Part shown: piece after piece, positions 1 to 64,000 of the stretch
Layout: each line of letters begins with the position of its first letter
Position numbering within the stretch: position 1 is the first letter of the stretch
Virus record (IMG/VR): IMGVR_UViG_3300028048_000065
Location: 1 to 64,000 of that record
Source of the DNA: a virus
Lineage: Duplodnaviria; Caudoviricetes
Strand: one strand, 5' to 3'
Length of the DNA: 64,000 nt
Made by a program: the position numbers and the translations under genes
The notes under the pieces: model-generated
Told to the model about the DNA's origin: nothing
The model's database searches: none
The model's input: the letters and a program-made list of their open reading frames with translations, nothing else

Positions 1-100
1 GAACAAGTCCACTCAACAATCTGAGGAAGAACAATCTCAAATTTAGGATTGCCATCTTCTTTGATTTTCATTTCGATGGTAGCGTCAATATAATTCACAA

Positions 101-514
101 TTAATTTCCTTTCCTGTATAAATTTTTATCGTCCTTGGGGTCAGCAGGTACATGAAAACCATTTACTGTCATCCATACACCATCTTTCTTTTCACGCACT
201 TGGCTTAAATCCATAGCTACACAACAGGCGTGAGCAAGAACAAGGTCTGGGTCAGAAGACTTTTTAACATTATTATTAAAAGAGGTGAAGAAATCATACA
301 TGGCAAGCTGAGGAGAATCCGCCGTAGACATGAAGTCTTTAAAGGCAGACTGAATATAGCTATAAAGAATGCTCTTATTGTAATGCTCGATAGGAGTTCC
401 GCTCATATTAGAAAGATATTCTGCTGTTGCGTTGAGATAGTAATCTCCAAAACGGTCTTCGGTCTCTGTGTAACGCTTAAGGCTAATGATAAAATCGTTT
501 GTCTGCTTGTTCAT
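101..514 (-). CDS. hypothetical protein
   Basis: ORF; start reassigned to ATG 514 downstream of an AGGAGG RBS. Confidence 0.6.
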   Translation of the reverse strand: MNKQTNDFIISLKRYTETEDRFGDYYLNATAEYLSNMSGTPIEHYNKSILYSYIQSAFKDFMSTADSPQLAMYDFFTSFNNNVKKSSDPDLVLAHACCVAMDLSQVREKKDGVWMTVNGFHVPADPKDDKNLYRKGN

Positions 515-527
515 TTTAGTCCTCCTT

Positions 528-878
528 TTAGTCAAATCCCTCAAAAGGAATTTCTTTCCAGTTATTATGCTGAATAATATTTCGCATATTTTGAACCCCA
601 ACTGGATTCATGCTGTGAATACGGATAGGATAATTGCGACCAGTTTCTTCGAGCCAATCAAGGAGTTTGATGTAGTCTCCACCAAATCTAACATAATCTC
701 CTGCATCGTGGTCAATGTCGATAATTTCGATATTATTACCGCTATAAGGACGAAGTTCCTCACGAACTTTCGCAAGATGTTCTTCCAGAAATTCAATACA
801 TTCTTTTGCTTCATCAACACTTTTTAACCAGACATACATATTTGGTGCTGGCCTCACATCATCAACCCAAAGTTTCAT
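528..878 (-). CDS. cyclic-phosphate processing receiver-domain protein (RNA-repair associated)
   Basis: KLWVDDVRPAP, IDIDHDAG and IHSMNPVG motifs typical of this family. Confidence 0.8.
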   Translation of the reverse strand: MKLWVDDVRPAPNMYVWLKSVDEAKECIEFLEEHLAKVREELRPYSGNNIEIIDIDHDAGDYVRFGGDYIKLLDWLEETGRNYPIRIHSMNPVGVQNMRNIIQHNNWKEIPFEGFD

Positions 879-1516
879 TAAAATTCACCCTTTCTAAGTT
901 CAGCTTCGATTGAGTGAAGACAAGCTTTTTTGTTTGCGTTAGAGTCTTCCCAAAACTTGATTGCCGAATCTTCAATGTAGTAATAAAGTTCGTCCCAAGC
1001 AGAATAATTTTTTCCGCTAAGCTCTGGTAGATTTTTATAAATAATAGTAACAGCTAAAATAGGTTTAAACCCATATTTGTCGCACCAAGTTTTAAAGTCT
1101 GAATTGTAGCAACGATATTCTTCGCCATTGTGCTTAAAATCTTTTAAAAGCTGTCCGAGTCTATCAATAGGAACTAAATCATCTGTGCTTGTATATTCAA
1201 GATAAATTCCGCTAATATCATAGCAAATAGAGGTGGAATAGCTTTGCCAAACGATATGCCCATAATTACGCACCCAAACAACATGACCGACATTAGGAAA
1301 TGCAAAGTTTAGAATCTGTGCGAAATAGTAGCAATAACCATTTTCAAACACATTGTAAAGAGAATCTTCTTCGGAATCTTCTGTTGCCTTATCGTGCATA
1401 CCGCCAATAAAAGAGAGAACCTTTTCTACTTCTTCCTGTTCTCCCTCTTTCCAACCACCAGAATTAGTAGCGAGTCGATTGGCATATTTTAAAGCATCGG
1501 AATACCAATTATTCAT
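878..1516 (-). CDS. hypothetical protein
   Basis: ORF coupled to the downstream gene. Confidence 0.6.
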   Translation of the reverse strand: MNNWYSDALKYANRLATNSGGWKEGEQEEVEKVLSFIGGMHDKATEDSEEDSLYNVFENGYCYYFAQILNFAFPNVGHVVWVRNYGHIVWQSYSTSICYDISGIYLEYTSTDDLVPIDRLGQLLKDFKHNGEEYRCYNSDFKTWCDKYGFKPILAVTIIYKNLPELSGKNYSAWDELYYYIEDSAIKFWEDSNANKKACLHSIEAELRKGEF

Positions 1517-1727
1517 TTTAATTCTCCTTTACAGCAATCTTCTTTTCATACCTAAGAGCAATCACCCAAGTGAGGATGCAAGCTACACAGTAACCGATAA
1601 AGGTAGAATTAAATCCGTTCTTAAAAAGAAAAGATACTGTGACAATCAAAGCGAAAACTCGAAGCATCAACCATCCAAATCTCATATCAAGCTTCATAAA
1701 AGTAACCTCCTTAGATTTTCTATGATA

Positions 1728-1756
1728 ATAATATCACAAACAAAAGAGGTTGTCAA
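1728..1756 (-). promoter_or_regulatory. sigmaA/sigma70-type promoter
   Basis: TTGACA-17nt-TATTAT with extended TG. Confidence 0.7.
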
Positions 1757-1782
1757 TAGAGTTTTATAAAAAAGTTTGTAAA

Positions 1783-2304
1783 TTACCAAGAAATTGTAAT
1801 GGAATTGGTGTAACTCGGACGGATTTTGACGTTAAAATGCTCACTTTTTAAATATCGAATCAAGCCGTCAATGTAAGTCACAAGAGCATCAGTATCAGAG
1901 AAATGAGTAAGTTCATCAGGTGAAAATTGATAATCAATTTCTCGAAAAAGAACTGTGTGTCCAGAAGGTGTAATAGCTTCTCCATAACTATTATAAATTG
2001 TTTTTGTTGGAAGAATAACATTTTTTTCTGTTAAATAGTTAATAATTACACCAGATTCTCCATTTTTGGCTACATCATGGATTGTTTTTAAAACAAAGCA
2101 ATAAAATTTAGACTGCTTCCATTTTTCAATATTAGCCTCATAGAAATATTTGTTGTAATCTCTTTTAGCTCGAATAGCATCAAGAGTAATTTTTTGAGTT
2201 TTGTTAGCCAAAGAATTTCCCATGGCTTTATTTTTATCTTCAAAATAATTATAAAGACAAATTGGAATGGCTATATAAGCTAAAATAACAAGAATTGGTA
2301 GCAT
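1783..2304 (-). CDS. hypothetical membrane-anchored protein
   Basis: N-terminal hydrophobic helix. Confidence 0.55.
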   Translation of the reverse strand: MLPILVILAYIAIPICLYNYFEDKNKAMGNSLANKTQKITLDAIRAKRDYNKYFYEANIEKWKQSKFYCFVLKTIHDVAKNGESGVIINYLTEKNVILPTKTIYNSYGEAITPSGHTVLFREIDYQFSPDELTHFSDTDALVTYIDGLIRYLKSEHFNVKIRPSYTNSITISW

Positions 2305-2659
2305 TTAATCAACACTCCTTTTCCATTCCTCTAAATCAACATCTCTAAATCTTTCGTTTAGCTTGGAAAAATAATTAAAATCGTCACACAAAGGATATGT
2401 TGCGTAATAGCCGATATTATGCAGCCACCATTCCACATACATAGAAAAATAAGAACGGTTTAGAATTTCTTCTGGATTGTCACTTTTGAAACAGCGTTGT
2501 GCTTCTTTATCAATGAAATACCTCATTTCTGAGGGCTTCCAAATATCGTAGCTAAATGGAATATGAATAATGTTGTCCATGTCTTTGTTCCTCTAATTCA
2601 TATAACCATAAAAAAGAGATGCAAAAAAGAAAATACTCACAAGAGCCAGAGCAATTTTC

Positions 2660-3010
2660 TTAATTAAATTCCTCATCATTTTCCTCCCAAGTCATCTCAA
2701 ACAAGTCTCCAAAAGTATATCCCATTTCCTTGAAAGGACGAATATAAGCCTTTTGTGTTTCTGTTAGCCTAACATGATTAAAATAAGCGTAATAAATCCT
2801 ATATTCATGGTCAAGCATAGAATATGTTAGATGTAACCACCCATGAGCAAGCAAAACATCATCAGGCGCATTTCCTCTTGCATTAGCATAAGAATAACCA
2901 AGCTTATCACAAATTTCGCTGGCAGAAGAAATATGGTCAAAGGTATGACATTCTACTAATTCACCATCAGGAGAAAGCCAACCTAATTTAAATTCTTTTG
3001 GTTTGTTCAT
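2660..3010 (-). CDS. hypothetical protein (GWLSPDG family; paralog of 3421-3756)
   Basis: shared GWL(S/A)P(D/N)G, GWL and TE(T/S)QK motifs. Confidence 0.6.
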   Translation of the reverse strand: MNKPKEFKLGWLSPDGELVECHTFDHISSASEICDKLGYSYANARGNAPDDVLLAHGWLHLTYSMLDHEYRIYYAYFNHVRLTETQKAYIRPFKEMGYTFGDLFEMTWEENDEEFN

Positions 3011-3431
3011 AAATATAATCTCCTACAAGAGTGTTAAAGTAATTTGCAATGTCAGCGGGAGAAGAGTTTGGTTTAAGCTCAAGAAATCCACCAAGAGCAT
3101 TTTGATATTCCTGTTCTTTTATAAAAAGATAAGAAATTCTATCAATTTCTCCAAGCGTATCTTCTTTTGGATAGATTTCAAATTCAAAATAAAAGTCACA
3201 TTCGTCAGGATTAGCCCTGTTATATAGATTGATTTTAAATTGAATAGAATTATCATAAGTGGGGAAAGATTCCCAAGGATATTTTGTACCCAAATGTACT
3301 GCAATAGCTGCACAAAAATTTACGAATTCAAAATTAAAGGGAAATGTATCTTCTCCTCCCCACCCTTCCGAAAGAGTTAGAAAGTCTAAAACTTTTCTTT
3401 GTAGATATGAATTATATTTCTTAGAGCTCAT
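2988..3431 (-). CDS. hypothetical protein
   Basis: ORF. Confidence 0.5.
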   Translation of the reverse strand: MSSKKYNSYLQRKVLDFLTLSEGWGGEDTFPFNFEFVNFCAAIAVHLGTKYPWESFPTYDNSIQFKINLYNRANPDECDFYFEFEIYPKEDTLGEIDRISYLFIKEQEYQNALGGFLELKPNSSPADIANYFNTLVGDYIYEQTKRI

Positions 3432-3756
3432 TTTCTTCCTCCCAAATGGCATAGAGATAGGCAAAAAACTCATAATGCTCCCTATCCTCGAAATAAGGAC
3501 GAAGAAAATTCTTTTGGCTTTCTGTAAAATGAGTGTCTTCTCTCATTCCAATATTAATGATTGGTCCACCATTGAGCGTGACACAACTAATTCTAAGCCA
3601 ACCTCTTTTAATGAGTTCTTCATCAGGCAAGAAAAATTCTTCCAAACCCAACATTGAACAGAGTTGTTCACTCATTTCATCCTGTCCTCTCCAAAACACA
3701 GGAGTAAAATCCCCATTAGGAGCAAGCCAACCAGACAGTTCTCTCTTATCGGACAT
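3421..3756 (-). CDS. hypothetical protein (GWLAPNG family; paralog of 2660-3010)
   Basis: shared motifs; GGAGG RBS. Confidence 0.6.
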   Translation of the reverse strand: MSDKRELSGWLAPNGDFTPVFWRGQDEMSEQLCSMLGLEEFFLPDEELIKRGWLRISCVTLNGGPIINIGMREDTHFTESQKNFLRPYFEDREHYEFFAYLYAIWEEENEL

Positions 3757-4001
3757 TAAGACTACCTCCGTTTAAAAGTTTAGGATTCTTTAAAGGGCAA
3801 TTCTTTTTAGAGCAAACAGGAAAATGCAAATTCATTTTTCCGTTAGGATACTTCGCTTCTGAATATGCCAAACAATGAAGCTCCCCATCGGGGAAAGGGT
3901 CGGCGTAAATACAAATGTTATTAGGAGCGGTCATAAACAAAACCTCTATTCTTTGGTTTGAGATTATCTTACCATAAAAATAGAGGTTTGTCAAGAGTTT
4001 A

Positions 4002-4421
4002 TTAATTATATTTCTCTATCCATTTCCAGCCATAAGTAAATATACCAAGAGTTTCATCATGTATGGGGAAGTAAACTTCTTGCACGGTATATGTGGTAGG
4101 AACAATAGCCCCTATACATTTAACTTTAACTGGGCGAGTAATCCATTTTTCGCTTGTCTCACTTACATCAACAACTTCTGTTGGCGTTGGACTGTAAGCT
4201 TTGTGTTGATTTACAGGAACATACACATAATATTGCCCATTACAATCTGATAAAGCAATTAAACATCTTTTAATTGAAGTAGAAAAACATACTCTTTTTT
4301 GTTTTTTATCTTCGTAACCCCAAACCGCCGCTTCTGGAATACGAGGAGTAAGAACTGTTAAATTGGGAATGGGAGACAAATGGAACAAATTGTGATAGAA
4401 TCTTCTTCGATTTTTAGTCAT
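4002..4421 (-). CDS. hypothetical phage protein
   Basis: ORF with HLS, LTPRIP and RVCFS motifs. Confidence 0.55.
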   Translation of the reverse strand: MTKNRRRFYHNLFHLSPIPNLTVLTPRIPEAAVWGYEDKKQKRVCFSTSIKRCLIALSDCNGQYYVYVPVNQHKAYSPTPTEVVDVSETSEKWITRPVKVKCIGAIVPTTYTVQEVYFPIHDETLGIFTYGWKWIEKYN

Positions 4422-4779
4422 TTTGAGAATTATTTTCTGTTAGTTTAACTTCATATAGACCATTTGGAAGTTCACGAATGTAATAAAAGTTGTTTTTTAT
4501 TTCATTATAACTCGCTGTATCATCAATGGAAATTGTATAAATAGTTTCTGGTGGGGCTTTCCAGTCTTTATAAGCTAAAAATGCTATAAATATTGACATC
4601 ATACACAATAAAGAACAAATAACAGCAGCAAGATATTCCTTATCAGAAATACCTGCGCACACAAGAACAAAAAGGCCTAAAGAAAGAAACGAAAAAATAA
4701 AAAGAAGCGATAGAGCAAAAACGTGATTGGATATTTCTGTGCCTAAAATAGTTACGCCCTGAATAGCAAAATCGTTCAT
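4414..4779 (-). CDS. hypothetical membrane protein (similar to 5527-5904)
   Basis: two TM helices followed by a Y-x-I-x-I-D-D-x-A-x-Y segment. Confidence 0.55.
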   Translation of the reverse strand: MNDFAIQGVTILGTEISNHVFALSLLFIFSFLSLGLFVLVCAGISDKEYLAAVICSLLCMMSIFIAFLAYKDWKAPPETIYTISIDDTASYNEIKNNFYYIRELPNGLYEVKLTENNSQND

Positions 4780-5525
4780 TAATCCAAATCTCCCCTTTTA
4801 ACTTCCATGTAAGACCAATTGTTAGGATTATTATCAATATCTCGCATAACCTTTGCGATAGTCTTGGTCATGCGTCTACGATAAGTGCTCCAAAATTCAC
4901 GCGAGAAAGATTTATGCTTTACACTTGGACTACAACGGAATGAATAGAATTTGTTGATTGTATTAAGACCTTCGAAACGCAAATAGACAGCAGCATCGTT
5001 TACAGCAAAAGAGACTTCCATCTTTACGCCATAATATTCAAGACAGAAATTGGTAGGAGACCTATCCAAACTCGCATTTTTAGCCCAATTGCAAAACATT
5101 CGAGAAAGATTTGCCAGCGACTTAATGTCTTTTTTTGCCGCATCAGTAAGAATATGTCTTAGTTTAGGAGTAGAATTGCGTTTAGGAGTATGGCCAAATT
5201 CATTGACGTTGTGGATAATAGTGGGGATTTGTGGGGAAGTAGACCATGGATTGTTGGTTGTATCTGTTAGGTGCTTATCAGTTTCGAGATTATTGGTAAT
5301 ATCATCAGAATGAGAGTCCATCGTCTCAAGATAAGAATTAACAGCCTTAAAAATTTTATATTCAAATTTAGCGAAGATTTGTCCTCCAATGGCCTGTTTG
5401 TCTTGACGTGAAATATTATGGTAACAATTTACAGCATCAATCAAATATTGACGCAAATCTATCAAATCACCACACGTTAGATTTGCAGGAATTTTTCGAA
5501 TGTTTTCATATAGATAATTTGTCAT
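4779..5525 (-). CDS. hypothetical protein
   Basis: ORF, coupled to neighbours. Confidence 0.55.
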   Translation of the reverse strand: MTNYLYENIRKIPANLTCGDLIDLRQYLIDAVNCYHNISRQDKQAIGGQIFAKFEYKIFKAVNSYLETMDSHSDDITNNLETDKHLTDTTNNPWSTSPQIPTIIHNVNEFGHTPKRNSTPKLRHILTDAAKKDIKSLANLSRMFCNWAKNASLDRSPTNFCLEYYGVKMEVSFAVNDAAVYLRFEGLNTINKFYSFRCSPSVKHKSFSREFWSTYRRRMTKTIAKVMRDIDNNPNNWSYMEVKRGDLD

Positions 5526-5526
5526 T

Positions 5527-5904
5527 TTAATTCTCCTTTAGAACAATAGTTGTGAGATTATCTTGCTCGGATTCAATAGTATAATTTTGGATAAGCGTTT
5601 TGTAATCTGCATTATCTTCAATGTACACTACATAAGAAATAGGTTCAGGGATAAAATTTTCTCGGTTTTTCTTATCGCCGTGGTAAATAGCTAAAAATGA
5701 AATCATACAGCATACAAAAATCGCGATTAAATATAGCGTTAAACACTTTTCTTTAAAACTAAACCAGAAGAAAGTTGCTATTAACGCAACACAAAAGCTT
5801 AATGCCAATAAAGCATACTCAAGGACACCAACAATAATTGGTGTGTTATATGCGGTGTAATTCGTGGTCAGCCAAATCACTCCATCGACACTTACAGGCA
5901 ACAT
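5527..5904 (-). CDS. hypothetical membrane protein
   Basis: two TM helices; resembles 4414-4779. Confidence 0.55.
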   Translation of the reverse strand: MLPVSVDGVIWLTTNYTAYNTPIIVGVLEYALLALSFCVALIATFFWFSFKEKCLTLYLIAIFVCCMISFLAIYHGDKKNRENFIPEPISYVVYIEDNADYKTLIQNYTIESEQDNLTTIVLKEN

Positions 5905-5937
5905 AATAAAAATCTCCTTTTATTTTTTTGGTTTGTT

Positions 5938-6498
5938 TTAGTTCTTATTTGCGTTAAAAGCTTGATGAATCTGCTCTGCATAGTGGAAGCTTGGCTCTCT
6001 AAATCCAATCAGTGTATTGGTTTGAATAAATCTGTCTTGGAGCTTAAGCGTTTGGAATTTATCCAAGCCAGTAATTTTATTGTTTTCCCAATCCCATTTG
6101 TGGACTTCAAAATCCTCTTCGCAAGTATCATCTACAATAAGAAAGTTAATGTTTTCTTCGTGATGAATATCAAGCCACGCTTGAATCTCATCTCCTCGTG
6201 TAGCTCCATAGTATCTTGAATAATCTGGGGTCTTTCCAAGAATTTTAATTCCCTGTCTAAGTCCGCCATTGATGAGACATTCCTTGTAATTGTCTTCCCA
6301 TCTCCAAGAAGATGAAACTACAATATGATAATTATACTTTTGACAAAACTCAGAAATCCATTGAACACATTGGAAATCATTTACCTTGTTATCACGGGGG
6401 AAGTTATAAGTACAAAGCATTCTGGAAGGGTCTGCTGGATGAGGACGCCATTGAGGAGTGTTTACTACTCCATCATAATCGAGAAAAAGAATATTTAT
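5938..6498 (-). CDS. HAD-family phosphatase (Swiss-Army-Knife RNA-repair-like HAD), probable ATA start
   Basis: frame extends upstream of the annotated ATG to INILFLDYDGVVN (HAD motif I); VVSSSWR and LIVDD motifs; GGAGG 7 nt before ATA 6498. Confidence 0.8.
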   Translation of the reverse strand: MNILFLDYDGVVNTPQWRPHPADPSRMLCTYNFPRDNKVNDFQCVQWISEFCQKYNYHIVVSSSWRWEDNYKECLINGGLRQGIKILGKTPDYSRYYGATRGDEIQAWLDIHHEENINFLIVDDTCEEDFEVHKWDWENNKITGLDKFQTLKLQDRFIQTNTLIGFREPSFHYAEQIHQAFNANKN

Positions 6499-6580
6499 AA
6501 AATAACCTCCCTTGATGGTTTACTACCGTTAGTATAACACGGTTTTACGCACCTGTCAAGGGAGATTAAAAAATTATTTA

Positions 6581-6877
6581 TTAACTTTTGTAAGAAATTT
6601 TTCTGTATTCTACTCCACAATATTCACATTTGCGGCGAGAAGAATTAACTGGTGCTCCACAAGAAGGACAATGAGTAGGATATTCCAATTTGTCTGTCAT
6701 AGGAGAATAATCGTAATCCAAAGAACTTGGTATGTCACCAATTTCAACTGCTCCATTTTCTGTCCAAACCATCATTGAGTTTCCTATTCCACCACTACGC
6801 CAAATATCTCCGATATGAGGGTTTTCAGAAGGGTCTTTACCTACAAAAAAGAAAGAATTTAATTTTGCTGATTCCAT
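6581..6877 (-). CDS. zinc-ribbon protein
   Basis: CPSCG and CEYCG. Confidence 0.6.
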   Translation of the reverse strand: MESAKLNSFFFVGKDPSENPHIGDIWRSGGIGNSMMVWTENGAVEIGDIPSSLDYDYSPMTDKLEYPTHCPSCGAPVNSSRRKCEYCGVEYRKISYKS

Positions 6878-7122
6878 TTTAGAATAGCTCCATTTATAGA
6901 ATCCTCAGAAATCATTTTATTGGGGAATTTGTGCAAGTGGTTCTTGCATTTATTATTCTGACATTGAACGGTGTAAAAAACAGGGACTTCAATTCTTTCA
7001 ATCTGCATTTTAAAAATCTTTGACTTTGAATTGCTTTGAACCTGTTTTAAAATTGCTCGTGTCACCAATGGAGACACTTTTGGAGTCTTACCGCAATATT
7101 TACAGGGCTGTAAGTTTAACAT
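6859..7122 (-). CDS. small Zn-binding (Lar-like) protein
   Basis: LQPCKYCG, second Cys pair, AILKWN. Confidence 0.5.
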   Translation of the reverse strand: MLNLQPCKYCGKTPKVSPLVTRAILKQVQSNSKSKIFKMQIERIEVPVFYTVQCQNNKCKNHLHKFPNKMISEDSINGAILKWNQQN

Positions 7123-7879
7123 CGGAAGAAGCCTCTTTATTAATCAAATTTGGAGCAATGCCAACTTTATTGCAAGCTTCGATATAAGAAAGCTCCTTAT
7201 CACATTGTGCTGCGGGAGAGGCTTGCTCAAAGGTTTCATATAAATCTTGTTCAGCAAAAGAATAAGAAGATGTTTGTGTTGCAGACTTAACAAAATATCG
7301 CGTCGAGGTTTCATTTTCGCCAATAACGTACTCAATTTTGAGAACTTTTCCCTTTTCAACGTAATAGTTGTAATAACGATATTCCCTAAAATGCTTCGCC
7401 TTATTATAAAGGTAGCTTTCAGTAGAATTTCTACAGTCTGGACAAATGTATGTTACAGGGTCTGTAATGTCAGCAGGAAGATTATTAGTTTTAACATCAA
7501 GTGTGATACATCCCTTTCCCCCACAACGAGGACAGAAAACCTTTTTTTCTGAATTATAAGCAACTCTTGAAAAATATACAGTATCTCCGATATTAAACTT
7601 AAAAGAGGGGTGTTCCGTTTTCTTTTTAGCTAATTCTTTATTGAGAGTTTCAATTAGCCCATCTTTAGCTAAAAGGTCACTGTTTTTATTTGTTAGTTCT
7701 CTACGCAAGCTGTCATAACTTGCTTTAAGGTCTTGATAAGCGTCAGATTCTTTCGCAATCTTGTCTTTATATTCCTCTTTAATTGCTCCAACTAAATGCT
7801 CAATAAGAGTATCAGTTTCAGCATCAATTTCAGGAAACTTTGCTTCATCAAAATACTCAGGCGGGTCCCAATATCCCAT
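7100..7879 (-). CDS. coiled-coil / DnaJ-type Zn-finger hypothetical protein
   Basis: CPRCGGKG and CPDC. Confidence 0.55.
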   Translation of the reverse strand: MGYWDPPEYFDEAKFPEIDAETDTLIEHLVGAIKEEYKDKIAKESDAYQDLKASYDSLRRELTNKNSDLLAKDGLIETLNKELAKKKTEHPSFKFNIGDTVYFSRVAYNSEKKVFCPRCGGKGCITLDVKTNNLPADITDPVTYICPDCRNSTESYLYNKAKHFREYRYYNYYVEKGKVLKIEYVIGENETSTRYFVKSATQTSSYSFAEQDLYETFEQASPAAQCDKELSYIEACNKVGIAPNLINKEASSDVKLTAL

Positions 7880-8030
7880 AATATACTCCTTTCTTAATAA
7901 CGAAATTCGTCAGCGAGGTCTTCAAGAATATCACACATATCTTTGCGTGTAAATTCAGAATCTTCCAGAAGTCCGTTAAGCATTGCACTAAGAAGTGCTT
8001 TCATCTGGTCATTAGTCATAAGAACCATAA

Positions 8031-8657
8031 TTATTCCTCCACTTTCTTTACACCGAACAAAATTTCGCCAAAGGCGCTACGAGGCGAATATGTCTTTGTA
8101 TCAAGACCATCAACTGAATGTACGATATTCTTAAGATTCTTTTCGCTGATATGAGCGTTTTCCATTGTAGAAGTAATATCTTGAAGATTTTTATAAAGCC
8201 TACGTTCTGCCAACTTTTCTCGATAAATCTTGAAGATATGACTACGCTGTGCGGCATTAAGCGGCTTGGTTTCAATGTAGTGCTGAATATCGCTAATTTC
8301 TCTGTCCATATTAGCAATAGAAAGAGAAAGTCCAGCAGCGTCTTCCATTACTCGACCAAGATAATCAGCAGCCTTGCGGATTTCCTCTGGGGCAGAGAAA
8401 TCAAAAGCCTTAATAGGAGCAGGTTCGGCAGGATTGATAATTTTATATGCCTTACCAGACTTTGTGGTAACGCGAGTAGGCTTAAAGGTATGCTTTGAAG
8501 CAATCAGTTTTGGAATGCCACCGTTATTAAGGATGTTTAGAGCACCCTTTTCAGTAGAAAATAAGGCAGACTGAGAAATTCCTTTACAGATATTATATCC
8601 CCCGTTTGAAGCTCGACAAACATAATCGTTGGTGTTAGGGTCAAAAAGAATATACAT
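8031..8657 (-). CDS. hypothetical protein
   Basis: ORF. Confidence 0.55.
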   Translation of the reverse strand: MYILFDPNTNDYVCRASNGGYNICKGISQSALFSTEKGALNILNNGGIPKLIASKHTFKPTRVTTKSGKAYKIINPAEPAPIKAFDFSAPEEIRKAADYLGRVMEDAAGLSLSIANMDREISDIQHYIETKPLNAAQRSHIFKIYREKLAERRLYKNLQDITSTMENAHISEKNLKNIVHSVDGLDTKTYSPRSAFGEILFGVKKVEE

Positions 8658-8848
8658 TAAAAATCTTCCTCGCTTTCGTAATCTGAAAAATAATCGTTGT
8701 CAAGTTCCTCTTCATCCCAAACATCAGGAGTAGAGGGAATACCAAAATTATCTTTTGGCTCGTTAAAGCGGTTATCCATTGTCATAGCCATGAAAATGTC
8801 TGCAAAAGGAGAGCCAAATCCAAGTAAACTCATTTTATTTTCCCCCCG

Positions 8849-9808
8849 TTAGATTTTATTGTCGCGGAGAAGTTGATAACACTCCGTAGCAGTATGGTTT
8901 TCAAGTGGATAGCGATGGTTTACATCACAAGAATTACGAGCAAATACATTTTCCACAAGGTCAACATAATACGAAGCGGAAGTCTGAGTTTCACCATCAA
9001 TTCCATCACAACCAAGATAATGTTCCTGATAGAATTCATCACTCAGGAAACGCTTAGGTTCAAGTTGCTCAATGGCAAGATTGTCAAAAGAAATTGTCTT
9101 GAACCAATTATGTTCTGCGATAAACGGAAGACTTGCGTAAAGTCGATTTTTACGGAATTCAACCATGTGGTCTACATCAGCCTTATATGCTACACCACGA
9201 CGAACTTCCTTATAGCCAAGAATCAGAATCTTAAGGTCTTTACAACCAAGAGCTGAAAGCTGTGCAAGAGTTACAACGCCATTAATCACATGAATAACAG
9301 CATTAGGAAAACTTTTAACAGCCGCAATAAATCCCTCTTCGTAAGGATTAGTAAGAGAAATACCAAGACCATAAATGAGCTTCTGATTATTAAGCTCGCG
9401 CAGAAGAGAAAGATTTTCCATGAAGTGCTTCTGATTAACAGTGATATTGGAAATCAAATGAAGATTTTTCATCTTATACAGAAGCGGCACAAGGTCGGGA
9501 TATTCCAGTACATTTCCGCCACCGAGAGCGCACTCTGTCCACTCAGGAAGTGTCTCAAGGAACTTAGAGTTAAGAGCGTCAGAGTGCTTGCCATTAGGAC
9601 CAGAATTTTCATGGCAAAACTCACAGTTCTTAGGACATTCTTTTGTGCCACAAGGATTGGTACAGCGATTTGTAATCTTAATGTCAATATTTTCTGGACG
9701 GTCAGCCTGAAAGAAAGTGAGATTATTTTCACGAATCTTTGTTCCGCTAACGAGGTCTAAATGGACATTATAATTTCCATTTTTGTAAGAAACCCAATTA
9801 TTTTCCAT
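8849..9808 (-). CDS. radical SAM protein
   Basis: CxxxCxxC (CPKNCEFC), ALGGG, ISFDNLA. Confidence 0.85.
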   Translation of the reverse strand: MENNWVSYKNGNYNVHLDLVSGTKIRENNLTFFQADRPENIDIKITNRCTNPCGTKECPKNCEFCHENSGPNGKHSDALNSKFLETLPEWTECALGGGNVLEYPDLVPLLYKMKNLHLISNITVNQKHFMENLSLLRELNNQKLIYGLGISLTNPYEEGFIAAVKSFPNAVIHVINGVVTLAQLSALGCKDLKILILGYKEVRRGVAYKADVDHMVEFRKNRLYASLPFIAEHNWFKTISFDNLAIEQLEPKRFLSDEFYQEHYLGCDGIDGETQTSASYYVDLVENVFARNSCDVNHRYPLENHTATECYQLLRDNKI

Positions 9809-10048
9809 AGTTAATGCTCCTTTGGATGGTCTTCCATATACTTCTTAATGCGGTCTCCATCAAACCGATGGTCACAGCCCTTACAAACATAACTGCCGTA
9901 ATGAGAGCACCAATGCTTTTCAGAACCATCAGGATTGATAGTAGGATTCAGGGTGTCATAGGCACAATAAATACGATTTTCCTCTGTCATTTTGTTCAAC
10001 CTCCTTAAGTTGTATACTTATAATAGCATACTCATATATAAATGTCAA

Positions 10049-10080
10049 GAGGTTTAGAGAAAAAATCTCTAAACCTCTTT
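10049..10080. terminator. putative intrinsic terminator hairpin
   Basis: AGAGGTTTAGAGA / TCTCTAAACCTCT inverted repeat. Confidence 0.55.
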
Positions 10081-10096
10081 TATCATAAAGAACTAC

Positions 10097-10597
10097 TTAG
10101 CATACTACTGGAATTACATCGAATTCGTCAAGAGACCAAAACTCAATGGTATAGTCACCATCGTGACCAAAAACGGACTTAATCATAGCTAAGATAACAT
10201 CCCAGTCTCCTCCTCCAAGACCACAGCCAATCTTATAAGGAAAAGCAATTCGGTGTTCAAAACCATAATACTTAATTCCCTTTTTGAGGTTTTCGAGGCA
10301 ACAATAAAAAGCTTCATAATCAGTCATACGACCTGAACCTGTTTTATTTTGCGCAAAACAATTTGCGATAATTTGATTTTTATCTGTGCAATAATCAAGT
10401 ACCTGCCCGAGAAGATATTGAGGTTGATAATTTTTACACCATCTGGAATAAGTGAACATAATGTCAGGGTATTTTTCACGAATACACTTTGCTACTCCTG
10501 CTCCCATTACGCCTTGGCAATTAACTTGATGTGCAATGATAGGAGCATCAGAATCAAGAACATTACCTGTAATATGTTTGATAGTAAAAGAATTCAC
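10097..10597 (-). CDS. macrodomain protein (Poa1p/TARG1-like ADP-ribosylhydrolase)
   Basis: HQVNCQGVMGAGVA and FPYKIGCGLGGGDW; GTG start overlapping the upstream stop. Confidence 0.85.
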   Translation of the reverse strand: MNSFTIKHITGNVLDSDAPIIAHQVNCQGVMGAGVAKCIREKYPDIMFTYSRWCKNYQPQYLLGQVLDYCTDKNQIIANCFAQNKTGSGRMTDYEAFYCCLENLKKGIKYYGFEHRIAFPYKIGCGLGGGDWDVILAMIKSVFGHDGDYTIEFWSLDEFDVIPVVC

Positions 10598-11196
10598 TTT
10601 TTGTTTTCCTCTTCGTACTTTCTCTTCCACGCTTCCGCAACTTCTTTTTCACTGTCATGGATAATGTGAGATTTATCCACAAGACCGCTATCAAGAATGT
10701 GATACCATTCGTGCGTTTCGTCTCCATCGCAAACCACCATATAACGACGCATTGTGAGAAAATCTTCAAGGCTTACATTGTAACTTTTAAGCCAACCCTC
10801 GATTTGGTAATCATCAGTTCCACCGTAAATAGGCTTAGGTTCGTCAAGGTCTACCCATTCCTTTTTGTCATAGTCGTATTCTTCGGTTTTCATATCAAAT
10901 TTAAATCCATTAAAATTTGGAATATACTTATGCCAAATTTTTTCAACTTCATCAGCTAAATGACCCTGTGAAGATGCAATAGCATAACGAGACTTAGATT
11001 CAAAAGTTGCAAGTAGAGAAAAAGGAGAACGATAAAATTCAAGATTGTTTTCGTACATTCTTGTTTCCTTATCATTCCAAAGATAGATACCCTTCATCAT
11101 TTCTTCGGGCGTATACTTGCCATCGAAATCAGTAATAATTAGGGAGTGACTGGAACTGGAATTTGTTTCGAAAGTATTGTCTCGAATCTGAATCAT
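10594..11196 (-). CDS. conserved phage protein (FETNSSS motif)
   Basis: MIQIRDNTFETNSSSSHS N-terminus. Confidence 0.65.
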   Translation of the reverse strand: MIQIRDNTFETNSSSSHSLIITDFDGKYTPEEMMKGIYLWNDKETRMYENNLEFYRSPFSLLATFESKSRYAIASSQGHLADEVEKIWHKYIPNFNGFKFDMKTEEYDYDKKEWVDLDEPKPIYGGTDDYQIEGWLKSYNVSLEDFLTMRRYMVVCDGDETHEWYHILDSGLVDKSHIIHDSEKEVAEAWKRKYEEENKK

Positions 11197-11474
11197 TTAA
11201 AATCACCTCAATTAAAGATAGAAAAGATTATCAGGAAGATAGCCCACAAAGGTTAAATCTTTAATGCCAAACTTCTTAATTTTATCAATATTAGTTTCGC
11301 TTACAAGAATTTTACCTGTGCCTTGTTCAGTATAAATATATTCTGCTTTACCGATTTCGTGTGTTGGATTGTAAGACACACAATTTTGTAGAGCGCTGGT
11401 ATATTCAAGAAAAGTTACTGCATAAATACGAGCACCAAGACGGTCAAATTTATTACTCATTAAGTTGTACACTT

Positions 11475-12059
11475 TTAGTTCCCCTTAAAGAAATATTCAT
11501 AATGTTCAGGGTCATACATTGGATGGATATGGTGAGTTTCGTTCCAATCTTCGTTTTCATCATATCCCCAAGTATAGCCATTGTTTTCTGCTGCTTCTGC
11601 CACATAACAACTTGCGTCGCCATCATCTTCACTGTCGCTGCCCGTGTAAATAACACTCTTAGGATTAAATAGAAAACGACAAAGTTTATCGTTATCTTTC
11701 AAAAGCTCGTGAACAAATGGGACAGCTTCTCCTGCATGGTCTACATCACCTCTAATATCAATACAATCCCACCTATCTTTGACAAGCCTTGGATAGCTTG
11801 CCTTGATTCCAAGCTTTTTAATTTTGTTTTTAAAATCCTTAATCTCAGCTAATTTCCCACATTCGCACATTACTTCAAAAATGTAGTTGGCTTTTTCTTC
11901 GGGAGTATCATAGGTAATTTGAGACCACTCAAAATCCTCATCCGCAGTAATATTAAGGTACTCAGGAATATTTTTAGGGTCAAATTTCTCTTTTGAAATA
12001 CAAAGAGAATGTGTTGATGAAGAATTTGTCTCAAACACATTATTACGAATCTGAATCAT
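11475..12059 (-). CDS. conserved phage protein (FETNSSS motif), paralog
   Basis: MIQIRNNVFETNSSSTHS N-terminus. Confidence 0.65.
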   Translation of the reverse strand: MIQIRNNVFETNSSSTHSLCISKEKFDPKNIPEYLNITADEDFEWSQITYDTPEEKANYIFEVMCECGKLAEIKDFKNKIKKLGIKASYPRLVKDRWDCIDIRGDVDHAGEAVPFVHELLKDNDKLCRFLFNPKSVIYTGSDSEDDGDASCYVAEAAENNGYTWGYDENEDWNETHHIHPMYDPEHYEYFFKGN

Positions 12060-12879
12060 TCTTTTGTCCTCCATTCTGGTGTAGTTGTTGCGTCATAAAT
12101 TACGCAACCCTCTTCGTTTTTTAGAAATTCTTTTGCGTTGTTAATGAGAGTATCGTACTGAATTCTGCCTCGATTAAATCCAAGCATAAGTTTTCCCTCA
12201 AGATATTCTTTCCATTCTGATACATCTTTCATTTTTAGATAAGAAGTTTCCCAAGCCAATCTTTTTAGATTAAAAAATTGAAAATCGTAAACAGGAAATT
12301 CAGGCGAAGAACAAGATGCCTTATGTAATCTCCAAAGAGTAGGCAAATTATAAATGTCTTTAAAATTTTTATTTACTTTTTCTTTAACATCTTCTGGAAA
12401 ATTTGAGGTAAGAACAAAAGGACAATCTACTTTATTGTATCTTACAATCTCGTCAACAATAGCAGTTTCAACCGAAAACATATATAAACTCCTTAAAAAA
12501 TAAATAACCTCTTGGTATGCTTTAATAGTAACATACCAAAAGGCATTTGTCAAGAGTTTTTTGAAATATTTTTAATCGTCAGAAAGAGTAATGGTTGGAA
12601 GAGAATTGATAATTTCATTTACAAGCTCTTTCGAAAAACCCTTTTCGGTATATTCAGGGTAATCATCAACATAAGAGAAAATATCGCAAAGGGTATATTC
12701 AAGCTTTTCAATCAAATCTTTCTTTGAAATATATTCCATAATATGCTCACTTTCCAGCTAACGCTTCGTCACGGAATTTGAAAATATATTCGGGAGGGTC
12801 ATACGCCTTAGTCCCATCAAAGTCAGTTATCTCACCAGTGGAGAGAGAAATTCGCCAACGACTATCAATTACAATAAGG

Positions 12880-13350
12880 TCAGGATTGTTTGTTACCTGC
12901 TGAATTTTCATCGGTCTTATCCTCCTTATCAAAGAAGTCATAAATTTGGAATTTGTTTTCTTCTTCTGCCTTACGAAGAATTTCTTCTCGTTCAATAAAA
13001 CGAGTTTTTAAAAAAGAGATAATAGATTCTTCTACACCTTCGTATACTTCTGGAAGAGCTTCTTTTGGGAAGTTGTAGTTTCTGATTGTTGCTTCAACTT
13101 CTTCAAGTTCTCGCATAAGAATATCTTTAATTTCAATTGTGACTTTAATTACATAAAGATTTGCGTTTTTATCTCTTAGCTTCTCTGGTACATGGTCACT
13201 TCCTCGGATAAGCATAAGAACAGGTTCTCCATCGTTATCTATTGTTGCAGAAACGCCAGCTTCTTTTGCGGCAATATCTGTTAGTTTTTTAATCCAAGCT
13301 TTATAATCTGCTTGTCCTTGAGGAGATAAAAGATAGGTTTTATCAAACAT
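12880..13350 (-). CDS. hypothetical protein
   Basis: ORF with RBS. Confidence 0.55.
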   Translation of the reverse strand: MFDKTYLLSPQGQADYKAWIKKLTDIAAKEAGVSATIDNDGEPVLMLIRGSDHVPEKLRDKNANLYVIKVTIEIKDILMRELEEVEATIRNYNFPKEALPEVYEGVEESIISFLKTRFIEREEILRKAEEENKFQIYDFFDKEDKTDENSAGNKQS

Positions 13351-13371
13351 TAAGTATTCTCCTTTTAGAGA

Positions 13372-13397
13372 AAAAGGGTAGGAAAACCTACCCTTTT
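13372..13397 (-). terminator. intrinsic terminator after the DUF2828 gene
   Basis: AAAAGGGTAGG-AAAA-CCTACCCTTTT hairpin with U-tract. Confidence 0.7.
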
Positions 13398-13400
13398 GAG

Positions 13401-15098
13401 TTATGCGCTGTATGCTGCCTCGAAGCAGTCATAACGAGGAACATTAAGCTGTTCAAGAAGAGCCTCCATAGGATTGGTCTTATCAGACAAAACCATCTTG
13501 AGGAGATTCGTGCTATAACCCGAAACCATGATACAACCGCGGTCATCAACCTTGAAAGGCAGGGCAAGACGATTGCTGCAATTTACTCTCCAAAAGGTAA
13601 TAATTGGCATTTTATACCCAGCATTCTTGAAGCGCTGATTAATCTCCTGCATAAAGGTCTTGTCAACAGGAGTACGATAACTGTACCAGCCATGACGATT
13701 TACCTTAGCATCGCACATGGAATCGAACTCGCCATCAGAGACAATGAGAATGCGCTCAGGCAGGTCAGACTGGGGAGAATGGTTGTCAATAGCGGTCTTA
13801 AGAATCAGGTCAAAGACCTTTTCCAGATTGGTATTAGAGCCATCCTGACACTCCCAAGTCTTACGAAGCTTGTTACAGAGGCTATCGTTATCATTAAAGC
13901 GTACAATATGAGGGTCAGCACTAAAGGTGATATACTTGTTTGCAAAAGCACCCTTGAGATGGTCTGCGCAATAAATGGCGAGAGACATAGCAACATCAAT
14001 GCAACGCATATTAGTGTTACCACCAATACCACTCTCCATAGAACCAGAGCAGTCACACACGACAAGCATACCCTTATCATCGGGAATCATATCAGGCAAA
14101 GCCTTCCACATACCCTCAAGAGTATCATCAGCCCTCTGAGGAAGTCCATACCAACGACCACTCAAATTCATGTACTTATTGACAATATCACAGGGATTCG
14201 CCACAGAAGCATTAATCTTAGCCTCACCAGTCTTGAGAGCAGCAAGAAAAGCCTGACGGCGCTCAGTATCATGGCGCAGGAATGCCTTGTTGTAGTTAAG
14301 ATTAGCCTTAGAGGGAACAGTTTCGTAGTCGATAGCAGCCCAATTATCCGAAGACATCTTGCGCTCAACAACATCAAGATACTTACGAAGAGCAGACAGA
14401 GCCTTACGATAGTTGCGTTCAGTCATGTTCAACTGCTTTGCAGTCCAAAGACCATTATCACGGGTCTGCTTAGAGTGAGAATTGGGCTTATCAAGCCACT
14501 TTCCAAGCAGAGAAATAGACTTATGCTGCTTCATGTTCTCCATGTCCTCAGCAAACTGCTTCTTAAGGAAATCGCGGACAGCCTTTTCAGAAGTGGGGTT
14601 GCCACGGAACTGATAAAGCATATCATAGCGAGAATACTCGCCAATCAGAGGAACGAGCTTTGCAGCAATGCTTGCACCGCCATTCTTTACAAGGTCACGA
14701 ATGACAATCTGAGTGAAGCGACGCTCGCCAGCACCGCAACGAATGTCCATCGTATAGCCAAGGAAACGCATAGCAAGATAAGGATTCTCATTGAAAGCCT
14801 TGCGCCAATCGGTGACAATCTGCTTCTCGTCCAGAGAACGGTAGCTTACCAACTTGGTAAACATATCAAGAAGAGCAGAAGAAGTAGTGGAATATGCCAC
14901 AGCACCATTGGTGGTATAGGTCATATTGTCGGGCAAAGACTTAGGAACAACCGCACGAACATAGAAGCCCTTGTTAGTCTTTTCCATCTTGTCGAAGAAC
15001 TTCTCCTTGTCCGACTTCTGACGCATAGGCTTTTCGGGCTTAGGAGACCAAGCCTTGTTAGAGTTCTTCTTGGAATTCTTGTTAATGTTATTATACAT
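13401..15098 (-). CDS. DUF2828-family protein (helical repeat + vWA; Ro60/TROVE-like architecture)
   Basis: TTNGAVAYSTT, DIRCGAGER, SLLGKW, IDYETVPSKA, vWA MIDAS DCSGSM, TNLEKVF, ILIVSDGEFD, SGYS; start moved to ATG 15098 (GGAG RBS); codon usage looks highly expressed. Confidence 0.85.
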   Translation of the reverse strand: MYNNINKNSKKNSNKAWSPKPEKPMRQKSDKEKFFDKMEKTNKGFYVRAVVPKSLPDNMTYTTNGAVAYSTTSSALLDMFTKLVSYRSLDEKQIVTDWRKAFNENPYLAMRFLGYTMDIRCGAGERRFTQIVIRDLVKNGGASIAAKLVPLIGEYSRYDMLYQFRGNPTSEKAVRDFLKKQFAEDMENMKQHKSISLLGKWLDKPNSHSKQTRDNGLWTAKQLNMTERNYRKALSALRKYLDVVERKMSSDNWAAIDYETVPSKANLNYNKAFLRHDTERRQAFLAALKTGEAKINASVANPCDIVNKYMNLSGRWYGLPQRADDTLEGMWKALPDMIPDDKGMLVVCDCSGSMESGIGGNTNMRCIDVAMSLAIYCADHLKGAFANKYITFSADPHIVRFNDNDSLCNKLRKTWECQDGSNTNLEKVFDLILKTAIDNHSPQSDLPERILIVSDGEFDSMCDAKVNRHGWYSYRTPVDKTFMQEINQRFKNAGYKMPIITFWRVNCSNRLALPFKVDDRGCIMVSGYSTNLLKMVLSDKTNPMEALLEQLNVPRYDCFEAAYSA

Positions 15099-15111
15099 AA
15101 TATTCTCCATT

Positions 15112-15152
15112 CTCGACCGCTTAATTTATTTTGAGTTTTGCTGAGTCGGTCG
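15112..15152 (-). promoter_or_regulatory. cargo-less ACAGCAA-stem element (E0) in the 5' UTR of the DUF2828 gene
   Basis: CGACCG-ACTCAGCAA...CGGTCGAG directly before the RBS; matches E1-E7. Confidence 0.75.
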
Positions 15153-15169
15153 CTTGTTTTGATATTAGG

Positions 15170-15198
15170 ATTATAGCACCTGACAGATAGTTTGTCAA
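15170..15198 (-). promoter_or_regulatory. sigmaA promoter of the DUF2828 gene
   Basis: TTGACA-17-TATAAT with TG. Confidence 0.8.
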
Positions 15199-15229
15199 GT
15201 GCTATAGAGAAATTTTTTCAAAAAAATTT

Positions 15230-15592
15230 TTACTTCTTTTTCTTAGCAGAAACGGTTTGAACACAAGTGTCACTTGTGGTTAGCTTCTCACGCTCTTCCT
15301 CAGAAATGCACCAAATAAAGGTTAGGTAATTCTGAATATCCTGAATCTTCTCAAGAACATCATCTCGATTACTAAAATTATTAGTTAGCACCATATCACG
15401 AAGAGCGATAATATGCTTAGTAGCATAATTCCAAGCGCACTGGGCAGAAGTACAAGACATAATCTTAGCACCCTCGTCAAAATTGTGAAGTGCATCATCA
15501 GGCTGAGAATAGCGAGCATTCTTTTCCTTAAGAGTTTTCACTCGTGTATTCTCAAGTTCGTCTACAAGACGGTTAAACTGTTCATGTGTCAT
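15230..15592 (-). CDS. DUF1599 / nucleotide-modification-associated domain-like protein
   Basis: KNARYS, ALHNF, EKIQDIQNY. Confidence 0.55.
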   Translation of the reverse strand: MTHEQFNRLVDELENTRVKTLKEKNARYSQPDDALHNFDEGAKIMSCTSAQCAWNYATKHIIALRDMVLTNNFSNRDDVLEKIQDIQNYLTFIWCISEEEREKLTTSDTCVQTVSAKKKK

Positions 15593-16269
15593 TTAAAAAT
15601 ACCTCAATTAAAAGTTAGTTTTTATTTATTATAGTTAATTATCGGTTGAAATATTTAAGGTCAGCTTTTTCACCATCAATAGTAACAGCGCAATAATTTT
15701 TCTTGCGACAACAAGGACAAACAAAATAAGTCATAAAAGAAGAATGAAAATTCCCGTCATAAGAAGTTGAGTCACTTTCAAAATGTTCGTCTGTATCATA
15801 ATCTGTTAGATTTAATTTAAGAATAGAATTGCAATTCCAACATTTTTCTCTTTTTACAGGAGCGTTATTTTCAACAATCCTCATTATGTTTCTCCTCAGA
15901 TAGATAATCATCAATAGTCATAAGATAGGGACAATCTTTTCTTTTCTCCAATTCACATTGACATTCGCTAATAGAGCAAACGCCGTAATATTTATTTCCA
16001 CAAAAAATACAATCGTAGGAATATTTGGGAATGGTGTCTACAATAATTTTCATACATCTACCTCTTAAAGTCCTTACAGCCAGCAAAACTTTCCTGTTCT
16101 CGATAATATTCGTTTTTAATAGGAGCAAAAAATAGATAAAAACGAAAAATTGTGGTTTTCGGTCAAAAAACCTGTTTTCAACCACAATATATTGTGGTCA
16201 GAAGATTTTGAAAACACAAGATATAGTAATTTTAACAGAATAAAATCGCAATTTTAATTACCTCTATCA

Positions 16270-16677
16270 TTACAATTTCTCCCAACCTTTCGGTGTAGTA
16301 TAATATACATTAATAATACCTCGCTCTTCCAGAGCCGTTTGACACGCTATACAAGGTCTCGCAAGTGCTAAAGAACCATCTTTATATTCCCTATAAGTGT
16401 AAATAGAGACTTTATTCCAATCCAAATCAAGAAATCTTGTTTTTAGCAGTAACATCGTTTCAGCATGAACCAATCCATTATTTTTGGGGTCAGAACTAAA
16501 ACGATATTTGTTATAGTATTTTTGAAGAGGGTTAGTTTTAAAAGTGTTATAGCCAACAGCTATCACTTTACCAGAATATACCATAACAGAACCAATTTTC
16601 TGTTTTGGATAGGTTGCTTGCTCAGATGCTTTTTTAGCTTTTGCAAAATAAGATTGTATAGTTTTTTCAGACGGCAT
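16270..16677 (-). CDS. zinc-dependent cytidine/dCMP deaminase family protein
   Basis: HAE and PCIAC motifs. Confidence 0.8.
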   Translation of the reverse strand: MPSEKTIQSYFAKAKKASEQATYPKQKIGSVMVYSGKVIAVGYNTFKTNPLQKYYNKYRFSSDPKNNGLVHAETMLLLKTRFLDLDWNKVSIYTYREYKDGSLALARPCIACQTALEERGIINVYYTTPKGWEKL

Positions 16678-16866
16678 AAAGACCTCGGTATTATAACATT
16701 TTTATTTCATCCTAACAATTAAAATGTTAGTATACTGCATCATACAGTTTCTTAATAAGTAGTTCAAAAAATAGCTTCTTTTCTTCCGCACTTGCATCAT
16801 AATATGCATTGCGAAAATCATTAGAGTCAATAGAACTTAGCACATATTCAAAAACATTGTTCATTT

Positions 16867-17277
16867 TTATTCTCCTTGTGGATATTCTCCCAGCATAAGA
16901 AGTTGAATGTCGCAAAATTTTGCCATTTTTTCGTTATATTTTTGAGCACATTTTGCCATAAATTCCCATTTTCCGATTTGCTTTTTGCCAATCATGCAAT
17001 CATAAAAGGGCTGATAATACTGTCCGAAATCTTCATCGTCAATAGCAATATAGTCATAATCGTTCCACTCATCAAGATGTAAAAGGTCTACCGTTACATT
17101 ACAATCAATTGAACTATGGAGAACAAAATTTTTAGAACTGTACCATAGATGTTCTCTCCCATCTTTTTGAGCGCCCCAAAATCCTTCTTTAAATCCATTT
17201 GCAAGAAGAAACTCAATCTGCTTATCTTGAGATAAGTTAATAAAATCGGGAGTGAGCTTATAACGATTGATTTTCAT
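16867..17277 (-). CDS. hypothetical protein
   Basis: ORF. Confidence 0.55.
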   Translation of the reverse strand: MKINRYKLTPDFINLSQDKQIEFLLANGFKEGFWGAQKDGREHLWYSSKNFVLHSSIDCNVTVDLLHLDEWNDYDYIAIDDEDFGQYYQPFYDCMIGKKQIGKWEFMAKCAQKYNEKMAKFCDIQLLMLGEYPQGE

Positions 17278-17628
17278 GTTTGTGCTCCTATTAATTAAAT
17301 CTCTTTAATATTTTTTGAAAAACGTTGCCCACAAAAAGGACAAAAATTATTATTGCGGGTCTCAGTCTTTTTTAGGGGGTGCTGACAAGTAGGGCAATAA
17401 TGAAAGTCCTGCAATTTATAATATAGAATATCTTTTGGAATATCTCTCTGTTTATTGTATCGAACAAGTTTTTCTTTCGGCTGAATACGAAGCTGATTAT
17501 GTTCCCAATCGAATCCCATAAAAATACTTTCAACCCCTGTTCCAGCACGAGGCCCTATTGACATTTCTTCCAAGGTAATAATTACATTGACTTCATCAGG
17601 GTTTACATACTTTGTCTCACAATAAGAA

Positions 17629-18027
17629 TCAACTATCTTTTTTAGTTCTGCTAAAGTCATGGTTCTTCTTTTCCTCACATTCCTCATAATAGAATTTGAT
17701 TGGATGCTCATTTTCAATTACATTCCCATAAATCAAGCCAATTTTATAAATATAATTTTCTTTGAGCTTTTTAGGGATTTCAAAAATATATCTGCGAAAT
17801 GTTTCAAGAGAATAAGCTCGTTTATAATGATTGCAAGACCTGCAACTTGGCATTAGGTTACTAATATCGTTACTCCGCTCTGCATTCCATCGTCTTTGAG
17901 GAATGAAATGGTCTATTTGCATATCTTTATACTCAATTTTACGTCCGCAATATGCACAGTGTCCATCATATTTATTATAGACTTGCTCTCGAATTTTCTT
18001 AGGAAAGGTCACGATTCTTCTCCGCAA
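17629..18027 (-). CDS. HNH endonuclease
   Basis: CAYCG, IDHFIP, NLMPSCRSCN. Confidence 0.85.
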   Translation of the reverse strand: MRRRIVTFPKKIREQVYNKYDGHCAYCGRKIEYKDMQIDHFIPQRRWNAERSNDISNLMPSCRSCNHYKRAYSLETFRRYIFEIPKKLKENYIYKIGLIYGNVIENEHPIKFYYEECEEKKNHDFSRTKKDS

Positions 18028-18278
18028 TCCAGCGACTTAAAGAAGCCGTGTAATTATTCATGTCATTAATATCATGCAGATGATAATAAGATTCAAAATA
18101 ATGCCAATGATAATAACAAGCAAAAATAAAATAAATACAACCATCAATATACCACAAAAGAGGATAGCCACTAAATGTGGACTGAATCAAAGTAAATAGC
18201 GCAGCTAAAACCCAAAAAGAAAACTGTTCATAATAAATGTCGGTCTTTTCCTCAAAAAAGTTCATGTTTTTTCTCCTC

Positions 18279-18653
18279 TTAACAAATATAAAAATATGTT
18301 ACATCAGCAAGGCTTTCTGTCGAATAATCTTCGCAATATGAAGTCCAGTCATTGATAACCCAAGCAAAGAAATGTTTAAGTCCTTTTACAGTTCCCCAAC
18401 CATTTGGGGATTCATATTGCTTATACTTTTCGGGATACTTTTCAAGCTCTGCCAAACCATTTGCAATGTGTGGAATAATATCCTTACAAAGTCCAAGACA
18501 ACCCTCAGCGCACCAATTCTTAAGTCCTGTAGACTTAATAATCATTTCTCGAACATTCCAAGTAATATTTGCATCGGTGTTATCACCATAAGGCTCGACA
18601 TATACATTATCTAAGCCCTCAACCTTTACTCGAAAACTAATATCATAACTCAT
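18279..18653 (-). CDS. conserved phage protein
   Basis: NITWNV and PNGWGT motifs. Confidence 0.55.
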   Translation of the reverse strand: MSYDISFRVKVEGLDNVYVEPYGDNTDANITWNVREMIIKSTGLKNWCAEGCLGLCKDIIPHIANGLAELEKYPEKYKQYESPNGWGTVKGLKHFFAWVINDWTSYCEDYSTESLADVTYFYIC

Positions 18654-19604
18654 TTTTATTCTCCTTCGTTTTTTTGGGGGACAATAACAACTTGTTGAAT
18701 TTTAAAGGAATTAAGCATATTATAATAAAGAAAATCTCTTTCTACTTTATAAAGGTCTATTGCAACAAAATAATTGAGCTGGTCTATATTAAAATCAGTC
18801 CGCAAAAGAACGGGAATTTTAACGTGACAAAAACAACCCTCTTCTACAATACCCTCAAAAATTATTCTTTTAGAAGAGTCAACAGTTCCAACGACTTTAT
18901 CTCCCGTTTCTGTCTCGATTACTACAGGAGCTCTGCAATTTTTATGTCCATTATAATATCTTATCATATTTTTAATTGCTTTTATAGTTGTATACCACCC
19001 AGCGGTAGTATAACTTACAAGAGGAAAATTAACTGTCGTAGTGTATTCGTAAACCATTTTAATTATCCTTTCCTAACGGGTTGTTTTCAGCGTCAATGGT
19101 TTTAATGTCGAAATCAGTTTTCTTACCAACTAATTCGGGATATTCGTTCTTCCAATCTCTTGAACGAACTGTAATTGAAACAGGAGTAGAGTCAAGAATC
19201 TCATAATCTTCCATGTAGGTTTTAAGAGAAATATCATAGTCATGGATATAAATTTCCTGAACCTGATAATAGTGATAATTTTCTACAATTTTAGTGTTTA
19301 TAATAGAAGACCAACTAATAGCAAGGATAAAAAGACCTAATCCAATTCTGGTTGCGATTTGACGGATAATGTTATCAATGGTAGATGCACAAACAAGGAG
19401 ACTTACAAAAGCTCCGACACACAAAAACACAGGCGCACTTGCAACAATAAAATTAGGTTGATAAGTAGTATAACTTACCAGATAAGAAGCGGCGATTTCC
19501 ATAACATCATACTCCTTTATTTTTATGTGCTTATTATAACAAAAGAAAAAAGGTTTGTCAAGACCTTTTAAGAAAAATCCTGACAAACCTTAAAGTTTAT
19601 TTTA

Positions 19605-20579
19605 TTACTCCTGAGAAAGTCGCTGACGAGTTGCAGGTCCACACTTACCATCAACTTCAAGCCCACGAGACTTCTGATAAGCCTTTAGAGTGTTGTAAGT
19701 ACCTGTACCAAAACTGCCATCAATATCACAAGTAAAACCAGCTTTACAAAGCTGTTGCTGCATCCAACTTACATCATCACCCTTGCACCAACGAACAAGT
19801 ACACGAGTGGGGAACTTGTGAGTATTTACTTCATACTCATTCTGCTGTCCCTTGCGCTCAAAAGTAATAATCGCATTGATAATACGGTTTTCGGATAGAG
19901 CATGAACTGTTTTGCCCTCATACTTCATAATCTCTGAGCCACCGCCATCCAGCTTAATGAGATTAGTAAAGCCCATTGGCTTAAACTTATAATAAGCTTC
20001 GGCATAAGGTGAAATCATATTACTGCGAGTGGACTTCCAATCCATAATATAAATATTGTTGTCATTAGGCTTAAGTCCCAGAAGAATATGATAAGTTGAG
20101 TAAAGTTCACTGCCAGTCCACCCCTGTGGCTTAACGTAATCTTTCCACATAACATTCTTGCCATCTTTAATGAGAGGAATACCTGCAATGGCGTATGTCA
20201 TAGTATCTCGCAGCTCGGTTAGGTCTTCCATATGCGGTTTGCCGTTTTCAATATAAAAAGTTGTAAGTGCATGACCACAAAACTGAGGAACACCGCCCTG
20301 TGCAACATAAGAATTGTAAAAATACTTTTCTCCCACAAACTTTCCGCGCAACTTATTATACTTTGCAAGTGGAGCTGAAGTGGCTTCAATGTCACAAACA
20401 AGATGATTTACAGGAAGGGTAAAATATTCTCCGCTTTCTTTAAATCCAGCAAAAAAGTTTGCGTTTACATAAGTCTTGTGATTTTTTACATTTTTCTTGG
20501 CACAATTTACCATCTTGATAGCAAATTCATCTACTGAGCCTGAAATAATTTTTACGCCGTTTTGAGTTGTTAGATTCAT
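19605..20579 (-). CDS. phosphodiester glycosidase (NAGPA-like) with C-terminal peptidoglycan-binding domain
   Basis: NANFF and LDGGGS; C-terminal GDDV..Q..L, DGSFG..T, DGKCGPAT. Confidence 0.75.
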   Translation of the reverse strand: MNLTTQNGVKIISGSVDEFAIKMVNCAKKNVKNHKTYVNANFFAGFKESGEYFTLPVNHLVCDIEATSAPLAKYNKLRGKFVGEKYFYNSYVAQGGVPQFCGHALTTFYIENGKPHMEDLTELRDTMTYAIAGIPLIKDGKNVMWKDYVKPQGWTGSELYSTYHILLGLKPNDNNIYIMDWKSTRSNMISPYAEAYYKFKPMGFTNLIKLDGGGSEIMKYEGKTVHALSENRIINAIITFERKGQQNEYEVNTHKFPTRVLVRWCKGDDVSWMQQQLCKAGFTCDIDGSFGTGTYNTLKAYQKSRGLEVDGKCGPATRQRLSQE

Positions 20580-20925
20580 TTTAATTTGTTGTCTCCTTAT
20601 GAAAAATATAAAAGATAGTCCTTAAAATTACGACAATTAAATAAGCAAAGAAAGCTATTTTCCAACCAAACCATGTTTCTTTTAAAATAAAACAGATTAG
20701 TTTTGTTGTTAAAGCAAAAATAAAATATTCTGCTCCGAAAATTAACCCGAAAGAAGCAATAACCGCTCCAATAGCACAAATAATCCAAATTGACGCTAAA
20801 AGAAAAGTGGCAATAATTGCAATTATATTAGAACATCCTATGTCAATGTTATTAACCATATCAGAAATTTTCTCTGCGGCTTGCCTGATTTTAGAAGTGA
20901 TTTTTGAAATTTTCATAATCCCTCC

Positions 20926-21501
20926 TTAAAAGGTTGGCCAAAAGTAATAATCAAGAAGCTGTTGTCTTTCTTGATTGAATTGATTAGCAGTTGTAAAATA
21001 ATTTTCTGCTACTTGAGCACCATGTTCCTTTTTAGCTTCCTTATTAAGAGAAAGCATTTTTAAATTTTCTATAGCTGTTTCCGTATGCTCTTTTGTTTTT
21101 TGAAGTTTAGCTATATCTTTACAAAAAGCAGATTCGTAAAAAATTTTTTCTCTTTTTGCTCTAATCTGTTCGGTTGTTTTTGCAATATAAATTCTTAGCT
21201 TTTGTTCTTCAACGACAGTAGCCAAATAATTAGAATACCCTGAACATTCGCAATGATATTGTCCAATAGTTTTAATAAGAGATGGGGGCATTTGAACTAA
21301 TGTTTCACCGTCTATCTTTTCCATTTCTTTCCCGCAAAATTTACATTTATGGGGAGGATTATCTTGAAACTCTTTTACTTGAGTTTCTTGGGATTGCTGC
21401 TCTTCTGAGGTATTTGTCTTATTTGTATTATCTGTATTATCTGTTTTATCTGTTTTATCTGTTTCTATTACAGACCAATCAATAGGTAGTTTCTTTTTCA
21501 T
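20926..21501 (-). CDS. hypothetical Zn-binding protein with 9-bp tandem repeat (TDK/TDN)
   Basis: CKFCG and CEC; repeat at about 21411-21465. Confidence 0.55.
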   Translation of the reverse strand: MKKKLPIDWSVIETDKTDKTDNTDNTNKTNTSEEQQSQETQVKEFQDNPPHKCKFCGKEMEKIDGETLVQMPPSLIKTIGQYHCECSGYSNYLATVVEEQKLRIYIAKTTEQIRAKREKIFYESAFCKDIAKLQKTKEHTETAIENLKMLSLNKEAKKEHGAQVAENYFTTANQFNQERQQLLDYYFWPTF

Positions 21502-22427
21502 TAGCGCTTACGATTAGTCCAAGAAGAAACATATTTCTTACATTCGTTCGTAGCATCTGCAAGAGCCTGACTACGAGTATAGCGAGGACTTACAATAGTC
21601 TGCCAAAAACGCATATAAGAACTCATGTCAATTCGCATAGACCCAAACGAACTAATTACTTCAATACCTGTAGTATCATTGGTAGCGTAAAAAGCTGTTT
21701 TAAAGCCTGTTGCTTTTTCCACACTTTCTGCAAGGTCTTTAGTCCATTGTTCACAAGCGGGAGTTAAAATAGGGTCAGTCATGATTTTTTTCCTCGTCTT
21801 TCTTGAGATATTCTTGAGAAGCATAATAAAGGTAAGTTTTTACAAAATTAAATTTCTCTTCTGCGTTTTCTGTGTTTTCATATAAATAAACATAACCATA
21901 AAGAATAGCATCGAGATAATTAGTTGTACAAAAGGTATATCCTTTTGTGTCAAGACATAATTCATAATTCCCTTCAAAACATAGTAGAGGATAATAATGA
22001 GGACGCTCTCCAATTAAAGACACAGACTCAATAATATATAACGCATCTGTGATTTTATGTGCTACACAAGAACATCCTTTAGTATAAACATTACGCTGAA
22101 AATAAGTTACAGCATCTTTTAATTCTTCCTGTGCTTCTTTTGCTTCGGCGTAAGTTTGATATACAAGATATTTCTGAGCTTTTGGAGTTTTAGTGTCCAA
22201 TAAGTCAGAATAAAACTTTTCTACTTCTTGATAATTTAATTCCAAAATTGAAACTCCTTTCTTTGATTTGTTTTAATTATAACACACAATATCTTGTATG
22301 TCAAGAAAAATTTTTGCGAGTTTGTAAGTGTATATATTTATATAGACTAAAAGAGCGGATAAATTTCCGCTCTCTTAGTCATTTGATTTTTATTTTATGA
22401 AAGGAGGAATCTACTAACATTAACTAA

Positions 22428-22934
22428 TTAAATCTTCTTGTAACGAGTTTCACGAATTTCCTGAACGGAAGGAACATTACTAATGTCAATGTGATTCTTA
22501 TCACAATAACGCTCAAGATTTGCACACAGAATTCGTGCATCCTTAAGAGCACCTGCGATGATTCGGTCAAAGTCACGGTGATACTTATATAGTGCCTTTT
22601 CACGAGAGAGCTTAATGCCATCGTCTTCATTAAAGGTATCGCCATCCTTAAAATTAACTCGTGCAGCACCCTTATAAGAAGGCTTCATAATAACAGGCTC
22701 ATGGAACTTGGTGTCTTCAAAGGCAACATACTTAGTAGAAAGTGTACTAAAGAGCTTAATAAGAACATTAAAAGCATCAATGTCAGTACGCTTAAGCTCT
22801 GCCTTAGTTACGCCAGCGTCCTCAAGAATTAGATACTGAAAACCATCTTCATAGCCATCGCAGTACTTATTATCACAATCAAACAGGAAAGGGTCATCCT
22901 GAGTAGAGGTCGTGGGCATATAGTTATCAATCAT
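22428..22934 (-). CDS. hypothetical protein
   Basis: ORF with RBS; GDTFNEDDG motif. Confidence 0.55.
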   Translation of the reverse strand: MIDNYMPTTSTQDDPFLFDCDNKYCDGYEDGFQYLILEDAGVTKAELKRTDIDAFNVLIKLFSTLSTKYVAFEDTKFHEPVIMKPSYKGAARVNFKDGDTFNEDDGIKLSREKALYKYHRDFDRIIAGALKDARILCANLERYCDKNHIDISNVPSVQEIRETRYKKI

Positions 22935-23349
22935 TTTTTGTTTCTCCTTAAATTTGTCTAATTAAAATGTTTAAATTGTTTACTGTTACTATATATAAAA
23001 CTACAGGTGTAGCTTATTTTTTATTGTTTGAAACCAAAGCTACACCTGTATGGTTAGTAGCAAATATGACGAAGAGAATTAAAAATCTCAAGTCCTGCAA
23101 TATACCGTGCTTCTCGTAGACAATCTTCCATAAGAGCGTCCATTGCAGCGTGTCCTAAACCACCGTTCAAACTTGCGTCCCGCTCACAATCGTTGTAGAT
23201 TTGCTGAGCTCTTGCTTCAAATTCTTCATGGGTCATTCTGTTTTGGTTCCTTTTGCTGGGGTAAAATGTGTCTTGCGAAAGGACACATGAGGTACACTTA
23301 AGTTATTCGGAAACAAGGGAGAAGAATTAACTTCTCCCTTGAGAAGCGG

Positions 23350-23422
23350 CAGAGGAGATGGGACTCTCACCCATAACCTGCGGTTTTAGAGACCGCCGCT
23401 CTGATAATTGCGCTACTCCTCG
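23350..23422 (-). tRNA. amber-decoding tRNA (anticodon CUA), probably Gln
   Basis: cloverleaf: GAGGAG/CTCCTC acceptor with 1-72 mismatch, G73, anticodon arm GCGGT-CT-CTA-AA-ACCGC, T arm ATGGG/CCCAT with atypical loop. Confidence 0.85.
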
Positions 23423-23445
23423 ATATTATTCCATCTTAGAAAGGA

Positions 23446-23577
23446 CTCGACGCTAAAGAAAGGAAACTCACCACAAAGCTAATAAAACAACACACAAATT
23501 TGATTGAAGGAATCAATGATTTAGTAAATAAAATAGTATTTTTATCTAATTATAACCTATGTTGCTGTAAGCGTCGA
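23446..23577 (-). ncRNA. ACAGCAA-stem element E1
   Basis: TCGACGCT-TACAGCAA...AGCGTCGAG. Confidence 0.75.
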
Positions 23578-23600
23578 TTTGAAAACGTATTTTTGACAAT

Positions 23601-23676
23601 TGGTAGAGCCCCTGTGACTCGAACACAGAATGGAGGATTATAAGTCCTCTCGTTTGACCTATTAACGTAGAGCTCC
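23601..23676 (-). tRNA. tRNA-Ile(UAU)
   Basis: cloverleaf, loop CT-TAT-AA, encoded CCA. Confidence 0.9.
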
Positions 23677-23681
23677 ATATT

Positions 23682-23744
23682 CTCGACCCTGTTTGAATTC
23701 TTAATTACCAGTTAAGTCCAAAAAAAGTTTGCTGTAAGGGTCGA
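23682..23744 (-). ncRNA. ACAGCAA-stem element E2 carrying a Thr(GGU)-type anticodon stem-loop
   Basis: TCGACCCT-TACAGCAA...CTTAA-CTGGTAA-TTAAG...AGGGTCGAG. Confidence 0.8.
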
Positions 23745-23791
23745 TAAAGAAAGGAAATTTTTATGATAAAAACTTATTAGGTTTTATCTTA

Positions 23792-24085
23792 TTAAACAAG
23801 AATCTGACTTGCAGTTTTCTTCTGCTCTCCCTCAAATTCATAATCAAGATGAGGATACATCTCAGGCTTTGTAATCTTGTTTTTACAAACAGGACACTGA
23901 TAAGTAAACTGTGGGGGATAAGTCATTAGCTGTGTAGGCTGTAGTTCCATCTCAGCCTTACACTTTGCACAATGAAGAGTCACCTTGAAAGTGCGAACTG
24001 CGTTTGTCTGTTGCTCATAAGTGTCAAGAACTGACTTATCAGCACCAATAATGGAAGGACCATTAGCAGTATTGATAATATCCAT
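23792..24085 (-). CDS. zinc-ribbon protein
   Basis: CAKC and CPVC. Confidence 0.6.
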   Translation of the reverse strand: MDIINTANGPSIIGADKSVLDTYEQQTNAVRTFKVTLHCAKCKAEMELQPTQLMTYPPQFTYQCPVCKNKITKPEMYPHLDYEFEGEQKKTASQILV

Positions 24086-24135
24086 TTAAAATGTTACTCC
24101 TTATTTTTGTTTTCAGGATTTATGCTATTTTTAGT

Positions 24136-24199
24136 CTCGACTCATTGTACAAATATAAACCTAAATTATATGTAGAAGAAAAATTGCTGTGAGAGTCGA
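24136..24199 (-). ncRNA. ACAGCAA-stem element E3 carrying a Leu(UAG)-type anticodon stem-loop
   Basis: TCGACTC-TCACAGCAA...TATAA-TTTAGGT-TTATA...GAGTCGAG. Confidence 0.8.
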
Positions 24200-24230
24200 T
24201 ATGGAGGAATCGAATGATTCATAATCATTG

Positions 24231-24306
24231 TGGCAGCCGATGAATGGGTCGAACATTCGTATGCGACGGTCAAAGCGTCGTGCCTTTACCACTTGGCTAA
24301 TCGGCT
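24231..24306 (-). tRNA. tRNA-Gln(UUG)
   Basis: CGACG-CT-TTG-AC-CGTCG, G73, CCA. Confidence 0.9.
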
Positions 24307-24445
24307 ATATTTAAAAAAACAAGAACTTCGGTTGGGACTTTCGATTCCTCACCCAACAACTCCAACATACCCTCCGAAGAGGTTGACCGACAGGAGGCAG
24401 TTTAATTTATTTATCGTGTTTTACTACCACGAAGTTCTTGGTTTT

Positions 24446-24516
24446 AGTGGAAGAGGGTAATCGAAACCCCACTTACGGAATCGGAGACCGTGGTTCTACC
24501 ATTAAACTACTTCCAC
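24446..24516 (-). tRNA. atypical tRNA, anticodon CCG (Arg) with U73, no encoded CCA
   Basis: GTGGAAG/CTTCCAC acceptor, D and T arms present, 31-39 mismatch. Confidence 0.6.
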
Positions 24517-24533
24517 ATTTATTTTATATACTA

Positions 24534-24562
24534 AGTATAGCACATATTTTGTAGTTTGTCAA
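24534..24562 (-). promoter_or_regulatory. sigmaA promoter upstream of the tRNA block ending in the CUA tRNA
   Basis: TTGACA-17-TATACT with TG. Confidence 0.75.
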
Positions 24563-24590
24563 GTCTTTTTTAGACTTTATTTTTCTCAAA

Positions 24591-24747
24591 CAAGAGAAGA
24601 AGTGCTCAACCATTGTGCAAAAAAGAAAGGAGGCGATTTCAAAATGAAACCCAAAAAAATGAACAGAAAGTTGAGAACAAACAAAGGAGAACTGTTAGTT
24701 ACAAACTATACCAATTGACAAAGCAATGGGAGCACGTTCTTCTCTTG
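24591..24747 (-). ncRNA. candidate sRNA with its own promoter (24759-24787)
   Basis: terminal inverted repeat; CU-rich anti-SD tracts. Confidence 0.5.
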
Positions 24748-24764
24748 ATTGTGACTTAATTATA

Positions 24765-25082
24765 TCACAGATTTTCAAGATTGTCAAGAGTTTTTTCAGA
24801 ATTATTTTTTGTGTTTTTAGAAACTCCATAAATCTCCTGAGTTACCTTGCGACGCTCAAGCTCATTCTTATAAGCCTTTTCACGAGCATCAACGTTCATG
24901 TCATTATATGCAGCAACATAAACTTCATTACCACACTCTTCACAGAACGCAATTTTTTCATCATAACTAAAATTAATTCCACGAATAGTAAGATTAACTT
25001 TAGCTACATCTGTATCATAGCCAACCATCTTATTACAATGAATACAAAAGACCGTTGGCTTAGAATTCTTAAAATCAAACAT
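24765..25082 (-). CDS. YgiT/MqsA-type zinc finger protein
   Basis: CIHC...IRG...CEECGNEVY. Confidence 0.6.
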   Translation of the reverse strand: MFDFKNSKPTVFCIHCNKMVGYDTDVAKVNLTIRGINFSYDEKIAFCEECGNEVYVAAYNDMNVDAREKAYKNELERRKVTQEIYGVSKNTKNNSEKTLDNLENL

Positions 25083-25139
25083 CAGAATAAAACTCCGTTT
25101 TTATTTATCTATTTTAACCCAAATTTGCAACTTTTTGGG

Positions 25140-25652
25140 TCAAATTTGACGGTTTTCGCGTGTATTTACCCAATATCCCGCCATGCTATATTTGGGGACA
25201 CCAGTAACCTCGGTTGCAATCATCTCAGGCCAAGGGAATTTATATTTCTTAGCTTCTGCTGTAGATTCAAATTCTACCTCAGCATAAGCCCAAGTATCAT
25301 CAACAATACTAATTTCAATAGGCTTTTGACCATCCATATAGACAGTAAAACGTTCTTTCTTGATAGCCTTTTTTCCTGTTTCCTTACTCATTTTAGCAAC
25401 AAACTTTCGAGCAGAAAAAAGCTTATCTTCAAACTCAAGCCTTTCAAGTCCATTACCAACTTTGTAAGTCAACTTGCCATTATTAGAGCCAGCTTTATAA
25501 CGAATACGAGTTTCGCTGATGATGTGATTATCAGAATCAACGATTATCTCAAGATAATACTGCCACAACTGCTCTCTAATAACGTTAGCTTTATCTGGAA
25601 AATTAAAATCTCCGCCCTTTAGAAGCCATTTACGTTCAATTTCTTTACTCAT
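25140..25652 (-). CDS. CYTH (triphosphate tunnel metalloenzyme) domain protein
   Basis: EIERKW, KLTYK, AEVEF, EVTG motifs. Confidence 0.85.
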   Translation of the reverse strand: MSKEIERKWLLKGGDFNFPDKANVIREQLWQYYLEIIVDSDNHIISETRIRYKAGSNNGKLTYKVGNGLERLEFEDKLFSARKFVAKMSKETGKKAIKKERFTVYMDGQKPIEISIVDDTWAYAEVEFESTAEAKKYKFPWPEMIATEVTGVPKYSMAGYWVNTRENRQI

Positions 25653-25722
25653 ATTTTACCTCATCAGGTTCATAGTTTTTGTTGAGGATATAATTATTGG
25701 GTCATTTCCTTTTCTATAAAGT

Positions 25723-25798
25723 TGGGGTCTGAGGCAAGAATCGAACTTGCGTAGCTCTGCTTATGAGACAGAGCAGGTAAACCAACAACCTCTCAGAC
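25723..25798 (-). tRNA. tRNA with CAU anticodon (Met or Ile2)
   Basis: loop CT-CAT-AA, TTCGA T arm, CCA; unusual C73. Confidence 0.8.
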
Positions 25799-25821
25799 AT
25801 ATTTCTATTTTATTTTTAAAA

Positions 25822-25951
25822 CTCGACACATTTTATACATTCTGTTGCTCTACCCGTTGAGCTATGTCCGCATATTGGTGCGGACAGCAGGATTCGAACC
25901 TACAACACACAGGCCCTTGCCAGTATTAAATTTTGTTGCTGTTAGTGTCGA
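25822..25951 (-). ncRNA. ACAGCAA-stem element E4 containing a circularly permuted tRNA mimic (YrlA-like)
   Basis: T arm GTAGG-TTCGAAT-CCTGC, acceptor TGTCCGC-ACCAATAT-GCGGACA, D arm GCTC-AACGGGTA-GAGC. Confidence 0.85.
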
Positions 25952-25983
25952 AGCAAAATGAGGAGGCTCATCACATCGAGCCG

Positions 25984-26060
25984 TGGTAGCTCGGGTGGAA
26001 TTCGAATCCACACTTGACGGATTTTGAATCCGCTCTCTCTGCCGATTGGAGTACCGAGCC
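25984..26060 (-). tRNA. tRNA-Leu(CAA) with short variable loop
   Basis: GCGGA-TT-CAA-AA-TCCGT, A73, CCA. Confidence 0.85.
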
Positions 26061-26462
26061 ATATTCAGTTTAGCAACTACTGACAGACCAGCTTTCCACA
26101 TATCTGCCCTCGGTTCGATTGGGGAGAGGTTTACAGGAATATTCCTACAAACTTGCACCCAATTATCTCGGTCATTTTCATTGCTAAACTTAATATTTGC
26201 TGTCTCTCCAAGCTGTCACCGCTAATATGGTTGTAGGTTCTGGACGGTCTGAACTTAGTTACGCCATACACACATCTTAACCTTGAGAGATAGTCCATCG
26301 GTTAAGCGAAGCTCTATCTTGATAAATTTGCAAGATACTATCATGCTTTCTGGTTCGAGGTGCTTATATCGGAGTCACTATAGCGCATTTTTTCATCCCC
26401 TTACACAATTTTCAAAGCAGCAACTCGTTTACTAATTGTTTATCGGTTTATCCGAACCTCGA

Positions 26463-26584
26463 TGGACCCTACAACTGGAATCGAACCAGAATACCTCCCC
26501 CGATGCGTCTGTTATCACTAAAGAGCTACTTTAGTGTTTGCTCAACAGTCAGTTAATAGGTGTGCTCCTTACACCAAGTAGGGA
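26463..26584 (-). ncRNA. tRNA-like RNA with ~60-nt insertion replacing the anticodon loop
   Basis: CCCTAC/GTAGGG acceptor, TGGTGTAAGGAGCAC D arm, CTGG-TTCGATT-CCAG T arm, CCA. Confidence 0.6.
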
Positions 26585-26705
26585 TATAAAAGGGAACCCA
26601 GCTTTATCTCGCCCTTAACGACCGTTCCCAATGCCGAACACCATACTCGTGCTTTTACTGCTTCTAATACTACGAATTTATTACGAGCAGCTATAATAAA
26701 TTCTG

Positions 26706-26792
26706 TGGCGGAGACAACAGGACTCGAACCTGTATTACCTTTCGGTAAGCTTGTTTAGCAAACAAGAGAGATGACCATTACTCCATGCCTCC
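26706..26792 (-). tRNA. tRNA-Ser(GCU)
   Basis: CTTGT-TT-GCT-AA-ACAAG, long variable arm, G73, CCA. Confidence 0.9.
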
Positions 26793-26807
26793 ATATAAGT
26801 GAGCAAA

Positions 26808-26931
26808 CTCGACACTTTTATTCAGGCCAGCCAGACTTAGACATTCCTTGCTCAAGGGTTATTCTAATAGGGAGTCGAACCCTACATGATGTTTTTTCAA
26901 GAACATTAAGTAAAATTGCTGTGAGTGTCGA
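26808..26931 (-). ncRNA. ACAGCAA-stem element E5 (Ser(UGA)-like loop plus T arm)
   Basis: TCGACACT-CACAGCAA...ATGTT-CTTGAAAA-AACAT...TAGGG-TTCGACT-CCCTA...AGTGTCGAG. Confidence 0.75.
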
Positions 26932-27078
26932 ATGGACATTAAACATTTACAAAAGAATCTGGTAGTCGGATTGAACTTCCTCTTCACCGACTGTTCGGAG
27001 GGTTAGTCACCTTAATCCTCTTGAAGAGTAGGATTCTCATACAGTCTAACCGTAGCATGAGTTATGCTTAATTACCTC

Positions 27079-27138
27079 AGTAACTAAGAAGTTGTTTAGA
27101 TAAGTTCGCTACGCTTACCTCGTGGAATATCCACGCAC
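27079..27138. repeat. 60-bp direct repeat, copy 1
   Basis: 59/60 identical to 27353-27412. Confidence 0.95.
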
Positions 27139-27352
27139 TCAGAGGTTGCTCATGAGCGATGTAACTCTTCTAATCGGAGCGAAGCTACCCCTTTCTTCAT
27201 ATTGAATAGAGTCAACCAAAGATGAACGCTCATTGGTAGCGCCTGTTGGTTTCGGAAATAGGTCCCGTCAGATTTTTCACATCACCGAGGTATCTGAAAC
27301 ATACCTTTGCCTTAACTTAAAGGATTAAGTTTGAGTGATTAATCACACCTAT

Positions 27353-27412
27353 AGTAACTAAGAAGTTGTTTAGGTAAGTTCGCTACGCTTACCTCGTGGA
27401 ATATCCACGCAC
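27353..27412. repeat. 60-bp direct repeat, copy 2
   Basis: 59/60 identical to 27079-27138. Confidence 0.95.
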
Positions 27413-27775
27413 GATTTTCCACCACTCGGGATTCTTATCACATTAGCACCCTGATAAGTTTCACCAACTATATATCGTGTTCTTCCCTTTTCATTTTCTG
27501 CTTCGAACGCCAATTGCTTGCGCTCTACTCCAAGACTTCGGACGGGAGTTGGGGCTTTAGCTTAACGGACTAAAGATGAGTTCAAATATATGGAACACCG
27601 ACAAGGCTTTAGCCATCCTTGCTGAATCGGGCAGTTAAATATAAGTTACATTCGCTATCTGCCAATTGAATGTAAATTATTGAATGGGTGATGTTTTGTT
27701 AGTCTATCACCAAGACTATGGGAGTTGGGTTGTTTTGAGACTCACCAACCATTCGTCTTCCTTGATTGTGTACTT

Positions 27776-27804
27776 AGTATAGCACATTTTGCTTTGTTTG
27801 TCAA
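27776..27804 (-). promoter_or_regulatory. sigmaA promoter upstream of the long non-coding region
   Basis: TTGACA-17-TATACT with TG. Confidence 0.75.
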
Positions 27805-27852
27805 GGGTTTTTAAAATATTTTTTAAAAATTTTTCAAAAACCTTAAAGCATC

Positions 27853-28141
27853 TAAAAACAAGATGTGGTATCTATGACCCAGTTTCATGGTGACTTATTA
27901 CAGTGGGAGCATCTAAAGGTTGTTACCCTTTACTTGAAGTCTCTCCCGACAACCCTTTTATCAAGGGCAGCGTCTAATCCGTATCATTCGGTTTTCCCGA
28001 CTCATTTCGGATTGCGGATTTCTTACCTACCGCCGTAATACCTACTGACCTGTCTATGCCAGCCCCGACCCGTCTTATCATTATACACAGACTATAAAAT
28101 CTGCTTTATTGAGTCAACTGCCGTTAGCCATCTTGTTTTTA
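27853..28141 (-). ncRNA. candidate ~290-nt structured ncRNA
   Basis: 13-bp terminal inverted repeat, promoter at 28152-28180 just upstream, raised GC, no ORF in the track. Confidence 0.55.
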
Positions 28142-28322
28142 GTGTAACTTAAGTATATCACAACATTTTGTGTTTGTCAAGGGGTTTTTAAACTTTTTTG
28201 AAAACTTTTTAAGAAATCTTTTTTTGTGACTTCTTAATTTATATATTAAGTATAGCACAGATTCCTAAGTTTGTCAAGAAGTTTAGAATAAAAATTTTCT
28301 TTTATTATGTATTGAAAATCAT

Positions 28323-28625
28323 TTAATCTTCAACCTCAATTCTAAGAATCTCTTTCTGGTTGGGCAACGTAATTGCTTCTAAACTAAGGTTTGTTTTAAC
28401 AAAATAATCTTGTGAAAATTCAATAGATAGATTGTTTAATGGTTGAACCATTTGAGTGATAAAACAATTCTTTCCATTTATTTTAGTTTTTATCTTTAGA
28501 GCAAAAGGCTTTCCAGAATCAAGGTCAAGACAAGACATATCAAAATAGCTTGTGCCGCAATACGGACATTTATTTAATTCAATATTAAATGGAGCCCCGC
28601 AGTTAATACAATTTCTACTTGACAT
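28323..28625 (-). CDS. zinc-ribbon protein
   Basis: CINCGAP and CPYCG. Confidence 0.6.
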   Translation of the reverse strand: MSSRNCINCGAPFNIELNKCPYCGTSYFDMSCLDLDSGKPFALKIKTKINGKNCFITQMVQPLNNLSIEFSQDYFVKTNLSLEAITLPNQKEILRIEVED

Positions 28626-28652
28626 GACAAATCCTTTTCTGCGTTAAATTTT

Positions 28653-28726
28653 CTCGACACTATATTATGTACGTTTATGAACCCAAATCATATGTATTTA
28701 ATATAAAAAGTTGCTGTGAGTGTCGA
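28653..28726 (-). ncRNA. ACAGCAA-stem element E6 carrying a Pro(UGG)-type anticodon stem-loop
   Basis: TCGACACT-CACAGCAA...TATGA-TTTGGGT-TCATA...AGTGTCGAG. Confidence 0.8.
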
Positions 28727-28861
28727 TAAGTAGTATGGTAAATGGTAGTCGGGTTTAGTATAAAGTTCACCGACCATTCGCTTAGCCTTCACTGTATCGT
28801 AGTTAAGGAGACCAAATATTACACGGGCAAAGTAAGTTTACACATTCTTGCCACTGGTGGC

Positions 28862-28937
28862 TGGCGGGAAATGTAAGGCTTGAACTTACGCCATCATGAT
28901 TAACAGTCATGCGCTCTACCAACTGAGCTAATCTCCC
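28862..28937 (-). tRNA. tRNA-Asn(GUU)
   Basis: CATGA-CT-GTT-AA-TCATG, G73, CCA. Confidence 0.95.
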
Positions 28938-29310
28938 ATTTCCTGTTTTATAATTTTCGTTGGAATTCTTCAACTTTCTTTTTAACTGTGGTCACAGAAG
29001 CGTGAGAACAATTATTATGTCTGAAAAGAAGATTGCCGTTTTTATCGAAAACCTCAAAATATCCAATCTTTTTATTATTTTTTACATAAAGACCAAGATA
29101 TTCAAAATCTTTTCCAGACCAAGGTTTCATATTAAACACTCCTTTTTGGTCGGCTTCTTGCTTAGATTATCACATCGTCTACTTAGGAGTCATAGTCCTG
29201 TTCATAAATCGCCATGTATACCTAACGATTCCGCAGTTTTCAGCAAGCATTGTTATTCTTTGTGGGGTAAGCCGATAATCGCCCACATCAGTTTGGAGCT
29301 ACCAAACAAT

Positions 29311-29387
29311 TGGTGCGCCAGAGGAGACTCGAACTCCTGACCTATTGCTTAAAAGGCAATTGCTGCTACCTACTGAGCTACTGGCGC
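29311..29387 (-). tRNA. tRNA-Lys(UUU)
   Basis: ATTGC-CT-TTT-AA-GCAAT, CCA. Confidence 0.95.
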
Positions 29388-29800
29388 ATATTATTTCGGT
29401 TTGGGAACGCTACTGGTTTTCAAGTGTTCCAACTCAAAATAGGAGCGTACTAACAAGAAACGCAGTAGGTTCTTCTACCTATTTAAATAGCAAGATTGAA
29501 TGTGATTGGCATACCACGTTTTAGGGAACTTTGAAACCACTCTTGCTAAATAAAACAAATTTTTTATTCTTCTTTTAATAAGAAGGTGTGTACCCAAAAC
29601 CGTTAAAATGGTACACTCGCTACCTTTTAATTTTATAGTTGGGAAGGTGTCTTTTAGCAACAACCCCAAGTAAGTGAGGCTGGTGAACTACAATTCCCCG
29701 TGAGTTATCTTACTTTCTCACAGTTACCGATTAACCAACTTTATGTATTTATTATACCATATTGATTTTGATTTGTCAATAGGTTAATAACTTTTTTATT

Positions 29801-29929
29801 CTCGACTCTTTAATAAATTCACGAAGCTGTCTTACCACTTGACTAATCCTCTCAGGGAAAGGATTATGGAATCGAACCATAGTTTGCTTCTTTGGTAAGA
29901 ATATTATAAAAAATTGCTGTAAGAGTCGA
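29801..29929 (-). ncRNA. ACAGCAA-stem element E7 containing a circularly permuted tRNA mimic (YrlA-like)
   Basis: GAAGC/GCTTC stem, T arm TATGG-TTCGATT-CCATA, looped acceptor ATCCT/AGGAT, D arm GTC-AAGTGGTAA-GAC. Confidence 0.85.
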
Positions 29930-30107
29930 TGAGATAAATCATGGAGCGCTCTTTCGAGCTTGTCTTTATATTACCACAAACATTTCTGTTTGTCAAGACC
30001 TTTTTAAACTTTTTTCAGAAATTTTGATTACTTTTTATTCATGCTACGAATATAGTCAATGACAAACATAACCCACATTCCAAGAATAAAAGGAATAATA
30101 ACATTCA

Positions 30108-30361
30108 TTATAGATACTTCTCTGGAATCTTAATACAGTTGTTGTCCCACTTTTTATAAGCGTCAAGATATGCTTCGTCCTTATCACCATTTAGAGAGTG
30201 GTGGAAAGAAGAGCCTTCCAGTTCTGCAAAGTCTTACAATACCACACAATATATACATCAAAGTTGGGTACAGTATCAGACTTATCCAAATGATTAATTA
30301 CATAATTACGGACAGCGTTCTTACTAAATTCAAAAAATTTTACATCAGTCATTTTCGTCAT
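30108..30361 (-). pseudogene. frameshifted DUF6275-like gene
   Basis: VYIVWYCKTLQNWKALLSTTL* then NGDKDEAYLDAYKKW in another frame. Confidence 0.65.
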
Positions 30362-30386
30362 ATATCCTTAAATAAATATAAAACAA

Positions 30387-30470
30387 TATAGGATAGGGTA
30401 ATCGAAACCCATCTATTCTCATAGACATTCTCTGCGCTGAGAATCTTAGACCTTCTAAGTTTATCCTATA
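30387..30470 (-). ncRNA. tRNA-like cloverleaf with enlarged anticodon loop
   Basis: TATAGGATA/TATCCTATA, CTTAG/CTAAG, ATTCTCA-16nt-TGAGAAT, GGGT-TTCGATT-ACCC. Confidence 0.6.
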
Positions 30471-30471
30471 A

Positions 30472-30546
30472 TGGTGATGGGTAGCAGAATCGAACTGCTG
30501 TTAAAAGGATGAAAACCTTTTGTCTTAACCACTTGACCAACCCACC
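30472..30546 (-). tRNA. tRNA-Glu(UUC)
   Basis: AAAGG-TT-TTC-AT-CCTTT, CCA. Confidence 0.95.
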
Positions 30547-30596
30547 ATATATTCTCCATCAGTTTAACGCCGATGGAGAGAGCGTAAAATCATAAT

Positions 30597-31064
30597 TTAC
30601 TTGCTTGTTGCAGTGGTAGTTACAGTTGGAGTAGGAACATCTGCACTACTATTCATACCAGTTTGAATATAACCAGAGGTTACATACTCCGTTGTCTTAG
30701 CCTTAGTATTACCCTTTAGAGCGCCACTAATAGCATAAACAGCAGCCTCAATCTCCTTGCGTAGAGCTGTCTCGTCATAAACAATTCCCATGTCAGCGAG
30801 CTTCTTCTCAGCATAGTCCATAGCTTCCTGCAACTTCTTCTGTCCATCCCAACCCATAGTAAGCCCCATCTGTTCAGCAGCCTTTACTGCAATCTCAGCA
30901 ATAGACTTATAAATCTCAATGGTTGCAAGAGCCTTGTCAATGGTTGCAAGAGCCTTATCAATCTTATCCTGACCATACTTATTACGCAAGGTAGGGATAA
31001 CGACTGCGGTACATAGAGCAACGCAAAGACCAATAACCATAATTACAATCTGAGTAACATCCAT
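30597..31064 (-). CDS. LL-H family phage holin-like protein
   Basis: N-terminal TM; AVKAAEQ, G.KK, IEAAV; internal 21-bp duplication (DKALATI x2). Confidence 0.75.
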   Translation of the reverse strand: MDVTQIVIMVIGLCVALCTAVVIPTLRNKYGQDKIDKALATIDKALATIEIYKSIAEIAVKAAEQMGLTMGWDGQKKLQEAMDYAEKKLADMGIVYDETALRKEIEAAVYAISGALKGNTKAKTTEYVTSGYIQTGMNSSADVPTPTVTTTATSK

Positions 31065-31067
31065 ATT

Positions 31068-32171
31068 TTATAATATCTCCTTTTTTTGTTTTGGAAATTT
31101 TAATATATAAAAGCTTTCAATAAAAGCAATTATTTCTTCTTTTGTGTGTTTTTCCGTATATCGCATTATTTTATGCTGAGGTAATTCCAAATATTTTTCC
31201 CAGCCTGTTGCTGTTTTTTCTATGTTATCTATACGATATACTGGGTAATTTTTCTTTGGCTTATGTTTTTTAGGAGGTTTTATGGGTTTCTTTAAATTTA
31301 ATTTTTCAACCCATTTTTTAATTGCAGTATCACTTACACCATAAAAACGTGCAATAGAAGAATAGGATTCAAAATTGTTTAAATGTTTTTCTAATTCTTC
31401 TTTAGGTGGACATTTAGAATTATAAGAATTTTCTTCTTTGTAGCATTTTAAACATAAAGACGCATTTTGAGAAATAATACTGCCGCATTTTTTACAACGG
31501 TTTTTATTTAAAAGTAATTCTTCTGAGAAAGGATTTTTTAAAATAGATAGATTTTTACCTGCATAAGTATCAGTAAGAGCATGACAATTTGGACAAATTA
31601 CCGCTAAGTTCTATAAACTATTATTTGTTCTATTTCCATTTATGTGATGAACTTGTAAAGGGATTTTTTGCCCTTGCCATTCAGTAAGTCCACAGTATTC
31701 ACATTTTTCAAAAGACTTTAATCCAAATTTAATTAAATATCTTTTTATCCCCGTTTTAATTACACTATTCTCACAAAAAATTTCTTCTTTAGAATATTCT
31801 TTATGAACTCTTTTTAAATTTTCTTTTTTATTCTAATACAGAATTTCTATACTTAATTGTCTTTTGTTTATCTCTGTTTGCAAAAAATCATAATTATCAT
31901 CAGAAATACAAAGATTTAATTTTAAAAGAACATCTCGAAAACTTGTCGATTCATCTAATATTTGTTGTAATTGAGCGTCAGTAAGAATAGACAAACAATT
32001 ACGAGACTCATGCTAACATCTTTTTGAATTTAAAACTTCTTCTTCACTTTTATAAACCTGTTTTCCGCATTTTATGCATTCTACCCAATATTTTTTAAAT
32101 CCGTTTTTAGAACGAACTCTACTCTACCCTAAAATTTTATAAATTCCAAATACTTTATCTTTTTCTAACAT
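31068..32171 (-). CDS. HNH homing endonuclease (4 in-frame TAG read as sense)
   Basis: 367-codon frame; CEYCG, PLQVHHING, NL, CPNCH; C-terminal HTH; missing from the ORF track because of TAGs. Confidence 0.85.
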
Positions 32172-32213
32172 TTTATTTTATTTTATTTACCTTTTTTGTT
32201 TTTATAATAATAA

Positions 32214-32364
32214 TGGAGCAAGATGCCAGATTTGAACTGGCACTTGAGCTTTGGTGCCAATAATAAGTTTTGCCCTTATATTAAAACAAAAATTTTTTGT
32301 CTTAGTTTTTCATTAAACTATATTGACGGAAGAGCCCCGTGCTAACCATTAACACTAATCCTGC
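32214..32364 (-). tRNA. tRNA-Gly(UCC) interrupted by a 75-nt tRNA-like insertion
   Basis: GCAGGAT/ATCTTGC, U73, CCA; removing 32253-32327 restores GGGCT-CT-TCC-AA-AGCTC. Confidence 0.85.
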
Positions 32365-32492
32365 ATATTAGGGATAGCACCACGCATGATACTATCCCGT
32401 GGTGTCTCCGAAGAGAAGTCACGCGCTAACCGAGCAAAGCTCCACCACATCACAACGAAAGGATTGTTGTAAGCAAAAATAAAAGTATGTTT

Positions 32493-32930
32493 TTATCCTA
32501 CCGCTTCAATGCGCGGTCCATCATCTGCCGTTTTCCAAACAACAAGGACTTCATCTGTCTCCTTGTCTACGGTCAAAAGATAAACAGCATCATAAGGAAG
32601 CCAATTTGTTGAGATATAACGATAAGTTTCTCCCGTATCATATTCCATCTCTTGAAAGATGTATGCTCCATCTGTACCACGAGCTACAATTTCTGCTCCA
32701 ACATATTTTGTAGGAGACTGGATAGTTTTATCCAAGCTATTTGTTAGAGAATAACCAATAGCAACTCCACAAACAATTACTACTGACAAAAGAGCAGTAA
32801 AAAATTTCAAAACATTTTTGGTGGAACTGTATTCTTTCGCCAAATTTATAGCAAAAGGGGGGATAAAAAATACCAGTAATCCCAAAACTGAAAAAAGAGT
32901 AATTACAAAAACAACTTTATCGAAATTCAT
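32493..32930 (-). CDS. hypothetical membrane protein
   Basis: two TM helices. Confidence 0.55.
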   Translation of the reverse strand: MNFDKVVFVITLFSVLGLLVFFIPPFAINLAKEYSSTKNVLKFFTALLSVVIVCGVAIGYSLTNSLDKTIQSPTKYVGAEIVARGTDGAYIFQEMEYDTGETYRYISTNWLPYDAVYLLTVDKETDEVLVVWKTADDGPRIEAVG

Positions 32931-33003
32931 TTTTTAAGAACCTCTCTTAACTTTATGTGCTTATTATAGCACACTCTTTTTTACTTGTCAAGAGTTTTAT
33001 AAA

Positions 33004-33492
33004 TTAAAGTTGAACTTTTTTCAAAGGCTTCATTTCAGCCTCAATAAGAGATAAAGGCACAAGGAATCCTCGGCTTGTAAAAAGCTTATTCTTCACTCTT
33101 TTCTCTTTTAAAATATCCATTCGGTCTATAACAAATTGCCTAAATTTTCTCATATTAAGAATATATAAAGTCTTAGTTTTTAAGAAATAATAGAACAAAA
33201 ATTGCGCATCAGACTTCATAAGACACCGTTCAGTTTGACGCTGTTCATTGCTGATAACTTCGAAAAATAAATTCCCAGTAACATAAGTATCTGTTTTAAT
33301 TTCGACAGTATAAGATGAACCGTCAATTTTATTTACAATGAGGTCAATATCCAAACTTTGATAGAATTTATCCCCAGAAACGTCTATTACTTCTGATACA
33401 TCTTCTCTATTCTCAAGCCATTTAGTTATAGCAATTTCCCGAAGCTAACCTACGGCATTAGAAGAATTAAATTCATAAACTTTATCACTCAT
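33004..33492 (-). CDS. PD-(D/E)xK nuclease-like protein (1 in-frame TAG)
   Basis: DID...VEIKTD; frame extends through TAG 33445-33447 to ATG 33492. Confidence 0.7.
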
Positions 33493-34069
33493 CTGTTTCT
33501 CTCCATTTTGAATCCTTAGAATGTGTGCGAATAGCCGCAAAATTATAGTATTCCTCTGCACGAATAAGCGTATTAATGAAACCAGAATTTAAAAAATCTT
33601 CCATCATCAAATTAACAAATTCAAGTGTCTGAGGGTGCATTTTAATACCATTAGCTTTCTTTTTAAGCCACCACTTATATTCATTTTCAGGAGAAAAATT
33701 CTTCCCATTATAAGCTCTACCTGCTCCAAGAAAATCACAAATCAATTCAAGGGCATACTTATAGGGCATTTGAACAGGCTTACAACCGAAATCAAAATTA
33801 TCCTGCCAAAATTCATAATGATGCTTATTTCTACCTTTGTGGTGCATCCATGCCTTAGACCATCCATTAACTTCTTTGCAATAGTCAATGGGACTGCGAA
33901 AACCCTGATAATATTTTACTGACTCCCAAAACTCTACAGGAGAAAATTTGCTAAGGTCGTGAACAAGTCCTTGCCATGGAATACCAGCTTTAAAACAATA
34001 ATAGCAAACCCACCAACGATGCTTCGTTACTGTCTTTAAATGCCCAAAAAATCTTTGAAAGAAATTCAT
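33485..34069 (-). CDS. DUF5662 family (HD-like) protein
   Basis: HDLSKFSPVEF, AWMHHKGRNKHH, ELICD. Confidence 0.8.
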   Translation of the reverse strand: MNFFQRFFGHLKTVTKHRWWVCYYCFKAGIPWQGLVHDLSKFSPVEFWESVKYYQGFRSPIDYCKEVNGWSKAWMHHKGRNKHHYEFWQDNFDFGCKPVQMPYKYALELICDFLGAGRAYNGKNFSPENEYKWWLKKKANGIKMHPQTLEFVNLMMEDFLNSGFINTLIRAEEYYNFAAIRTHSKDSKWRETDE

Positions 34070-34225
34070 TCTTCTGTCTCCCCTATAATATCAGGTGTAT
34101 TCATAAGTAATCCAACAGCTTTTGCACAAGCAATTTCATAATTGTCTATGAATTGATTATCACATTGATTAACGATAAAAGAATATGCGGCGATAAGCAC
34201 TTGAGCAGCACGTTCATTAGTCATG

Positions 34226-34882
34226 TTAATTACCTCTCATAATAAGTTTTCTTTGAGCAAACTCCAATTTCATTTTAGAATGCCAATAATTATTAAGGTC
34301 ATGGTAAGATTCTTTTAAATATTCCCATTCTTCCTTGCCTGTATTTCCATGCTTTGCTACTACAATATCGTTATAATAACTATTTGCTTCCGTAAAATCC
34401 ACAATAGAACCATATTGAGCACATTGAGTTCCAAACATATAAAGTCTTAAAGAATGCCAAACAGATTTCTTTCCGCCACGCCAATCAAAATCTTTTTCAA
34501 TAGTAAGCTTTTTCTTTCCTTTAACCCAAGCAATAGAAGCTCGCTCAGAAATAGCTGCATGAGCTCCATCTGGATTAAAAGTAAAAGGATAAGATTTTGT
34601 TTTTTTAACAATGAACTTAGGGGAAAGGGAAAGACATTCTAAAGCTTCAACAGAATTTCTTTTAAGCTTTGCAAGCCAGTCTGATTCATGTTCAATATTA
34701 TATGTATGGTTTCCAAATTCATATTGGTCTGGTTCTTTAGGAAAATTGTCTGGAACAATTGCAATATAATCCCAATCGGAAAATTCTGTCGCGGTTTGAT
34801 AAACCCTTGAACCCCACTCGTAAATATTGATTGAAGAGACAATTAGCTCGTTTTCAGTCACAAAATAAAACCTACATTTCAT
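34226..34882 (-). CDS. pol-beta superfamily nucleotidyltransferase
   Basis: WGSRVY...SDWDY; KSVWHSLR. Confidence 0.8.
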   Translation of the reverse strand: MKCRFYFVTENELIVSSINIYEWGSRVYQTATEFSDWDYIAIVPDNFPKEPDQYEFGNHTYNIEHESDWLAKLKRNSVEALECLSLSPKFIVKKTKSYPFTFNPDGAHAAISERASIAWVKGKKKLTIEKDFDWRGGKKSVWHSLRLYMFGTQCAQYGSIVDFTEANSYYNDIVVAKHGNTGKEEWEYLKESYHDLNNYWHSKMKLEFAQRKLIMRGN

Positions 34883-35655
34883 TTGGATTTTGTATCCTCA
34901 TTATAGCAAAAGAGCTTGAGTTTGTCAAGCCCTTTTTACTATTATTTTCTTGGTTTTTAGGAAATCTTGCACTGAGAACTTGTATCAATAGTATAAGGAA
35001 TCCCCGTTGTAGTAGGAGTTGTAATAGGAGCTGATACCACATCTCTACGATTAAGTACAGTTCCCTCATTTCCCTCTGTCTTACAAGGCACAACATCAGC
35101 AATACCAACGCCCCGAATCGTATTAGCACCACGAGAAACATAAGGAGAAACATAAGACGCAGAAATGGTACTATAACGAGCATATCTGCAAGAAACTGAG
35201 AGTGTTGCACATTCGGGAATGTTGCTATCTCTATTTTCGCTATTTACCTTGTCATAATATAGTGTAAACTTTTCTCTATACATACAAACATTATTATGTT
35301 CACAAGTTGTACAAGGACATACATCTTTATTGTTAAAATTAAGCATATTTAAATCTCCAATCTTGTAAAATGATAAATCGTATTTTTAGTTTCTACGGTT
35401 ACAGAATTTACTTTTTCCCCATCTCCGTCAACGTTAAAAGATTGTACACGAGTTGTAGTAATAGTGTGCCAATCAGGATAGTCTTCTGTGCCATAATTCG
35501 CACAGAAAAAGAAATGTTCTCCTGTCATAATCTCATGCAAAAATACACAAAGCTTGCCATCAAGAATAGTCCTATCCCAATGAGTAGGACGCTTAGGGTC
35601 TTTTACCTCAGCTACTACAATATAATAATCTTTTACCAAATTCATTTAATTTACC

Positions 35656-36519
35656 TCATTCATAGCAAATATAGGTTGTATTACCAAGTTCAGGATGATA
35701 ATAGGAATGATAAACTTTACCCTGTGGAAAGGTTGCCTGATACAGAACATTACGAGGAGCAACAACTTCTCGCTCAAGAACTCGTCTCGCGGCTTCGTAA
35801 CATTCGTCTGGAATAGTTACAGAATAATATTCATTGGTTGAATAAGGATATTGAACAATACCGCCATTCTTTCCCTCATTAATAACATCCTCAATAGAGG
35901 GGTCAATCATCTGCTTACCAATTCCACCCTGAAGTTGACGATTTAGAACAACACAACCGACATCCATCTTTTCTTCCATCGAAATAAAGGAAGAACCAGC
36001 TTCATGCCAGATACAAAAAGCAAGCATCTCATAATCCCAATCAGTGTAAGGATAAAGATAACGTCCAGAAGCAATGGTATTCTGAATTTCTTCTTTATAA
36101 TTATCAAGTTCTCCATAAAGAGGATTTTCAGCAGCGCCAAATTCCTCAAAACTCTGCATAAAATTATCTACTCGGTCAATTTCAGCATAAAGAGCACTTT
36201 TGGTCATATAACGTAGATATTTCTTTTCTACGGAGTTTGCAGAAGAAATATATCCTGAATAGTGATGAAGAATTTCAGTATACTCTTCAATGGCATCAGA
36301 ATAATAAAGAGCGGTTTCACTTACTGTCTTATCATGCTCTGCCTGTAGAAGCTCTGGAATGGTCTGTCGTTCAGTATCCATACCAAAAACAAAACCAAAA
36401 GCCAAAGCTGTGATAATTGCGAAAATGATATGGACCTTTCCAAACTGATATTTTACCCAGTCACTTTTCGTTGCGTACATATTGTACTTGGCAATCAGCT
36501 TCTTTGTAACGTTTCTCAT
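35656..36519 (-). CDS. cell wall hydrolase (SleB/Hydrolase_2-like), membrane-anchored
   Basis: LAFCIWHEAG, VGCVVLNR, IEDVI, QY. Confidence 0.75.
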   Translation of the reverse strand: MRNVTKKLIAKYNMYATKSDWVKYQFGKVHIIFAIITALAFGFVFGMDTERQTIPELLQAEHDKTVSETALYYSDAIEEYTEILHHYSGYISSANSVEKKYLRYMTKSALYAEIDRVDNFMQSFEEFGAAENPLYGELDNYKEEIQNTIASGRYLYPYTDWDYEMLAFCIWHEAGSSFISMEEKMDVGCVVLNRQLQGGIGKQMIDPSIEDVINEGKNGGIVQYPYSTNEYYSVTIPDECYEAARRVLEREVVAPRNVLYQATFPQGKVYHSYYHPELGNTTYICYE

Positions 36520-37034
36520 TTGTTGGAGTCCTTTCTAAAATTGTTTATAGAATTGTTTTTTTGTTTTTAAATCTGAATAATACCCGTCTTTCCTGCGAAA
36601 AAGTTCTTAGTCACTTCTCTTTTAATCTTCCTTTTAGGTTCTTTCTTTACTCCGTCATTGTAAGATTTAGGAGCGTTCTGACGAATAGTAATACCAAAAG
36701 GAAGATTGTTTTTATCCAACTGCATAGGCTCTTTTACCTTTTCATTGGTCAGAGTATTAAAGAAATGTCCTCGACTAATAATAATATAATCCAAATCTCC
36801 GTATTTGTCAAGGACTTTTTCATAAACAAGACTAACTTTTTGTTCTTTTGCTTTCTTAATCACTTCTCGAAGCATTGTCTCAGAATAGCAATAGTCTACA
36901 TAATTACCTTTAATTGAATTAACAATCTGTGTAGGAATTGGAAGAAAATCAGAAGGAAGGGAGAAAAATTCTGCATTGTGAGTAATCAAATTAACAGGCA
37001 TATATTTTACCTCAAATTAAAAGATTGTTTTTAT

Positions 37035-38282
37035 TTACTTAATTTCAACAAGATAGCGAACTGTAACTTGGTCGGGACGATAGAAAATAATCTCAGGATT
37101 TCGGAGCATTCCTTTTTCGGGAGAAGCATAAACACAATGACAAGGAGGATTTTTCTTCTGTAATACATCAAAATTAAAATGATAGCATTCAGAAGTATGC
37201 TCATAAACTATATAAGGATTACCATAAGCAACTTCAAAAATTGCCATAAATCCAGTTTTAGCACTTCCTCTTGCCCAATAAGACCCAGCGGTAGAAGTAT
37301 AACCAATACTCTTTCGAGCAAGAGTGGAAAAATAGAGCCCGTCGGAAAACATCGACCCTGTATATACTGCATTGGCAGGACGAATTTTCAAACCAGTTTT
37401 AAGAATATTGAAAAAGTTTTCACTTCGAGAACCATGCCACATAAGTTTGGTATTATCAATTTTATATTCAGAGCAAAACTTTTTAAAATGTTTGTCTGTT
37501 TCATGATTGTTAACTCGCCAAACTTTAACAAAACGGTCACTGTCTCGACCAAGCATCTTTTTTACAAGAGCCACATCTTCCGCAGTAGCATCTTCCATAG
37601 TAATACCCATTTCATCAAGAACAGAAACTTCATTATTATTGGTGTTACTATCAGCATTTTTCTTTTCAATCTTTACAGGCTTATAAACCTGACCTGCCAT
37701 AGCATCAAGAGTGCTCTGCTCTCGGTCAATAATAGATTTAAAAGAATCAAGGTCATTTTTATAAATAAGGTAATCACTTACATTACTCATTTTACGAGGA
37801 ATAACCATGAAGATTTCCAAAAGCTTTTTGTTGAACTGGTTATAATCCATATTCTCGTAATTAAGAGCAAGATTATCAATTAGGCTCTGAGCTTCATCAA
37901 TCATAGCCTGAGTAACAACGGAAGATTTAACCTTGTAAGCAGACTGAACAACCTTGTTCGCAAAATCATATAGACGCTTAATAATATCTCGAACAGACTT
38001 ATTTTCAATTACTGAAAATTTATCTTTTCCCTCTGTAGGCTCTTCCTCTTTAGAATTTTCAATTACATCTGTCATAAGATGTGTCTGAGAAACATAGCCC
38101 TTCTTAAGCTTAGAATTAATCTGCGAATCCCACTTGGACATGGGATAAATTTTGGTGCTTTCATGTCCACCTACTCGACCGTACTTTACAGTAAAAGTCC
38201 CATCAGAATTTGGTTCGCAATTATAGAATTTATTATGATTGTCAGATGTAACCATAATCAAATAAACAGGCGTCTTTTCCAT
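37035..38282 (-). CDS. PARP-like ADP-ribosyltransferase with WGR domain
   Basis: NKFY and YGRVG (WGR); LMWHGSR, GLYFS, KSIGY, terminal NPEII (H-Y-E triad). Confidence 0.85.
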   Translation of the reverse strand: MEKTPVYLIMVTSDNHNKFYNCEPNSDGTFTVKYGRVGGHESTKIYPMSKWDSQINSKLKKGYVSQTHLMTDVIENSKEEEPTEGKDKFSVIENKSVRDIIKRLYDFANKVVQSAYKVKSSVVTQAMIDEAQSLIDNLALNYENMDYNQFNKKLLEIFMVIPRKMSNVSDYLIYKNDLDSFKSIIDREQSTLDAMAGQVYKPVKIEKKNADSNTNNNEVSVLDEMGITMEDATAEDVALVKKMLGRDSDRFVKVWRVNNHETDKHFKKFCSEYKIDNTKLMWHGSRSENFFNILKTGLKIRPANAVYTGSMFSDGLYFSTLARKSIGYTSTAGSYWARGSAKTGFMAIFEVAYGNPYIVYEHTSECYHFNFDVLQKKNPPCHCVYASPEKGMLRNPEIIFYRPDQVTVRYLVEIK

Positions 38283-38374
38283 AAGGAAATCTCCTTTGAT
38301 AAACTTAAATGAGGTATGATAGAATAATACCATACCTCATTCGTTTTGTCAATAGGTTTTTATGATTTTTTTGC

Positions 38375-39055
38375 TTACTGATAGCAGAAAGTGATAAAGG
38401 GACGATACTCTTCTTCATCCATCTCATCAAAATAATTGTCAAATTCGTCAAGGATAGCTTCCTTAACAACATCCCAATCAAGATGCCCATGACCACAGCC
38501 AACACGAGGCATTGCCAAATAACGAATCTTATTCTCATAACACTCTTCTGCAATAGCGCGTACACAACTACGAATCGTTTCAAGTGTAGGACGCTGATAC
38601 TTCTTATTTGTAGTAAGCATTACAAAAATATTCTCAATGCAAATAGTATCTCCTGCCTTAAGCCATCCAGTTTCAAGGTCTTCACATTCATCCTCATACT
38701 TTTCAACTGCCTTTTCAAGCTTGTCGCGAAGTCCATAAAAAGCATCAATTTGTCGTGCAGTAGTGCTACCAAAGCTTAAATCCGCAGGAATGGCAAATGC
38801 AATATGATAATAAACAGGAAGACTTAGCATATCGACCTGACGCTCTTCGTAATTATCGTACATAGGAGAATATTCTTCTTCCTCATCTTCAATATCCCAT
38901 CCGCCACCTGAAGCCTCGCCATAATAAATTTTATCGGCTTTTTCACTATCAATATATTTGTCTGTAGATGTACCAGCAGAATAAAAACCATCGCCATCAT
39001 TAGAGTTGGTTTTAATATTAGGATTATAAAAATAATTGCCACTTGCTTCTCTCAT
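38375..39055 (-). CDS. macrodomain (TARG1/DarG-like) protein
   Basis: LAMPRVGCGHGHLDW. Confidence 0.7.
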   Translation of the reverse strand: MREASGNYFYNPNIKTNSNDGDGFYSAGTSTDKYIDSEKADKIYYGEASGGGWDIEDEEEEYSPMYDNYEERQVDMLSLPVYYHIAFAIPADLSFGSTTARQIDAFYGLRDKLEKAVEKYEDECEDLETGWLKAGDTICIENIFVMLTTNKKYQRPTLETIRSCVRAIAEECYENKIRYLAMPRVGCGHGHLDWDVVKEAILDEFDNYFDEMDEEEYRPFITFCYQ

Positions 39056-39352
39056 TTTATTTTACCTCTTCTTTTTAGATTTGTTCTTTTTATTTTCTTT
39101 AGCTTCTTCTTTTAATTCTTCTTTAGATATAGCTAATTCATCTAACTTCTTAGCACAAGGATGTTTATCCCAACTACGAATTACTGAGCCATCATATTGG
39201 CAGATAAATTTCTTCTGCTTTGCTCTACGTTTTAGCCAAGGAATTTTTTCATCATATACCCAATCTACTACCTGTCCAACACTTTTTGGGAAGAATGGAC
39301 ACTGGGGAGAACATCCTAAAATAGAAAACTGACTATTTTTATCTGCCATATT

Positions 39353-41017
39353 TTAACCTCTTTTAATATTTTGAGCTGATGGTTCTTTTACAAGGTACAT
39401 TTTATTCTTAGCACGAGTTAAAGAGATGTAGCTAAGATTTTTTTCTTGTTGTTGAAGTTCAGGACTGTTTCGAGGGTCAAAACAAACTTTTCCCTCATTT
39501 AAGACAAAAACATTATCTGCTTCAAGCCCTTTTGCTTTATGAACAGAACTTAAAGTAACACAATCAGAAGATGGAGAAGTATTTAAAAGTTTATCTAAAT
39601 ATTTTTGAAATTCTAAGGTAGAAGTATTTCCTGACCTGTTTTGATAATATTTGAGAATTTCAAGAACGAAATTAATATTATCAATTTTAGAATTACTGTC
39701 TGCTACAGTTTCAATTTGTTCTTTTAAAGAGAGATTTTCTTTGCATTCTTCATTAAGAACTTTAGAATTAACAATCTTAGAAACTCTTTCTTGATATTTA
39801 CGAATATCTTTTTCAAATCCCTCCCTTAACGCACGAGTGGAAGGGCATTTCTTTGCTCGTTTAGTTACGACCTTTTTTAAGTTTTCTACGAGCTCTTTAT
39901 CGGGAATACAAACAGGAATACCATGAGTAGCAAGGTCAAGGATTACAGGTGCTAACCAACGATTGTAACGAGAAACAATTTTATCTCCACCTTTTGCAAA
40001 CCTTGAAATATCTTCCTTATTAATTTTTAGAATTTCTCCTTTTGGAGCATCTGGACGAGGAAGAATGGGAATGCCAAATGTTCTATTCACATTAGTAAGA
40101 TGAGACGTAGGACAACGATAACAAATAGGTAAATCAAACGTTTCAATCGGAGCAAATGCTACATAATAATTAGCATAAGCTCTGGAATTTCCTCCCTGAT
40201 AAGCACAAATGGCCTGTTTTTCATCGCCAATTAAAACAAATCTTCCACCTTTTCTTTTTAGGAAAGGTAAAAAAGACTGTTGCAAAAGCGACAAATCCTG
40301 AGCTTCATCTACCACAATATTGAAAAACAAATCATAAAAAGGGACTTTCCATTCTTTATGCTTAAGTTTCCAATAAGTAATATAAAGCATACCACCAAAA
40401 TCAATTATAGAATTATTTTCAAAGGTTTCCCAATCTCGTTTGTTAATATATTGAATGGCTTTAGTTGCGCTTTCTTTAGAGGGAGCGTTATATCCATGTT
40501 CAAAATCTATAAACAATCCATGTCCTTTGATTAATCGAGCAATATCATCTGGATTATTCATGTCAGCCATTGTCATACGAGCAAGATTGTAAAGCGAAAC
40601 ATAGTTTTCTTTAAGGAAAAGCATTTCCATAAATTCGGCATGGTCATGCTTTTCCAAATATTCTTCAACAATCTTATAAATCTTAAGATTGTCAAGAGTT
40701 ACAGAAGAACTTGAACGCTTTCCAAATCCGCCAGAAGTTCCTTTTTCTTCCATATTGGAAAGCATGATACCATATCCAATAGAATGAGTAGTATAAATCT
40801 TCACTTTTGAATTTTTAATTCGCTTCTTAAATTCTTCTACGACAGAATTATTAAAAGCCAAATAAACACTTGGCTGAGTTACCTGTTCAAGTAAAAGACA
40901 AGCTGTGCTTGATTTTCCACTCCCCGCCAAAGCGTTTACCAACATATTATCATGCGGATGGTTCAGAAAAAAGTCTTGAATTTTTTCCTGATATTCACTT
41001 AATTTAAAATCAGCCAT
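39353..41017 (-). CDS. UvrD/Rep-like SF1 helicase
   Basis: ALAGSGKS, VDEAQD, GDEKQAI, CYRC, SVHKAKGLE, TRAK. Confidence 0.9.
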   Translation of the reverse strand: MADFKLSEYQEKIQDFFLNHPHDNMLVNALAGSGKSSTACLLLEQVTQPSVYLAFNNSVVEEFKKRIKNSKVKIYTTHSIGYGIMLSNMEEKGTSGGFGKRSSSSVTLDNLKIYKIVEEYLEKHDHAEFMEMLFLKENYVSLYNLARMTMADMNNPDDIARLIKGHGLFIDFEHGYNAPSKESATKAIQYINKRDWETFENNSIIDFGGMLYITYWKLKHKEWKVPFYDLFFNIVVDEAQDLSLLQQSFLPFLKRKGGRFVLIGDEKQAICAYQGGNSRAYANYYVAFAPIETFDLPICYRCPTSHLTNVNRTFGIPILPRPDAPKGEILKINKEDISRFAKGGDKIVSRYNRWLAPVILDLATHGIPVCIPDKELVENLKKVVTKRAKKCPSTRALREGFEKDIRKYQERVSKIVNSKVLNEECKENLSLKEQIETVADSNSKIDNINFVLEILKYYQNRSGNTSTLEFQKYLDKLLNTSPSSDCVTLSSVHKAKGLEADNVFVLNEGKVCFDPRNSPELQQQEKNLSYISLTRAKNKMYLVKEPSAQNIKRG

Positions 41018-42137
41018 TGGAAATCAACTCCAAATAATGTTGTTTTAGTTTTTGTGCTGCGAGAACTAAATCTATTCTATCATTACTTTCGTCAAAAGTC
41101 AAGCGAATTTCTCCGCGAATATAATCTTCTGGCACTTTCATGTATTCAAGGACTTTACTTGGCTCCATGCTGCCCGTATTACAAGCACTTCCCGTACCAA
41201 TACAAATTTCGTCCTGATTCATCATCATTTGCAAAACTTCACTTTCAACATCCTTAAAACAAATATTGATAGTAGAATTTACACTGTTAGCTGGAGAGAC
41301 GATGTAAACATAATCATTGGCAAAATTGTCTTTCATAAGCTCATCATAAAATGCCTTTTTTAAGGTCTTACAATAAGCCATTTTACTCTCTTGTATGGCA
41401 ATAGCTTCATCAACAGCTAATGCCAAAGCGTGACAAAACGGGACATTTTCAGTTCCACCACGAGTTCCCTTTTCTTGATGCCCATAGATTAAAGGCTTAA
41501 TTTTGTCAGGAGGAAATACTTCTTTGTTAAAATAAACTACTCCAATATTTTTAGGAGCGCCAATTTTATGTCCTGACATTGTTGCACAATCTACTCCCCA
41601 ACCTTTAAGGTTAAGTTTTACGTTGCCAACAGCCTGAGTAATATCAGTATGAAATGCCATGCCGAGTTCATGCGCATAATGACTATATTTATTAAGATTA
41701 AAAATTTCTCCCGTTTCAGAATTTACAAGTTGCCAACTTAAAAGAAAATTTCCAAAAGAACTAATTCGAGCATTAGACAAAATATCATTAGAGAGCGCAC
41801 CTAATATAGCCATATCGAGATAATCATCATCAATAATACATGATTTCGGATTTAAAAGAATACTATCATGCTCATAAGGAGAGCACAGGCATTTGTTTCT
41901 CTGATTTAAAATCCAACTATTCCCCTCAGAAGCGCCAGAAGTAAAATAAATTTCATCGGTATCTACACCTAAACAATGTGCAATTTTTGCACGACTTGCT
42001 TCAAGGATTCGTTTGGATTCCATACCAATATCATACATGGTGCTCGCATTTCCCCACAGGTCTTGTAGGTCTTCTACTAATACTTGATAAATGCGGGGAT
42101 TGATTGGATTAGTTGCTGCGTGGTCTAAATAAATCAC
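41010..42137 (-). CDS. iscS: cysteine desulfurase (IscS/NifS)
   Basis: IYLDHAAT, FTSGASE, SGHKIGAPK, GTGSAC. Confidence 0.9.
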   Translation of the reverse strand: MIYLDHAATNPINPRIYQVLVEDLQDLWGNASTMYDIGMESKRILEASRAKIAHCLGVDTDEIYFTSGASEGNSWILNQRNKCLCSPYEHDSILLNPKSCIIDDDYLDMAILGALSNDILSNARISSFGNFLLSWQLVNSETGEIFNLNKYSHYAHELGMAFHTDITQAVGNVKLNLKGWGVDCATMSGHKIGAPKNIGVVYFNKEVFPPDKIKPLIYGHQEKGTRGGTENVPFCHALALAVDEAIAIQESKMAYCKTLKKAFYDELMKDNFANDYVYIVSPANSVNSTINICFKDVESEVLQMMMNQDEICIGTGSACNTGSMEPSKVLEYMKVPEDYIRGEIRLTFDESNDRIDLVLAAQKLKQHYLELISNG

Positions 42138-43485
42138 AACTTAATCTCCTTTTCAGCCTCATAATAAATATAGGCTGCCATTACGCTTTTATCATAAGGA
42201 GTAATCCTTACATCAGTAATCTTAGCCCCAGCCTTAATTAACTTCTTTTCTGCATCATGGATACTATAAACAATGTCTTTATAATATGCAGAAACATAAT
42301 AAATATAAATCATTTTGTTACCTCAATCCCATAAATCAAAATAATATTTTTCAAAAAGTTCACAGAATTTGTGAAGTTCTTCTTTTCTCCATTTGTTCTG
42401 TTCACGAGTCTTTGCTTTACTATCTGCCATATGAGAATATCTTTCATCCGCAATTTCTTCAATTCCAGCATTGCGCAAATGAGTTGCCATCTCTTTAAGA
42501 ATACCTTTCCAATCATCTATGTTATTAATATTAATCTCCCAAGGATGAGAACAAGTATTCTCTGCATATTCGTCAAACATATCAGCAACGACATGAGCAA
42601 ACCAACTGTCCATGTCATACCAATCCGAACAGCAATATCCTTTAGTTACTCTCTGTTTAGCCCATTTCAACTGACGAGGCAGCATCTTTAAATTTTTCCA
42701 ATAAAGAAAAGACTTGTAATGAAAAAATTTATCGAAAACATTATATTTATTCACTTCATCAAAACCTTTCCATTATATTTATTGCAAAGATAATAACCTA
42801 CACCTTCTGTTTCATCACGAGTATGAAAAAATTCAGCCAAAGAGGGGCAGGTAGTAATAGACCCAGCAGGAAAATAATCATACTTATCATAATTGACTTC
42901 CATGTATGCGTTACAATCTTCTTCTTGAGCATAAAATTCATTTACTGGGATAATATTACCTGTTCCATCAATTATAAATTCATCTGCTTGCATAGAAGAA
43001 ATGTAAAAATTAAAAGGGCGATTACCATTGAGAGCGGGAATAGTAATTTCAAAATCACTATTTGAATCAAATGTGCCACATGGAATAAAATAAAACACCT
43101 TAGCGTAACTGTTTTGCTTTACTTCTTCAAGAATCTTATTTACATCAAGCATTTTTGTTTTCCTCTGTTTCTTCAATTTTCTTAAAAATATAAAACTCAG
43201 ACCAAGAACCCACGTCAATAATAATTTCGCTCATATCTTCATTGAAATTCATTCGAGTATAATAACTCTTAAATGTAGATTTCTTTGCCTTTTCTTCATC
43301 GTAATGTTCGCCATATTTCTCTTTTAACTGGATGATTTTTACATCATTCATAGCATCAATATGACGCTTAATAACTTTCCAACCTTCAGAAAAATCGGAA
43401 TCAATACCAAAAGCTGTACCAATGGTTTCACAGTCTTTTAGCCAAAACTTCTTTCCTTTGCTATTTTTAAAAAATACTTGATATT

Positions 43486-43740
43486 TCATCTTAAACTCTC
43501 CACATCAAATTCACCGTTAACGCATTTACCGTAACAATCATATTCAAAGGTATATTCATCATTAGAAAGAATGATACCAGTAATTACTTTTTGAAATTTA
43601 TGTGTAAACTTGTTTAACAGATTTTGTTCAATCACTTTAATTTCGCAAATCTGGTCATAAGCATCATAAGCTAAATCATGGACAATTACTTTCTAACTAT
43701 CCATTAAAATCAAGGTTTTATAAGGCAACTTTCTACCCAT
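43486..43740 (-). CDS. hypothetical protein (1 in-frame TAG)
   Basis: AGGAG RBS and ATG 43740, TAG at 43693-43695, ends in ATGA overlap with the next gene. Confidence 0.65.
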
Positions 43741-43817
43741 ATTTTTCTCCTTTATATAAAGAAACACCTATGGCTTCTCATTTTCTAATCTGAGTATACC
43801 ACAGGTGTTATTATTTG

Positions 43818-44537
43818 TCAAGTATTATTTTTAAGATTCTTTTTTAAAATTTCCTGAACTATATCTTTTGTAGGATAGCGTCCGCAACATTTATTTCCCT
43901 CTGGACAATACATAAGCGCTTCACAATTTGGAACAAGATAAGATTTAAGCTCAGGTAAAACCTTTAATACTTCGTCTCGACATTGACGTGCAAATTCCTG
44001 AGAAAAGTCTTCCGCACGGGAACATAAACGAATATTACAAAGATGGATAAGAGCCTCTAAATCAAAACCAATTACAAAGGCTGTATGAGTAGACATAGGT
44101 AAAACATAACGAGCTGATTGATTAGCAATTTCTGTTTTATTAGTTTTCTTTTGTACATACTCTTGAATTTCTTTGTATAGTTCTGCTGTAGCACTCATAT
44201 GTAAATCATATTTCTCCATAAGAACAGGATTATCTTTAATTGTAGCAGGAACTTCATAAGCAAAACCGCTTTCATTTATGTAGCGAAAACTACCACAATT
44301 CTTAAAAACTCCCTCTTCGGCTCGAATGATTTGGTCCATACAAGCTCTTGGAACGTCTGTTACATAAAACTTAAAAAAATCTCCGCGACTCCCTGAATAA
44401 TGACCTGATGCTTGACAATGTTTCCCAATTTTTTCAAGATTAGCTTCCATACCAGAAGCATAGCACACTTGAGCTACTTGCCCCCAATTATAATAAAGCA
44501 ATTTAATTTGCGTAGGATTTAAAAGTTCAACTTTCAA
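43818..44537 (-). CDS. thyX: FAD-dependent thymidylate synthase
   Basis: A..CY, GHYS, VPRAC..QIIR, SFRY, ARYVLP, RLC..A; motif is divergent. Confidence 0.75.
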   Translation of the reverse strand: MKVELLNPTQIKLLYYNWGQVAQVCYASGMEANLEKIGKHCQASGHYSGSRGDFFKFYVTDVPRACMDQIIRAEEGVFKNCGSFRYINESGFAYEVPATIKDNPVLMEKYDLHMSATAELYKEIQEYVQKKTNKTEIANQSARYVLPMSTHTAFVIGFDLEALIHLCNIRLCSRAEDFSQEFARQCRDEVLKVLPELKSYLVPNCEALMYCPEGNKCCGRYPTKDIVQEILKKNLKNNT

Positions 44538-45142
44538 GCTCTTGTTTCTCCTTTCTTGTATTTCATTAAAAGATATTCAAATGTTTGTGGAGTATAATTC
44601 ATATAAGGCATCATACAACCAACATTAATCATTTGAGCTCTGTTTTGATAAGGATTATCAGACTGAGCTAATTTCTCTTTTGCCATTTTTGCAAAATCTT
44701 CCACCAAGCTTTGCTCAGAAGTTACATGAGTATGCCCATGTAAATGAAAAGTTTGTGGATAACAAGAACCATAATAACTTAGAATTGCATAATGAGAAAG
44801 GACTAAACGATAATCTTTTCCATCTACTTTTTCATTAAGCTCTTTATATGAAGTAATCTCAGCTAAAGCCTTTTGAACTCCTGTAGAATATTGCCTTGGG
44901 TCATGATTGCCTAAAATTAAATGAATATTGCCATTTAATTTATGAATAATACGAAGCCATTCATCAGAACCAGCTTTCCAAATGAAATCCCCCAATAAGT
45001 ATACATGGTCTCCATTAGAAACTTGATTGTTCCAGCGAGAAATAAGGTCAGCTTCCATTTCTTCTGTTGTATCGTATGGGCGAGAGTCGAACTTAATTAC
45101 GTTCGTATGAGATAGGTGTAAATCAGAAATGTAATAATTCAT
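44534..45142 (-). CDS. calcineurin-like metallophosphoesterase
   Basis: SDLH, LGD, GNHD, HGHTH. Confidence 0.9.
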   Translation of the reverse strand: MNYYISDLHLSHTNVIKFDSRPYDTTEEMEADLISRWNNQVSNGDHVYLLGDFIWKAGSDEWLRIIHKLNGNIHLILGNHDPRQYSTGVQKALAEITSYKELNEKVDGKDYRLVLSHYAILSYYGSCYPQTFHLHGHTHVTSEQSLVEDFAKMAKEKLAQSDNPYQNRAQMINVGCMMPYMNYTPQTFEYLLMKYKKGETRA

Positions 45143-45812
45143 AGTGACTCACCAAATTTCTCCTTCTCAAGTTCATCTTCCCATCCATGAATAAACAAAA
45201 CATTACCATCAAAATCTGAAACCATATATTTATAATAGGGACAATAATCACAATAATCTGTATATACCCACTTTTTTAAATGAAGAAAGCCGTAACGTAT
45301 TGTTTCAATAGTATCTTCTTTTCCGATTTGCCTTAGATATTCTCGACAACATTTATGAGCTTCTTTTTCATTAGAGCAGGAAAGTTCAAAAGAACAAACA
45401 TGACGATGATTAAAGCCACAAAAATTTTCTTTCCTTTTTTCGTGAAATTCTTCATAAAATTCTTCTGCTAATTCTCTAAACTTTTTCCTATACTTGTCAT
45501 AGATAGGTTTTTCTTCATCAATTAAATGTTGAAGAGCAACATCTTCATGATGTGTATACTCAAGTTCTTTCATCTCGTCCCTCACTATACTTGAATTTTG
45601 CCCACTTGTGCTTTGCCATACATTCATTTTCATACTGACAATCAGCTTCACAACCATATACCATATATTGATTAGCACAATAATCGCAAGGCTGATAGCC
45701 ACAAGAAATTATCTCTGCCACATCTTTTGAATAGCCAATATGTTCCATTTTTTCATGAACAAGACAAGCTAACTTGTCGGGGAATTCTTTATCGCAATAA
45801 GTACAATAATAT

Positions 45813-46253
45813 TTAACGTACATTCTTTTTACCGTAAGCCTTTTCTTTCTGGTCTTCCAGAATTTCATTAAGTCCATCAAGATTTGGAGCTTGTGGACAA
45901 GGTTCGTTGCTAAATGTTGTAAGCATATTAATTAGCTTAACATGACGATAATCCATTGGCTTATAATTAGGGTCTTTGTACTTTGAACAAATAAACCTCC
46001 TACAAACATCAGGTCTTACCTCATAAATCATACACTTTTTATCTTCAGAAAGAAATGGGCAAATATCCATAAAATTAGAAGATAAAAGAGGAGTATAATT
46101 GTGTGGTTTAATCTCTGGATGCTTCTTGAGATACTTTTTAATGCGAAGAATCTGATTTGGATTTACAGGCAAAATTGCACTACAGCATCTTCCACATTGC
46201 GAACATTCTCTATCTTTAGTGTTATCAATAGGGGCTGCCATAAACTGATTCAT
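45813..46253 (-). CDS. YkgJ-family cysteine cluster (CxxCxxCC) protein
   Basis: CSQCGRCC, CPFL, CMIYEVRPDVCR. Confidence 0.85.
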   Translation of the reverse strand: MNQFMAAPIDNTKDRECSQCGRCCSAILPVNPNQILRIKKYLKKHPEIKPHNYTPLLSSNFMDICPFLSEDKKCMIYEVRPDVCRRFICSKYKDPNYKPMDYRHVKLINMLTTFSNEPCPQAPNLDGLNEILEDQKEKAYGKKNVR

Positions 46254-46672
46254 GAAGCAATCTCCTCTCTAACACGCATAAGAATTTTTCCGAGCTTGTT
46301 TTGACCTACCCCATTACAAACTCCCCATGTAGTATCATGCCACCAATTTCCCTCTTCAAGATAAGCGTCACCAGTATCAAGAAGAAGTTTGGCGAGATTT
46401 TTGTTCTGAGTAAATTTTGCACTAACAATTTCATACATTGTTTGCTCTTTAATATCTTCCCAATCTTTGCGCAACTTACAATTCCTACCAGCAAGTTTTG
46501 CTTGAGCTGGATTCATGGAAACATATTTTTTACGGTCTTCATCTCTAATTTCTTTCTGCGCTTGAAAAGCCGCTTCTGAATTTTGATAGGTTAAGCCATT
46601 ATAACTTACAGGAGCATTATAAAAATTAGAGAGAAAAGCATAAGCATCAAAAAACTGTTTGATAGATTCCAT
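46250..46672 (-). CDS. NADAR (YbiA-like) protein
   Basis: FLSNFY, SEAAFQAQK, AKFTQN, WG, GQNKLGKILM. Confidence 0.9.
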   Translation of the reverse strand: MESIKQFFDAYAFLSNFYNAPVSYNGLTYQNSEAAFQAQKEIRDEDRKKYVSMNPAQAKLAGRNCKLRKDWEDIKEQTMYEIVSAKFTQNKNLAKLLLDTGDAYLEEGNWWHDTTWGVCNGVGQNKLGKILMRVREEIAS

Positions 46673-46673
46673 T

Positions 46674-48626
46674 TTAAAGTCCTGCTTTCTTAATAAATTC
46701 GTCTTCTGACATAATAGGAATATTAAGCTTCTTAGCCTTTTCAGCCTTACTTGAACCACTATCTCCATCATTTGTAAGCAAGAAAGAAGTCTTTGCCGAT
46801 ACTGAACCAGAAAGCTTTCCTCCACGGTTAGTAATAATTTGCTCCAATTCTGAGCGTTTATAATTATTAAAGCTGCCCGTAACAACAAAAGTCTTACCTG
46901 AAATAAAATCATCTGCACTAACCTTGGGAGCTTCTTCAACAATAAAACTAAACTCCTTATCAAGACCAGCCCAAAGAGGATTAGGATTAACCCAAGCATC
47001 ATTCATAGCATCTGCCATTGCTTTACCAAAATCATCAAGAGTGCTAAAATCAAATCCATGTTCCCACGCATCTTTGAAGAAACCATAGTTACCATTAAAT
47101 GCCTTAGAAATAGTCTTACCAGCAGTCTTTCCAATAAGAGGAATACCAAGGGAAGTGATAAAATTACTCAGCTTAATCTCACGAGATAGCTCGATAGCTT
47201 CATAAAGCTTCTTATAACTCTTTTCACCAAAACCATCAAGCTTAATGATTTCATCCTTGTGGTCGGACAAATGATAAATGTCCGCAAAAGTCTTAATAAA
47301 GCCGAGGTCAATAAACTTAGAAAGGATTGCTTCACTCAAGCCATCAATATTTGCACAAGGCTTGGAAACAAAATGCACAAACTGAGCAAGCTGTTTAGCA
47401 GCACAAGAAAAATTGTCACACCATATAGTTTCAGCCCCTGATGAAGAAATTTCTCTGCGTAATTTACCGCCACAACAGGGACAGGTTTCAGGAATAATAA
47501 GATTATTACTTTCAGTAAAGTTCTTTACTATGTTAGGAATAACTTCATTCATTCTGGATACCGCTATTTCGTCTCCAATACCGAGTTTAAGGTTTTTAAT
47601 AAAGGTAATATTGTTTAAAGTAGCTCGTGAAGTAATAGCTCCCCCTAAGTCTACAGGCTTAAAAATGGCTGTTGGAAAAACTACTCCTGTTTTCCCTACA
47701 TTCCATTGTACATCCTCTAAAACAGTTTTAATCTGTTCCATTTTTCTTTTCCATGCAAATTGCGAGTTCAAATGATGGGATGTTGCTCCCAAAGATTCTC
47801 CAAAACTTACGTCATCATAAGAAACAACTAAACCATCAACAGGAATCTTAGCTTCCGAAGCTTTTTTATAATACATATTTTCAAAAAGTGACGGAAGTTC
47901 ATCTAAAGAAATTTTGCCATAAAATTTATGTGGAACTACTTCAAACCCCAAGTCACTTAAAATGTTTAAATTGTTTTCAAAAGAATTAGTTAAGGTCTCT
48001 CCTTTAACATATTTCCAAGCAATAAAACTTAAATTACGGTCTTTTGTTACTTGAGTATCGAGTTGTCTAATACCACCAGCAGCATAGTTGCGAGGATGAG
48101 AAAAATCATCTGAACAATTAGCCTGATTAAAAGCGTCCCATTTAACAATAATTTCTCCATCTACTACTATTTCGTCTTGTTCAGAAATTGTTAATGGAAC
48201 ATTAGAAACCATTTTTATATTTTCTGTTACATCTTCTCCAATAAAGCCATCTCCCCTTGTTTCTGCTCTTACTAATTTTCCTTTTTTATATAAAAGGCTA
48301 CAAGTAAGACCATCACATTTAAGCATAAAAACAACAGGTTGTTCCCCAATAAATTTCTTTATTTCTTCATTATCTGTGCTTTTAGCTAAACTTAGCATAG
48401 GATGGTTATGTTTAACTTTTTTTAAAGAAGATTGAATAGTAGCTCCAACCTTTTGAGTTGGAGAACCATTGAATTTTAATCCCGTTTCAGCTTCCAACGC
48501 TTTCAACTCATCAAAAAGTGCGTCGTATTCAGCATCTTCAACTAAAGAAATGTTATTATTATAATAAGAATTTCGATAAAAATTAATCTTTTCTATTAAT
48601 TCTAAAATTCTTTCTGACAATTTCAT
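46674..48626 (-). CDS. ligA: NAD-dependent DNA ligase
   Basis: YD.L..EL, HPMLSL, KCDG, TRGDG, PRNYAAG, Zn finger, HhH, BRCT; own GGAG RBS before ATG 48626. Confidence 0.9.
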   Translation of the reverse strand: MKLSERILELIEKINFYRNSYYNNNISLVEDAEYDALFDELKALEAETGLKFNGSPTQKVGATIQSSLKKVKHNHPMLSLAKSTDNEEIKKFIGEQPVVFMLKCDGLTCSLLYKKGKLVRAETRGDGFIGEDVTENIKMVSNVPLTISEQDEIVVDGEIIVKWDAFNQANCSDDFSHPRNYAAGGIRQLDTQVTKDRNLSFIAWKYVKGETLTNSFENNLNILSDLGFEVVPHKFYGKISLDELPSLFENMYYKKASEAKIPVDGLVVSYDDVSFGESLGATSHHLNSQFAWKRKMEQIKTVLEDVQWNVGKTGVVFPTAIFKPVDLGGAITSRATLNNITFIKNLKLGIGDEIAVSRMNEVIPNIVKNFTESNNLIIPETCPCCGGKLRREISSSGAETIWCDNFSCAAKQLAQFVHFVSKPCANIDGLSEAILSKFIDLGFIKTFADIYHLSDHKDEIIKLDGFGEKSYKKLYEAIELSREIKLSNFITSLGIPLIGKTAGKTISKAFNGNYGFFKDAWEHGFDFSTLDDFGKAMADAMNDAWVNPNPLWAGLDKEFSFIVEEAPKVSADDFISGKTFVVTGSFNNYKRSELEQIITNRGGKLSGSVSAKTSFLLTNDGDSGSSKAEKAKKLNIPIMSEDEFIKKAGL

Positions 48627-49736
48627 TTTATTACTCCATTTAATATAACGATTATATTTTCTATTAAGATAGATAGTAGCATCTTCATAAAGCCAATCAA
48701 GAAAAATTTTGCACTCTTGCATTTTGCTGAGTCTTAAATCCCATATTTGAGTTCGCGTTTCTTGATAAAGTGTAAAATTTACTTTTAACTTATCATATAA
48801 ATAATCTTTTATCGCATTTAAGAAATTATAATTACCTGTAAAATAACAACTTATTGAACGTCTCTTGCCACAACTTAACCCTCCATCTCCATCAAAATAA
48901 CCACGAATAAAATGTTTAATTAAATTCTCTTCTAAATAAGAGGGGAAAGTAATTTTAAAACTTTTATTTTGACACAGACCTTTTTCTAATAATTTTTGAG
49001 TCATTGCTACACTCTATATTACAAATGAAGGATAATATTTATCAGTCAATTTTTGGTAAATAAAAAATAAAGGTTTTTCATTTTTTGTAATTTGTCTAAA
49101 TTTTTCCAAATGTTCTACATCTTCAGGCTTTAACGTAATAGTTAAAGTATTTCTATCTTCACTTATACTGCCATCTGCAAAGACAAACCCTAAAAAGTAT
49201 GCCTTTTCCTAAGTATCAACATCATCAAAAAAGCTCAAATCAAAAGAATAAAGACGATGCCTATCTTCAAAAAGTTTTACATTTTCTTCTTTTAAAATTT
49301 CATACATGGTATTTGGAGTGGTTTTGTGTTTACGGCAAATTTCAATTAAATTTAATTTTTTATTGATATAATCTTCTTTTAATTCTTCTCTATTTATTTT
49401 TTCTTTATTAGTTGCTCTTTCCCACCCATATTTTCTTGCTAAACCGTGAAGTGCTGTTTGAGGTGCTTTATATTTTAAAACCAATTCATCTAAAGTTAAT
49501 ATTCCTTTTAAATAATCTTGCTTAAAATCATCTAAATGAGAATATAAAAAAGTATATTGATTGTTTCCTTTTGGCTCATTTAATCTATGAGAACTCAAAA
49601 AACGAGCCATTGTTGATTGAGAAACATTAAATCTTCGCCCAAGTTCTGTTATATTTACCCGCTAATTAAATAACTATTCAATCTTTTCTTTATTTTCTTC
49701 AAGCTAATCCTTCAAATATTTTTTACTCATTGTCAT
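48627..49736 (-). CDS. LAGLIDADG homing endonuclease, in frame with ligA (5 TAG)
   Basis: DT*EKAYFLGFVFADG and HFIRGYFDGDG; no stop before ligA. Confidence 0.85.
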
Positions 49737-50190
49737 GTACTCCGTTCAACTTATTAACAGCGTCAACAAGTTCATTAATTTTATTTAAAACTTTTTTATA
49801 TAAATGCTCATAATTATAAGCAGGAGATTCACAAATTCTTTTAAAGTAAGCAAGAGTATTTTCTGGAAGCTTTTCGATTGTTTTATCTGTTTTAGTTGCA
49901 CTAATAATTTCACTATTGTCATTAATTTTATAAATTCCAATTTGCGAAAACGTTCTTCCAATTAGGTATGCTGGACATCTAAAAATGAGTCCCGCTTTTT
50001 CTCCGTCTGTCCTCACTCCAATTAGAACTTTCGTGGTGACTTCAACAGTTTTTTTAGTTAAATTCGAAACGAAGCTGTTATCGACTTCCTCAATTTCTGT
50101 AATATAACCAGTCCAACCATTTCTTGCGACTACAATATTTCCAATATTGATTTTGTCTAAAGTAATCTTCTCCATTATGCGTGTCTCCAA
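49723..50190 (-). CDS. hypothetical protein
   Basis: ORF. Confidence 0.5.
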   Translation of the reverse strand: METRIMEKITLDKINIGNIVVARNGWTGYITEIEEVDNSFVSNLTKKTVEVTTKVLIGVRTDGEKAGLIFRCPAYLIGRTFSQIGIYKINDNSEIISATKTDKTIEKLPENTLAYFKRICESPAYNYEHLYKKVLNKINELVDAVNKLNGVHDNE

Positions 50191-50361
50191 TCATCTTTTG
50201 CGTCTAAAATTTTTTTATATTCATCGTCCGAAACATCCCCAAATAAAAGATGGATTTTATTTGCTTGTTCACCACAACATCTTGTGTCTCTAAAATCCTC
50301 TGACCACAATATATTGTGGTATGACGGTCGTTTTTTGGCCGAAAACCACAATTTTTCGTTT

Positions 50362-51171
50362 TTATCCATTTTCTGTCCCCAAATCATGTAAAAGACTTTG
50401 TTTAATAAAATCAAATTCTACTTGATGCAAAATATCTTCTACTTCTTTATCTACCTTTTTAGTCTGTTCCCACTCTACTAAAGTATCATCCACTAACTTT
50501 TTTGTCGTATTAAGAGTTTCTTCTGCAATCTTGGAAACTTCTTCGAGAGGGAAACCTATGCGCTTATATTCGATAAGCTTTTCTCGGTCTTCTGCAATTA
50601 AAATAGATTCATATTTCTCGCCTGAAATATATCTCCTAATAAATTGTGCCAGTCTCATTAAATGATGATAATCTTTTAAAGCGTACCCATACTGTTCAAT
50701 TTCGGCTGCGCTATGTGGCATGGACTTATACATATTTTTATACTTTGTTAGCATATTACCATACATTGCTTTGATAGCTCTGCATTCGTCATAATGAGCA
50801 ATTTTTTCTCGATTCTTAACAATTGCTCCAAGCCATTCTCCCGTATAATCAGGATTTAAATAATAATATTTTGTAAAAAGAGTCTCAAGAAAATTGACGT
50901 TCTGTTTTTTATAACAATCAAACATATTACGAATGTCTTTAACTTCCGTATGTGAATCGTCAGCGTTAATAATTGTATCTGTTACCCATTGTTTAGAACG
51001 AACAATATCTACAAAATGAGGAAGCACAATTGCCTTCGTATCGAGGTCACTACTGGAATCATCTAATCCATAATTGTTTGAGCCCGACACAAACACCCCA
51101 ACAACTTCAAAACCCTTTTCAGTTAATGTGTTAAAATCTGTTTCAAGTCTTTCTTCAATTCGTGTATTAAT
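50362..51171 (-). CDS. pol-beta superfamily nucleotidyltransferase, probable ATT start
   Basis: SGSNNYGLD..SSDLD; frame open to ATT 51171, 9 nt after GGAGG. Confidence 0.75.
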   Translation of the reverse strand: MNTRIEERLETDFNTLTEKGFEVVGVFVSGSNNYGLDDSSSDLDTKAIVLPHFVDIVRSKQWVTDTIINADDSHTEVKDIRNMFDCYKKQNVNFLETLFTKYYYLNPDYTGEWLGAIVKNREKIAHYDECRAIKAMYGNMLTKYKNMYKSMPHSAAEIEQYGYALKDYHHLMRLAQFIRRYISGEKYESILIAEDREKLIEYKRIGFPLEEVSKIAEETLNTTKKLVDDTLVEWEQTKKVDKEVEDILHQVEFDFIKQSLLHDLGTENG

Positions 51172-51303
51172 AAATCAGGACCTCCGTTTTTATATTCTTA
51201 CTGAGATTATACCATGTCTTATCTCTTTTGTCAAGAAAAATTTATAAAACAAAAAAGAATAAAAAAGGAGGAACACAATATATTATTGCGTTCCTCCTTA
51301 AAA

Positions 51304-51510
51304 TCAAACTTCAACTTTTTTGTATTTTCCGCAGTTACATTCCCCTGCAAAATTTTGTTCTCGGAAAGATTTGCAAATACAAACCATATCATCAGTTTGT
51401 GTTAAGCCACATGGACAATATTGCTTTCCATATTTAGCTCTCATTTCAGCTAATTGTCTATTAGTTTCCTCTACTAAATCAGCATCATCATTTAAAACAA
51501 TTTTTAACAT
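51304..51510 (-). CDS. ferredoxin-thioredoxin reductase catalytic-chain-like protein
   Basis: YCPC, CICK, CNCG. Confidence 0.7.
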   Translation of the reverse strand: MLKIVLNDDADLVEETNRQLAEMRAKYGKQYCPCGLTQTDDMVCICKSFREQNFAGECNCGKYKKVEV

Positions 51511-52007
51511 TAGGAAATCCTTTCTGCGTATTGGTTATCTGAAGCTAAAGTAATTTGAAGAACCTCATCAAAACGAGATGGAGTATTAGGTTTATATCGT
51601 CCATACTTTAAGATTACATTAGGATATTGTTTTAATTGCTCAATTTCTTTTTCTATTTCTTCTTTATAATATCCAGTATAAATTACAAAGTCATCATAAC
51701 AGTTATTTTCTCTGAAATATTTTAAAAGAGATAAAATCTCATTAAATTGCATGAAGGGTTCAAGTCCTCCTATGACAATTGCCTTTGTAATTTCATTCTC
51801 AATATAAGCCTTGTAAACAGAAGAAATTAAAAATTCTTTCGTGGGTTGTCTTACAATAGGTTCATTCTGACATACAGAAATGGGAATATTTGCCTCATGA
51901 CAACATTTCCAATCGCATTGACAAGTGATTAGGAAGATAGAGGGCTTCGCATAATTTACAAAGTCCTCCATAATTACACCTTTAAGATGAATAATATTTT
52001 CATTCAT
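51510..52007 (-). CDS. nrdG: anaerobic ribonucleotide reductase activase
   Basis: CQCDWKCC, GGLEP, YTGY, SDNQ; next to nrdD. Confidence 0.8.
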   Translation of the reverse strand: MNENIIHLKGVIMEDFVNYAKPSIFLITCQCDWKCCHEANIPISVCQNEPIVRQPTKEFLISSVYKAYIENEITKAIVIGGLEPFMQFNEILSLLKYFRENNCYDDFVIYTGYYKEEIEKEIEQLKQYPNVILKYGRYKPNTPSRFDEVLQITLASDNQYAERIS

Positions 52008-52768
52008 GGATAAATCACCTCAAAATTTAAATTGTTTTTCTTAGCGCATTCTCTTTTTCTCACATCTAAATCTGTCCAAACATAAATAGCAGTCTAATAA
52101 AATTTAGAGGTTTTAGCCTTTTCTTTCCACTTATTTAATTTTTCTTGGCAATCTTTTTCTTCTGGATTAAAAGGTTTTTTACCATGCGTCCAATGTCCTT
52201 GAAACTCTATAAATTTATCTTCTGAAACAATATAAAAATCACAAGCATACGGGTATCTTTCGTCTAAATCATAATTGCGTTTTACATCGTCTCTCCGATA
52301 TTTTTCACATAACTGGTTATACATTTCATCTTCTGGCTTTGAACTGTTAAAAGTCTAATTTTTTCTTCTTGTTTCCCAAGCTTTTGCAATCGACTATTCC
52401 CAATATTCAGGAGGGGCTTCAGCCCTATGTTTCTTTGCTGACTCAGACATTTTATGAGAATACTCTTCTTTTTCCTCTTCTGTCCACTACTCTCTTGTAT
52501 AAAGCCTTTTTTGTGTTTTTGCTTCTTTTTCTTCTTCTGTTAATTCAGAATGATATTTTTTTAAAGTTCTTGAAATTTTAATTCCTGTTGTTTTATGATA
52601 CGATTCACGAGATACATTTGCCCAACGTTTTTTGTTTCCTTCTGAATTCTTTTTGTTTTGTTCATCTTGATTATACCACCGACGATGCCACCCCTGTTCT
52701 AACCACAGGGGCAGTTCGTCTTCTTGGACAAATTTATTAATTACACCATTGTTAATTTTACGTTTCAT
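52004..52768 (-). CDS. putative free-standing PD-(D/E)xK (Vsr-like) homing endonuclease (4 TAG)
   Basis: SSKPED, CDFYI, FIEFQGHWTH; ATGA overlaps at both ends only when TAG is read through. Confidence 0.75.
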
Positions 52769-54684
52769 TGGTTTAAATTCATCCAATCGCGCATTTCCCA
52801 TTCTTTTTTGCGCTCTTTAGTATAAGATTTAACAGGAGTAAAAAATCCTACAATACGACTATATTCAGTTTCTTTAGGACAGCCACATTCGGGACATACC
52901 TCTCCATAGAAAGCATGATTGTGCTTGCAAGCAGAAATTTTTCCAGTAAAAGCAAAATATTTAACTCCTTGTTTAGCCACATACTTAAGCATATTCCATG
53001 CCTTATCAAAACTATCAAAAGGAGCATCTACATTAATGTGCAAAATATCTCCACCAGAACAATATTCACTAAAAGCAGAAGCAATTTTTACACGCTCTTG
53101 AATAGAGGTTTTAATACCCAAACCTATCCATTGATTCGCAAGCAAAGGCAAATCTTTGTTTACTTTGTCAGGATAGAGCATTGCATCTGCCTGAGAAAAT
53201 TTAACTGCCGCAGATTCCCGTGGAATTGCTTCAAGATTAATTTTATAATCTTTATCCTTTTCAAATTCGGATTTAATGGAATGGATGGTCTCAAAAATTT
53301 TCTTGCCAAAATCATAAGCCTCTTGCTTATAAATAACATTACCAAATTCATCTGTGTCAGTATATCCAAAAGTGGCCATTGTTTCATAAATTCCCATAAT
53401 GCCAATACTGGAATAACTATGGTCAAAATCTACCAGCCCATGAGAAAAATTGGGAAGCAACCCCTTCTCCACATTGCGTCTAATAATTCCACGCTGACAA
53501 TCAAGCACTTTTAAATCAAGACTAAGGATTTTACGAAGTCCCTTCAGATAATCTTTTTCATTATCATACATATAACTTAAGCGAGCAAGATTAACAGTGG
53601 AAACCTTAATTGACCCAACTTTAAGTGCAGCTCCACCAATACTATTAAAATAGCCAAGTTCTGAAACATCATTCCTCAAACGACAACAAGAACTTAAACT
53701 TGTAACATTAGAATCTACAAACCAATTAGAATCATTCCATTCTCTGTTTTGTTCGCAAGCGAATTTAGCAAATTCTTCATCAACAAATTCTCCGTCAGGA
53801 GTGGTTAATAAACTAATAGTGCTTACAGGATAAGTCATCATATTTGAATGACGAATTTTACTCATCATTTTAAGAAAACGTTTTTGGAATTCAATAATTT
53901 CTTCTTCAGCATCTATCATAAAAGTTCCATCAGGGAATTCACCCCCACCAAAAATGGCTTCAAAATAAGGATGGTCAAAGAAATTTACGTTAGTGAACGC
54001 AGACTGAATCCCACCTCTCAGGTATGGCTGGTTAAGAGAGTAAATTAGCCTTTGAATTTGCTGGTCAGCGTAGGTGTTTGGGTCTTTTAAATAATAACCA
54101 TCTTTACAATCCTTATCCCAAAAATACCACATATAGGGAATAAGATTCGGATAAGCTACGGCTCCAGAAGTTCTATTACAAGCATAACTACAATGCTCTT
54201 TTACCATATCAATAAAACTTTCAAGATGCTTTGGGGGTTCTGCATTAAAATTATCAATAAAGAACAACCCTTTTTCAGCCACATCTTTTAAATCATAAGC
54301 AAAACAATAAGAAGTGAAAGTTGAAGAATGCGCATCATGTAAATAGAGAGATTTATTCCATTCGGCTTCAAGCCAGTCATTAGCTGCGCGATAGCCATAT
54401 TTCTTTTTAACTTCATAGTAAAGCTTATTGTAGGCAAGGAGCTTTTGATGAGGCTTGCTCATTTCGTTAATAAGTGATACAATATCTTTGTGGCCAACAT
54501 TGGCATTGGGGTCAACTGAGGCATTAGCTACATTGTCACTATCAACAAAATTATCAATAAAATCAGTAAAACTTAATTTACCTTCATCTAACCCCTATAG
54601 CTTTAAAAAATCTTCTCCATATTTTTCTACGAGTCTGTTAAACTGCCTCTCAAAATCTTTGTTAAGTTTAATGTTAATATTCAT
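52765..54684 (-). CDS. nrdD: anaerobic ribonucleoside-triphosphate reductase (1 TAG at codon 30)
   Basis: LYLHD, YCF, SSCCRL, CPECG, YSRIVGF glycyl-radical loop. Confidence 0.9.
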
Positions 54685-54706
54685 AAAACTTAAAACTCCT
54701 TCCCCT

Positions 54707-54910
54707 TTAATTATTATTAATCCATTGATTTGCCTTTTCAAAAGTTAAAATTTCTCCGCCAACTTCCAAAAGTGGCACAGAAGAAAATCCCTTTTCAAGA
54801 AAAGCATTAACATCAAAATCAGTTTTTAACTCAAATTCAATATTCTTCTGAGTTAATTTCTTTTCCAAAACTTTACATCTTGGACACCCTGTAGAATAAA
54901 GTGTTACCAT
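54707..54910 (-). CDS. glutaredoxin/NrdH-like redoxin
   Basis: CPRC and VP motifs. Confidence 0.85.
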   Translation of the reverse strand: MVTLYSTGCPRCKVLEKKLTQKNIEFELKTDFDVNAFLEKGFSSVPLLEVGGEILTFEKANQWINNN

Positions 54911-54917
54911 ATATTCT

Positions 54918-55463
54918 TTAAAACTCCTTTACGTCCATTTGTCCTTTTGTAATTCTAACTAATCTATTAAATAACTTCATAGTTGCATAAATATCTGCGT
55001 CAGCAGTATGCGCATTTTCAAGATTAATACCAAAATATTCACAAAGAGTTCCTAACTTATGATTCGGCACTTCGGGCTTTGGAATATACTTCCTTGCTAT
55101 AGGTAAAGTATCTACATAATACCCATGAAGTTCAGGCAGGTTATAACGTTTAAATTCTGCCTTAATACTGCCAATATCGTAGGGTAAGTTATGCCGTATA
55201 AGTATAGCATTCTCAAAATATGGAGCAATCTTAGGCCACTCTTCCTCAAAAGTTGGCCAATCTTTTACCATCTCATCTGTAAATCCATTTACCTTAGATG
55301 CGCCCTCTGAAATGTGATATTTTGGATTGCATTTGATTATATCTCTTTTAACAATTTTATTGTTTTCACATAAGATATAGCCCAAACTTATAATATAAGG
55401 GGGTTTAATCCCTACTGTTTCCGTATCATAAAAAAGTAATTTATTATAATTGGGAGTAGCCAT
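54918..55463 (-). CDS. DEDDh 3'-5' exonuclease (DnaQ-like)
   Basis: YDTET, HN..YD, VDTL, HTADAD. Confidence 0.9.
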   Translation of the reverse strand: MATPNYNKLLFYDTETVGIKPPYIISLGYILCENNKIVKRDIIKCNPKYHISEGASKVNGFTDEMVKDWPTFEEEWPKIAPYFENAILIRHNLPYDIGSIKAEFKRYNLPELHGYYVDTLPIARKYIPKPEVPNHKLGTLCEYFGINLENAHTADADIYATMKLFNRLVRITKGQMDVKEF

Positions 55464-55669
55464 TACTGGTCCTCCCTATTATTCTAATCTTCACTCTCTT
55501 CAAAAACGAAGCTCATCTCACCCTTACAAACAGGACAAATCATGTGAGCATCCTTGAAAAAAACTGCTCCATCTTCCTCATATCGAGGAGTTTCAAAATC
55601 AGGCAAATTCTCAGCGAGGTCAACACCTACACGAGTGCCACACTTGTCACACTTAAAATTAAAAGTCAT
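55463..55669 (-). CDS. small zinc-ribbon protein (TAG read-through to a TAATG overlap)
   Basis: CDKC and CPVC; extension past TAG 55484 ends at TAA overlapping the next ATG. Confidence 0.65.
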
Positions 55670-55717
55670 TTATTTTTACCTCAAAATAAAAACTGAATTT
55701 TATTATCGTCTATACGA

Positions 55718-56206
55718 TTAGAATTTGCCAGAATCTCCAAAGCCCTCTGCTCCACGAGAAGTCTCATCAAGATTGTCAGTCTCTTCAAACTCTGTCAGGA
55801 TTACTGGTGCAAGCATAAACTGTGCAATTCGCTGCCCATGCTCAATAATCTGAGTCTCCGAAGAATCGTTATGGAGAGCTACAATGATTTCGCCACGGTA
55901 GTTTGAATCAATACATCCTACGGCGTTAGCAGGACGCAATCCCTGTTTCGTTGCAATACCACTGCGAGCATAAATAGCACCCCAATAACCATTAGGAATT
56001 GCCATTGCTAAACCTGTTCCAACCTTTACAGTGGTATGAGGAAGAATCTTCAAACCATTACGCCCTTCTGTGCTACCCCAAGGAATAAAAGTATCATTGG
56101 GAATGTCAGCATACAGGTCAAAAGCAGCGTCCTCTGCATGAGCCTTTGTCGGAATCTTTGCTGTCTCGGTCAACTTCTTAATCTTTACATTAACCATTGT
56201 AATCAC
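55718..56206 (-). CDS. dut: dUTPase
   Basis: AAFDL, ARSG, GCIDSNYRGE, RIAQ, RGAEGFGDSG. Confidence 0.95.
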   Translation of the reverse strand: MITMVNVKIKKLTETAKIPTKAHAEDAAFDLYADIPNDTFIPWGSTEGRNGLKILPHTTVKVGTGLAMAIPNGYWGAIYARSGIATKQGLRPANAVGCIDSNYRGEIIVALHNDSSETQIIEHGQRIAQFMLAPVILTEFEETDNLDETSRGAEGFGDSGKF

Positions 56207-57576
56207 TCTTCTTTCTTTAAATTGTTTTGTCTTTCTTTTGCTTGTCTAATAGCCTTTTCATGCTGATTCTTTAGTTTAAGAATCTCTGCGTGACGATAAG
56301 GAAAACCACGACGAATAAGATATTGAGTCTCTTTCTCATTTACCATGTTCCTTACATCACTTGCAATACACTTAGGCACATTTTCACTAATCCATACCAT
56401 CTTAAGCTTATTAATATAATTTTCAGGATAATTTTTAAGCTGGTCTTTAAGCTCTTCCATCATCTGATAATACCAATTCATAGCCGCAGTAGTACGAGTA
56501 TTAATATAATTTACAGTCTCAAGATAAAAACCCTTTACAATATCTTTGAAAGCATCGGGGACTTTAGAATAGAAATCATCATACTTGTCATAAGCCAGCG
56601 CTTCAATTACTGCATTAGGAGACACTTGCTTACTAATCACACGATGCATTAAAACGTAATCGTTTACTTTCACTTTCACGCGAAAATCATTATCGTTCTC
56701 ATCTCGCATACGGATAACCCAGCCCTCTTTTTCATTAGAAGAAAAGTTATCAACCTGAGCAAGAAGCGAATCCAGATTTTCAGAATCGTAATACTCTACC
56801 ATCTTACTATCATAAAGAGTAGCAATACTACGAACAGTATCAAAATCCATCTCAGTTCCATCAACACAAGAACGAGCAGAAATTAGATACATTCCCTCTT
56901 GTTCCTTAGTATAATGAACAACAATAGCATTTTTAGTAGAAATGAACTCAAAAATAAAAGTATAATCAGGATAATCCTTAATCATTTGCTTTTGAGAATC
57001 AGTCAAAAGACCAAATCCCTCTTTTAGTCTCCAAGATTCATTCAGACTAATAGCCTGAGAACCCGACCCAAAAATTGTTCCAGAACCATCAGAATTAGTA
57101 ATATATCGGAATTGCTGATAACTACCGTCCATTTTATTGGTAATCCAAATTTTTTGAGCAGAAGTATACTTTTCTCGAATAGCCTTTTCAGACCAATCAA
57201 AAGCATCTTCCCCCATATTCTTGAATTTATTTAGAGAACAAAGTACAAGTTCTTCTTTCTTTACATCAAAGACACAAGAACGACACTCTCGATAAAGTCC
57301 ATCATATAGATAGAAAAAGGTTTCCTCAGAATATCCCATATCACTAAGGTCAATAAAACCCTTGTAATGGAAAAGCACATATTCATTATCAATGGTCATA
57401 TCAAGAGGCTCAAATACATCAAGCAAATCCAAAAGACTTACAATATAAGCTTTTTCTGATTGTTCAGAAAGGTATTCAAGCCAATGCTTAAAATTCCAAT
57501 CTTGAATAGGATTGTGATTATAAGCATATAGAGCTTTTACTTCTTTAATATATCCAAGCAGAGGATGCTTCCACAT
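56203..57576 (-). CDS. T4 Rnl1-like RNA ligase
   Basis: KFKN, KMDGS, FEF, EGWV, RVKVK...Y. Confidence 0.85.
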   Translation of the reverse strand: MWKHPLLGYIKEVKALYAYNHNPIQDWNFKHWLEYLSEQSEKAYIVSLLDLLDVFEPLDMTIDNEYVLFHYKGFIDLSDMGYSEETFFYLYDGLYRECRSCVFDVKKEELVLCSLNKFKNMGEDAFDWSEKAIREKYTSAQKIWITNKMDGSYQQFRYITNSDGSGTIFGSGSQAISLNESWRLKEGFGLLTDSQKQMIKDYPDYTFIFEFISTKNAIVVHYTKEQEGMYLISARSCVDGTEMDFDTVRSIATLYDSKMVEYYDSENLDSLLAQVDNFSSNEKEGWVIRMRDENDNDFRVKVKVNDYVLMHRVISKQVSPNAVIEALAYDKYDDFYSKVPDAFKDIVKGFYLETVNYINTRTTAAMNWYYQMMEELKDQLKNYPENYINKLKMVWISENVPKCIASDVRNMVNEKETQYLIRRGFPYRHAEILKLKNQHEKAIRQAKERQNNLKKEE

Positions 57577-58532
57577 TACTGTGTACCACTTGCAATCCTA
57601 TCACATTTATTAAATAAGAAAAGATTATCAAGCTTTTCCTTTCCCATAATTTTCTCCCACTTTTTCTGAGCCTTTTCGGTCTCAATAAAGAAGGGCAACA
57701 TATGAAAGTTTACATAGAATAAGCACTCAAGACACTTATCATAATCTTCGAAACCAACCCATGCAAGAAGATGCATTAACTCATAACAACCCTTATTATG
57801 GTGGCTATAATAGCGACATTCACCACTACCATCAGGTTTTTCTTCCTGCGTCAACATCTTCCCATAATCATGGATTTCTGCTGCGCGAATAAGGATTTCA
57901 TTATCGGTTCGTTTTGCGACTTCTTCTGCACACTTTTGACAATGCACATCAAGAGTATACTTATGATGAGAATTGCACTGGTCAAATCCTCTCATAAAAT
58001 CTTGAATAACATCTTTATCAACTATTGTTCTTATTAATTCATCTTTAGCATAACTAAAATATCCGCTATTCCAATCAATTAAATTAATTTCATCAAACCC
58101 TTCTTCATAAAAAGGAATCTCAAATTTTCCAATCTGCTTATCAATAACATACTCAGGGACTTTTCGCTCACGCTTACGATTAAGCATCTTGCATACAGGT
58201 TCAGGAGTAGTCATAACCATAGCAATTTTACGCACATCTGAATTTTTACGAACAAGGTCAAGTAGAGGAATACGAGACTTTACATTAATACTGGTAGCAT
58301 CTACAATGACATTCATTTTCCCAATACAGTTGTTAATTCTACGACGAACTTCCTTAAAGACTTCATCATTATGAGTCTGGTCATTAATATCACCATACAA
58401 ATCAACGCGAATCTGGTCAGAGGAAACAATAATAGTTTTCTGTCCATTTCGTTCGTATACATTTTTAATGTTGTTTGCAAAAGTGGATTTACCACTTGCG
58501 ACAGGTCCAACCATAATTACAAGATTAGTCAT
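57576..58532 (-). CDS. polynucleotide kinase (AAA_33) with HD phosphohydrolase
   Basis: GPVASGKST, SSD.IR, VDAT; H..., IHDYGK, HM. Confidence 0.85.
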   Translation of the reverse strand: MTNLVIMVGPVASGKSTFANNIKNVYERNGQKTIIVSSDQIRVDLYGDINDQTHNDEVFKEVRRRINNCIGKMNVIVDATSINVKSRIPLLDLVRKNSDVRKIAMVMTTPEPVCKMLNRKRERKVPEYVIDKQIGKFEIPFYEEGFDEINLIDWNSGYFSYAKDELIRTIVDKDVIQDFMRGFDQCNSHHKYTLDVHCQKCAEEVAKRTDNEILIRAAEIHDYGKMLTQEEKPDGSGECRYYSHHNKGCYELMHLLAWVGFEDYDKCLECLFYVNFHMLPFFIETEKAQKKWEKIMGKEKLDNLFLFNKCDRIASGTQ

Positions 58533-58878
58533 TGTTAATCCTCCACTCTAAACGCATTAATTCCACCCATAGCTAAAGCCTTAAGAATTTCCTCTCGCTC
58601 TTCTCTTGTAGCAAAACGTTCAGCAATTAATTCCTTTTCATTTTCTGGGTCTACCGATACTTTCCAAACTTCATCAGTATCAAACATCACCATTAAAGGT
58701 TTATTACCATCTACAGGCACAACATAAATTTTATCATCAAAAGATAATGTCGCAACTTTTTCGCAATCAGGATTTAGCCTTTTTACTTCTTCGCTTAAAA
58801 GTTGCAGACAATCATCTGCTAATTTTTGTTCTTCTGAGGGGACAAAAACATATTTATCCCCAACAACAGTTTTTTCCA

Positions 58879-59334
58879 TTACTCAATACCTTTTAAAACT
58901 TCATTGACATGAGCCAAAAATGCTTCATTCTGAAGTTCAGTCTCAGTCTTAGGACGAGTCTGGTTGGGTTCAGGAATGAGGTCAATAGCATAGAACAACC
59001 ACTTCACAGGAGTGGTATCCTCTACAAACTGGCAAAGACCACTCAACCCATCATTCTTCTCAGCTTCCTTTTTGCGAATATCATCAAATTCTACTGTAAA
59101 AACAGTATCTTTATTAGCTTCTACAAAATCTCTATATTCCTGACGAAGAATTTTCCAATCCTTATAATGAGTGATTCGGTTATAGTTCAACTTAACCTTT
59201 TCACCTTCCCAAACATCTCTGCTAAAATGATGTTCGGTAAAATCCATGCGTTCAACAATAGTCTCAGCGGATTCTCTCTTGAGACCTTTCTTTTGAAGAT
59301 TCTTTACAGTTTGTCTACGTTGTTCACGATTCAT
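58879..59334 (-). CDS. hypothetical protein
   Basis: MNREQRR N-terminus common in phage proteins. Confidence 0.55.
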   Translation of the reverse strand: MNREQRRQTVKNLQKKGLKRESAETIVERMDFTEHHFSRDVWEGEKVKLNYNRITHYKDWKILRQEYRDFVEANKDTVFTVEFDDIRKKEAEKNDGLSGLCQFVEDTTPVKWLFYAIDLIPEPNQTRPKTETELQNEAFLAHVNEVLKGIE

Positions 59335-60140
59335 AATAATTATTCCTTAATTTTTAAAAATTTCTGTTATTGTATTCCTATATGTTTTCATTTCGGTAGA
59401 AGAATCAAGTACATCTCCTATTTCATCACTTGGCTCTACAAATTTTCTAATAAGCTCAAGCAGTTCTCCGAAACTATCTGCATAGAGATAAAATGTTTCT
59501 CCATCATAAAATGGATTTACATAATAATGGCGCTTAGTCTCTTCATCATACCAATAACGACAGCCAGACCAAGTAAAAGTAAATGCATCAATACGATAAG
59601 CCGAAGGACATTTAATAATTTCTCCTCCCTCAAGCTCACACCAAAAGTCAAGGTTTTTATCTATATAATAGGAAAATTTCTCAGATTTTCCCATATGAAA
59701 ACTTTCATTGAAACCAACTTCTTTAAAAGTAGCTGGGATATTCGACTTATTCATACTTTCCCTCATAATATTTCTTTTCAATCATCTGCATAATACAGCC
59801 TTTATAACATCCTCGATGGAATGTTCTTATATAGCCTTTATGCCAAATCCATTTCCACCAAGGTAGTTTTCCTTTACAATGAAAATCATGCTCTCCATCT
59901 TCATCAAGCCACATCCAATGAGGGCAAGGAACTTCATTTAGGAAAATAGGAAGATACATTACTTTGACTTTAGGATTTTTAATTTTAGCCTTAACCATTT
60001 CAATGAAACAGTTAGAATAAAAATATTTATTAGAATTAGAAGACATATAAAAGCCACCTTTTATCCTATCTTACTTTTTATCTTAGTGTCTGTATTCTAA
60101 CACAAAAGCTCTTGATTGTCAAGAGCTTTTTGCGTTTTTA

Positions 60141-62654
60141 TTAAGAATTTTCTTCTGAACTTTCTGCTTCTTCAGATTCTTCAGAAACATTTACAGCATT
60201 TGCCATAATCTCTTTCATCCTTGCCCTAATTGCTTCATCTTTTGCTTTCTTCTCTTTATTGTATTCTGCTCGAAGCCAATAAAAATCTTTCTGAAGCATC
60301 TCTGGCAAAAATGTTCTCTTATAGGCTACTGAATCAGTTCCTATCGCACTTCTTAAAGTTCCCGTATTTGCAACCAAAATACATTTTTTCTTAGCACGAG
60401 TAATTAAAGTATATACAAGCTCTTTTGAAGCCATGTTTGGAGGACAACCCCAATTTAACACTCCAATTACCACATCTGCGGAACTTCCTTGGAGTCTATG
60501 GACTGTACTTGCATATCCCAAAATAATATAGTTGCCAACTTCTTTTAATGGAATAATAATCGGACAATCTCCCAAAGTAAAATCGACAATCATGTTATCA
60601 TCATCAATTTTCTTTACAATTCCTGTCCAACCATTAAACATTGCAGATTGAGCCCCACTTGTATTAAAAACACGATAATTATTTTTAATACACATAACTT
60701 TATCATTCTCTTGAATCACATAACTAAAATCTTTGTCAACCTTTTTATGCTGTTTCTTTACAACATAATTTCTTTTAAACGGGTCTATCGGATTAACAAG
60801 TTCTTGTATGTCTTGATTCAAATTAAATACACAAGTATCTCCTCTCTCTTTAACAGGAGAAATTACCTGAATTTTTTCAATATCTCTTCCCACTAAAGGA
60901 GAGTTATAATATTCTTCAAAGTATTGCAATATCTTATCTCTATCATCATCACTATCAGGACTGACATCTATTATCATGTCTTTCTTTTCTCCGACAGTTT
61001 CAATACTTTCTTGTGCATAGTTTTCATAAAGTTGATAACCATTACGCACTTGATAAGCTATCGTTAATATACCAGAAGACTTTGCTTGACGATGAACTTG
61101 TTGTAATTTTACTACTGGAATAAGATTACTATTCATCATATCATAAGCAAGATTTAAAAGACCCACAGAGCTTAACTGCCCAAAGTCACCTAACATAATT
61201 AACTTAGAGCCATTAGGAATTGCTTTAAGCAAATCTAAGAAGATTTCACCGCCAACAAGAGAAATTTCATCAAGAACAATGATGTTCTCTTCAAGTGGAT
61301 TTTCTTCATTTCTAACAAATCCATCTCCACTGTATTCGAGTAAACGATGAATTGTTTTTCCTGAAACTCCTGTAACTTCTTGCAGTCTCGCAGCAGCTTT
61401 TCCTGAAAGAGCACATTGAGCAAAAGTATAATTGTTTAAAACAGTAAGTATACCATTTACAAGGCTTGATTTACCACTACCTGCAAGACCAGTTATCATA
61501 CAGACTTGTTTTTCACAACCTAATTTTATACCATCAATTTGCTCTTGAGTAAATTCAAATCCTTGGTCTTCCTCTGCTTTTTTGATTTTTTCATCAAAGT
61601 TTTCAATGACAAAATCACTATGAGCATTGAGAAGTCTCTTTAAATGATAAGCAATATCTCTTTCAAGATTATAGAATTTAGTCAAATAAACCCTACGGTC
61701 TGCTTTTCTCTCACTATTTTCAAGAACTATTATCCCTTCATCTTGAAGCTCTTTTATAGCTTTGGCAATATTGTTTCGTGGAATAGAACTATCTGCATCT
61801 TCTGGAACATCATAATTTTCTACAATCTCTTGTGGAGACCCCAATGTTTCAAAAATATTTGCATTTAATTCTTGCGCAGAAATATACGAATGTCCTTCAT
61901 CACCCTCTTTATTTAAAAACCAAGTAATAAAAGATTTAATTCTTCGTACATCTGTTTTATTAAATCCTGCTTTTTGAGCTACTGCATCAGCAGTTAAAAA
62001 TCCTACGCCATCAATATCTTTAATTAATGAATAAGGATTTTCTTTTACTTTGGAAACTATAACTGATGGATTTTTGTACTTTTGAACTAATTTAGTAATA
62101 AAATTAGAAGAAAGTCCTATTCCATCTAACTCGAGATAAACTTGACCCACATCTTTCTTTTGCTCATAACGCTCAAGAATACAGTTGGCAATATAGTCTC
62201 CCACGCCATGAATTTTTGTGAGCTCTTTTGGATTACCTTTTTCCAATGTTTGAATTGGATTAGGGAAAATTTTAAAGAACTCTTCAATTTGATTATCTGT
62301 CAAAAAAGTTTTAAGAAAAGCTCTTTGATTAGTAGCTTTTGTCATATCAAACTCTTCATTAAAATAAATCAAATCATATTGTGTTCCATACTGAGGATGT
62401 TCAACCTCTTTTGCAATGATAATATAATTTGCTCTGGGAGATATATTACAAGGATATGTCCCCTTTACTGTAATTGTACCAAAATTATCATTTGTAGGTT
62501 CTCCATCATCTACGGACACTATAATCCAAGATACTATCCCGAAGGTGGGCTCAGTTATACTCTAAAACCCACCTTTAGGGAAAATTACATTATTTAATGT
62601 AGCATGAATCTTGATGATTTTGTCTTGCTCTGTTATTTTAGACTGCTACATCAT
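60141..62654 (-). CDS. recD2: RecD2-like SF1B helicase (2 TAG near N-terminus)
   Basis: GLAGSGKS, LDEIS, GDFGQL, HRQ, STVHRLQGS, YTLITRAK; frame ATG ATG TAG CAG... after a GAGGTG RBS. Confidence 0.9.
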
Positions 62655-64000
62655 TAGCTGAGTCCACCTCGATTCTATCTGTTTTAAGGTCTAAGTTGCC
62701 TTTTTCGTCAATATCAACAATTAACTGGACAGAATGATTGTAAACACTATCTTTATATTTTTTGGCTACCCACTGTTCACCTCTACGGAAACCTGTTACC
62801 ATAATTTTATTACCGCGAGAGAACCAAGATTTTTCAAGTGTTTTCTTTGTCCCATCAGCTTCAATTTGAGAAATTTGTTTGTCCCAATAAGAAAACGCTC
62901 CTGCATAGAATTTAACATCACAAACTCCGTCAGGTGTTAACAATGTTACAGTATGTTTTGTTCTGTCTTTGTCAAGAACTGTACCGCAAATACGATTTAA
63001 AACAAATCGAGGCTTTTGTTGATTGCGATAATAATATACATCTGCAATTACTGGCTCTTCTGGCATATCGTTAAACTTAACAACGTCGTATTCTTTACGA
63101 TTAACATTTTCAAGTTCATGAGGTCCATAATAAAAGCACATAGAATCCATTTCCCATTTAGAAACTGTTCCCGTGGCTTTTTCTTTCCAAAGATTATCAA
63201 AACGGTCTTTATTAACAGCATCAAGCATTTCTTGACTTGTTAGAACATTTTCTCTAAAGTCTTTAGTTAATTTATTAAATTCTCTGTCTAAACTGCCTTT
63301 CTTTACTGCATATAAGCCATTGTCTGTTAGCTCGTAATCTTTAGTAATTTGCATTTCAGACATAAAATTTTCTTCAAAATAAGGTTCAGCAAATTTTCTC
63401 TCTAAATAATAATAGGCTGTATTTGGAGATTTCTTTTCTTGCTTGTAGAAAAATTGTTTTTGACAAACATATTTACAAAAACGATACAAGCGAAGTTCAA
63501 ATTTTTTCTGACCTTCAGTAAGTAGGCCAAGACGATTAAGGTCCTCAATGTTTGCCATTTTAAGACTTGTAATAGGACTTGAAATTTGGCGGATAAAATC
63601 TGCCATAATTTCAGTTCTTGGTTTCTTTTCAAGGTCGTCAAAACAACCTGCTTTTATAAGTTGAATCATTGCCGCATCACCAAACTTGTTTTCAAGAGCT
63701 TCTTCTTTAAAAGATTGCATCTTATTATAAAAATCTTGCATGGATGCATAAGGTTGATGGCTAATGATTCCATTTGCCACTTTTGCTCCAATTCCCTGAA
63801 TAGGCTTAAGTCCATAAATAATTTCGTTAAGTTCTACGTTCGGACGGAAGCCAAATTTTACTCTGTTAATATCAGGGAGAGCTACTTTTGTCCGTTCTTT
63901 TTGAATATTACTAATTGCTTTTGCAATTTTACCATAGTTTACATTACCATCTTCTCCGCCTGAATCGGAAATCAAATTTGCTGAATTCCAATAAAGGACA
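62638..64000 (-). CDS. dnaE: DNA polymerase III alpha subunit, C-terminal part (runs off the window)
   Basis: PDIN, IIYGLKPIQGIG, LIKAGCFD, OB fold. Confidence 0.85.
   Translation of the reverse strand, partial: VLYWNSANLISDSGGEDGNVNYGKIAKAISNIQKERTKVALPDINRVKFGFRPNVELNEIIYGLKPIQGIGAKVANGIISHQPYASMQDFYNKMQSFKEEALENKFGDAAMIQLIKAGCFDDLEKKPRTEIMADFIRQISSPITSLKMANIEDLNRLGLLTEGQKKFELRLYRFCKYVCQKQFFYKQEKKSPNTAYYYLERKFAEPYFEENFMSEMQITKDYELTDNGLYAVKKGSLDREFNKLTKDFRENVLTSQEMLDAVNKDRFDNLWKEKATGTVSKWEMDSMCFYYGPHELENVNRKEYDVVKFNDMPEEPVIADVYYYRNQQKPRFVLNRICGTVLDKDRTKHTVTLLTPDGVCDVKFYAGAFSYWDKQISQIEADGTKKTLEKSWFSRGNKIMVTGFRRGEQWVAKKYKDSVYNHSVQLIVDIDEKGNLDLKTDRIEVDSANDVAV

What the first reader, a model, noticed from the sequence alone, without database searches (positions are those of the whole stretch)
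13401..29929. Candidate new RNP system: DUF2828 (Ro60/TROVE-like) protein with a family of eight ACAGCAA-stem RNAs carrying swappable tRNA-derived cargo
Seen in sequence: seven minus-strand elements between the tRNA genes (23446-23577, 23682-23744, 24136-24199, 25822-25951, 26808-26931, 28653-28726, 29801-29929) share 5'-TCGAC-N-CT-N-ACAGCAA ... G-N'-GTCGAG-3'. The ends pair, and the variable pair occurs as G-C, C-G, U-A and A-U in different copies, so structure is conserved while ACAGCAA is invariant and unpaired. The interiors are unrelated and mostly tRNA-derived. An eighth, cargo-less copy sits in the 5' UTR of the DUF2828 gene. Established: Ro60/Rsr (helical ring + vWA) binds the terminal stem of Y RNAs, and bacterial YrlA Y RNAs carry tRNA-like effector domains. 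Inference: DUF2828 (helical N-terminus + MIDAS vWA) is a Ro60-like scaffold that binds the ACAGCAA stem and displays a library of tRNA mimics. I know of no description of RNA partners for DUF2828.
Basis: partly seen in the sequence, partly recalled or inferred. Interest (0 to 1): 0.95.

Follow-up and report, generated by a model that had tools for sequence, protein, structure and literature searches.

The report
Phage Ro60-like protein, ACAGCAA-handle RNAs
A large phage carries seven small RNA genes that share one "handle" (a 7-bp end-to-end stem followed by ACAGCAA) and hold tRNA look-alike parts, plus a protein predicted to fold like the RNA-binding ring Ro60. This gene-RNA pairing recurs in very different phages and I found no paper describing it, so it is probably a second kind of Ro60/Y-RNA particle.

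Summary
Seven minus-strand elements lie at exactly the stated coordinates. A covariance model trained mainly on other phages recovers those seven and nothing else in the window. The eighth copy, in the 5' UTR, is degenerate.

- **Fold:** the DUF2828/DUF7788 protein model matches Ro60 over both domains (Z 17.7 to Thermus phage Ro60), but no TROVE sequence match exists.
- **Co-location:** in 60 viral loci encoding homologues (30-94% identity), the same stem-NN-ACAGCAA...stem'-G design lies beside the gene on its strand, with 58 different stem sequences.
- **Co-occurrence:** of records found through the RNA alone, 34/40 encode the protein (18/18 near-complete ones), against 5/49 chance-match records.
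- **Cargo:** T arm + closed acceptor + D arm (E4, E5, E7; E4 is a sub-threshold Rfam YrlA hit) or anticodon-stem-loop-like hairpins (E2, E3, E6).

No Rfam family matches the handle, and no paper I found links DUF2828 to an RNA. The handle does match the published pattern of Dictyostelium Class I RNAs, which were reported as unique to social amoebae.

Binding and function are inferred, not shown. This scan has already reported the same system on other DNA, in at least 278 genomes.

The parts
13401..15110 (-). Gene for the Ro60-like protein (DUF2828 + DUF7788/vWA, 569 aa as the longest ORF). The likely true start is the ATG at 15098 (M5), which is invariant in the homologues and preceded by GGAG.
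   Evidence: Pfam PF25043 at 7e-39 and PF11443 at 8e-28. PHROG 850 'RNA-binding protein' at 4e-115. Whole-length structural match to Ro60. The MIDAS residues D353, S355, S357, T427 and D459, and many Arg/Lys in the helical part, are invariant in 30 homologues.
15112..15153 (-). E0: a degenerate, cargo-less handle at the 5' end of the protein's mRNA (GCGACCG-AC-UCAGCAA ... CGGUCGA-G). It ends 4 nt before the GGAG ribosome-binding site and is a probable autoregulatory operator.
   Evidence: The core is identical in the four related contigs, and canonical handles occupy the same position in at least 7 other lineages. The model does not find it, so its status is probable, not shown.
15170..15198 (-). 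Consensus promoter (TTGACA-17-TATAAT with an upstream TG) driving E0 and the protein gene.
   Evidence: 12 of 12 hexamer matches.
23446..23577 (-). E1: handle TCGACGC/GCGTCGA-G with a 108-nt A+U-rich cargo of unknown kind.
   Evidence: Exact motif. Model score 28.1 bits, E 5e-4, and not in the training set. Fold z -2.7. The cargo is replaced in relative G003.
23682..23744 (-). E2: handle TCGACCC/GGGTCGA-G. The cargo is an anticodon-stem-loop-like hairpin, CUUAA-CUGGUAA-UUAAG.
   Evidence: Its central loop base is G, U or C in otherwise near-identical orthologues.
24136..24199 (-). E3: handle TCGACTC/GAGTCGA-G. The cargo is a hairpin with the 7-nt loop UUUAGGU. It lies 50 nt upstream of a 97-aa zinc-ribbon ORF.
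   Evidence: The loop differs among orthologues.
25822..25951 (-). E4: handle TCGACAC/GTGTCGA-G. The cargo is a T arm, an acceptor stem closed by a loop, and a D arm (YrlA topology).
   Evidence: Rfam YrlA RF02553 at 37.1 bits, E 4e-5, below the gathering score of 69. Fold z -4.1. G003 has compensatory changes in the T stem and the acceptor and lacks CCA.
26808..26931 (-). E5: handle TCGACAC/GTGTCGA-G. The cargo is an anticodon-arm-like hairpin, a T arm, a short closed acceptor and a D-like arm.
   Evidence: 34.7 bits, not in the training set.
28653..28726 (-). E6: handle TCGACAC/GTGTCGA-G. The cargo is a hairpin with the 7-nt loop UUUGGGU. It lies 27 nt upstream of a 100-aa zinc-ribbon ORF.
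   Evidence: (z -3.5).
29801..29929 (-). E7: handle TCGACTC/GAGTCGA-G. The cargo is a T arm, a loop-closed acceptor and a D arm.
   Evidence: z -4.3; 33.9 bits, not in the training set.
29968..29996 (-). Promoter (TTGACA-17-TAATAT with TG) about 30 nt upstream of E7. The next strong promoter starts 22 nt after E7 ends, so E7 is close to a transcription unit of its own.

Best explanation
The seven elements are genes for small non-coding RNAs that share a protein-binding handle. The 5' and 3' ends pair in a 7-bp clamp helix whose sequence is free to vary. Two variable bases and an invariant single-stranded ACAGCAA follow the 5' strand, and an invariant G follows the 3' strand.

The partner is the DUF2828/DUF7788 protein encoded 8-16 kb away. 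It is a structural relative of Ro60: a helical-repeat ring plus a vWA domain with a complete MIDAS site. Together they would form Y-RNA-like particles.

The variable interior of each RNA is a tRNA mimic. It is either an L-shaped body (T arm, closed acceptor, D arm, the topology of bacterial YrlA) or a bare anticodon-stem-loop look-alike. Such a part would let the particle engage proteins that recognise tRNA. The Ro60-like ring could be tethered to a tRNA-handling enzyme, as Y RNAs tether Ro60 to PNPase. Alternatively, the RNAs could act as decoys for host anticodon-directed nucleases.

The degenerate handle at the 5' end of the protein's own mRNA, just before the ribosome-binding site, would let the protein repress its own translation.

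Shown here: the RNA architecture and its covariation, the strand-specific co-location and co-occurrence with the gene across distant phages, and the Ro60-like predicted fold.

Inferred: physical binding, the role of ACAGCAA as the contact, autoregulation, and the tether or decoy function.
For: Architecture. The motif is exact in 7 copies. The model finds only these seven in 64 kb. 33 of 35 orthologous copies in five genomes keep ACAGCAA.

Covariation. Across loci there are 154 distinct perfect elements with 58 different 5' arms. On 27 short elements, all 7 pairs change on both sides, and slid controls pair in 20-48% of cells. That set was chosen for perfect pairing, so the fair test is the next one. 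93 of 306 ACAGCAA occurrences in DUF2828 loci have a perfect 7-bp arm plus G, against 0-3 for seven control heptamers.

Association. 92 of 93 elements are on the gene's strand, mostly within a few hundred bases of it, in lineages down to 30% protein identity. All 33 model hits are on the gene's strand. Among records found through the RNA pattern alone, 34/40 encode the protein and 18/18 of those at least 90% complete do. Among chance-match records the figures are 5/49 and 3/11. Mycobacterium phage Moostard (GenBank MZ622183) has three canonical elements in the unannotated gap right after its 'Ro-like RNA binding protein' gene.

Protein. The best structural matches are Ro60, over both domains. 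MIDAS and many basic residues are invariant.

Cargo. There is a sub-threshold YrlA hit on E4 and on elements of two other lineages. G003's E4 shows compensatory changes in the T stem and acceptor. Hairpins with a 5-bp stem and a 7-nt loop bearing U33/R37 number 39, against 4.9 in shuffles (maximum 11).

Precedent. Rsr-Y RNA-PNPase and tRNA-like YrlA encoded next to rsr (PMC4201824). Thermus phage Ro60 binds two adjacent phage-encoded Y-like RNAs and host PNPase (PMC12135203).
Against: - There is no expression or binding data of any kind.
- In this window the RNAs are 8-16 kb from the gene, not adjacent. The one adjacent copy (E0) is degenerate and the model does not detect it.
- The protein has no sequence-level match to TROVE: Pfam shows no hit, and a profile search against PDB gives E 1.1.
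- The model is of middling confidence (pLDDT 68.7, pTM 0.52; residues 1-75 and 250-303 are poor).
- The handle lacks the CGAA/GNCGAA motif that Ro60 contacts in Y RNAs, so the binding mode cannot simply be transferred.
- A complete 28.7-kb phage contig carries one element but no DUF2828 gene.
- About ten DUF2828 loci (for example L199-L201, L208, L209, L212, L221) show no strict element within 10 kb.
- The DUF2828 gene often sits inside tRNA arrays, so some of the co-location could be indirect.
Confidence: 0.7

Rival explanations
1. The handle is an RNA-processing or stabilising signal of phage tRNA-array transcripts, read by a host or other phage factor (an RNase or an end-protecting clamp). 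It travels with DUF2828 only because both live in tRNA arrays.
For: The elements lie between tRNA genes here and in L183 and L206. One complete phage has an element but no DUF2828 gene. One element encloses a normally ordered tRNA-like gene, as a leader-trailer duplex would.
Against: Canonical copies sit in the 5' UTR of the DUF2828 gene itself in many lineages. In Moostard three elements follow the gene, while the only annotated tRNA in the fetched stretch lies more than 1 kb upstream. All 18 near-complete genomes found through the RNA carry the gene, against 3/11 controls.
Confidence: 0.12
2. The handle is mainly a cis-acting translational operator. The DUF2828 protein is a repressor of a small regulon (itself and the small zinc-ribbon ORFs after E3 and E6), not the core of a stable particle.
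For: E0, E3 and E6 lie 11, 50 and 27 nt upstream of start codons. 5'-UTR copies are conserved in other lineages.
Against: E1, E2, E4, E5 and E7 are followed by tRNA genes or promoters, not ORFs. Operators have no need for structured tRNA-like cargo. E7 has its own promoter and no ORF.
Confidence: 0.1
3. The elements are DNA-level features: inverted-repeat-bounded cassettes or miniature mobile elements recognised by a recombinase as DNA.
For: The ends are 7-bp inverted repeats, and the cargo differs between paralogues and between some orthologues.
Against: There is strict strand bias: 92/93 on the gene's strand. The conserved ACAGCAA and the 3' G are asymmetric. Among single-mismatch copies, G-U wobbles (21) outnumber A-C (8), as expected for RNA read from this strand. 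The copies are syntenic, not scattered.
Confidence: 0.03
4. E4, E5 and E7 are circularly permuted tRNA genes that are processed into working tRNAs.
For: The 3'-half-then-5'-half order and an intact ACCA in E4.
Against: The ACCA is lost in the G003 orthologue although the stems covary. E5 and E7 have no CCA and have short or irregular acceptors. The same handle carries bare hairpins or nothing. No anticodon loop would be recreated by joining the ends.
Confidence: 0.02

Closest known systems
Ro60 (Rsr, TROVE + vWA) with Y RNAs, especially bacterial and phage YrlA (Rfam RF02553; Chen et al. 2014, PMC4201824) and Thermus phage phiLo Ro60 with Yrl1/Yrl2 (PMC12135203)
   Same: The protein is predicted to have the same two-domain architecture (helical ring + vWA with MIDAS), and its best structural match is a phage Ro60. 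The RNAs are small, closed by a 5'/3' terminal stem and encoded beside the gene in most lineages. Several carry a tRNA-like module with a T arm, a D arm and a loop-closed acceptor, as in YrlA.
   Different: The protein belongs to other Pfam families (DUF2828 + DUF7788) and has no detectable TROVE sequence similarity. The conserved RNA element is a 7-bp clamp plus single-stranded ACAGCAA, not the bulged helix with the CGAA/GNCGAA motif. There are many paralogous RNAs per genome (7-9 here). Cargo includes bare anticodon-stem-loop look-alikes and whole anticodon arms, which YrlA lacks.
Class I RNAs of Dictyostelium and other dictyostelids (Aspegren 2004; Mosig 2006, PMC5054030; Kjellin 2021, PMC7919456)
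   Same: Same design: a short stem joining the 5' and 3' ends, with free sequence and compensatory changes; a conserved unpaired motif directly after the 5' strand; and a variable remainder, about 60 nt in all. The published D. discoideum search pattern is GTTGRCCTTACAGCAA ... GTCAACTG. The five positions reported as nearly invariant in all dictyostelids (T3, C6, C9, A10, A11 of the 11-nt motif) are the same letters in this window's N-C-T-N-ACAGCAA. The genes are multi-copy and clustered.
   Different: Class I RNAs are eukaryotic nuclear genes with their own promoter element (DUSE). They were reported as absent outside Dictyostelia, have no tRNA-like cargo described, and their only proven direct binder is the RRM protein Rnp1A/CIBP. 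Common descent was not tested here. I could not check whether dictyostelids encode a DUF2828 protein.
Phage tRNA arrays as a counter to host tRNA-cleaving defences
   Same: The elements are embedded in a 10-tRNA array, and their cargo imitates tRNA parts, including anticodon loops that vary between near-identical phages.
   Different: These RNAs cannot act as tRNAs (no free acceptor end), and they carry a protein-binding handle.

Membership tests
Ro60 / TROVE protein family | Helical-repeat ring followed by a vWA domain (whole-length fold) | tested here: met
   Foldseek: the 13 best PDB hits are all Ro60/TROVE, E 5e-8 to 2e-5, 511-590 columns. VIA-align: Z 17.7 (394 residues, rmsd 6.2) to 9kop, 16.4 to 9l5y, 11.3-13.2 to other Ro60. 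vWA-only chains reach at most 10.8. The model has pLDDT 68.7, so this is a predicted fold.
Ro60 / TROVE protein family | Sequence match to Pfam TROVE (PF05731) | tested here: not met
   No TROVE hit at E<=0.1; only DUF7788, DUF2828 and a weak VWA_2. No TROVE match in the 149-kb record. A profile of 30 homologues against PDB sequences gives phiLo TROVE at E 1.1 only.
Ro60 / TROVE protein family | MIDAS motif (DxSxS ... T ... D) in the vWA domain | tested here: met
   D353, S355, S357, T427 and D459 are invariant in 30 homologues.
Ro60 / TROVE protein family | Binds Y RNA and misfolded RNA | not testable with these tools
   Needs RIP/CLIP or EMSA.
Y RNA / YrlA (Rfam RF02553) | Reaches the family's gathering score | tested here: not met
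   E4 scores 37.1 bits against a gathering score of 69. The match covers the T arm, acceptor and D arm only, and the Ro60-binding helices of the model are deleted or misaligned. No other element matches.
Y RNA / YrlA (Rfam RF02553) | Terminal 5'/3' stem plus a tRNA-like module with a loop-closed acceptor | tested here: met
   Met for E4, E5 and E7. Not met for E1, E2, E3 and E6, which carry other cargo.
Y RNA / YrlA (Rfam RF02553) | Conserved Ro60-contact motif GNCGAA(N)G / CGAA near the 5' end (PMC4201824, PMC12135203) | tested here: not met
   Read directly from the sequences. Across lineages the handle consensus is (A/U)AG(A/G)CNC-NN-ACAGCAA, with no conserved CGAA.
Dictyostelid Class I RNA | Short stem joining the 5' and 3' ends, with structure but not sequence conserved | tested here: met
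   A 7-bp stem with 58 distinct arm sequences. The Class I stem is 6 bp, and the first motif base is often paired (PMC7919456).
Dictyostelid Class I RNA | Conserved 11-nt unpaired motif directly after the 5' stem strand | tested here: met
   The published D. discoideum pattern contains CCTTACAGCAA (PMC5054030). Its invariant positions T3, C6, C9, A10 and A11 (PMC7919456) equal this window's N-C-T-N-A-C-A-G-C-A-A. The comparison was with published text only. No Class I sequence was available to align or to score with my model.
Dictyostelid Class I RNA | Common descent with the amoebal genes, and a shared protein partner | not testable with these tools
The domain content of DDB_G0281243, the uncharacterised protein pulled down with Class I RNA DdR-21 (bioRxiv 10.1101/2020.04.05.026054), could not be looked up.

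The most novel reading that the evidence does not exclude
The phage ACAGCAA-handle RNAs and the Class I RNAs of social amoebae are one RNA family, and a DUF2828-type Ro60-like protein is the conserved partner in both. Class I RNAs have had no known function since 2004 and were published as unique to Dictyostelia. On this reading they would be the amoebal branch of a widespread, mostly viral, second Ro/Y-RNA system. In phages, the fast-changing anticodon-loop cargo would serve as decoys or tethers in the conflict over tRNA.
Probability: 0.3. Interest if true: 0.92.

Novelty: new variant of a known kind. Interest (0 to 1): 0.8.

Why it matters
Ro60/Y-RNA particles are a classic RNA-surveillance system, but their tRNA-like bacterial Y RNAs still lack a known effector. 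This finding points to a second, sequence-unrelated branch of that system.

- **It is widespread.** Homologues of the protein occur in 704 deposited phage genomes, including Felix O1-type, Listeria, Staphylococcus, Campylobacter, Vibrio and mycobacteriophages. The RNAs are unannotated in the one deposited record I inspected (Moostard).
- **It is modular.** One genome holds seven to nine RNAs with the same handle and different tRNA-mimic cargo. That looks like a scaffold built to present or capture tRNA-shaped things, inside the phage's tRNA array.
- **It is testable.** The system is present in phages of laboratory hosts (E. coli, Salmonella, M. smegmatis), so binding, processing and any role against tRNA-cleaving defences can be tested directly.
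- **It gives a lead on an old puzzle.** The match to Dictyostelium Class I RNAs gives a concrete candidate partner for an abundant RNA class that has been unexplained for two decades.

Tried and rejected
- **Known RNA family:** rejected. Rfam 15 at gathering scores gives only the 10 tRNAs. A permissive scan gives a sub-threshold YrlA hit on E4 and nothing on the handle or the short elements, here or in three other lineages.
- **Chance motif:** rejected.
- **Functional permuted tRNA genes:** rejected, because CCA is not conserved while the stems covary.
- **DNA inverted-repeat cassette:** rejected on strand bias and G-U excess.
- **E0 as a full member:** not supported by the model. I keep it as a probable degenerate operator on positional grounds.
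- **Sequence-level homology to Ro60:** searched and not found.
- **RNA-repair or PNPase genes next to the protein gene:** none found. Ten neighbouring ORFs gave only a deaminase, an endolysin-like protein, zinc ribbons and unknowns.
- **Papers linking DUF2828 or a Ro-like protein to this RNA or to Class I RNAs:** none found in nine full-text searches.
- **Not done:** Avesson et al. 2011 is not held. No DUF2828 homologue was found in the 11.3 kb fetched from a contig binned as a giant virus that carries three tandem elements.

Full report
**What is in the window**

The stretch 23.3-30.6 kb holds ten minus-strand tRNA genes, about ten strong sigma-70-type promoters with extended -10 boxes and several unannotated structured RNAs. 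Each starts with TCGAC-N-C-T-N-ACAGCAA and ends with G-N'-GTCGA-G.

N/N' is G-C in E1, C-G in E2, U-A in E3 and E7, and A-U in E4, E5 and E6. Every copy folds with its two ends paired and ACAGCAA mostly unpaired. The folding energy beats shuffles (z -2.5 to -4.3) for all but E5.

The window is part of a 149-kb virus record. Four related IMG/VR contigs (165-219 kb, protein 88-94% identical) carry the same seven elements in the same order, each with its own N/N' pair. Only 2 of the 35 orthologous copies have a substitution in ACAGCAA. A further conserved copy (TCGTCGC-TA-ACAGCAA, closing with one G-U pair) lies outside the window, near base 139,780 of the record.

**Is it more than chance?**

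I built a covariance model from 27 short elements, 24 of them from other phages. With filters off, it finds exactly the seven elements in the 64-kb window, at 25.5-53 bits. The four long ones were not in the training set. The next hit scores 14.9 bits, E 0.65.

The eighth copy, E0 (15112-15153), is not found. It reads UCAGCAA and pairs over 6 bp only, and a relaxed pattern scan cannot separate it from noise.

**The protein**

ORF 13401-15110(-) matches Pfam DUF7788 (7e-39) and DUF2828 (8e-28), with a weak VWA_2 hit and no TROVE hit. It also matches PHROG 850 'RNA-binding protein' (4e-115). The conserved start is probably the ATG at 15098.

An AlphaFold2 model from a 30-sequence alignment (pLDDT 68.7; residues 76-250 and the vWA domain are well predicted) has Ro60/TROVE chains as its 13 best Foldseek hits, over 511-590 columns. 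VIA-align gives these scores:

| Target | Z |
|---|---|
| Thermus phage phiLo Ro60 (9kop, 9l5y) | 17.7 and 16.4 |
| Frog, human and Deinococcus Ro60 | 11.3-13.2 |
| vWA-only chains | at most 10.8 |

The MIDAS residues and many Arg/Lys of the helical part are invariant. At sequence level there is no significant link to Ro60, and the record has no TROVE gene.

In GenBank, homologues occur in 704 phage records. They are annotated 'RNA-binding protein', 'Ro-like RNA binding protein', 'DUF2828 family protein', 'vWFA protein' or hypothetical. The protein's Ro-likeness is therefore already in annotation. The RNA partner is what is undescribed.

**Link between RNA and protein**

I fetched 60 viral loci encoding homologues of 30-94% identity, oriented with the gene on the + strand. 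A design search (7-nt arm, 2 nt, ACAGCAA, perfect complement within 260 nt, then G) gave these results:

- There were 93 hits among 306 ACAGCAA occurrences, against 0-3 for seven control heptamers.
- 92 of the 93 are on the gene's strand. Most lie just upstream or downstream of the gene.
- The arm sequence differs by lineage (TAGACTC, TAAGCNC, AAGACNC, GAGATGC, AGGATAG, AGACCGT, TGGGTAT and others). After a second scan there are 154 distinct elements with 58 different arms.
- On the 27-sequence alignment, all seven pairs change on both sides, and slid controls pair in only 20-48% of cells. Those rows were chosen for perfect pairing, so the heptamer control is the fair statistic.
- Among copies with one non-Watson-Crick pair, G-U (21) outnumbers A-C (8), as expected for RNA read from this strand.

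The converse test started from the RNA alone. A collection scan for AAGACACNNACAGCAA returned 111 loci, of which 42 held complete elements.

| Records | Encode a DUF2828 homologue | Among records at least 90% complete |
|---|---|---|
| With complete elements | 34/40 | 18/18 |
| Chance match to the 16-mer only | 5/49 | 3/11 |

An independent, cultured example is Mycobacterium phage Moostard (MZ622183). It has three canonical elements (TGGACNN arms, one with a tRNA-like body) in the unannotated 380-nt gap right after its 'Ro-like RNA binding protein' gene, followed by a terminator.

There are exceptions. A complete 28.7-kb contig has one TCGACAC-type element between two terminator-like hairpins and no DUF2828 gene. 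About ten DUF2828 loci have no strict element within 10 kb.

**The 5'-UTR copy**

E0 is identical in its ends in the four relatives. In one of them the loop sequence differs while the ends are kept.

In at least seven other lineages a canonical handle ends 8-45 nt before the start codon of the protein gene, often abutting the ribosome-binding site. Here a perfect promoter (15170-15198) puts the transcription start about 10 nt before E0, and E0 ends 4 nt before GGAG. Autoregulation is a reasonable inference but is not shown.

**Cargo**

- **E4, E5, E7:** a T arm with a GGUUCGAnUCC loop, an acceptor stem closed by a loop, and a D arm. This is the topology of YrlA.
- **E4:** the only element with an Rfam hit (YrlA, 37.1 bits, E 4e-5, below the gathering score of 69). 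The match covers the tRNA-like body only.
- **E4 in relative G003:** the T stem and the acceptor change by compensatory substitutions and the ACCA is lost. The structure, not tRNA function, is under selection.
- **E2, E3, E6 (and E5 in the relatives):** a hairpin with a 5-bp stem and a 7-nt loop that has U at position 2 and a purine at position 6, like an anticodon loop.
- **All elements together:** such hairpins number 39, against 4.9 in shuffles (maximum 11). About a quarter of them are T arms.
- **Other lineages:** some cargo is a complete mimic (anticodon arm, T arm, closed acceptor, D arm; L210, L183). One element encloses a normally ordered tRNA-like gene with an 8-nt anticodon loop.
- **Variation between close relatives:** among the four near-identical genomes, the three 'anticodon' columns of E2, E3 and E6 vary in 4 of 9 cases, against 21 of 199 other columns (Fisher p = 0.014; small sample). 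E2 reads GGU, GUU or GCU on an unchanged stem.
- **E1:** cargo is unrecognisable, and it is replaced in G003.

**Comparison with what is known**

Function and design are closest to Ro60 with Y RNAs. Those are small RNAs with a terminal stem, encoded next to the protein gene and often tRNA-like, that tether Ro60 to PNPase (PMC4201824). A phage Ro60 binds two adjacent Y-like RNAs and host PNPase (PMC12135203).

Membership fails on two defining features. There is no TROVE sequence match. The Ro60-contact motif CGAA/GNCGAA is absent, replaced by single-stranded ACAGCAA.

The handle itself matches another known RNA class. Dictyostelium Class I RNAs are 42-65 nt, with a 6-bp stem joining the ends (structure conserved, sequence not) and an 11-nt unpaired motif next to the 5' strand (PMC7919456). 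The published search pattern is GTTGRCCTTACAGCAA ... GTCAACTG (PMC5054030). The five near-invariant positions of that motif are the same letters here.

Those RNAs were reported as absent outside Dictyostelia. Their proven direct binder is an RRM protein. One of the four proteins pulled down with DdR-21, DDB_G0281243, is uncharacterised, and I could not look up its domains.

**Verdict**

This is a widespread phage RNA-protein pairing that most likely works like Ro60/Y RNA but with a different protein family and a different RNA handle. Binding, processing, autoregulation and the tether or decoy role of the tRNA-mimic cargo are inferences.

I found no published description of the RNA family in phages. 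The same system has been reported many times by this scan on other genomes.

Noticed in passing
window 27980-28128 (-): Match to Rfam RAGATH-33 (RF03102) at 118.6 bits, just under its gathering score of 120.4 (E 9e-25), directly downstream of a strong promoter at 28152-28180.
   Followed up: no
window 23348-23422 (-): ARAGORN calls a tRNA with anticodon CUA (labelled Pyl), which is a candidate amber-suppressor tRNA. Homologues of the protein in related records show in-frame TAA, TAG or TGA in six-frame matches, so stop-codon use in this phage group deserves a look.
   Followed up: no
window 26960-27055 and 28743-28802 (-): Just upstream of E5 and E6 lies a second shared motif (GTCGGTGAA ... 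CCGACTACCA), a hairpin ending in ACCA. It may be a separate small RNA or a processing element.
   Followed up: no
window 26960-27800 (-): About 800 nt of promoter-driven (27776-27804), ORF-poor sequence that is G+C-richer than its surroundings and has a near-perfect 60-nt internal repeat. No Rfam match at E<=10.
   Followed up: no
L013:3362-3429 (IMGVR_UViG_3300045988_050277, 28.7 kb, rated 100% complete): A small phage with no DUF2828 homologue carries a single element with exactly this window's stem type (TCGACAC ... GTGTCGA-G), set between two terminator-like hairpins. It is possibly an RNA that exploits or sponges the protein of a co-infecting large phage.
   Followed up: partly
L227:10584-11176 (-) (IMGVR_UViG_GVMAG-M-3300017963-53_000001, 15.6 kb): Three tandem 51-52-nt elements (AAGACAC-TA-ACAGCAA ... 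GTGTCTT-G) lie on a contig binned as a giant-virus MAG. There is no DUF2828 match in the 11.3 kb fetched, and the record is not held for whole-record search.
   Followed up: partly
L336:3998-4256 (Mycobacterium phage Moostard MZ622183.1, about 42303-42561): Three unannotated handle RNAs lie directly after gene 54 ('Ro-like RNA binding protein'). One has a tRNA-like body and one an anticodon-loop-like hairpin (CUGCUAA). This is a cultured phage of a laboratory host, so it is a ready test system.
   Followed up: yes
L183:4431-4504: Inside one handle element of a distant lineage, ARAGORN calls a normally ordered tRNA with an 8-nt anticodon loop (four-base anticodon UGAA). Rfam tRNA scores it at 47.8 bits.
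   Followed up: partly
window 25140-25652 (-): A 170-aa ORF inside the tRNA/ncRNA array starts MSKEIERKWLL, which recalls the ExExK signature of CYTH triphosphate-tunnel enzymes (from memory). Pfam gave no hit, and PHROG 6660 is of unknown function.
   Followed up: partly

What the first reader, a model, noticed from the sequence alone, without database searches (positions are those of the whole stretch)
23682..28726. Free-standing anticodon stem-loops as cargo: possible decoys for anticodon nucleases
E2, E3 and E6 each present a perfect 5-bp stem with a 7-nt loop obeying anticodon-loop rules. E2: CTTAA-CT GGT AA-TTAAG (Thr GGU, 23700-23716). E3: TATAA-TT TAG GT-TTATA (Leu UAG with G37, 24154-24170). 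E6: TATGA-TT TGG GT-TCATA (Pro UGG with G37, 28676-28692). E5 has an imperfect CT TGA AA(A) Ser loop. U33 and the expected position-37 purine are present each time, and none of these anticodons belongs to a full tRNA in the window. Inference: decoys or sponges for host anticodon nucleases (PrrC/RloC, VapC, PARIS AriB-type) or for tRNA-modifying enzymes such as TrmD.
Basis: partly seen in the sequence, partly recalled or inferred. Interest (0 to 1): 0.9.

Follow-up and report, generated by a model that had tools for sequence, protein, structure and literature searches.

The report
Anticodon-loop mimics on phage Ro60-partner RNAs
A giant cattle-gut phage makes small RNAs that share one conserved "handle" and display pieces of tRNA, including an anticodon-arm look-alike whose three "anticodon" letters differ from phage to phage. 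The handle travels with a Ro60-shaped phage protein, so these are probably its partner RNAs rather than free-standing decoys.

Summary
The hairpins exist as described, on the minus strand, which is the strand of all ten tRNA genes. They are not free-standing. Each sits inside one of seven elements that share a covarying 7-8 bp closing helix followed by an unpaired ACAGCAA.

- **Partner protein.** An eighth, variant handle lies in the leader of a DUF2828/vWA gene whose model matches Ro60 (Z 17). Across 80 viral loci holding that gene, 183 of 191 handles lie on the gene strand and 111 lie within 1 kb upstream.
- **E2 type supported.** Among 90 dereplicated small elements, 25 hold a hairpin with a 7-nt loop C-U-N-N-N-A-A, against 0.5 in shuffles. 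The stem covaries. The triplets look like real anticodons: N34 is U or G, and N36 is U in 24 of 28. One scaffold shows all four bases at position 35.
- **E3/E6 not supported.** They are one paralogous pair in mRNA leaders, and their orthologues are not consistently 7-nt loops.
- **E5.** It is a permuted tRNA mimic with its own anticodon arm.
- **Function.** The decoy role is untested.

The handle equals that of the Dictyostelium Class I RNAs. I found no published description. This scan has already noted the same system in at least 38 other genomes.

The parts
23683..23744 (-). E2: handle (UCGACCC/GGGUCGA helix plus CUUACAGCAA) carrying an anticodon-arm mimic at 23700-23716 (CUUAA-CUGGUAA-UUAAG). 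It ends 6 nt before tRNA-Ile(UAU).
   Evidence: Orthologues keep everything except loop position 35 (G, U or C; A in L171). It belongs to the CU-NNN-AA class.
24137..24199 (-). E3: handle with hairpin 24154-24170 (UAUAA-UUUAGGU-UUAUA). It lies in the leader of a 97-aa zinc-ribbon ORF (23792-24085).
   Evidence: It is a paralogue of E6. Orthologues have UUUUGGU or a 9-nt loop.
28654..28726 (-). E6: handle with hairpin 28676-28692 (UAUGA-UUUGGGU-UCAUA). It ends 29 nt before a 100-aa zinc-ribbon ORF (28323-28625).
   Evidence: Orthologues have UUUAGGU, or a disrupted stem in G001.
26809..26931 (-). E5: handle with a permuted tRNA-like cargo. It has an anticodon arm at 26889-26906 (8-nt loop CUUGAAAA), a T arm (UAGGG-UUCGACU-CCCUA) and a closed acceptor-like hairpin. 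It lies upstream of tRNA-Ser(GCU).
   Evidence: Relatives have the 7-nt loop CUUGAAA, or AUGGAAA in G005.
25823..25951 (-). E4: handle with a tRNA body that lacks an anticodon loop. It has a T arm, a 7-bp acceptor stem closed by ACCA-AUAU, and a D arm.
   Evidence: Rfam YrlA RF02553, 37.1 bits, E 2e-5, below the gathering score of 69. The acceptor stem covaries in G005.
29802..29929 (-). E7: handle with a second tRNA-body mimic (T arm, closed acceptor, D arm). It has its own TTGACA-N17-extended -10 promoter upstream.
   Evidence: z -3.9.
23447..23577 (-). E1: handle with a long A/U-rich cargo, upstream of the suppressor-type tRNA(CUA).
   Evidence: It is conserved in relatives.
15112..15153 (-). 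E0: variant handle (6-bp helix CGACCG/CGGUCG plus AC-UCAGCAA, no hairpin cargo). It lies in the leader of the DUF2828 gene, and its 3' arm ends 3 nt before the GGAG ribosome-binding site.
   Evidence: In 61 of 80 related loci an element ends within 400 nt upstream of the gene start, median 74 nt.
13401..15110 (-). Gene for a DUF2828 + DUF7788/vWA protein (569 aa as called; the conserved Met is residue 5). It is the predicted partner of the handle.
   Evidence: Pfam E 7.6e-28 and 7.4e-39. The model matches only Ro60/TROVE chains at the top: Foldseek E 7e-8, VIA Z 17.0 and 13.6. The gene is present in all five relatives.

Best explanation
E2, E3, E6 and the E5 arm are the variable display parts of a family of small RNAs built like Y RNAs.

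- **Handle and partner.** The two RNA ends pair in a 7-8 bp helix, followed on the 5' strand by an unpaired (C)U-N-ACAGCAA. This handle is most likely held by the phage's Ro60-shaped DUF2828/vWA protein.
- **What is displayed.** The interior protrudes and presents a piece of tRNA. E4 and E7 present the elbow and acceptor body. E5 presents a permuted whole tRNA. E2 presents an anticodon arm alone.
- **E2 type.** This module is a real anticodon-arm mimic: 5-bp stem, loop C32-U33-NNN-A37-A38. The triplet sets its specificity and changes quickly between phages. Its likely job is to engage a factor that reads tRNA anticodon loops, whether a nuclease, a modification enzyme or a synthetase domain, on or near the ring protein.
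- **E3, E6 and E0.** These lie in mRNA leaders. They more likely let the protein control those genes, and their anticodon look is unproven.
- **Maturation.** Several elements end a few bases before a tRNA gene, so RNase P cleavage of that tRNA would set their 3' ends.

Shown here: the handle, its covariation, its linkage to the gene, the Ro60-like fold, and the excess and make-up of the CU-NNN-AA loops. Inferred: protein binding, the identity of the engaged factor, and the outcome.
For: - **Handle is real.** Seven copies in a 6.5-kb array, against 0.13 expected. Position N pairs with N' in all seven, using all four bases.
- **Helix covaries.** In relative G005 the whole helix changes to UAAGC/GCUUA or UAAAC/GUUUA while ACAGCAA stays.
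- **Arm pairing is specific.** ACAGCAA has a perfect 7-nt complementary arm in 174 of 597 occurrences, against 269 of 10126 for permuted 7-mers.
- **Linkage to the gene.** In 80 viral loci found through the DUF2828 protein, 183 of 191 elements lie on the gene strand and 111 lie in the 1 kb upstream. In 61 of 80 loci an element ends within 400 nt of the start.
- **Fold.** The top 13 Foldseek and top 10 VIA matches are all Ro60, full length, Z 17.0 to 10.9.
- **tRNA-like cargo.** E4 matches the YrlA model through its tRNA-like part.
- **Anticodon-loop class.** 25 of 90 dereplicated small elements have CU-NNN-AA loops, against 0.54 +/- 0.73 (maximum 4) in 300 shuffles.
- **Stem and triplets.** All five stem pairs show changes on both sides. 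Triplets are UUU 9, GUU 7, GCU 3, UGU 2, UGA 2 and five singles. N34 is U or G in 27 of 28, and N36 is U in 24 of 28.
- **Position 35.** One scaffold, ACUUAA-CUGNUAA-UUAAG, carries G, U, C or A at position 35 in phages whose proteins are only 43-93% identical.
Against: - No binding, expression-end or cleavage data exist. The RNA-library data are assembled contigs and do not show transcription.
- The protein model is middling (pLDDT 69, pTM 0.58). Pfam TROVE does not match any of these genomes.
- The Y-RNA motif GNCGAA that Ro60 contacts is absent from the handle.
- About 70% of small elements carry other cargo, so anticodon display is one option and not the rule.
- The stems are A/U-rich, unlike most real anticodon stems.
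- The set used for the pair counts was selected for having the hairpin, so its 99% pairing is partly by construction.
- A strain seen in a bovine-gut library has GUC in the E2 loop with two uncompensated changes listed in the 3' stem. The table was truncated, so compensation may be hidden.
Confidence: 0.6

Rival explanations
1. One reading: the anticodon-arm modules are decoys or sponges. They soak up host anticodon nucleases (PrrC/RloC, PARIS AriB, VapC types) and so protect the tRNA pool. The Ro60-like ring would only stabilise the RNA or add avidity.
For: - The triplet varies while the rest of the loop is fixed, and position 35 takes all four bases on one scaffold. This pattern fits an arms race.
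- The commonest triplet is UUU (Lys), which from established knowledge is the target of PrrC and PARIS AriB. GUU fits the G-U-N preference of colicin E5-type nucleases.
- The phage invests in tRNA supply and repair: a 10-tRNA array and an RNA ligase (PF09414, 56203-57576).
Against: - Nothing here bears on nucleases directly.
- Known anticodon nucleases often depend on tRNA modifications and on the whole tRNA.
- This window displays GGU, UAG, UGG and UGA. As far as I know, none of these is a classic nuclease target.
- No rule links displayed triplets to the phage's own tRNAs.
- E3/E6 are not conserved as 7-nt loops.
Confidence: 0.2
2. Tether rather than decoy. [quoted passage not shown] Candidates include the t6A37 or m1G37 machinery, RNase P, the CCA-adding enzyme and a ligase. 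This would build a particle that checks, repairs or degrades damaged tRNAs during infection.
For: - Ro60-like fold.
- Cargo covers all parts of a tRNA: body in E4 and E7, whole in E5, anticodon arm in E2.
- 24 of 28 displayed triplets end in U before A37-A38. From established knowledge this is the loop context of t6A37-bearing tRNAs.
- E3/E6 have G36-G37, the TrmD context.
- Published Ro60/Y RNA particles work as tethers (PMC4201824, PMC12135203).
Against: - No RtcB and no canonical Rsr in these genomes.
- No enzyme gene is consistently next to the elements in the loci I read.
- Why a tether would need a fast-changing triplet is unclear.
Confidence: 0.2
3. The loops are U-turn (YUNR) kissing loops that pair with another RNA through the exposed triplet. 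The partner could be a codon-like stretch or another loop, so the resemblance to anticodon loops is structural convergence.
For: - C-U-NNN-A-A is a U-turn loop.
- From established knowledge, antisense RNAs use YUNR loops for fast pairing.
- The variable triplet would retarget the pairing.
Against: - Three bases give little specificity.
- N34 is almost never A or C, and N36 is mostly U. That bias mirrors anticodons rather than free pairing partners.
- Anticodons complementary to these triplets, which would begin with A, are rare in bacteria (own knowledge).
Confidence: 0.08
4. The hairpins have no anticodon-related role. They are leftovers of tRNA genes captured by the handle within tRNA arrays, or simple spacers. 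E3, E6 and E0 act only as leader structures through which the protein regulates translation of the downstream genes.
For: - The elements lie inside tRNA arrays and several cargos are plainly tRNA-derived.
- E3, E6 and E0 sit directly before open reading frames, and E0 abuts a ribosome-binding site.
- E3 and E6 orthologues lose the 7-nt loop.
- Family-wide, Y-U-NNN-R loops other than CU-NNN-AA are not in excess: about 9 against about 7.
Against: For the E2 type, the loop flanks and the stem pairing are kept across phages whose partner proteins are only about 40% identical, while the stem sequence changes. This indicates selection on the arm itself.
Confidence: 0.15

Closest known systems
Ro60/Rsr with Y RNAs (bacterial and phage YrlA, YrlB, Yrn1; Thermus phage phiLo Ro60 with Yrl1/Yrl2). 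Chen et al. 2014 PMC4201824; PMC12135203; Rfam RF02553.
   Same: - A ring protein with helical repeats and a vWA domain.
- Several small RNAs encoded beside its gene.
- Each RNA has a terminal helix joining its ends plus a variable module.
- At least one module mimics a tRNA body with a closed acceptor stem (E4, E7).
- Other RNAs of the set are simple hairpins.
   Different: - The protein is Pfam DUF2828/DUF7788, not TROVE.
- The handle is a helix plus unpaired ACAGCAA, not the GNCGAA-type motif.
- Only E4 touches the YrlA model, and below threshold.
- As far as I could find, a module that is an anticodon arm alone with a variable triplet is not described for Y RNAs.
- In this phage most copies lie in the tRNA array 8-15 kb from the gene.
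Dictyostelium Class I RNAs (Aspegren 2004; Kjellin et al. 2021 PMC7919456; search pattern in PMC5054030; Rfam RF01414).
   Same: - Same handle: a short covarying stem joining the 5' and 3' ends, followed at once by the 11-nt motif CCUUACAGCAA.
- The published pattern is GTTGRCCTTACAGCAA ... GTCAACTG. E2 reads UCGACCCUUACAGCAA ... GGGUCGAG.
- Variable interior, and similar length for the small elements (42-65 nt against 62-63 nt for E2 and E3).
   Different: - Class I RNAs are reported as unique to dictyostelids and bind the RRM protein Rnp1A.
- No tRNA-like or anticodon cargo is described for them.
- The Rfam model did not hit these phage elements at E up to 10.
- I did not test whether dictyostelids have a DUF2828 protein.
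Anticodon-arm mimicry in the E. coli thrS mRNA operator, which binds threonyl-tRNA synthetase (own knowledge).
   Same: A hairpin with an anticodon-like 7-nt loop outside a tRNA is used to engage a protein that reads the anticodon arm.
   Different: It is a cis-regulatory element of one gene with a fixed anticodon. It is not a family of trans RNAs on a shared handle with variable triplets.
Phage counter-measures to tRNA-cleaving defences: T4 Pnkp/Rnl1 repair against PrrC, and T5 tRNA-Lys variant against PARIS (own knowledge; overview in PMC7824862).
   Same: The conflict is over anticodon loops. This phage also carries a tRNA array and an RNA ligase.
   Different: Those systems replace or repair whole tRNAs. 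No isolated anticodon-arm RNA or Ro60-like partner is involved.

Membership tests
tRNA anticodon arm (structural rules) | 5-bp stem, 7-nt loop, U33, purine 37, pyrimidine 32 | tested here: met
   E2, E3 and E6 meet all the rules. E5 has an 8-nt loop here and a 7-nt loop in relatives.
tRNA anticodon arm (structural rules) | The rules are kept in orthologues and across the family more often than chance | tested here: met
   This applies to the E2 type only. CU-NNN-AA occurs in 25 of 90 elements against 0.54 in shuffles, and the stem covaries. For E3/E6 it is not met: G003/G004 E3 has a 9-nt loop, G001 E6 is disrupted, and other Y-U-NNN-R loops are not in excess.
tRNA (Rfam RF00005 / Aragorn) | Full cloverleaf detected | tested here: not met
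   No tRNA call overlaps E1-E7.
YrlA-type Y RNA (Rfam RF02553) | Covariance-model score at or above the gathering score (69 bits) | tested here: not met
   E4 scores 37.1 bits, E 2e-5. E2, E3 and E6 have no hit at E up to 10.
YrlA-type Y RNA (Rfam RF02553) | GNCGAA(N)G motif near the 5' end, in the Ro60-binding helix | tested here: not met
   The handle is a helix of free sequence plus ACAGCAA. The helix changes wholesale between phages. Motif definition from PMC4201824.
YrlA-type Y RNA (Rfam RF02553) | Encoded beside a Ro60/TROVE gene | tested here: not met
   Pfam TROVE is absent from this record and from five related records, four of them 99-100% complete. The linked gene is DUF2828/vWA, which has a Ro60-like predicted fold.
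YrlA-type Y RNA (Rfam RF02553) | tRNA-like module with T arm, D arm and closed acceptor stem | tested here: met
   Met for E4 and E7, and loosely for E5. Not met for E2, E3 or E6.
Dictyostelium Class I RNA (Rfam RF01414) | Short terminal stem followed by the 11-nt motif CCUUACAGCAA | tested here: met
   E2 matches 11 of 11 bases, the other elements 9-10 of 11. Pattern from PMC5054030. Invariant positions are as described in PMC7919456.
Dictyostelium Class I RNA (Rfam RF01414) | Covariance-model match | tested here: not met
   RF01414 is not among the matches at E up to 5 or 10, in the window or in L128.
Ro60 (TROVE + vWA ring protein) | Helical-repeat ring followed by a vWA domain, similar to solved Ro60 structures | tested here: met
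   The top 13 Foldseek matches (E 7e-8 to 1.6e-5) and top 10 VIA matches are all Ro60. Z is 17.0 over 366 residues at rmsd 6.4, and 13.6 over 394 residues. Model pLDDT is 69.
Ro60 (TROVE + vWA ring protein) | Binds Y-type RNA through the handle | not testable with these tools
   Only genetic linkage is available.
Anticodon-nuclease decoy | Binds or is cut by an anticodon nuclease and protects the cognate tRNA | not testable with these tools
   No assay was possible. No published precedent was found.

The most novel reading that the evidence does not exclude
The particle is a programmable, anticodon-specific counter-defence. Each phage displays on its Ro60-like ring the anticodon arm of the tRNA species that its host's tRNA-cleaving defence attacks. 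The displayed arm captures or misdirects the nuclease, or marks the cut tRNA for the ring and the ligase. Single-base switches at position 35 retarget it as hosts change. The same handle in social amoebae would then point to an ancient, shared RNA-protein module that has gone unrecognised.
Probability: 0.15. Interest if true: 0.9.

Novelty: new variant of a known kind. Interest (0 to 1): 0.72.

Why it matters
- **A second lineage of Ro60-type particles.** It would have a different protein family and a different RNA handle, and it is common in large gut and rumen phages.
- **A new way to use tRNA mimicry.** A tRNA is split into parts and the anticodon arm alone is displayed with a rapidly changing triplet.
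- **A concrete handle for experiments.** It bears on how phages deal with tRNA-directed defences or tRNA-modifying enzymes.
- **A candidate explanation for an old puzzle.** The Dictyostelium Class I RNAs have the same handle, and their function has been open since 2004.
- **Practical use.** The handle and the fixed C-U...A-A frame make these RNAs easy to find and to reprogram for tests.

Tried and rejected
- **Known RNA families.** Rfam at gathering thresholds gave only tRNAs. At E up to 5-10 it added YrlA for E4 and a RAGATH-33 near-hit, and nothing for E2, E3 or E6. RF01414 was not hit.
- **Canonical Ro60 or RtcB.** Pfam TROVE and RtcB were absent from this record and five related records.
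- **Sequence search of the protein against PDB.** No hit. The relationship shows only by fold.
- **Exact-pattern scan of viral contigs.** Most of the 87 single matches lacked the 3' arm and were chance hits.
- **Minimum-free-energy folding to catalogue loops.** Too noisy with A/U-rich stems. I replaced it with a direct stem/loop scan and shuffles.
- **Complementary repertoire.** The idea that displayed anticodons complement the phage tRNA set holds here but fails in G001.
- **Readings considered and dropped:**
  - Promoter or terminator: there is no U-tract, and covariation argues for a paired strand.
  - MITE or recombination site: strand bias with the gene, plus tRNA-like cargo.
  - tRNA intron or permuted-tRNA splicing: no second half or splice logic for E2, E3 or E6.
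  - Self-cleaving ribozyme: no match to known cores.
- **Protein Atlas look-up.** It returned only viral DUF2828 clusters and gave no information on eukaryotes.
- **Sequencing runs.** RNA-library contigs from bovine gut cover the region. Because they are contigs they show neither transcription nor RNA ends.

Full report
**Setting.** The window is the first 64 kb of a 149-kb viral record, 69% complete, about 35% G+C. Near-identical DNA occurs in many bovine-gut runs. Genes and all ten tRNAs lie on the minus strand. Strong TTGACA-N17-TGnTATAAT-type promoters recur on that strand (family D1).

**Observation.** Read on the minus strand, the three hairpins are exactly as described:
- E2, 23700-23716: CUUAA-CUGGUAA-UUAAG.
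- E3, 24154-24170: UAUAA-UUUAGGU-UUAUA.
- E6, 28676-28692: UAUGA-UUUGGGU-UCAUA.

E5 has AUGUU-CUUGAAAA-AACAT, an 8-nt loop. None of the four triplets is an anticodon of the tRNAs that Aragorn calls in the whole record.

**What the hairpins sit in.** Each lies inside one of seven elements with a shared frame, 5' UCGAC-N-CU-Y-ACAGCAA ... N'-GUCGA-G 3'.
- Seven matches were found, all on one strand within 6.5 kb, against 0.13 expected.
- N pairs with N' in all seven (G-C, C-G, U-A, A-U), and the closing helix forms in every fold.
- Four close relatives of about 216 kb have the same six or seven elements in the same order.
- In a more distant relative (G005, partner protein 56% identical) the whole helix is replaced by UAAGC-N-C/G-N'-GCUUA or UAAAC/GUUUA, while ACAGCAA stays.

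So the constant features are a helix of free sequence, an unpaired ACAGCAA two bases after it, and a G after the 3' arm. The interiors differ:
- E4 and E7 are tRNA bodies without an anticodon loop: T arm, acceptor stem closed by a loop (ACCA-AUAU in E4), and D arm.
- E4 hits Rfam YrlA at 37 bits, below threshold.
- E5 is a permuted tRNA-like RNA with its own anticodon arm.
- E1 is long and A/U-rich.
- E2, E3 and E6 carry one small hairpin.

**The partner.** I tested it.
- It is Pfam DUF2828 plus DUF7788, with a weak vWA match.
- It has no sequence match in PDB.
- Its AlphaFold model (37-sequence alignment, pLDDT 69) matches only Ro60/TROVE chains at the top, over its full length. Foldseek gives E 7e-8 to 1.6e-5 for 13 chains. 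VIA gives Z 17.0 to Thermus phage phiLo Ro60 and 13.6 to Xenopus Ro60.
- Canonical TROVE and RtcB are absent from this record and from five related records, four of them essentially complete.
- The gene's own leader holds an eighth, variant handle (CGACCG-AC-UCAGCAA ... CGGUCG-AG) that ends 3 nt before the ribosome-binding site.

I then fetched 80 viral loci through the protein alignment; their proteins are 36-94% identical to the query. I scanned them for [7-nt arm][2 nt]ACAGCAA followed by the complementary arm.
- 177 elements were found, against 9 in reversed sequences.
- 183 of 191 lie on the gene strand, and 111 lie in the 1 kb before the gene.
- In 61 of 80 loci an element ends within 400 nt of the start, median 74 nt.
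- ACAGCAA has a perfect arm in 29% of its occurrences, against 2.7% for permuted 7-mers.

This is the arrangement known for rsr and Y RNA genes (PMC4201824), with a different protein family and a different handle.

**Testing the anticodon-loop claim across the family.** Among 90 dereplicated small elements (45-85 nt), I counted those with a hairpin of at least 4 bp and a 7-nt loop.
- 25 have the loop C-U-N-N-N-A-A, against 0.54 +/- 0.73 (maximum 4) in 300 dinucleotide-preserving shuffles of the interiors.
- The looser rule Y-U-NNN-R-N gives 34 against 7.3, so nearly all the excess is the CU-NNN-AA class.
- An alignment of 28 distinct members shows invariant C, U and A, A around three free positions.
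- All five stem pairs show changes on both sides. That set was chosen for having the hairpin, so the shuffle test is the fair one.
- The triplets are UUU 9, GUU 7, GCU 3, UGU 2, UGA 2, and AUU, GAU, GCA, UUC, GGU once each.
- Position 34 is U or G in 27 of 28. Position 36 is U in 24 of 28. This is the make-up of real bacterial anticodons for ANN codons, and from established knowledge the U36-A37-A38 context of t6A37.
- E2 belongs to this class.
- Its scaffold ACUUAA-CUGNUAA-UUAAG recurs with N = G (window), U (G001, G003, G004, and L141 with a 43%-identical protein and an unrelated helix), C (G002) and A (L171).
- In 24 loci the element nearest the protein gene is of this type, and 41 of 80 loci have at least one.

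**E3, E6 and E5.**
- E3 and E6 align with each other and are paralogues. Their loops read UUU-N-GGU with N = A, U or G.
- In G003 and G004 the E3 loop is 9 nt. In G001 the E6 stem is disrupted.
- A few independent G36-G37 loops exist elsewhere (UUUGGGA in L114, UUAUGGU in L130), but there is no family-wide excess.
- Both lie in the leaders of small zinc-ribbon ORFs, as E0 lies in the leader of the ring-protein gene.
- I therefore treat their anticodon look as unproven, and a regulatory role as at least as likely.
- E5's arm is a clean 7-nt CUUGAAA in three relatives and AUGGAAA in G005.

**How it most likely works.** By analogy with Ro60 and Y RNAs, and from the linkage above, the ring protein holds the handle and the interior is displayed. 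The cargos together cover the parts of a tRNA, so the particle most likely engages proteins that recognise tRNAs. The E2 type would engage one that reads the anticodon loop, with the triplet as selector.

The fast-changing triplet and the predominance of UUU and GUU lean towards a conflict with tRNA-cleaving defences. The U36-A37-A38 bias fits modification enzymes equally well.

The idea that displayed triplets fill gaps in the phage tRNA set holds in this record but not in G001, which displays GUU and encodes tRNA-Asn(GUU).

E1, E2, E4 and E5 end 6-24 nt before a tRNA gene, so RNase P would set their 3' ends. This is inference.

**Comparison with what is known.**
- Function-wise the closest match is Ro60 with YrlA/YrlB-type Y RNAs, including phage examples (PMC4201824, PMC12135203). 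Membership fails on the model score, the GNCGAA motif and the TROVE gene.
- The handle itself equals that of Dictyostelium Class I RNAs. The published search pattern is GTTGRCCTTACAGCAA ... GTCAACTG (PMC5054030). The described invariant motif positions fit (PMC7919456). That paper reports the class as absent outside dictyostelids. The Rfam model does not reach the phage copies.
- I found no paper on DUF2828 function, on phage anticodon-arm decoys, or on this handle in phages.

**Status within this scan.** Earlier notes report the same handle and protein pairing in at least 38 other genomes, some noting anticodon loops. So this is not new to the scan. Those notes are not independent evidence, and the tests above are my own.

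**Limits.**
- There is no experimental evidence of binding, expression ends or activity.
- The protein model is of medium confidence.
- The loci come largely from one large metagenome collection, and dereplication was by k-mer sharing.
- The RNA-library data are assembled contigs.

Noticed in passing
window 27980-28128 (-): Full-length match to Rfam RAGATH-33 (RF03102) at 118.6 bits, just under its gathering score of 120.4. It lies behind its own promoter, between the large ORF-free region and E6.
   Followed up: no
window 26061-26705 and 26932-27790 (-): Two ORF-free, hairpin-rich stretches with no Rfam match. The second holds a 60-nt direct repeat (27079-27138 and 27353-27412, 98% identical). 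Contigs from two bovine-gut RNA libraries have their highest word depth here. One form skips 27074-27346, that is, one repeat unit and the spacer.
   Followed up: partly
window 26960-26997 and 28743-28780 (-): A repeated hairpin, GUCGG...CCGAC followed by UACCA, lies directly upstream of E5 and of E6. It looks like an acceptor-type minihelix with a CCA end.
   Followed up: no
window 23348-23422 (-): A tRNA with anticodon CUA (amber suppressor type; Aragorn labels it Pyl) lies directly after E1.
   Followed up: no
G000:C1:139629-139791 (-), outside the window: A ninth handle (UCGUCGC-UA-ACAGCAA ... GCGGCGA-G) with a 163-nt A/U-rich interior, far from the tRNA array.
   Followed up: no
window 25140-25652 (-): A 170-aa ORF inside the tRNA/sRNA array begins MSKEIERKWLL, which resembles the ExExK signature of CYTH triphosphate-tunnel enzymes. 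Pfam gave no hit at E up to 0.01.
   Followed up: partly
window 56203-57576 (-): A 457-aa ORF matches the Pfam RNA_ligase domain (PF09414, 28.1 bits, just over the cut-off). It fits a tRNA-repair capacity. No RtcB was found in the record.
   Followed up: partly
window 23703-23708 (E2 loop and 3' stem): A related strain in two RNA libraries from one bovine-gut sample (same study) reads CUGUCAA (GUC, Asp) in the E2 loop, with the 3' stem changed from UUAAG to CCAAG. Matching 5' stem changes were not in the truncated table, so it is unclear whether the stem is kept.
   Followed up: partly
L114 4199-12135 (IMGVR_UViG_3300031555_002144): A distant phage (partner protein 44% identical) carries eight handle elements around its DUF2828 gene, several with tRNA-body cargo. 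It is a good second model system.
   Followed up: no

What the first reader, a model, noticed from the sequence alone, without database searches (positions are those of the whole stretch)
25822..25951. Circularly permuted tRNA mimic (YrlA-like topology) in E4
The order is anticodon-stem 3' strand (CTGT), T arm (GTAGG TTCGAAT CCTGC), acceptor 3' strand TGTCCGC-A-CCA, 4-nt linker ATAT, acceptor 5' strand GCGGACA, D arm, then ACAG. The tRNA hangs off the ACAGCAA stem by its anticodon stem, the topology established for YrlA. An intact ACCA is retained, so RNase P plus 3' trimming could open a chargeable two-piece tRNA without an anticodon (inference).
Basis: partly seen in the sequence, partly recalled or inferred. 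Interest (0 to 1): 0.85.

Follow-up and report, generated by a model that had tools for sequence, protein, structure and literature searches.

The report
Inside-out tRNA mimic on Y-RNA-like handle
Between two tRNA genes this large uncultured phage encodes a small RNA that is a complete tRNA minus its anticodon loop, written in rearranged order and closed by a conserved "handle"; that handle tracks a Ro60-shaped phage protein, so it is most likely a new variant of the tRNA-mimicking Y RNAs known from bacteria.

Summary
On the minus strand, 25951-25822 reads: handle 5' arm, ACAGCAA, CUGU, 5-nt variable loop, T arm, acceptor 3' strand, ACCA, AUAU, acceptor 5' strand, D arm, ACAG, handle 3' arm.

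- Rejoined through an artificial anticodon loop, ARAGORN calls it a canonical 76-nt tRNA; in native order it finds none.
- The Rfam YrlA model aligns end to end at 37 bits (threshold 69).
- Orthologs in four related ~215-kb phages keep every helix, with compensatory changes in the T and acceptor stems.
- E4 is one of seven co-oriented paralogs in the tRNA island, plus a degenerate eighth in a 5'UTR. All share a covarying 7-bp stem plus ACAGCAA.
- The eighth copy precedes ORF 13401-15110 (DUF2828/DUF7788). Its model matches Ro60/Rsr over both domains (Z 17.5).
- Across 80 phage loci with homologs of that protein, such elements are 164 on the gene strand against 8 opposite, and mostly lie just upstream.
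- NCCA opens the sealed acceptor loop in about half of related modules. It is lost in the most divergent ortholog, so RNase P opening is plausible but unproven.
- No expression data could be obtained.

This scan has flagged the same system in at least 43 other genomes. I class it as a new variant of a known kind (YrlA-type Y RNA).

The parts
25822..25951 (-). E4: whole handle-tagged RNA element (130 nt)
   Evidence: It is conserved as a discrete block in 4 related phages while its flanks differ.
25945..25951 (-). Handle 5' arm UCGACAC
   Evidence: Pairs with 25829-25823. The middle base covaries as A/U, U/A, C/G and G/C among the seven paralogs.
25936..25942 (-). Invariant single-stranded ACAGCAA motif, 2 nt after the 5' arm
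   Evidence: It is invariant in 164 elements beside DUF2828 genes.
25904..25912 (-). Anticodon-stem 3' strand CUGU plus 5-nt variable loop GUGUU
   Evidence: Invariant in the orthologs, so there is no covariation test.
25887..25903 (-). T arm GUAGG-UUCGAAU-CCUGC
   Evidence: 4 of 5 pairs change on both sides in L007 (AGGAG/CUCCU) and pairing is kept.
25865..25886 (-). Loop-closed acceptor stem: UGUCCGC, A73-CCA, AUAU linker, GCGGACA
   Evidence: 7/7 Watson-Crick pairs. By hand, L007 changes pairs 1-72 and 7-66 on both sides and 6-67 on one side. ACCA is at 25879-25876.
25847..25862 (-). D arm GCUC-AACGGGUA-GAGC (G18G19 present)
25842..25846 (-). A26 plus anticodon-stem 5' strand ACAG
25822..25829 (-). 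Handle 3' arm GUGUCGA plus conserved G
29801..29929 (-). Paralog with a second permuted tRNA-like body (T arm AUGG-UUCGAUU-CCAU, sealed hairpin, D arm); no CCA
26808..26931 (-). Paralog with a T arm, a long sealed hairpin and a D-like arm
   Evidence: The T stem and hairpin covary in the L132 ortholog.
28653..28726 (-). Short paralog (74 nt)
24136..24199 (-). Short paralog (64 nt)
23682..23744 (-). Short paralog (63 nt) carrying an anticodon-arm-like hairpin
23446..23577 (-). Paralog (132 nt) with cargo that is not tRNA-like
15112..15152 (-). Degenerate eighth handle (CGACCG-AC-UCAGCAA ... CGGUCGAG). It lies in the 5'UTR of the Ro60-like gene, after a consensus promoter.
13401..15110 (-). Ro60-like protein gene (DUF2828 + DUF7788/vWA). 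The likely start is ATG 15098, which follows a GGAG.
   Evidence: Pfam; fold matches to Ro60/Rsr/phage Ro60

Best explanation
E4 is a small non-coding RNA of the Y-RNA type. A 7-bp terminal helix plus the adjacent single-stranded ACAGCAA form a "handle". I infer that the handle is the docking site for the phage's own Ro60-shaped protein (ORF 13401-15110, DUF2828/DUF7788). The variable module on the handle is a near-perfect tRNA body: acceptor stem, T arm, D arm, variable loop and all elbow contacts. It lacks an anticodon loop and is written in circularly permuted order, as in bacterial YrlA. The RNA is probably released from the polycistronic tRNA-island transcript by the tRNA-processing nucleases that cut its neighbours. 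By analogy with Rsr-YrlA, the particle would couple the Ro-like ring to host RNA-handling enzymes, with the tRNA-shaped module as the part that tRNA enzymes recognise. RNase P may open the sealed acceptor loop 5' of G1 and leave an NCCA 3' end after trimming. Shown here: the sequence, the fold, covariation, paralogy, genomic linkage and the protein's fold. Inferred: transcription, protein binding, processing and function.
For: (1) tRNA body in permuted order. The YrlA model aligns 1-114 at 37.1 bits, E 1e-6.
(2) Selection on structure: against the L007 ortholog the T stem changes 4 pairs on both sides. The acceptor stem changes 2 pairs on both sides and 1 on one side. Nothing is broken, while both flanks are invariant.
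(3) Seven co-oriented paralogs occur only in the tRNA island of the 149-kb record. The variable arm pair uses all four Watson-Crick combinations. They are conserved as 6-7 copies in each of 4 related phages.
(4) An eighth, degenerate handle sits in the 5'UTR of the DUF2828 gene.
(5) The DUF2828 protein model (pLDDT 69) has Ro60/TROVE entries as its top 13 Foldseek hits (E 2e-8 to 4e-5). VIA gives Z 17.5 to phage phiLo Ro60 over residues 77-564 and about 12.5 to Rsr and Ro60. vWA-only hits reach 9-11.
(6) In 80 IMG/VR loci around DUF2828 homologs, ACAGCAA occurs 506 times on the gene strand against 119 opposite. Handle elements number 164 against 8, with 19 in reversed-sequence controls. Of the 164, 55 end within 250 nt upstream of the gene.
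(7) Stand-alone permuted tRNA modules found by a protein-blind DNA pattern lie in 11 records. Six of these have DUF2828 and one a canonical TROVE gene; the other 4 are 5-24% fragments. Among records without a module, 2 of 40 have DUF2828.
(8) In DUF2828 phages these modules sit inside ACAGCAA handles.
(9) Precedents: phage Ro60 with phage-encoded Y-like RNAs that bind host PNPase (PMC12135203); YrlA as a tRNA mimic (PMC4201824).
Against:
- E4 lies 10.7 kb from the Ro-like gene, outside the 4-kb criterion used for YrlA.
- The YrlA score is below Rfam's threshold, and dimeric tRNAs are a known false-positive source for that model.
- The CUGU/ACAG stem and the handle are invariant among E4 orthologs, so they have no covariation support within E4 itself. 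RNAalifold prefers a small local hairpin to CUGU/ACAG.
- A terminator-like hairpin stands between tRNA-Leu and E4. The 5' arm also overlaps a sigma-70-like -35/-10 pair in some orthologs, which could mean that the 5' arm is not always in the RNA.
- Binding to the DUF2828 protein rests on co-occurrence and fold analogy only.
Confidence: 0.75

Rival explanations
1. Cis-acting cassette of the tRNA island. The TCGACNC..ACAGCAA box would be a phage promoter or regulator site, and the arms plus tRNA-like body would be a processing or punctuation signal (an RNase P or RNase Z landing pad) for the neighbouring tRNAs. It would not be a trans-acting RNP RNA.
For: The elements directly precede tRNAs or small ORFs. 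TCGACA followed by 16-17 nt and TATAAT is present in E4 orthologs L004-L006 and in the paralog at 23577. tRNA-like punctuation is a known processing principle (established knowledge).
Against: In other phage clades the 5' arm is AAGACAC, TAGACTC, AAGAGGC or GGGACGC, with matching 3' arms, so it is a helix and not a -35 box. The spacing is 20 nt in L007, and the -10 is degraded in the window. Three of seven paralogs have no usable -10. The elements track the DUF2828 gene rather than tRNAs; 55 lie within 250 nt upstream of that gene.
Confidence: 0.1
2. Decayed junction of two tandem tRNA genes (the 3' half of one and the 5' half of the next), with no function of its own.
For: The only blastn matches in GenBank phages are tandem tRNA junctions: GAP31 Pro|Arg and FBB1 Arg|Thr, 80% identity over 55-68 nt. 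Chen 2014 warns that tRNA dimers mimic YrlA in covariance-model searches.
Against: The two acceptor halves are 7/7 complementary to each other. No remnants of the missing halves flank them. Compensatory substitutions and invariant flanks show purifying selection. The same layout recurs inside ACAGCAA handles in unrelated phages.
Confidence: 0.05
3. A genuine circularly permuted tRNA gene, as in Cyanidioschyzon or Thermofilum, matured through a circular intermediate into a decoding tRNA.
For: The order 3' half, CCA, short linker, 5' half is that of permuted tRNA genes (established knowledge). The phage encodes Rnl1-like RNA ligase and a kinase.
Against: There is no anticodon loop. The 4-bp stem opens into 32 nt and 12 nt of conserved single strand and then the handle. 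Bacteria lack the splicing endonuclease route. The paralogs carry non-tRNA cargo on the same handle.
Confidence: 0.03
4. A small mobile DNA element (MITE-like) whose 7-bp terminal inverted repeats are the arms.
For: E4 appears as a discrete block with different flanks in L006 and L007. There are multiple copies per genome.
Against: All copies in five phages lie on the transcribed strand. The strand bias beside DUF2828 is 164 to 8. The arms covary instead of being conserved, and ACAGCAA occurs on one side only. Target-site duplications and a transposase were not looked for.
Confidence: 0.04

Closest known systems
YrlA, the tRNA-like Y RNA bound by Rsr/Ro60 in bacteria and mycobacteriophages (Rfam RF02553; Chen et al. 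2014, PMC4201824)
   Same: A terminal helix formed by the 5' and 3' ends, with a conserved short motif by the 5' strand. The module has T arm, loop-closed acceptor stem and D arm in that permuted order. Several paralogous RNAs occur per genome, encoded on the same strand as a Ro60-fold protein. M. smegmatis YrlA has a 7-bp acceptor stem, is cut by RNase P and ends in CCA.
   Different: The motif is ACAGCAA rather than GNCGAA(N)G. The covariance-model score is 37 bits against a threshold of 69. The partner is a DUF2828/DUF7788 protein that Pfam TROVE does not detect. E4 lies 10.7 kb from the partner gene, inside a tRNA island. The tRNA body is more complete than in S. Typhimurium YrlA, with a 7-bp stem and encoded ACCA.
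Thermus phage phiLo Ro60 with Yrl1/Yrl2 (PMC12135203; PDB 9KOP, 9L5Y)
   Same: A phage-encoded Ro60-fold ring with phage-encoded Y-like RNAs. It is the best structural match of the window's protein (Z 17.5).
   Different: The phiLo RNAs were picked by a CGAA motif, lie directly upstream of the gene, and are not described as tRNA-like in the passages I read. Sequence identity of the proteins is about 14%.
Dictyostelium Class I RNAs (Aspegren 2004; Kjellin 2021, PMC7919456; search pattern GTTGRCCTTACAGCAA ... GTCAACTG in PMC5054030)
   Same: A short terminal stem joins the 5' and 3' ends, followed immediately on the 5' side by a motif ending in (Y)NACAGCAA, then a variable interior. They form multi-copy families.
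   Different: They are eukaryotic, 42-65 nt long, and reported as unique to Dictyostelia. The known binder is the RRM protein Rnp1A/CIBP. No tRNA-like cargo is described.
Circularly permuted tRNA genes of red and green algae and Thermofilum (established knowledge)
   Same: The gene order is 3' half, CCA, short linker, 5' half, with a perfectly matching acceptor stem.
   Different: Those encode a whole tRNA including the anticodon loop, and they mature through a circular intermediate. E4 has no anticodon loop and is clamped by a handle.

Membership tests
YrlA (Rfam RF02553 / Chen 2014) | tRNA-like domain with T arm, loop-closed acceptor-like stem and D arm in permuted order, joined to a terminal helix | tested here: met
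YrlA (Rfam RF02553 / Chen 2014) | Covariance-model score at or above the gathering threshold (69 bits) | tested here: not met
   37.1 bits. Model positions 13-22 and their partners are deleted.
YrlA (Rfam RF02553 / Chen 2014) | GNCGAAN0-1G motif near the 5' end (proposed Rsr contact) | tested here: not met
   Reading 25965-25815 on the minus strand finds only UUCGAC in the handle arm and UUCGAA in the T loop. ACAGCAA stands in that position instead.
YrlA (Rfam RF02553 / Chen 2014) | Encoded within 4 kb of, and on the same strand as, a Ro60 (TROVE) ortholog | tested here: not met
   The strand is the same, but the distance is 10.7 kb. No Pfam TROVE hit exists in the 149-kb record. The partner is a fold-level Ro60 relative. 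A degenerate handle does lie in its 5'UTR.
YrlA (Rfam RF02553 / Chen 2014) | Bound by Rsr/Ro60 in vivo | not testable with these tools
   Needs immunoprecipitation or a gel-shift assay.
Handle-tagged ACAGCAA RNAs linked to DUF2828 (uncatalogued; defined here and in earlier notes of the scan) | 7-bp helix joining the 5' and 3' ends, whose sequence covaries | tested here: met
Handle-tagged ACAGCAA RNAs linked to DUF2828 (uncatalogued; defined here and in earlier notes of the scan) | ACAGCAA two nucleotides after the 5' arm | tested here: met
Handle-tagged ACAGCAA RNAs linked to DUF2828 (uncatalogued; defined here and in earlier notes of the scan) | Same-strand co-occurrence with a DUF2828/DUF7788 gene | tested here: met
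Canonical tRNA (Rfam RF00005) | Cloverleaf in the standard 5'-to-3' order with an anticodon loop | tested here: not met
   There is no RF00005 or ARAGORN call on the native sequence. It passes only after artificial un-permutation with an added loop.
Circularly permuted tRNA genes | Both halves together encode a complete tRNA including the anticodon loop | tested here: not met
   The CUGU/ACAG stem opens into 32-nt and 12-nt single strands and the handle.
Dictyostelium Class I RNA | Short terminal stem plus the 11-nt motif CCUUACAGCAA next to the 5' strand, in an RNA of 42-65 nt | tested here: inconclusive
   The stem plus (U)NACAGCAA is shared. The length (130 nt), the taxon and the rest of the motif differ. 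Homology was not tested.
Ro60/TROVE (for the partner protein 13401-15110) | HEAT-repeat ring followed by a vWA domain | tested here: met
   Foldseek E 2e-8 with full-length alignments to 9KOP, 1YVP and 2NVO. VIA Z 17.5 with 374 residues aligned. The model is of moderate quality, pLDDT 69. VWA_2 E 0.004.
Ro60/TROVE (for the partner protein 13401-15110) | Sequence match to Pfam TROVE PF05731 | tested here: not met
   No hit in the genome at E<=1 nor on the protein at E<=10.

The most novel reading that the evidence does not exclude
E4 is opened by host RNase P into a two-piece, CCA-ended, anticodon-less tRNA that stays clamped by its handle to the Ro60-like ring. There it would serve as a bait or sponge for host anti-phage effectors that attack tRNA acceptor ends or elbows. 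Its short paralogs would display anticodon stem-loops to anticodon nucleases. Together this would be a phage-encoded "tRNA-parts display" particle, working alongside the phage's Pnk/Rnl1 tRNA-repair genes. The same handle in Dictyostelium Class I RNAs would then point to an ancient, unrecognised RNP family.
Probability: 0.15. Interest if true: 0.9.

Novelty: new variant of a known kind. Interest (0 to 1): 0.7.

Why it matters
Y RNAs with tRNA-like modules are known only with canonical Ro60/Rsr, and what the tRNA mimic does remains open. Here the same design is attached to a different conserved handle. It tracks a protein family (DUF2828/DUF7788) that databases list as of unknown function and that folds like Ro60.

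E4 is an unusually clean case: a full tRNA body with encoded ACCA and U at -1. That makes three questions directly testable with a 130-nt transcript and one protein:
- Is it an RNase P substrate?
- Does it carry a free CCA end, and can it be charged?
- What does the handle bind?

If the link holds, it gives a function to a widespread domain of unknown function. It also explains recurrent unannotated gaps in phage tRNA islands. It may connect to the unexplained Class I RNAs of social amoebae.

Tried and rejected
- Megablast of 25000-27000 against GenBank phages gave no match. Distant blastn of E4 gave only tandem-tRNA junctions, which I judged to be convergence of tRNA consensus parts.
- An exact 25-mer of E4 had no hit in IMG/VR.
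- Pfam TROVE was absent from the phage record. This first argued against a Ro partner, until the DUF2828 fold result came in.
- phmmer of the DUF2828 protein against PDB sequences gave nothing.
- Promoter reading of TCGACA...TATAAT: rejected as the general explanation, because the arms differ and covary in other clades and the spacing is not kept in L007.
- The small hairpin AUAC..GUGU that RNAfold and RNAalifold draw upstream of the T arm is not supported; the G-to-U change in the orthologs breaks its inner pairs.
- Searching for the parental tRNA among 1387 phage tRNAs found no close relative, and the phage's own tRNAs score low.
- A relaxed motif scan ([AT]CAGC[AG]A with any arms) of the whole record was mostly noise inside genes.
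- Literature searches for DUF2828, ACAGCAA, and phage tRNA-like or Y RNAs found no description of this family.
- Complex prediction was not used, because it cannot take RNA.

Full report
**Setting.** The window is the first 64 kb of a 149.5-kb IMG/VR virus record estimated 69% complete. Its closest relatives are phages of about 215 kb. Nearly all genes run on the minus strand. Positions 23.3-30.5 kb hold ten tRNA genes, a family of near-consensus sigma-70-type promoters and long stretches without ORFs. The finding lies between tRNA-Leu(CAA) at 26060-25984 and a weak tRNA-Met(CAU) at 25798-25723.

**Observation.** Read on the minus strand from 25951 to 25822, the element has these parts in order:
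- UCGACAC, UA, ACAGCAA, then 23 nt.
- CUGU, GUGUU, then the T arm GUAGG-UUCGAAU-CCUGC.
- UGUCCGC, A, CCA, AUAU, GCGGACA, UA.
- The D arm GCUC-AACGGGUA-GAGC, A, ACAG, 12 nt, GUGUCGA, G.

One detail needs correcting: the closing helix is UCGACAC/GUGUCGA, and ACAGCAA is an adjacent single-stranded motif.

The two halves joined by an artificial loop are called a canonical 76-nt tRNA by ARAGORN, whereas the native order gives nothing. By my reading of the sequence, the positions that build the tRNA elbow and core are all in place: U8, A14, A15/U48, G18G19, A21, G46, T54/A58 and G53-C61. RNAfold draws the outer helix and the T, acceptor and D hairpins (z = -3.1). The Rfam YrlA model aligns over its whole length at 37.1 bits, E = 1e-6 locally and 2.7e-5 in 10 kb. 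That is below the 69-bit threshold because the Ro-binding helix of the model is deleted.

**Conservation.** A flanking 170-aa protein led to four related phages. E4 is present in all four as a discrete block, while the neighbouring tRNAs differ.

In the most divergent phage (L007), four of the five T-stem pairs have changed on both sides. By hand from the alignment, acceptor pairs 1-72 and 7-66 have also changed on both sides, pair 6-67 has changed on one side, and nothing is broken. Both flanks, including the handle, are invariant over about 50 nt each.

The formal count on the MAFFT alignment gives 99.1% of cells paired, against 27-41% when partners are slid. Five pairs change on both sides, and 0 of 500 shuffles reach these values. 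The alignment misplaces one base of the 5' acceptor strand, so the count by hand is seven pairs. RNAalifold independently recovers the outer helix and the T, acceptor and D arms. The CUGU/ACAG stem never varies, so it is compatible but untested.

**E4 is one of a family.** The string TCGAC-N-C-NN-ACAGCAA occurs seven times in the 149-kb record. All seven are on the minus strand and all lie in the tRNA island. Each is followed 55-124 nt later by G-N'-GTCGAG, with N/N' being A/U, U/A, C/G or G/C. The related phages have six or seven copies each, all on one strand.

Two further paralogs (29929-29801 and 26931-26808) also carry a T arm, a sealed hairpin and a D arm, with covariation in their orthologs. 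The short paralogs carry small hairpins. A degenerate eighth copy (CGACCG-AC-UCAGCAA...CGGUCGAG, 15152-15112) lies between a consensus promoter and the ribosome-binding site of ORF 13401-15110.

**The partner protein.** ORF 13401-15110 matches only DUF2828 and DUF7788, plus a weak VWA_2 hit. There is no TROVE hit. An AlphaFold model built on 36 homologs has moderate confidence (pLDDT 69, pTM 0.53).
- Its 13 best Foldseek matches are all Ro60/TROVE entries aligned over the full length: phage phiLo Ro60, Xenopus and human Ro60, and Deinococcus Rsr (E 2e-8 to 4e-5).
- VIA-align gives Z 17.5 to 9KOP with 374 residues aligned over residues 77-564, and about 12.5 to Rsr and Ro60. Proteins that match only the vWA half reach 9-11.

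I therefore read it as a divergent Ro60-fold protein, a helical ring plus vWA domain. The phage also has a kinase/Rnl1-like RNA ligase pair (57576-58532 and 56203-57576) and a PARP-like gene.

**Linkage beyond this clade.** I fetched 80 IMG/VR loci around homologs of the protein, at 37-94% identity, with 10 kb on each side.
- ACAGCAA occurs 506 times on the gene strand and 119 times opposite.
- Elements of the form 7-nt arm, NN, ACAGCAA, then a complementary arm within 230 nt number 164 on the gene strand and 8 opposite. Reversed-sequence controls give 19.
- At least one such element was found in 70 of the 80 loci.
- Of the gene-strand elements, 55 end within 250 nt upstream of the gene, 41 lie 1-2 kb upstream and 26 lie just downstream.
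- The arms differ between clades (AAGACAC, TAGACTC, AAGAGGC, GGGACGC and others) and always have matching partners, while ACAGCAA does not vary. This excludes a -35 box as the general meaning of the 5' arm.

An independent, protein-blind route gave the same answer. A DNA pattern for T loop, CCA and D arm pulled 120 phage loci. Filtering for self-complementary acceptor halves outside ARAGORN tRNAs left stand-alone permuted modules in 11 records. Six of those records encode DUF2828 and one encodes a canonical TROVE protein; the other four are fragments only 5-24% complete. Among the first 48 records, 2 of the 40 without a module encode DUF2828. In the DUF2828 phages the modules sit inside ACAGCAA handles. 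In the TROVE phage (L024) I saw no ACAGCAA next to the two modules, and a CGAA-containing stretch lies upstream of one of them.

**The CCA question.** Among permuted modules found without requiring CCA, about half of the sealed loops begin with NCCA. Examples are CCCA, GCCA, CCCA, GCCA and GCCA in 5 of the 7 modules in DUF2828 loci. The chance expectation is 1 in 64 per loop. Most of them also have U just before G1, the base that bacterial RNase P prefers (the RNase P preference is established knowledge).

M. smegmatis YrlA has a 7-bp acceptor stem, is cut by RNase P in vitro, and is found as two halves with a CCA end in vivo (PMC4201824). Three points argue against it:
- The L007 ortholog reads CACAAUAUG in the loop and so has no CCA.
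- Position 73 and position -1 changed together from A-U to C-G, which extends the sealed stem.
- Two paralogs lack CCA.

I put RNase P opening of E4 at roughly even odds. Aminoacylation is unknown.

**Rivals.** A decayed tandem-tRNA junction explains the blastn hits and is a known trap for the YrlA model. It does not explain the 7/7 self-complementary acceptor, the compensatory changes or the handle. A true permuted tRNA gene fails because there is no anticodon loop. A promoter or processing cassette cannot be fully excluded for this genome, but it does not fit the covarying arms or the linkage to the protein. A MITE-like element does not fit the absolute strand bias.

**Comparison and novelty.** The thing works like YrlA but fails its membership tests on score, motif, distance and partner family. 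Phage Ro60 with phage Y-like RNAs is known (PMC12135203; PMC4201824; PMC7824862). I found no description of the ACAGCAA handle with DUF2828 in Rfam 15 or in the literature I searched.

The handle closely resembles that of Dictyostelium Class I RNAs, whose published search pattern is GTTGRCCTTACAGCAA ... GTCAACTG (PMC5054030; PMC7919456).

Earlier notes show that the scan has met the same system in at least 43 other genomes, with similar verdicts. My tests here were run independently of those notes, except where stated. No transcript evidence could be obtained.

Noticed in passing
window 27980-28128 (-): Match to Rfam RAGATH-33 at 118.6 bits, just under its 120.4-bit threshold (E 5e-25). It lies in the ORF-poor stretch of the tRNA island.
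   Followed up: no
window 24524-24582, 24749-24807, 27766-27824, 28142-28200, 28239-28297, 29741-29799, 29958-30016 (motifs read on the minus strand): Seven copies of a ~59-nt near-consensus promoter module: A/T-rich upstream part, TTGACA, 17 nt, TG-TATAAT/TATACT. They probably drive the tRNA and small-RNA island.
   Followed up: partly
window 27079-27138 and 27353-27412: A 60-nt direct repeat, 98% identical, 274 nt apart, in a region without ORFs.
   Followed up: no
window 23348-23422 (-): A tRNA with anticodon CUA, which ARAGORN labels 'Pyl'. It is an amber-reading tRNA, in line with earlier notes of this scan that the phage reads TAG as a sense codon.
   Followed up: no
window 56203-58532 (-): An adjacent AAA_33 kinase (318 aa) and a T4 Rnl1-like RNA ligase (457 aa), a tRNA-repair pair. 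A PARP-like/WGR protein lies at 37035-38333.
   Followed up: partly
window 46674-49004 (-): NAD-dependent DNA ligase with an N-terminal LAGLIDADG-like domain (residues 30-102).
   Followed up: no
window 25965-25982 (-): A terminator-like hairpin plus U run directly between tRNA-Leu and the 5' arm of E4. It raises the question of how E4 is transcribed.
   Followed up: partly
window 25723-25798 (-): tRNA-Met(CAU) scores only 29.8 bits and has a defective D arm. In relatives L004 and L005 this position holds about 416 nt of different sequence.
   Followed up: partly
own record G000:C1:139629-139791 (-), outside the window: A possible ninth handle element: TCGTCGC-TA-ACAGCAA ... GCGGCGA.
   Followed up: no
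L185, L187, L190, L204 and similar loci, about 120-150 nt upstream of the DUF2828 gene; also L174-L183, L205, L230: In other clades the handle carries different tRNA parts. Some have an anticodon-arm-like hairpin plus a T arm in normal order, so that the handle stem takes the place of the acceptor stem. Others have lone 7-nt-loop anticodon-like hairpins such as AGA-CUUUUAA-UCU.
   Followed up: partly
L024:9661 and L024:11218 (+): A phage with a canonical TROVE gene has two stand-alone permuted tRNA modules and no ACAGCAA near them, which suggests that each Ro-like family has its own handle.
   Followed up: partly

What the first reader, a model, noticed from the sequence alone, without database searches (positions are those of the whole stretch)
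29801..29996. Second permuted tRNA mimic (E7) with its own promoter
A GAAGC/GCTTC stem encloses a T arm (TATGG TTCGATT CCATA), a loop-closed acceptor (ATCCT...AGGAT) and a D arm (GTC AAGTGGTAA GAC, similar to the phage's Glu/Gln tRNAs). Its sequence is unrelated to the E4 cargo but the topology is the same. A TTGACA-17-TAATAT promoter lies at 29968-29996. E5 holds a more degenerate version with an intact T arm.
Basis: seen in the sequence. Interest (0 to 1): 0.7.

Follow-up and report, generated by a model that had tools for sequence, protein, structure and literature searches.

The report
Phage tRNA-shaped Y-RNA-like partner RNA
This large uncultured phage encodes a roughly 130-base RNA that is a whole tRNA body without its anticodon loop, written in rearranged order and clamped by a conserved "handle"; the handle occurs in phages that carry a Ro60-shaped protein, so the RNA is probably a new variant of the tRNA-mimicking Y RNAs.

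Summary
On the minus strand, 29929-29801 reads: 8-bp closing stem, ACAGCAA, spacer, anticodon-stem 3' strand, T arm, 7-bp acceptor closed by a 5-nt loop, D arm, anticodon-stem 5' strand, stem, G. When I put the halves back in tRNA order with a dummy anticodon loop, ARAGORN calls a 72-nt tRNA. Three close orthologues and a sister clade keep every arm, with compensatory changes. A covariance model built from them finds 97 such RNAs in other phage contigs (93.7% of cells paired, 26 of 28 pairs covary). The TTGACA-17-TAATAT promoter is conserved in the orthologues but is only predicted.

E7 is one of seven handle RNAs in this window. Contigs with the handle carry a DUF2828/DUF7788 protein (23 of 27, against 1 of 30 without the handle). 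Here that protein is at 13401-15110, and its model matches only Ro60 structures. Canonical TROVE Ro60 phages use a different handle (GNCGAA). In cultured Mycobacterium, E. coli, Listeria, Enterococcus and Campylobacter phages, ACAGCAA RNAs lie right beside the gene.

Best reading: a Y-RNA-like partner RNA, a new variant of YrlA. Binding and function are untested. This scan has already noted the same system on this genome (E4) and in at least 62 other genomes.

The parts
29968..29996 (-). Predicted sigma-70-type promoter: TTGACA (29996-29991), 17-nt spacer, TAATAT (29973-29968), with TG before the -10
   Evidence: 10 of 12 matches. It belongs to the 59-nt promoter-like repeat family D1. It is conserved in L077, L082 and L113.
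29930..29961 (-). Leader of about 32 nt between the predicted start and the handle. It holds a small hairpin, GCTC-GAAA-GAGC (29959-29948).
   Evidence: the stem is kept while the loop varies (GAAA, AAAT, AAAC) in the orthologues. Whether the leader is removed is unknown.
29922..29929 (-). Handle, 5' strand of the closing stem (TCGACTCT)
   Evidence: It pairs with 29809-29802. All 8 stem pairs covary across 78 distinct family members.
29914..29920 (-). ACAGCAA motif, single-stranded, one base after the stem. It is the predicted protein-binding site.
   Evidence: It was required by the search pattern in the 212 closed elements. The next four positions hold 1-2% G, and the unselected 3'-terminal G is kept in 97%. 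It sits where the GNCGAA motif sits in canonical Y RNAs.
29891..29913 (-). A/U-rich 5' spacer of 23 nt. It contains TCTTACCA, which could pair with TGGTAAGA in the D region.
   Evidence: The alternative pairing is kept, with G.U pairs, in L082 and L113. It is broken in L077 and absent from the sister clade's predicted fold.
29823..29890 (-). Permuted tRNA body: anticodon-stem 3' strand GAAGC, variable region AAAC, T arm, 7-bp acceptor closed by CCCTG, U8-A9, D arm, A26, anticodon-stem 5' strand GCTTC
   Evidence: ARAGORN calls the re-permuted sequence a tRNA. Covariation in all arms. The G18-G19, T54-psi55-C56, A58, U8 and A14 equivalents are present in the sequence.
29810..29822 (-). 3' spacer of 13 nt
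   Evidence: Variable between clades.
29801..29809 (-). Handle, 3' strand of the closing stem (AGAGTCGA), plus the conserved unpaired terminal G (29801)
13401..15110 (-). Candidate protein partner: 569 aa with DUF2828 and DUF7788 (the latter vWA-like). The predicted fold is Ro60-like.
   Evidence: Pfam. AlphaFold2 model with pLDDT 69. The top 12 PDB matches are all Ro60/TROVE, E 2.6e-7 to 2.8e-5. Co-occurrence with the handle.

Best explanation
E7 is the gene of a small non-coding RNA of the Y-RNA kind.

- Transcription (inferred): it starts from the promoter at 29996-29968.
- Fold (shown by covariation): the two ends pair into an 8-bp clamp. ACAGCAA follows on the 5' strand and a single G follows on the 3' strand. 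The interior folds as a complete tRNA L-shape: T arm, D arm and a 7-bp acceptor sealed by a loop. The anticodon loop is replaced by the connection to the clamp.
- Protein binding (inferred from co-occurrence and from analogy with the Ro60-binding stem plus GNCGAA of YrlA): the clamp plus ACAGCAA is the binding site of the phage's Ro60-shaped DUF2828/DUF7788 protein.
- Function (speculative): the tRNA-shaped module, with a Glu/Gln-type D arm, is displayed to recruit or trap a factor that recognises the tRNA elbow and acceptor. E1-E6 display other tRNA bodies or hairpins on the same handle. The particle probably acts in the contest over tRNA between phage and host. The phage also carries an Rnl1-type RNA ligase with a polynucleotide-kinase-like neighbour. 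By synteny within the genus, the Felixounavirus orthologue of the protein is the gene reported to counter the Ppl defence.
For: Structure
- The re-permuted sequence is called a tRNA.
- In the E7 clade plus sister clade, 91% of cells are paired and 12 of 24 pairs change on both sides.
- In the wider family alignment, 93.7% of cells are paired against 62% when shuffled and at most 44% when slid. 26 of 28 pairs covary, and about 6% of cells are G.U pairs, which would be mismatches on the other strand.

Handle
- 7 copies in the window against 0.26 expected.
- The terminal G is kept in 97% of 212 elements, although the search did not select for it.

Protein
- The model's top 12 PDB matches are all Ro60.

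Pairing of handle and protein
- DUF7788 is present in 23 of 27 handle-bearing contigs against 1 of 30 without a handle (Fisher p = 7e-11).
- Among contigs at least 90% complete it is 12 of 12 against 0 of 13.
- Canonical TROVE is present in 0 of 8 handle contigs and 8 of 26 others.
- ACAGCAA RNAs lie within about 200 nt of the gene, on the same strand, in Mycobacterium phage MiniLon, E. coli phage adrianh, Listeria phage LMTA-34, Enterococcus phage VRE9_4 and Campylobacter phage NCTC12673.
- Bxz1, which has a TROVE Ro60, uses GCCGAAGG/GCCGAGAG at the same place instead.

Function hints
- Bas63 gp130, a Ro60-like gene just upstream of the tRNA genes, counters Ppl (preprint 10.1101/2024.10.10.617714).
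- Rnl1 plus a kinase lie at 56203-58532.
Against: - There is no binding, expression or end-mapping data for any ACAGCAA RNA.
- In this phage the protein gene lies 14.7 kb from E7, not beside it.
- The energy model prefers another fold of the window's E7 by about 10 kcal/mol (-34.4 against -24.7). In that fold the 5' spacer pairs with the D region.
- No intrinsic terminator follows E7, so its 3' end must come from processing or read-through.
- The protein model has only moderate confidence (pLDDT 69, TM 0.33-0.57).
- Many of the contigs counted come from one sample and are related, so the Fisher p-values overstate independence.
- The contigs scored as having no handle were checked only in the stretch fetched, not over their whole length.
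- That Bas63 gp130 is a DUF2828 orthologue is inferred from synteny within the genus. I did not check it on the Bas63 record.
Confidence: 0.62

Rival explanations
1. E7 is a free-standing tRNA decoy or sponge that works without the Ro60-like protein. The tRNA body titrates a host tRNA-binding enzyme or a defence nuclease. The clamp only stabilises the RNA ends against exonucleases.
For: The tRNA body is complete apart from the anticodon loop. YrlA modules are known substrates of TruB, DusA, RNase P and the CCA-adding enzyme (Chen et al. 2014, PMC4201824). The protein gene is not adjacent to E7 in this phage.
Against: A mere clamp would not need a fixed ACAGCAA and a 97% conserved terminal G across stems of very different sequence. 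It also would not track one protein family so closely.
Confidence: 0.15
2. E7 is a processing signal. A tRNA-like fold in the tRNA-array transcripts attracts RNase P or RNase Z to cut the precursor, and the RNA has no function once released.
For: E7 lies in a tRNA array with no terminator after it. In the sister clade a tRNA gene starts 7 nt after the handle. M. smegmatis YrlA can be cut by RNase P (PMC4201824).
Against: The sealed acceptor offers no normal 5' leader or 3' trailer. In the sister clade the acceptor is closed by a tetraloop. E7 appears to have its own promoter, and the handle's link with the protein is left unexplained.
Confidence: 0.08
3. E7 is a permuted tRNA gene that matures into a working tRNA through a circular intermediate, as in Cyanidioschyzon merolae. 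The phage RNA ligase would join the ends.
For: The gene order is permuted. The loop CCCTG could yield C73-C74-C75 after trimming. The phage encodes an Rnl1-type ligase and a kinase.
Against: No anticodon loop is encoded. The two anticodon-stem strands are separated by 23 and 13 nt of spacer plus the clamp, and there is no bulge-helix-bulge motif. Sister-clade orthologues have no CCA-like loop (AGTT or GGTT). Bacteria lack the splicing endonuclease.
Confidence: 0.04
4. E7 is a DNA-level element (a miniature mobile element with inverted ends) or a decayed tRNA pseudogene, with no RNA function.
For: The ends are inverted repeats. The copies are scattered among tRNA genes. A neighbouring segment of about 185 nt is an insertion or deletion between close relatives.
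Against: G.U pairs make the structure specific to one strand. The stems covary while their sequences diverge, which fits selection on a fold rather than on a transposase site. All copies share the strand of the tRNA genes, and the tRNA tertiary-interaction nucleotides are kept.
Confidence: 0.03

Closest known systems
YrlA, the tRNA-like Y RNA bound by Rsr/Ro60 in bacteria and in TROVE-encoding mycobacteriophages such as ET08 and Bxz1 (Chen et al. 2014, PMC4201824; Rfam RF02553)
   Same: The order of parts is the same: terminal 5'/3' stem with a short single-stranded purine-rich motif next to it, then V region, T arm, loop-closed acceptor, D arm. The genomic logic is the same: small RNAs encoded with a ring-shaped HEAT-plus-vWA protein.
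   Different: The handle motif is ACAGCAA, not GNCGAAN0-1G. The partner is DUF2828/DUF7788, and the genome has no Pfam TROVE match. E7 gives no RF02553 match at E up to 10, while E4 scores 37 bits against a gathering score of 69. There are many RNAs per genome with different cargo, and they lie inside tRNA arrays.
Bas63 gp130 (Felixounavirus), a Ro60-like protein that counters the Ppl defence (PhageMaP preprint, 10.1101/2024.10.10.617714)
   Same: It is a Ro60-shaped phage protein encoded directly upstream of the tRNA array. In the same genus, phage adrianh has the DUF2828 gene in that position, followed by four ACAGCAA RNAs.
   Different: The preprint only guessed that some annotated tRNA genes might be Y RNAs. 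It did not describe the handle RNAs, which lie in the gaps between the tRNA genes. That gp130 is the orthologue is my inference from synteny.
Thermus phage phiLo Ro60 with Yrl1 and Yrl2 (PMC12135203)
   Same: A phage-encoded Ro60 that binds phage-encoded Y-like RNAs with a 5'/3' stem. It is the best structural match to the protein here (9KOP).
   Different: It is a canonical TROVE protein. Its RNAs carry a CGAA motif, and no tRNA-like module was reported.
E4 of the same window (25951-25822)
   Same: Same handle, same permuted topology, same strand.
   Different: The tRNA body is different: a 4-bp D stem of the common GCTC/GAGC type and an acceptor loop that spells ACCA. E4 has no promoter directly upstream. 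E7 has a 3-bp Glu/Gln-type D stem and no CCA.
Circularly permuted tRNA genes of Cyanidioschyzon merolae and some green algae and archaea
   Same: The 3' half is encoded before the 5' half, and the acceptor ends are joined by a short linker.
   Different: Those genes keep an anticodon loop and bulge-helix-bulge sites, and they mature into working tRNAs. E7 has neither.

Membership tests
YrlA (Rfam RF02553; Chen et al. 2014) | Match to the family covariance model at or above the gathering score (69 bits) | tested here: not met
   E7 has no match at E up to 10 in the whole genome. E4 scores 37.1 bits. Searches found nothing either. The model also scores accepted phage YrlAs low (Bxz1 at 32.5 bits), so it is narrow.
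YrlA (Rfam RF02553; Chen et al. 2014) | GNCGAAN0-1G motif near the 5' end (proposed Rsr contact) | tested here: not met
   E7 has ACAGCAA at that place. Bxz1 has GCCGAGAG and GCCGAAGG.
YrlA (Rfam RF02553; Chen et al. 2014) | Encoded with a TROVE-domain Ro60 orthologue | tested here: not met
   PF05731 gives no match in the 149-kb record. The Ro60-shaped protein present is DUF2828/DUF7788.
YrlA (Rfam RF02553; Chen et al. 2014) | tRNA-like module in the order V, T arm, closed acceptor stem, D arm | tested here: met
ACAGCAA-handle RNAs (defined in this scan, not in the literature) | 7-8 bp covarying 5'/3' stem, one base, ACAGCAA, variable cargo, and a 3' unpaired G | tested here: met
ACAGCAA-handle RNAs (defined in this scan, not in the literature) | The genome encodes a DUF2828/DUF7788 Ro60-like protein | tested here: met
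   Window 13401-15110. Co-occurrence statistics.
ACAGCAA-handle RNAs (defined in this scan, not in the literature) | Physical binding of the RNA by the protein | not testable with these tools
   Needs EMSA, RIP or CLIP.
tRNA (RF00005) | Contiguous cloverleaf with an anticodon loop and free acceptor ends | tested here: not met
   Neither ARAGORN nor Rfam calls E7 in its native order. It is called a tRNA only after re-permutation with an added loop.
Permuted tRNA genes (C. merolae type) | An anticodon loop is present and a bulge-helix-bulge motif joins the termini | tested here: not met
   The sequence shows 23-nt and 13-nt spacers plus an 8-bp clamp instead.

The most novel reading that the evidence does not exclude
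The DUF2828 Ro60-like protein and its ACAGCAA-handle RNAs form a widespread phage particle that displays interchangeable pieces of tRNA. E7, E4 and E5 display whole bodies. I did not analyse the cargo of E1-E3 and E6; earlier scan notes read anticodon-arm look-alikes there. The particle would bait, trap or redirect host factors that attack or inspect tRNA during infection. That makes it a programmable RNA-decoy counter-defence, and E7 would be the bait shaped like a Glu/Gln-type tRNA body.
Probability: 0.25. Interest if true: 0.85.

Novelty: new variant of a known kind. Interest (0 to 1): 0.65.

Why it matters
Ro60 and Y RNAs have been known for forty years, and the purpose of the tRNA-like module in bacterial Y RNAs is still open. 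This is a second Ro60-shaped protein family with its own RNA handle, several RNAs per genome, and cargo that samples different tRNA bodies. tblastn finds homologues of the protein in 704 GenBank phage records. These include Felixounavirus, Listeria, Staphylococcus, Enterococcus, Campylobacter and Mycobacterium phages, where the RNAs sit unannotated between tRNA genes. One member of the protein family already has a counter-defence phenotype in a preprint. The question of what a tRNA-shaped Y RNA is for therefore becomes testable by ordinary phage genetics in laboratory strains. It also means that gaps in phage tRNA arrays, and entries such as 'tRNA-OTHER' or 'pseudo-tRNA', deserve a second look.

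Tried and rejected
- A blastn search of the E7 region against GenBank phages found nothing.
- Rfam at gathering and at permissive thresholds gave only chance matches (miRNA and snoRNA families) for E7.
- As a positive control I scanned phage loci that hold closed permuted tRNAs. Rfam returned no YrlA at its gathering score, so the Rfam model is too narrow to decide membership.
They had to be filtered by closure of the stem.
- My first parser used the wrong T-loop register and found almost nothing. It was corrected.
- The supplementary tables of Chen et al. 2014 are not held. I therefore tested Bxz1, a relative of ET08, directly.
- I could not find the Bas63 accession, so its orthology rests on synteny within the genus.
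- RtcB and the CCA-adding enzyme are not encoded in this 69%-complete record.
- Coding potential: two short ORFs overlap the finding's span. The 34-aa ORF 29880-29776 overlaps E7. The 30-aa ORF 29996-29904 covers the promoter, the leader and the 5' handle. I rejected both because the substitutions are compensatory in stems.
- Mammaliicoccus phage PMS3 has the protein but no element that passes my strict closure test. It has one ACAGCAA and one ACAGCGAA in the gap after the gene.

Full report
**What is there.** The window holds a minus-strand array of ten tRNA genes at 23348-30546. E7 lies between tRNA-Glu and tRNA-Lys. Read on the minus strand, 29929-29801 is, in order:
- TCGACTCT (clamp, 5' strand), T, ACAGCAA
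- a 23-nt A/U-rich spacer
- GAAGC, then AAAC
- TATGG-TTCGATT-CCATA (T arm)
- ATCCTTT-CCCTG-AGAGGAT (7-bp acceptor with one G.U, closed by a 5-nt loop)
- TA
- GTC-AAGTGGTAA-GAC (D arm)
- A, then GCTTC (pairs with GAAGC)
- a 13-nt spacer
- AGAGTCGA (clamp, 3' strand) and a final G

The equivalents of U8, A14, G18-G19, T54-psi55-C56, A58 and G53-C61 are present.

**More than chance.** The 16-nt handle pattern occurs seven times on the minus strand of the window against 0.26 expected. An eighth copy with one mismatch lies elsewhere in the 149-kb record. In every copy the variable stem position is matched by its complement at the 3' end. I joined the 5' half and the 3' half of E7 in tRNA order with a 7-nt dummy loop. 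ARAGORN then called a 72-nt tRNA at default settings. E7 is not a recent copy of any phage tRNA (at most 73% identity).

**Conservation.** Pattern scans of IMG/VR brought in three close orthologues: L077:4458-4586, L082:6335-6463 and L113:543-671. They also brought in a sister clade with a different clamp (TAGAGAC...) and a different acceptor, T-stem and anticodon-type stem sequence, but the same architecture.
- Within the E7 clade one T-stem pair runs A-U, A.C, G-C.
- Across the two clades, 91% of cells pair and 12 of 24 pairs change on both sides. Slid controls give 28-49% pairing.
- A covariance model built from these 11 sequences found 97 full-length matches in 100 sources. E7 scores 129 bits, E4 55 bits and E5 41.9 bits.
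- On that alignment (78 distinct rows) 93.7% of cells pair, against 62% when shuffled and at most 44% when slid. 26 of 28 pairs covary. The two that never vary are the G-C pairs of the T stem that are also fixed in tRNA.
- That alignment was fitted to the model, which favours the structure. The gap to the controls is large all the same.
- About 6% of cells are G.U, so the fold belongs to the minus-strand RNA.

**Promoter and ends.** TTGACA-17-TAATAT (29996-29968) scores 10 of 12 with a TG before the -10. It belongs to a 59-nt promoter-like repeat family with seven copies in the array (family D1), and it is kept in all three orthologues. Those orthologues are 89% identical overall, so this conservation is weak evidence. 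A leader of about 32 nt with a small hairpin precedes the clamp. No terminator follows E7. A second consensus promoter (29779-29751) starts 22 nt after the terminal G. The mature ends are therefore unknown. In the sister clade a tRNA gene begins 7 nt after the handle.

**The family and its partner.** Closed stem-ACAGCAA elements are common in large phage contigs. I collected 212 distinct ones of 48-198 nt. Their stems differ widely in sequence. G3, A4, C7 and U8 are favoured, positions 17-20 hold 1-2% G, and the terminal G is kept in 97% although the search did not select for it.

The window encodes a 569-aa DUF2828 + DUF7788 protein at 13401-15110. It has no sequence match in the PDB. An AlphaFold2 model built from a 30-sequence alignment (pLDDT 69) has Ro60/TROVE structures as its top 12 Foldseek matches over nearly its full length (E 2.6e-7 to 2.8e-5). 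vWA domains alone follow much lower.

I then tested co-occurrence myself.
- DUF7788 is present in 23 of 27 contigs that show a closed handle element. The four exceptions are 17-51% complete.
- It is present in 1 of 30 contigs without a handle element in the fetched stretch.
- Among contigs at least 90% complete the counts are 12 of 12 against 0 of 13.
- The contigs are not independent, and the handle-negative class was judged on the fetched stretch only.
- The canonical TROVE family shows the opposite pattern: 0 of 8 handle contigs and 8 of 26 others. Three of those eight carry closed permuted tRNAs without ACAGCAA.

**Cultured phages.** tblastn finds the protein in 704 GenBank phage records.
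- In Mycobacterium phage MiniLon the 'Ro-like RNA binding protein' is DUF2828/DUF7788, not TROVE. Three ACAGCAA RNAs follow it at once, and the middle one has a permuted tRNA body.
- In E. coli phage adrianh (Felixounavirus) four ACAGCAA RNAs fill gaps in the tRNA array just after the gene. That region is conserved in about 230 records.
- Listeria phage LMTA-34, Enterococcus phage VRE9_4 and Campylobacter phage NCTC12673 have three, one and two such RNAs directly upstream of the gene.
- In the Listeria phage, genes annotated as tRNA splicing ligase and RNA ligase lie 1-4 kb away.
- Bxz1, a relative of the ET08 phage used by Chen et al., has a TROVE Ro60 and no DUF7788. Its Y RNAs carry GCCGAGAG or GCCGAAGG where E7 carries ACAGCAA.

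The two Ro60-shaped families therefore each have their own handle.

**Comparison with the literature.** YrlA has the same order of parts, and its module is modified by TruB and DusA. In M. smegmatis it can be cut by RNase P and receive CCA. E7 fails three of four YrlA membership features (motif, TROVE partner, Rfam model) and meets the fourth (module topology). I found no paper that describes the ACAGCAA RNAs, and none that gives DUF2828 a function in RNA biology. The nearest is the PhageMaP preprint. It reports that Bas63 gp130, a Ro60-like gene directly upstream of the tRNA genes, is needed against the Ppl defence, and it guesses that some tRNA genes may be Y RNAs.

**Mechanism.**
- Shown: the fold, the handle, the family, and the co-occurrence and adjacency with the protein.
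- Inferred: the protein binds the handle, and the tRNA-shaped module is the working end.
- Speculative: the module recruits or traps a factor that reads the tRNA elbow and acceptor, in the setting of tRNA attack and repair. The phage also encodes an Rnl1-type ligase next to a polynucleotide-kinase-like protein (56203-58532).
- Against: the energy model prefers a fold in which the 5' spacer pairs with the D region (-34.4 against -24.7 kcal/mol). That pairing survives with G.U pairs in two orthologues, is broken in L077, and is absent from the sister clade, whose predicted minimum-energy fold is the cloverleaf itself.

**Earlier notes of this scan.** They reached the same reading for E4 and for the handle family on this genome and in at least 62 other genomes. 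I re-derived the fold, the Ro60-like model and the co-occurrence independently.
- the reciprocal split between TROVE with GNCGAA and DUF2828 with ACAGCAA
- the adjacency in five cultured phage groups
- the link to the Bas63 phenotype
- the anatomy of E7

Noticed in passing
window 29553-29735 (minus strand), with promoter 29779-29751: A second consensus promoter follows E7. After it comes a GC-richer, hairpin-rich segment of about 185 nt that is present in L082 and L113 but cleanly absent from L077, where the promoter runs straight into the downstream sequence. It looks like an optional inserted RNA gene. It has no Rfam match.
   Followed up: partly
window 29893-29900 with 29830-29837 (minus strand): TCTTACCA in the E7 spacer is perfectly complementary to TGGTAAGA in the D loop and stem, and it dominates the predicted minimum-energy fold. 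It is kept with G.U pairs in two orthologues and broken in the third. It may be an alternative conformer or it may be chance.
   Followed up: partly
window 56203-57576 and 57576-58532 (minus strand): An RNA ligase of the T4 Rnl1 type (PF09511, 51.5 bits) lies directly next to an AAA_33 polynucleotide-kinase-like protein. This is the classic phage pair for repairing cut tRNA.
   Followed up: partly
window 23348-23422 (minus strand): A tRNA with anticodon CUA (an amber suppressor, called 'Pyl' by ARAGORN). Several ORFs become longer when TAG is read as an amino acid, which suggests TAG recoding in part of the genome.
   Followed up: no
L259, L279 and L302 (IMG/VR contigs): These hold closed-acceptor permuted tRNA mimics without ACAGCAA, on contigs that encode a canonical TROVE Ro60. 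They are probably canonical phage YrlAs, yet none reaches the Rfam YrlA gathering score.
   Followed up: partly
L348 (Listeria phage LMTA-34) 19625-26524: Three ACAGCAA RNAs, the DUF2828 gene, a phosphohydrolase, a gene annotated 'tRNA splicing ligase', one annotated 'tRNA amidotransferase' and one annotated 'RNA ligase' lie in a single block on one strand. The layout recalls the bacterial rsr-yrlBA-rtcBA operon.
   Followed up: no
L140, L145, L150 and other loci with AGGATAC-type handles: In another subclass the spacer before the T arm holds an intact anticodon-like hairpin (for example a CTTCTAA loop). There the handle seems to leave the tRNA between the D arm and the anticodon arm, not through the anticodon loop.
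   Followed up: no
G000:C1:139776-139791 (outside the window): An eighth handle-like site with one mismatch (TCGTCGCTAACAGCAA), far from the tRNA array.
   Followed up: no
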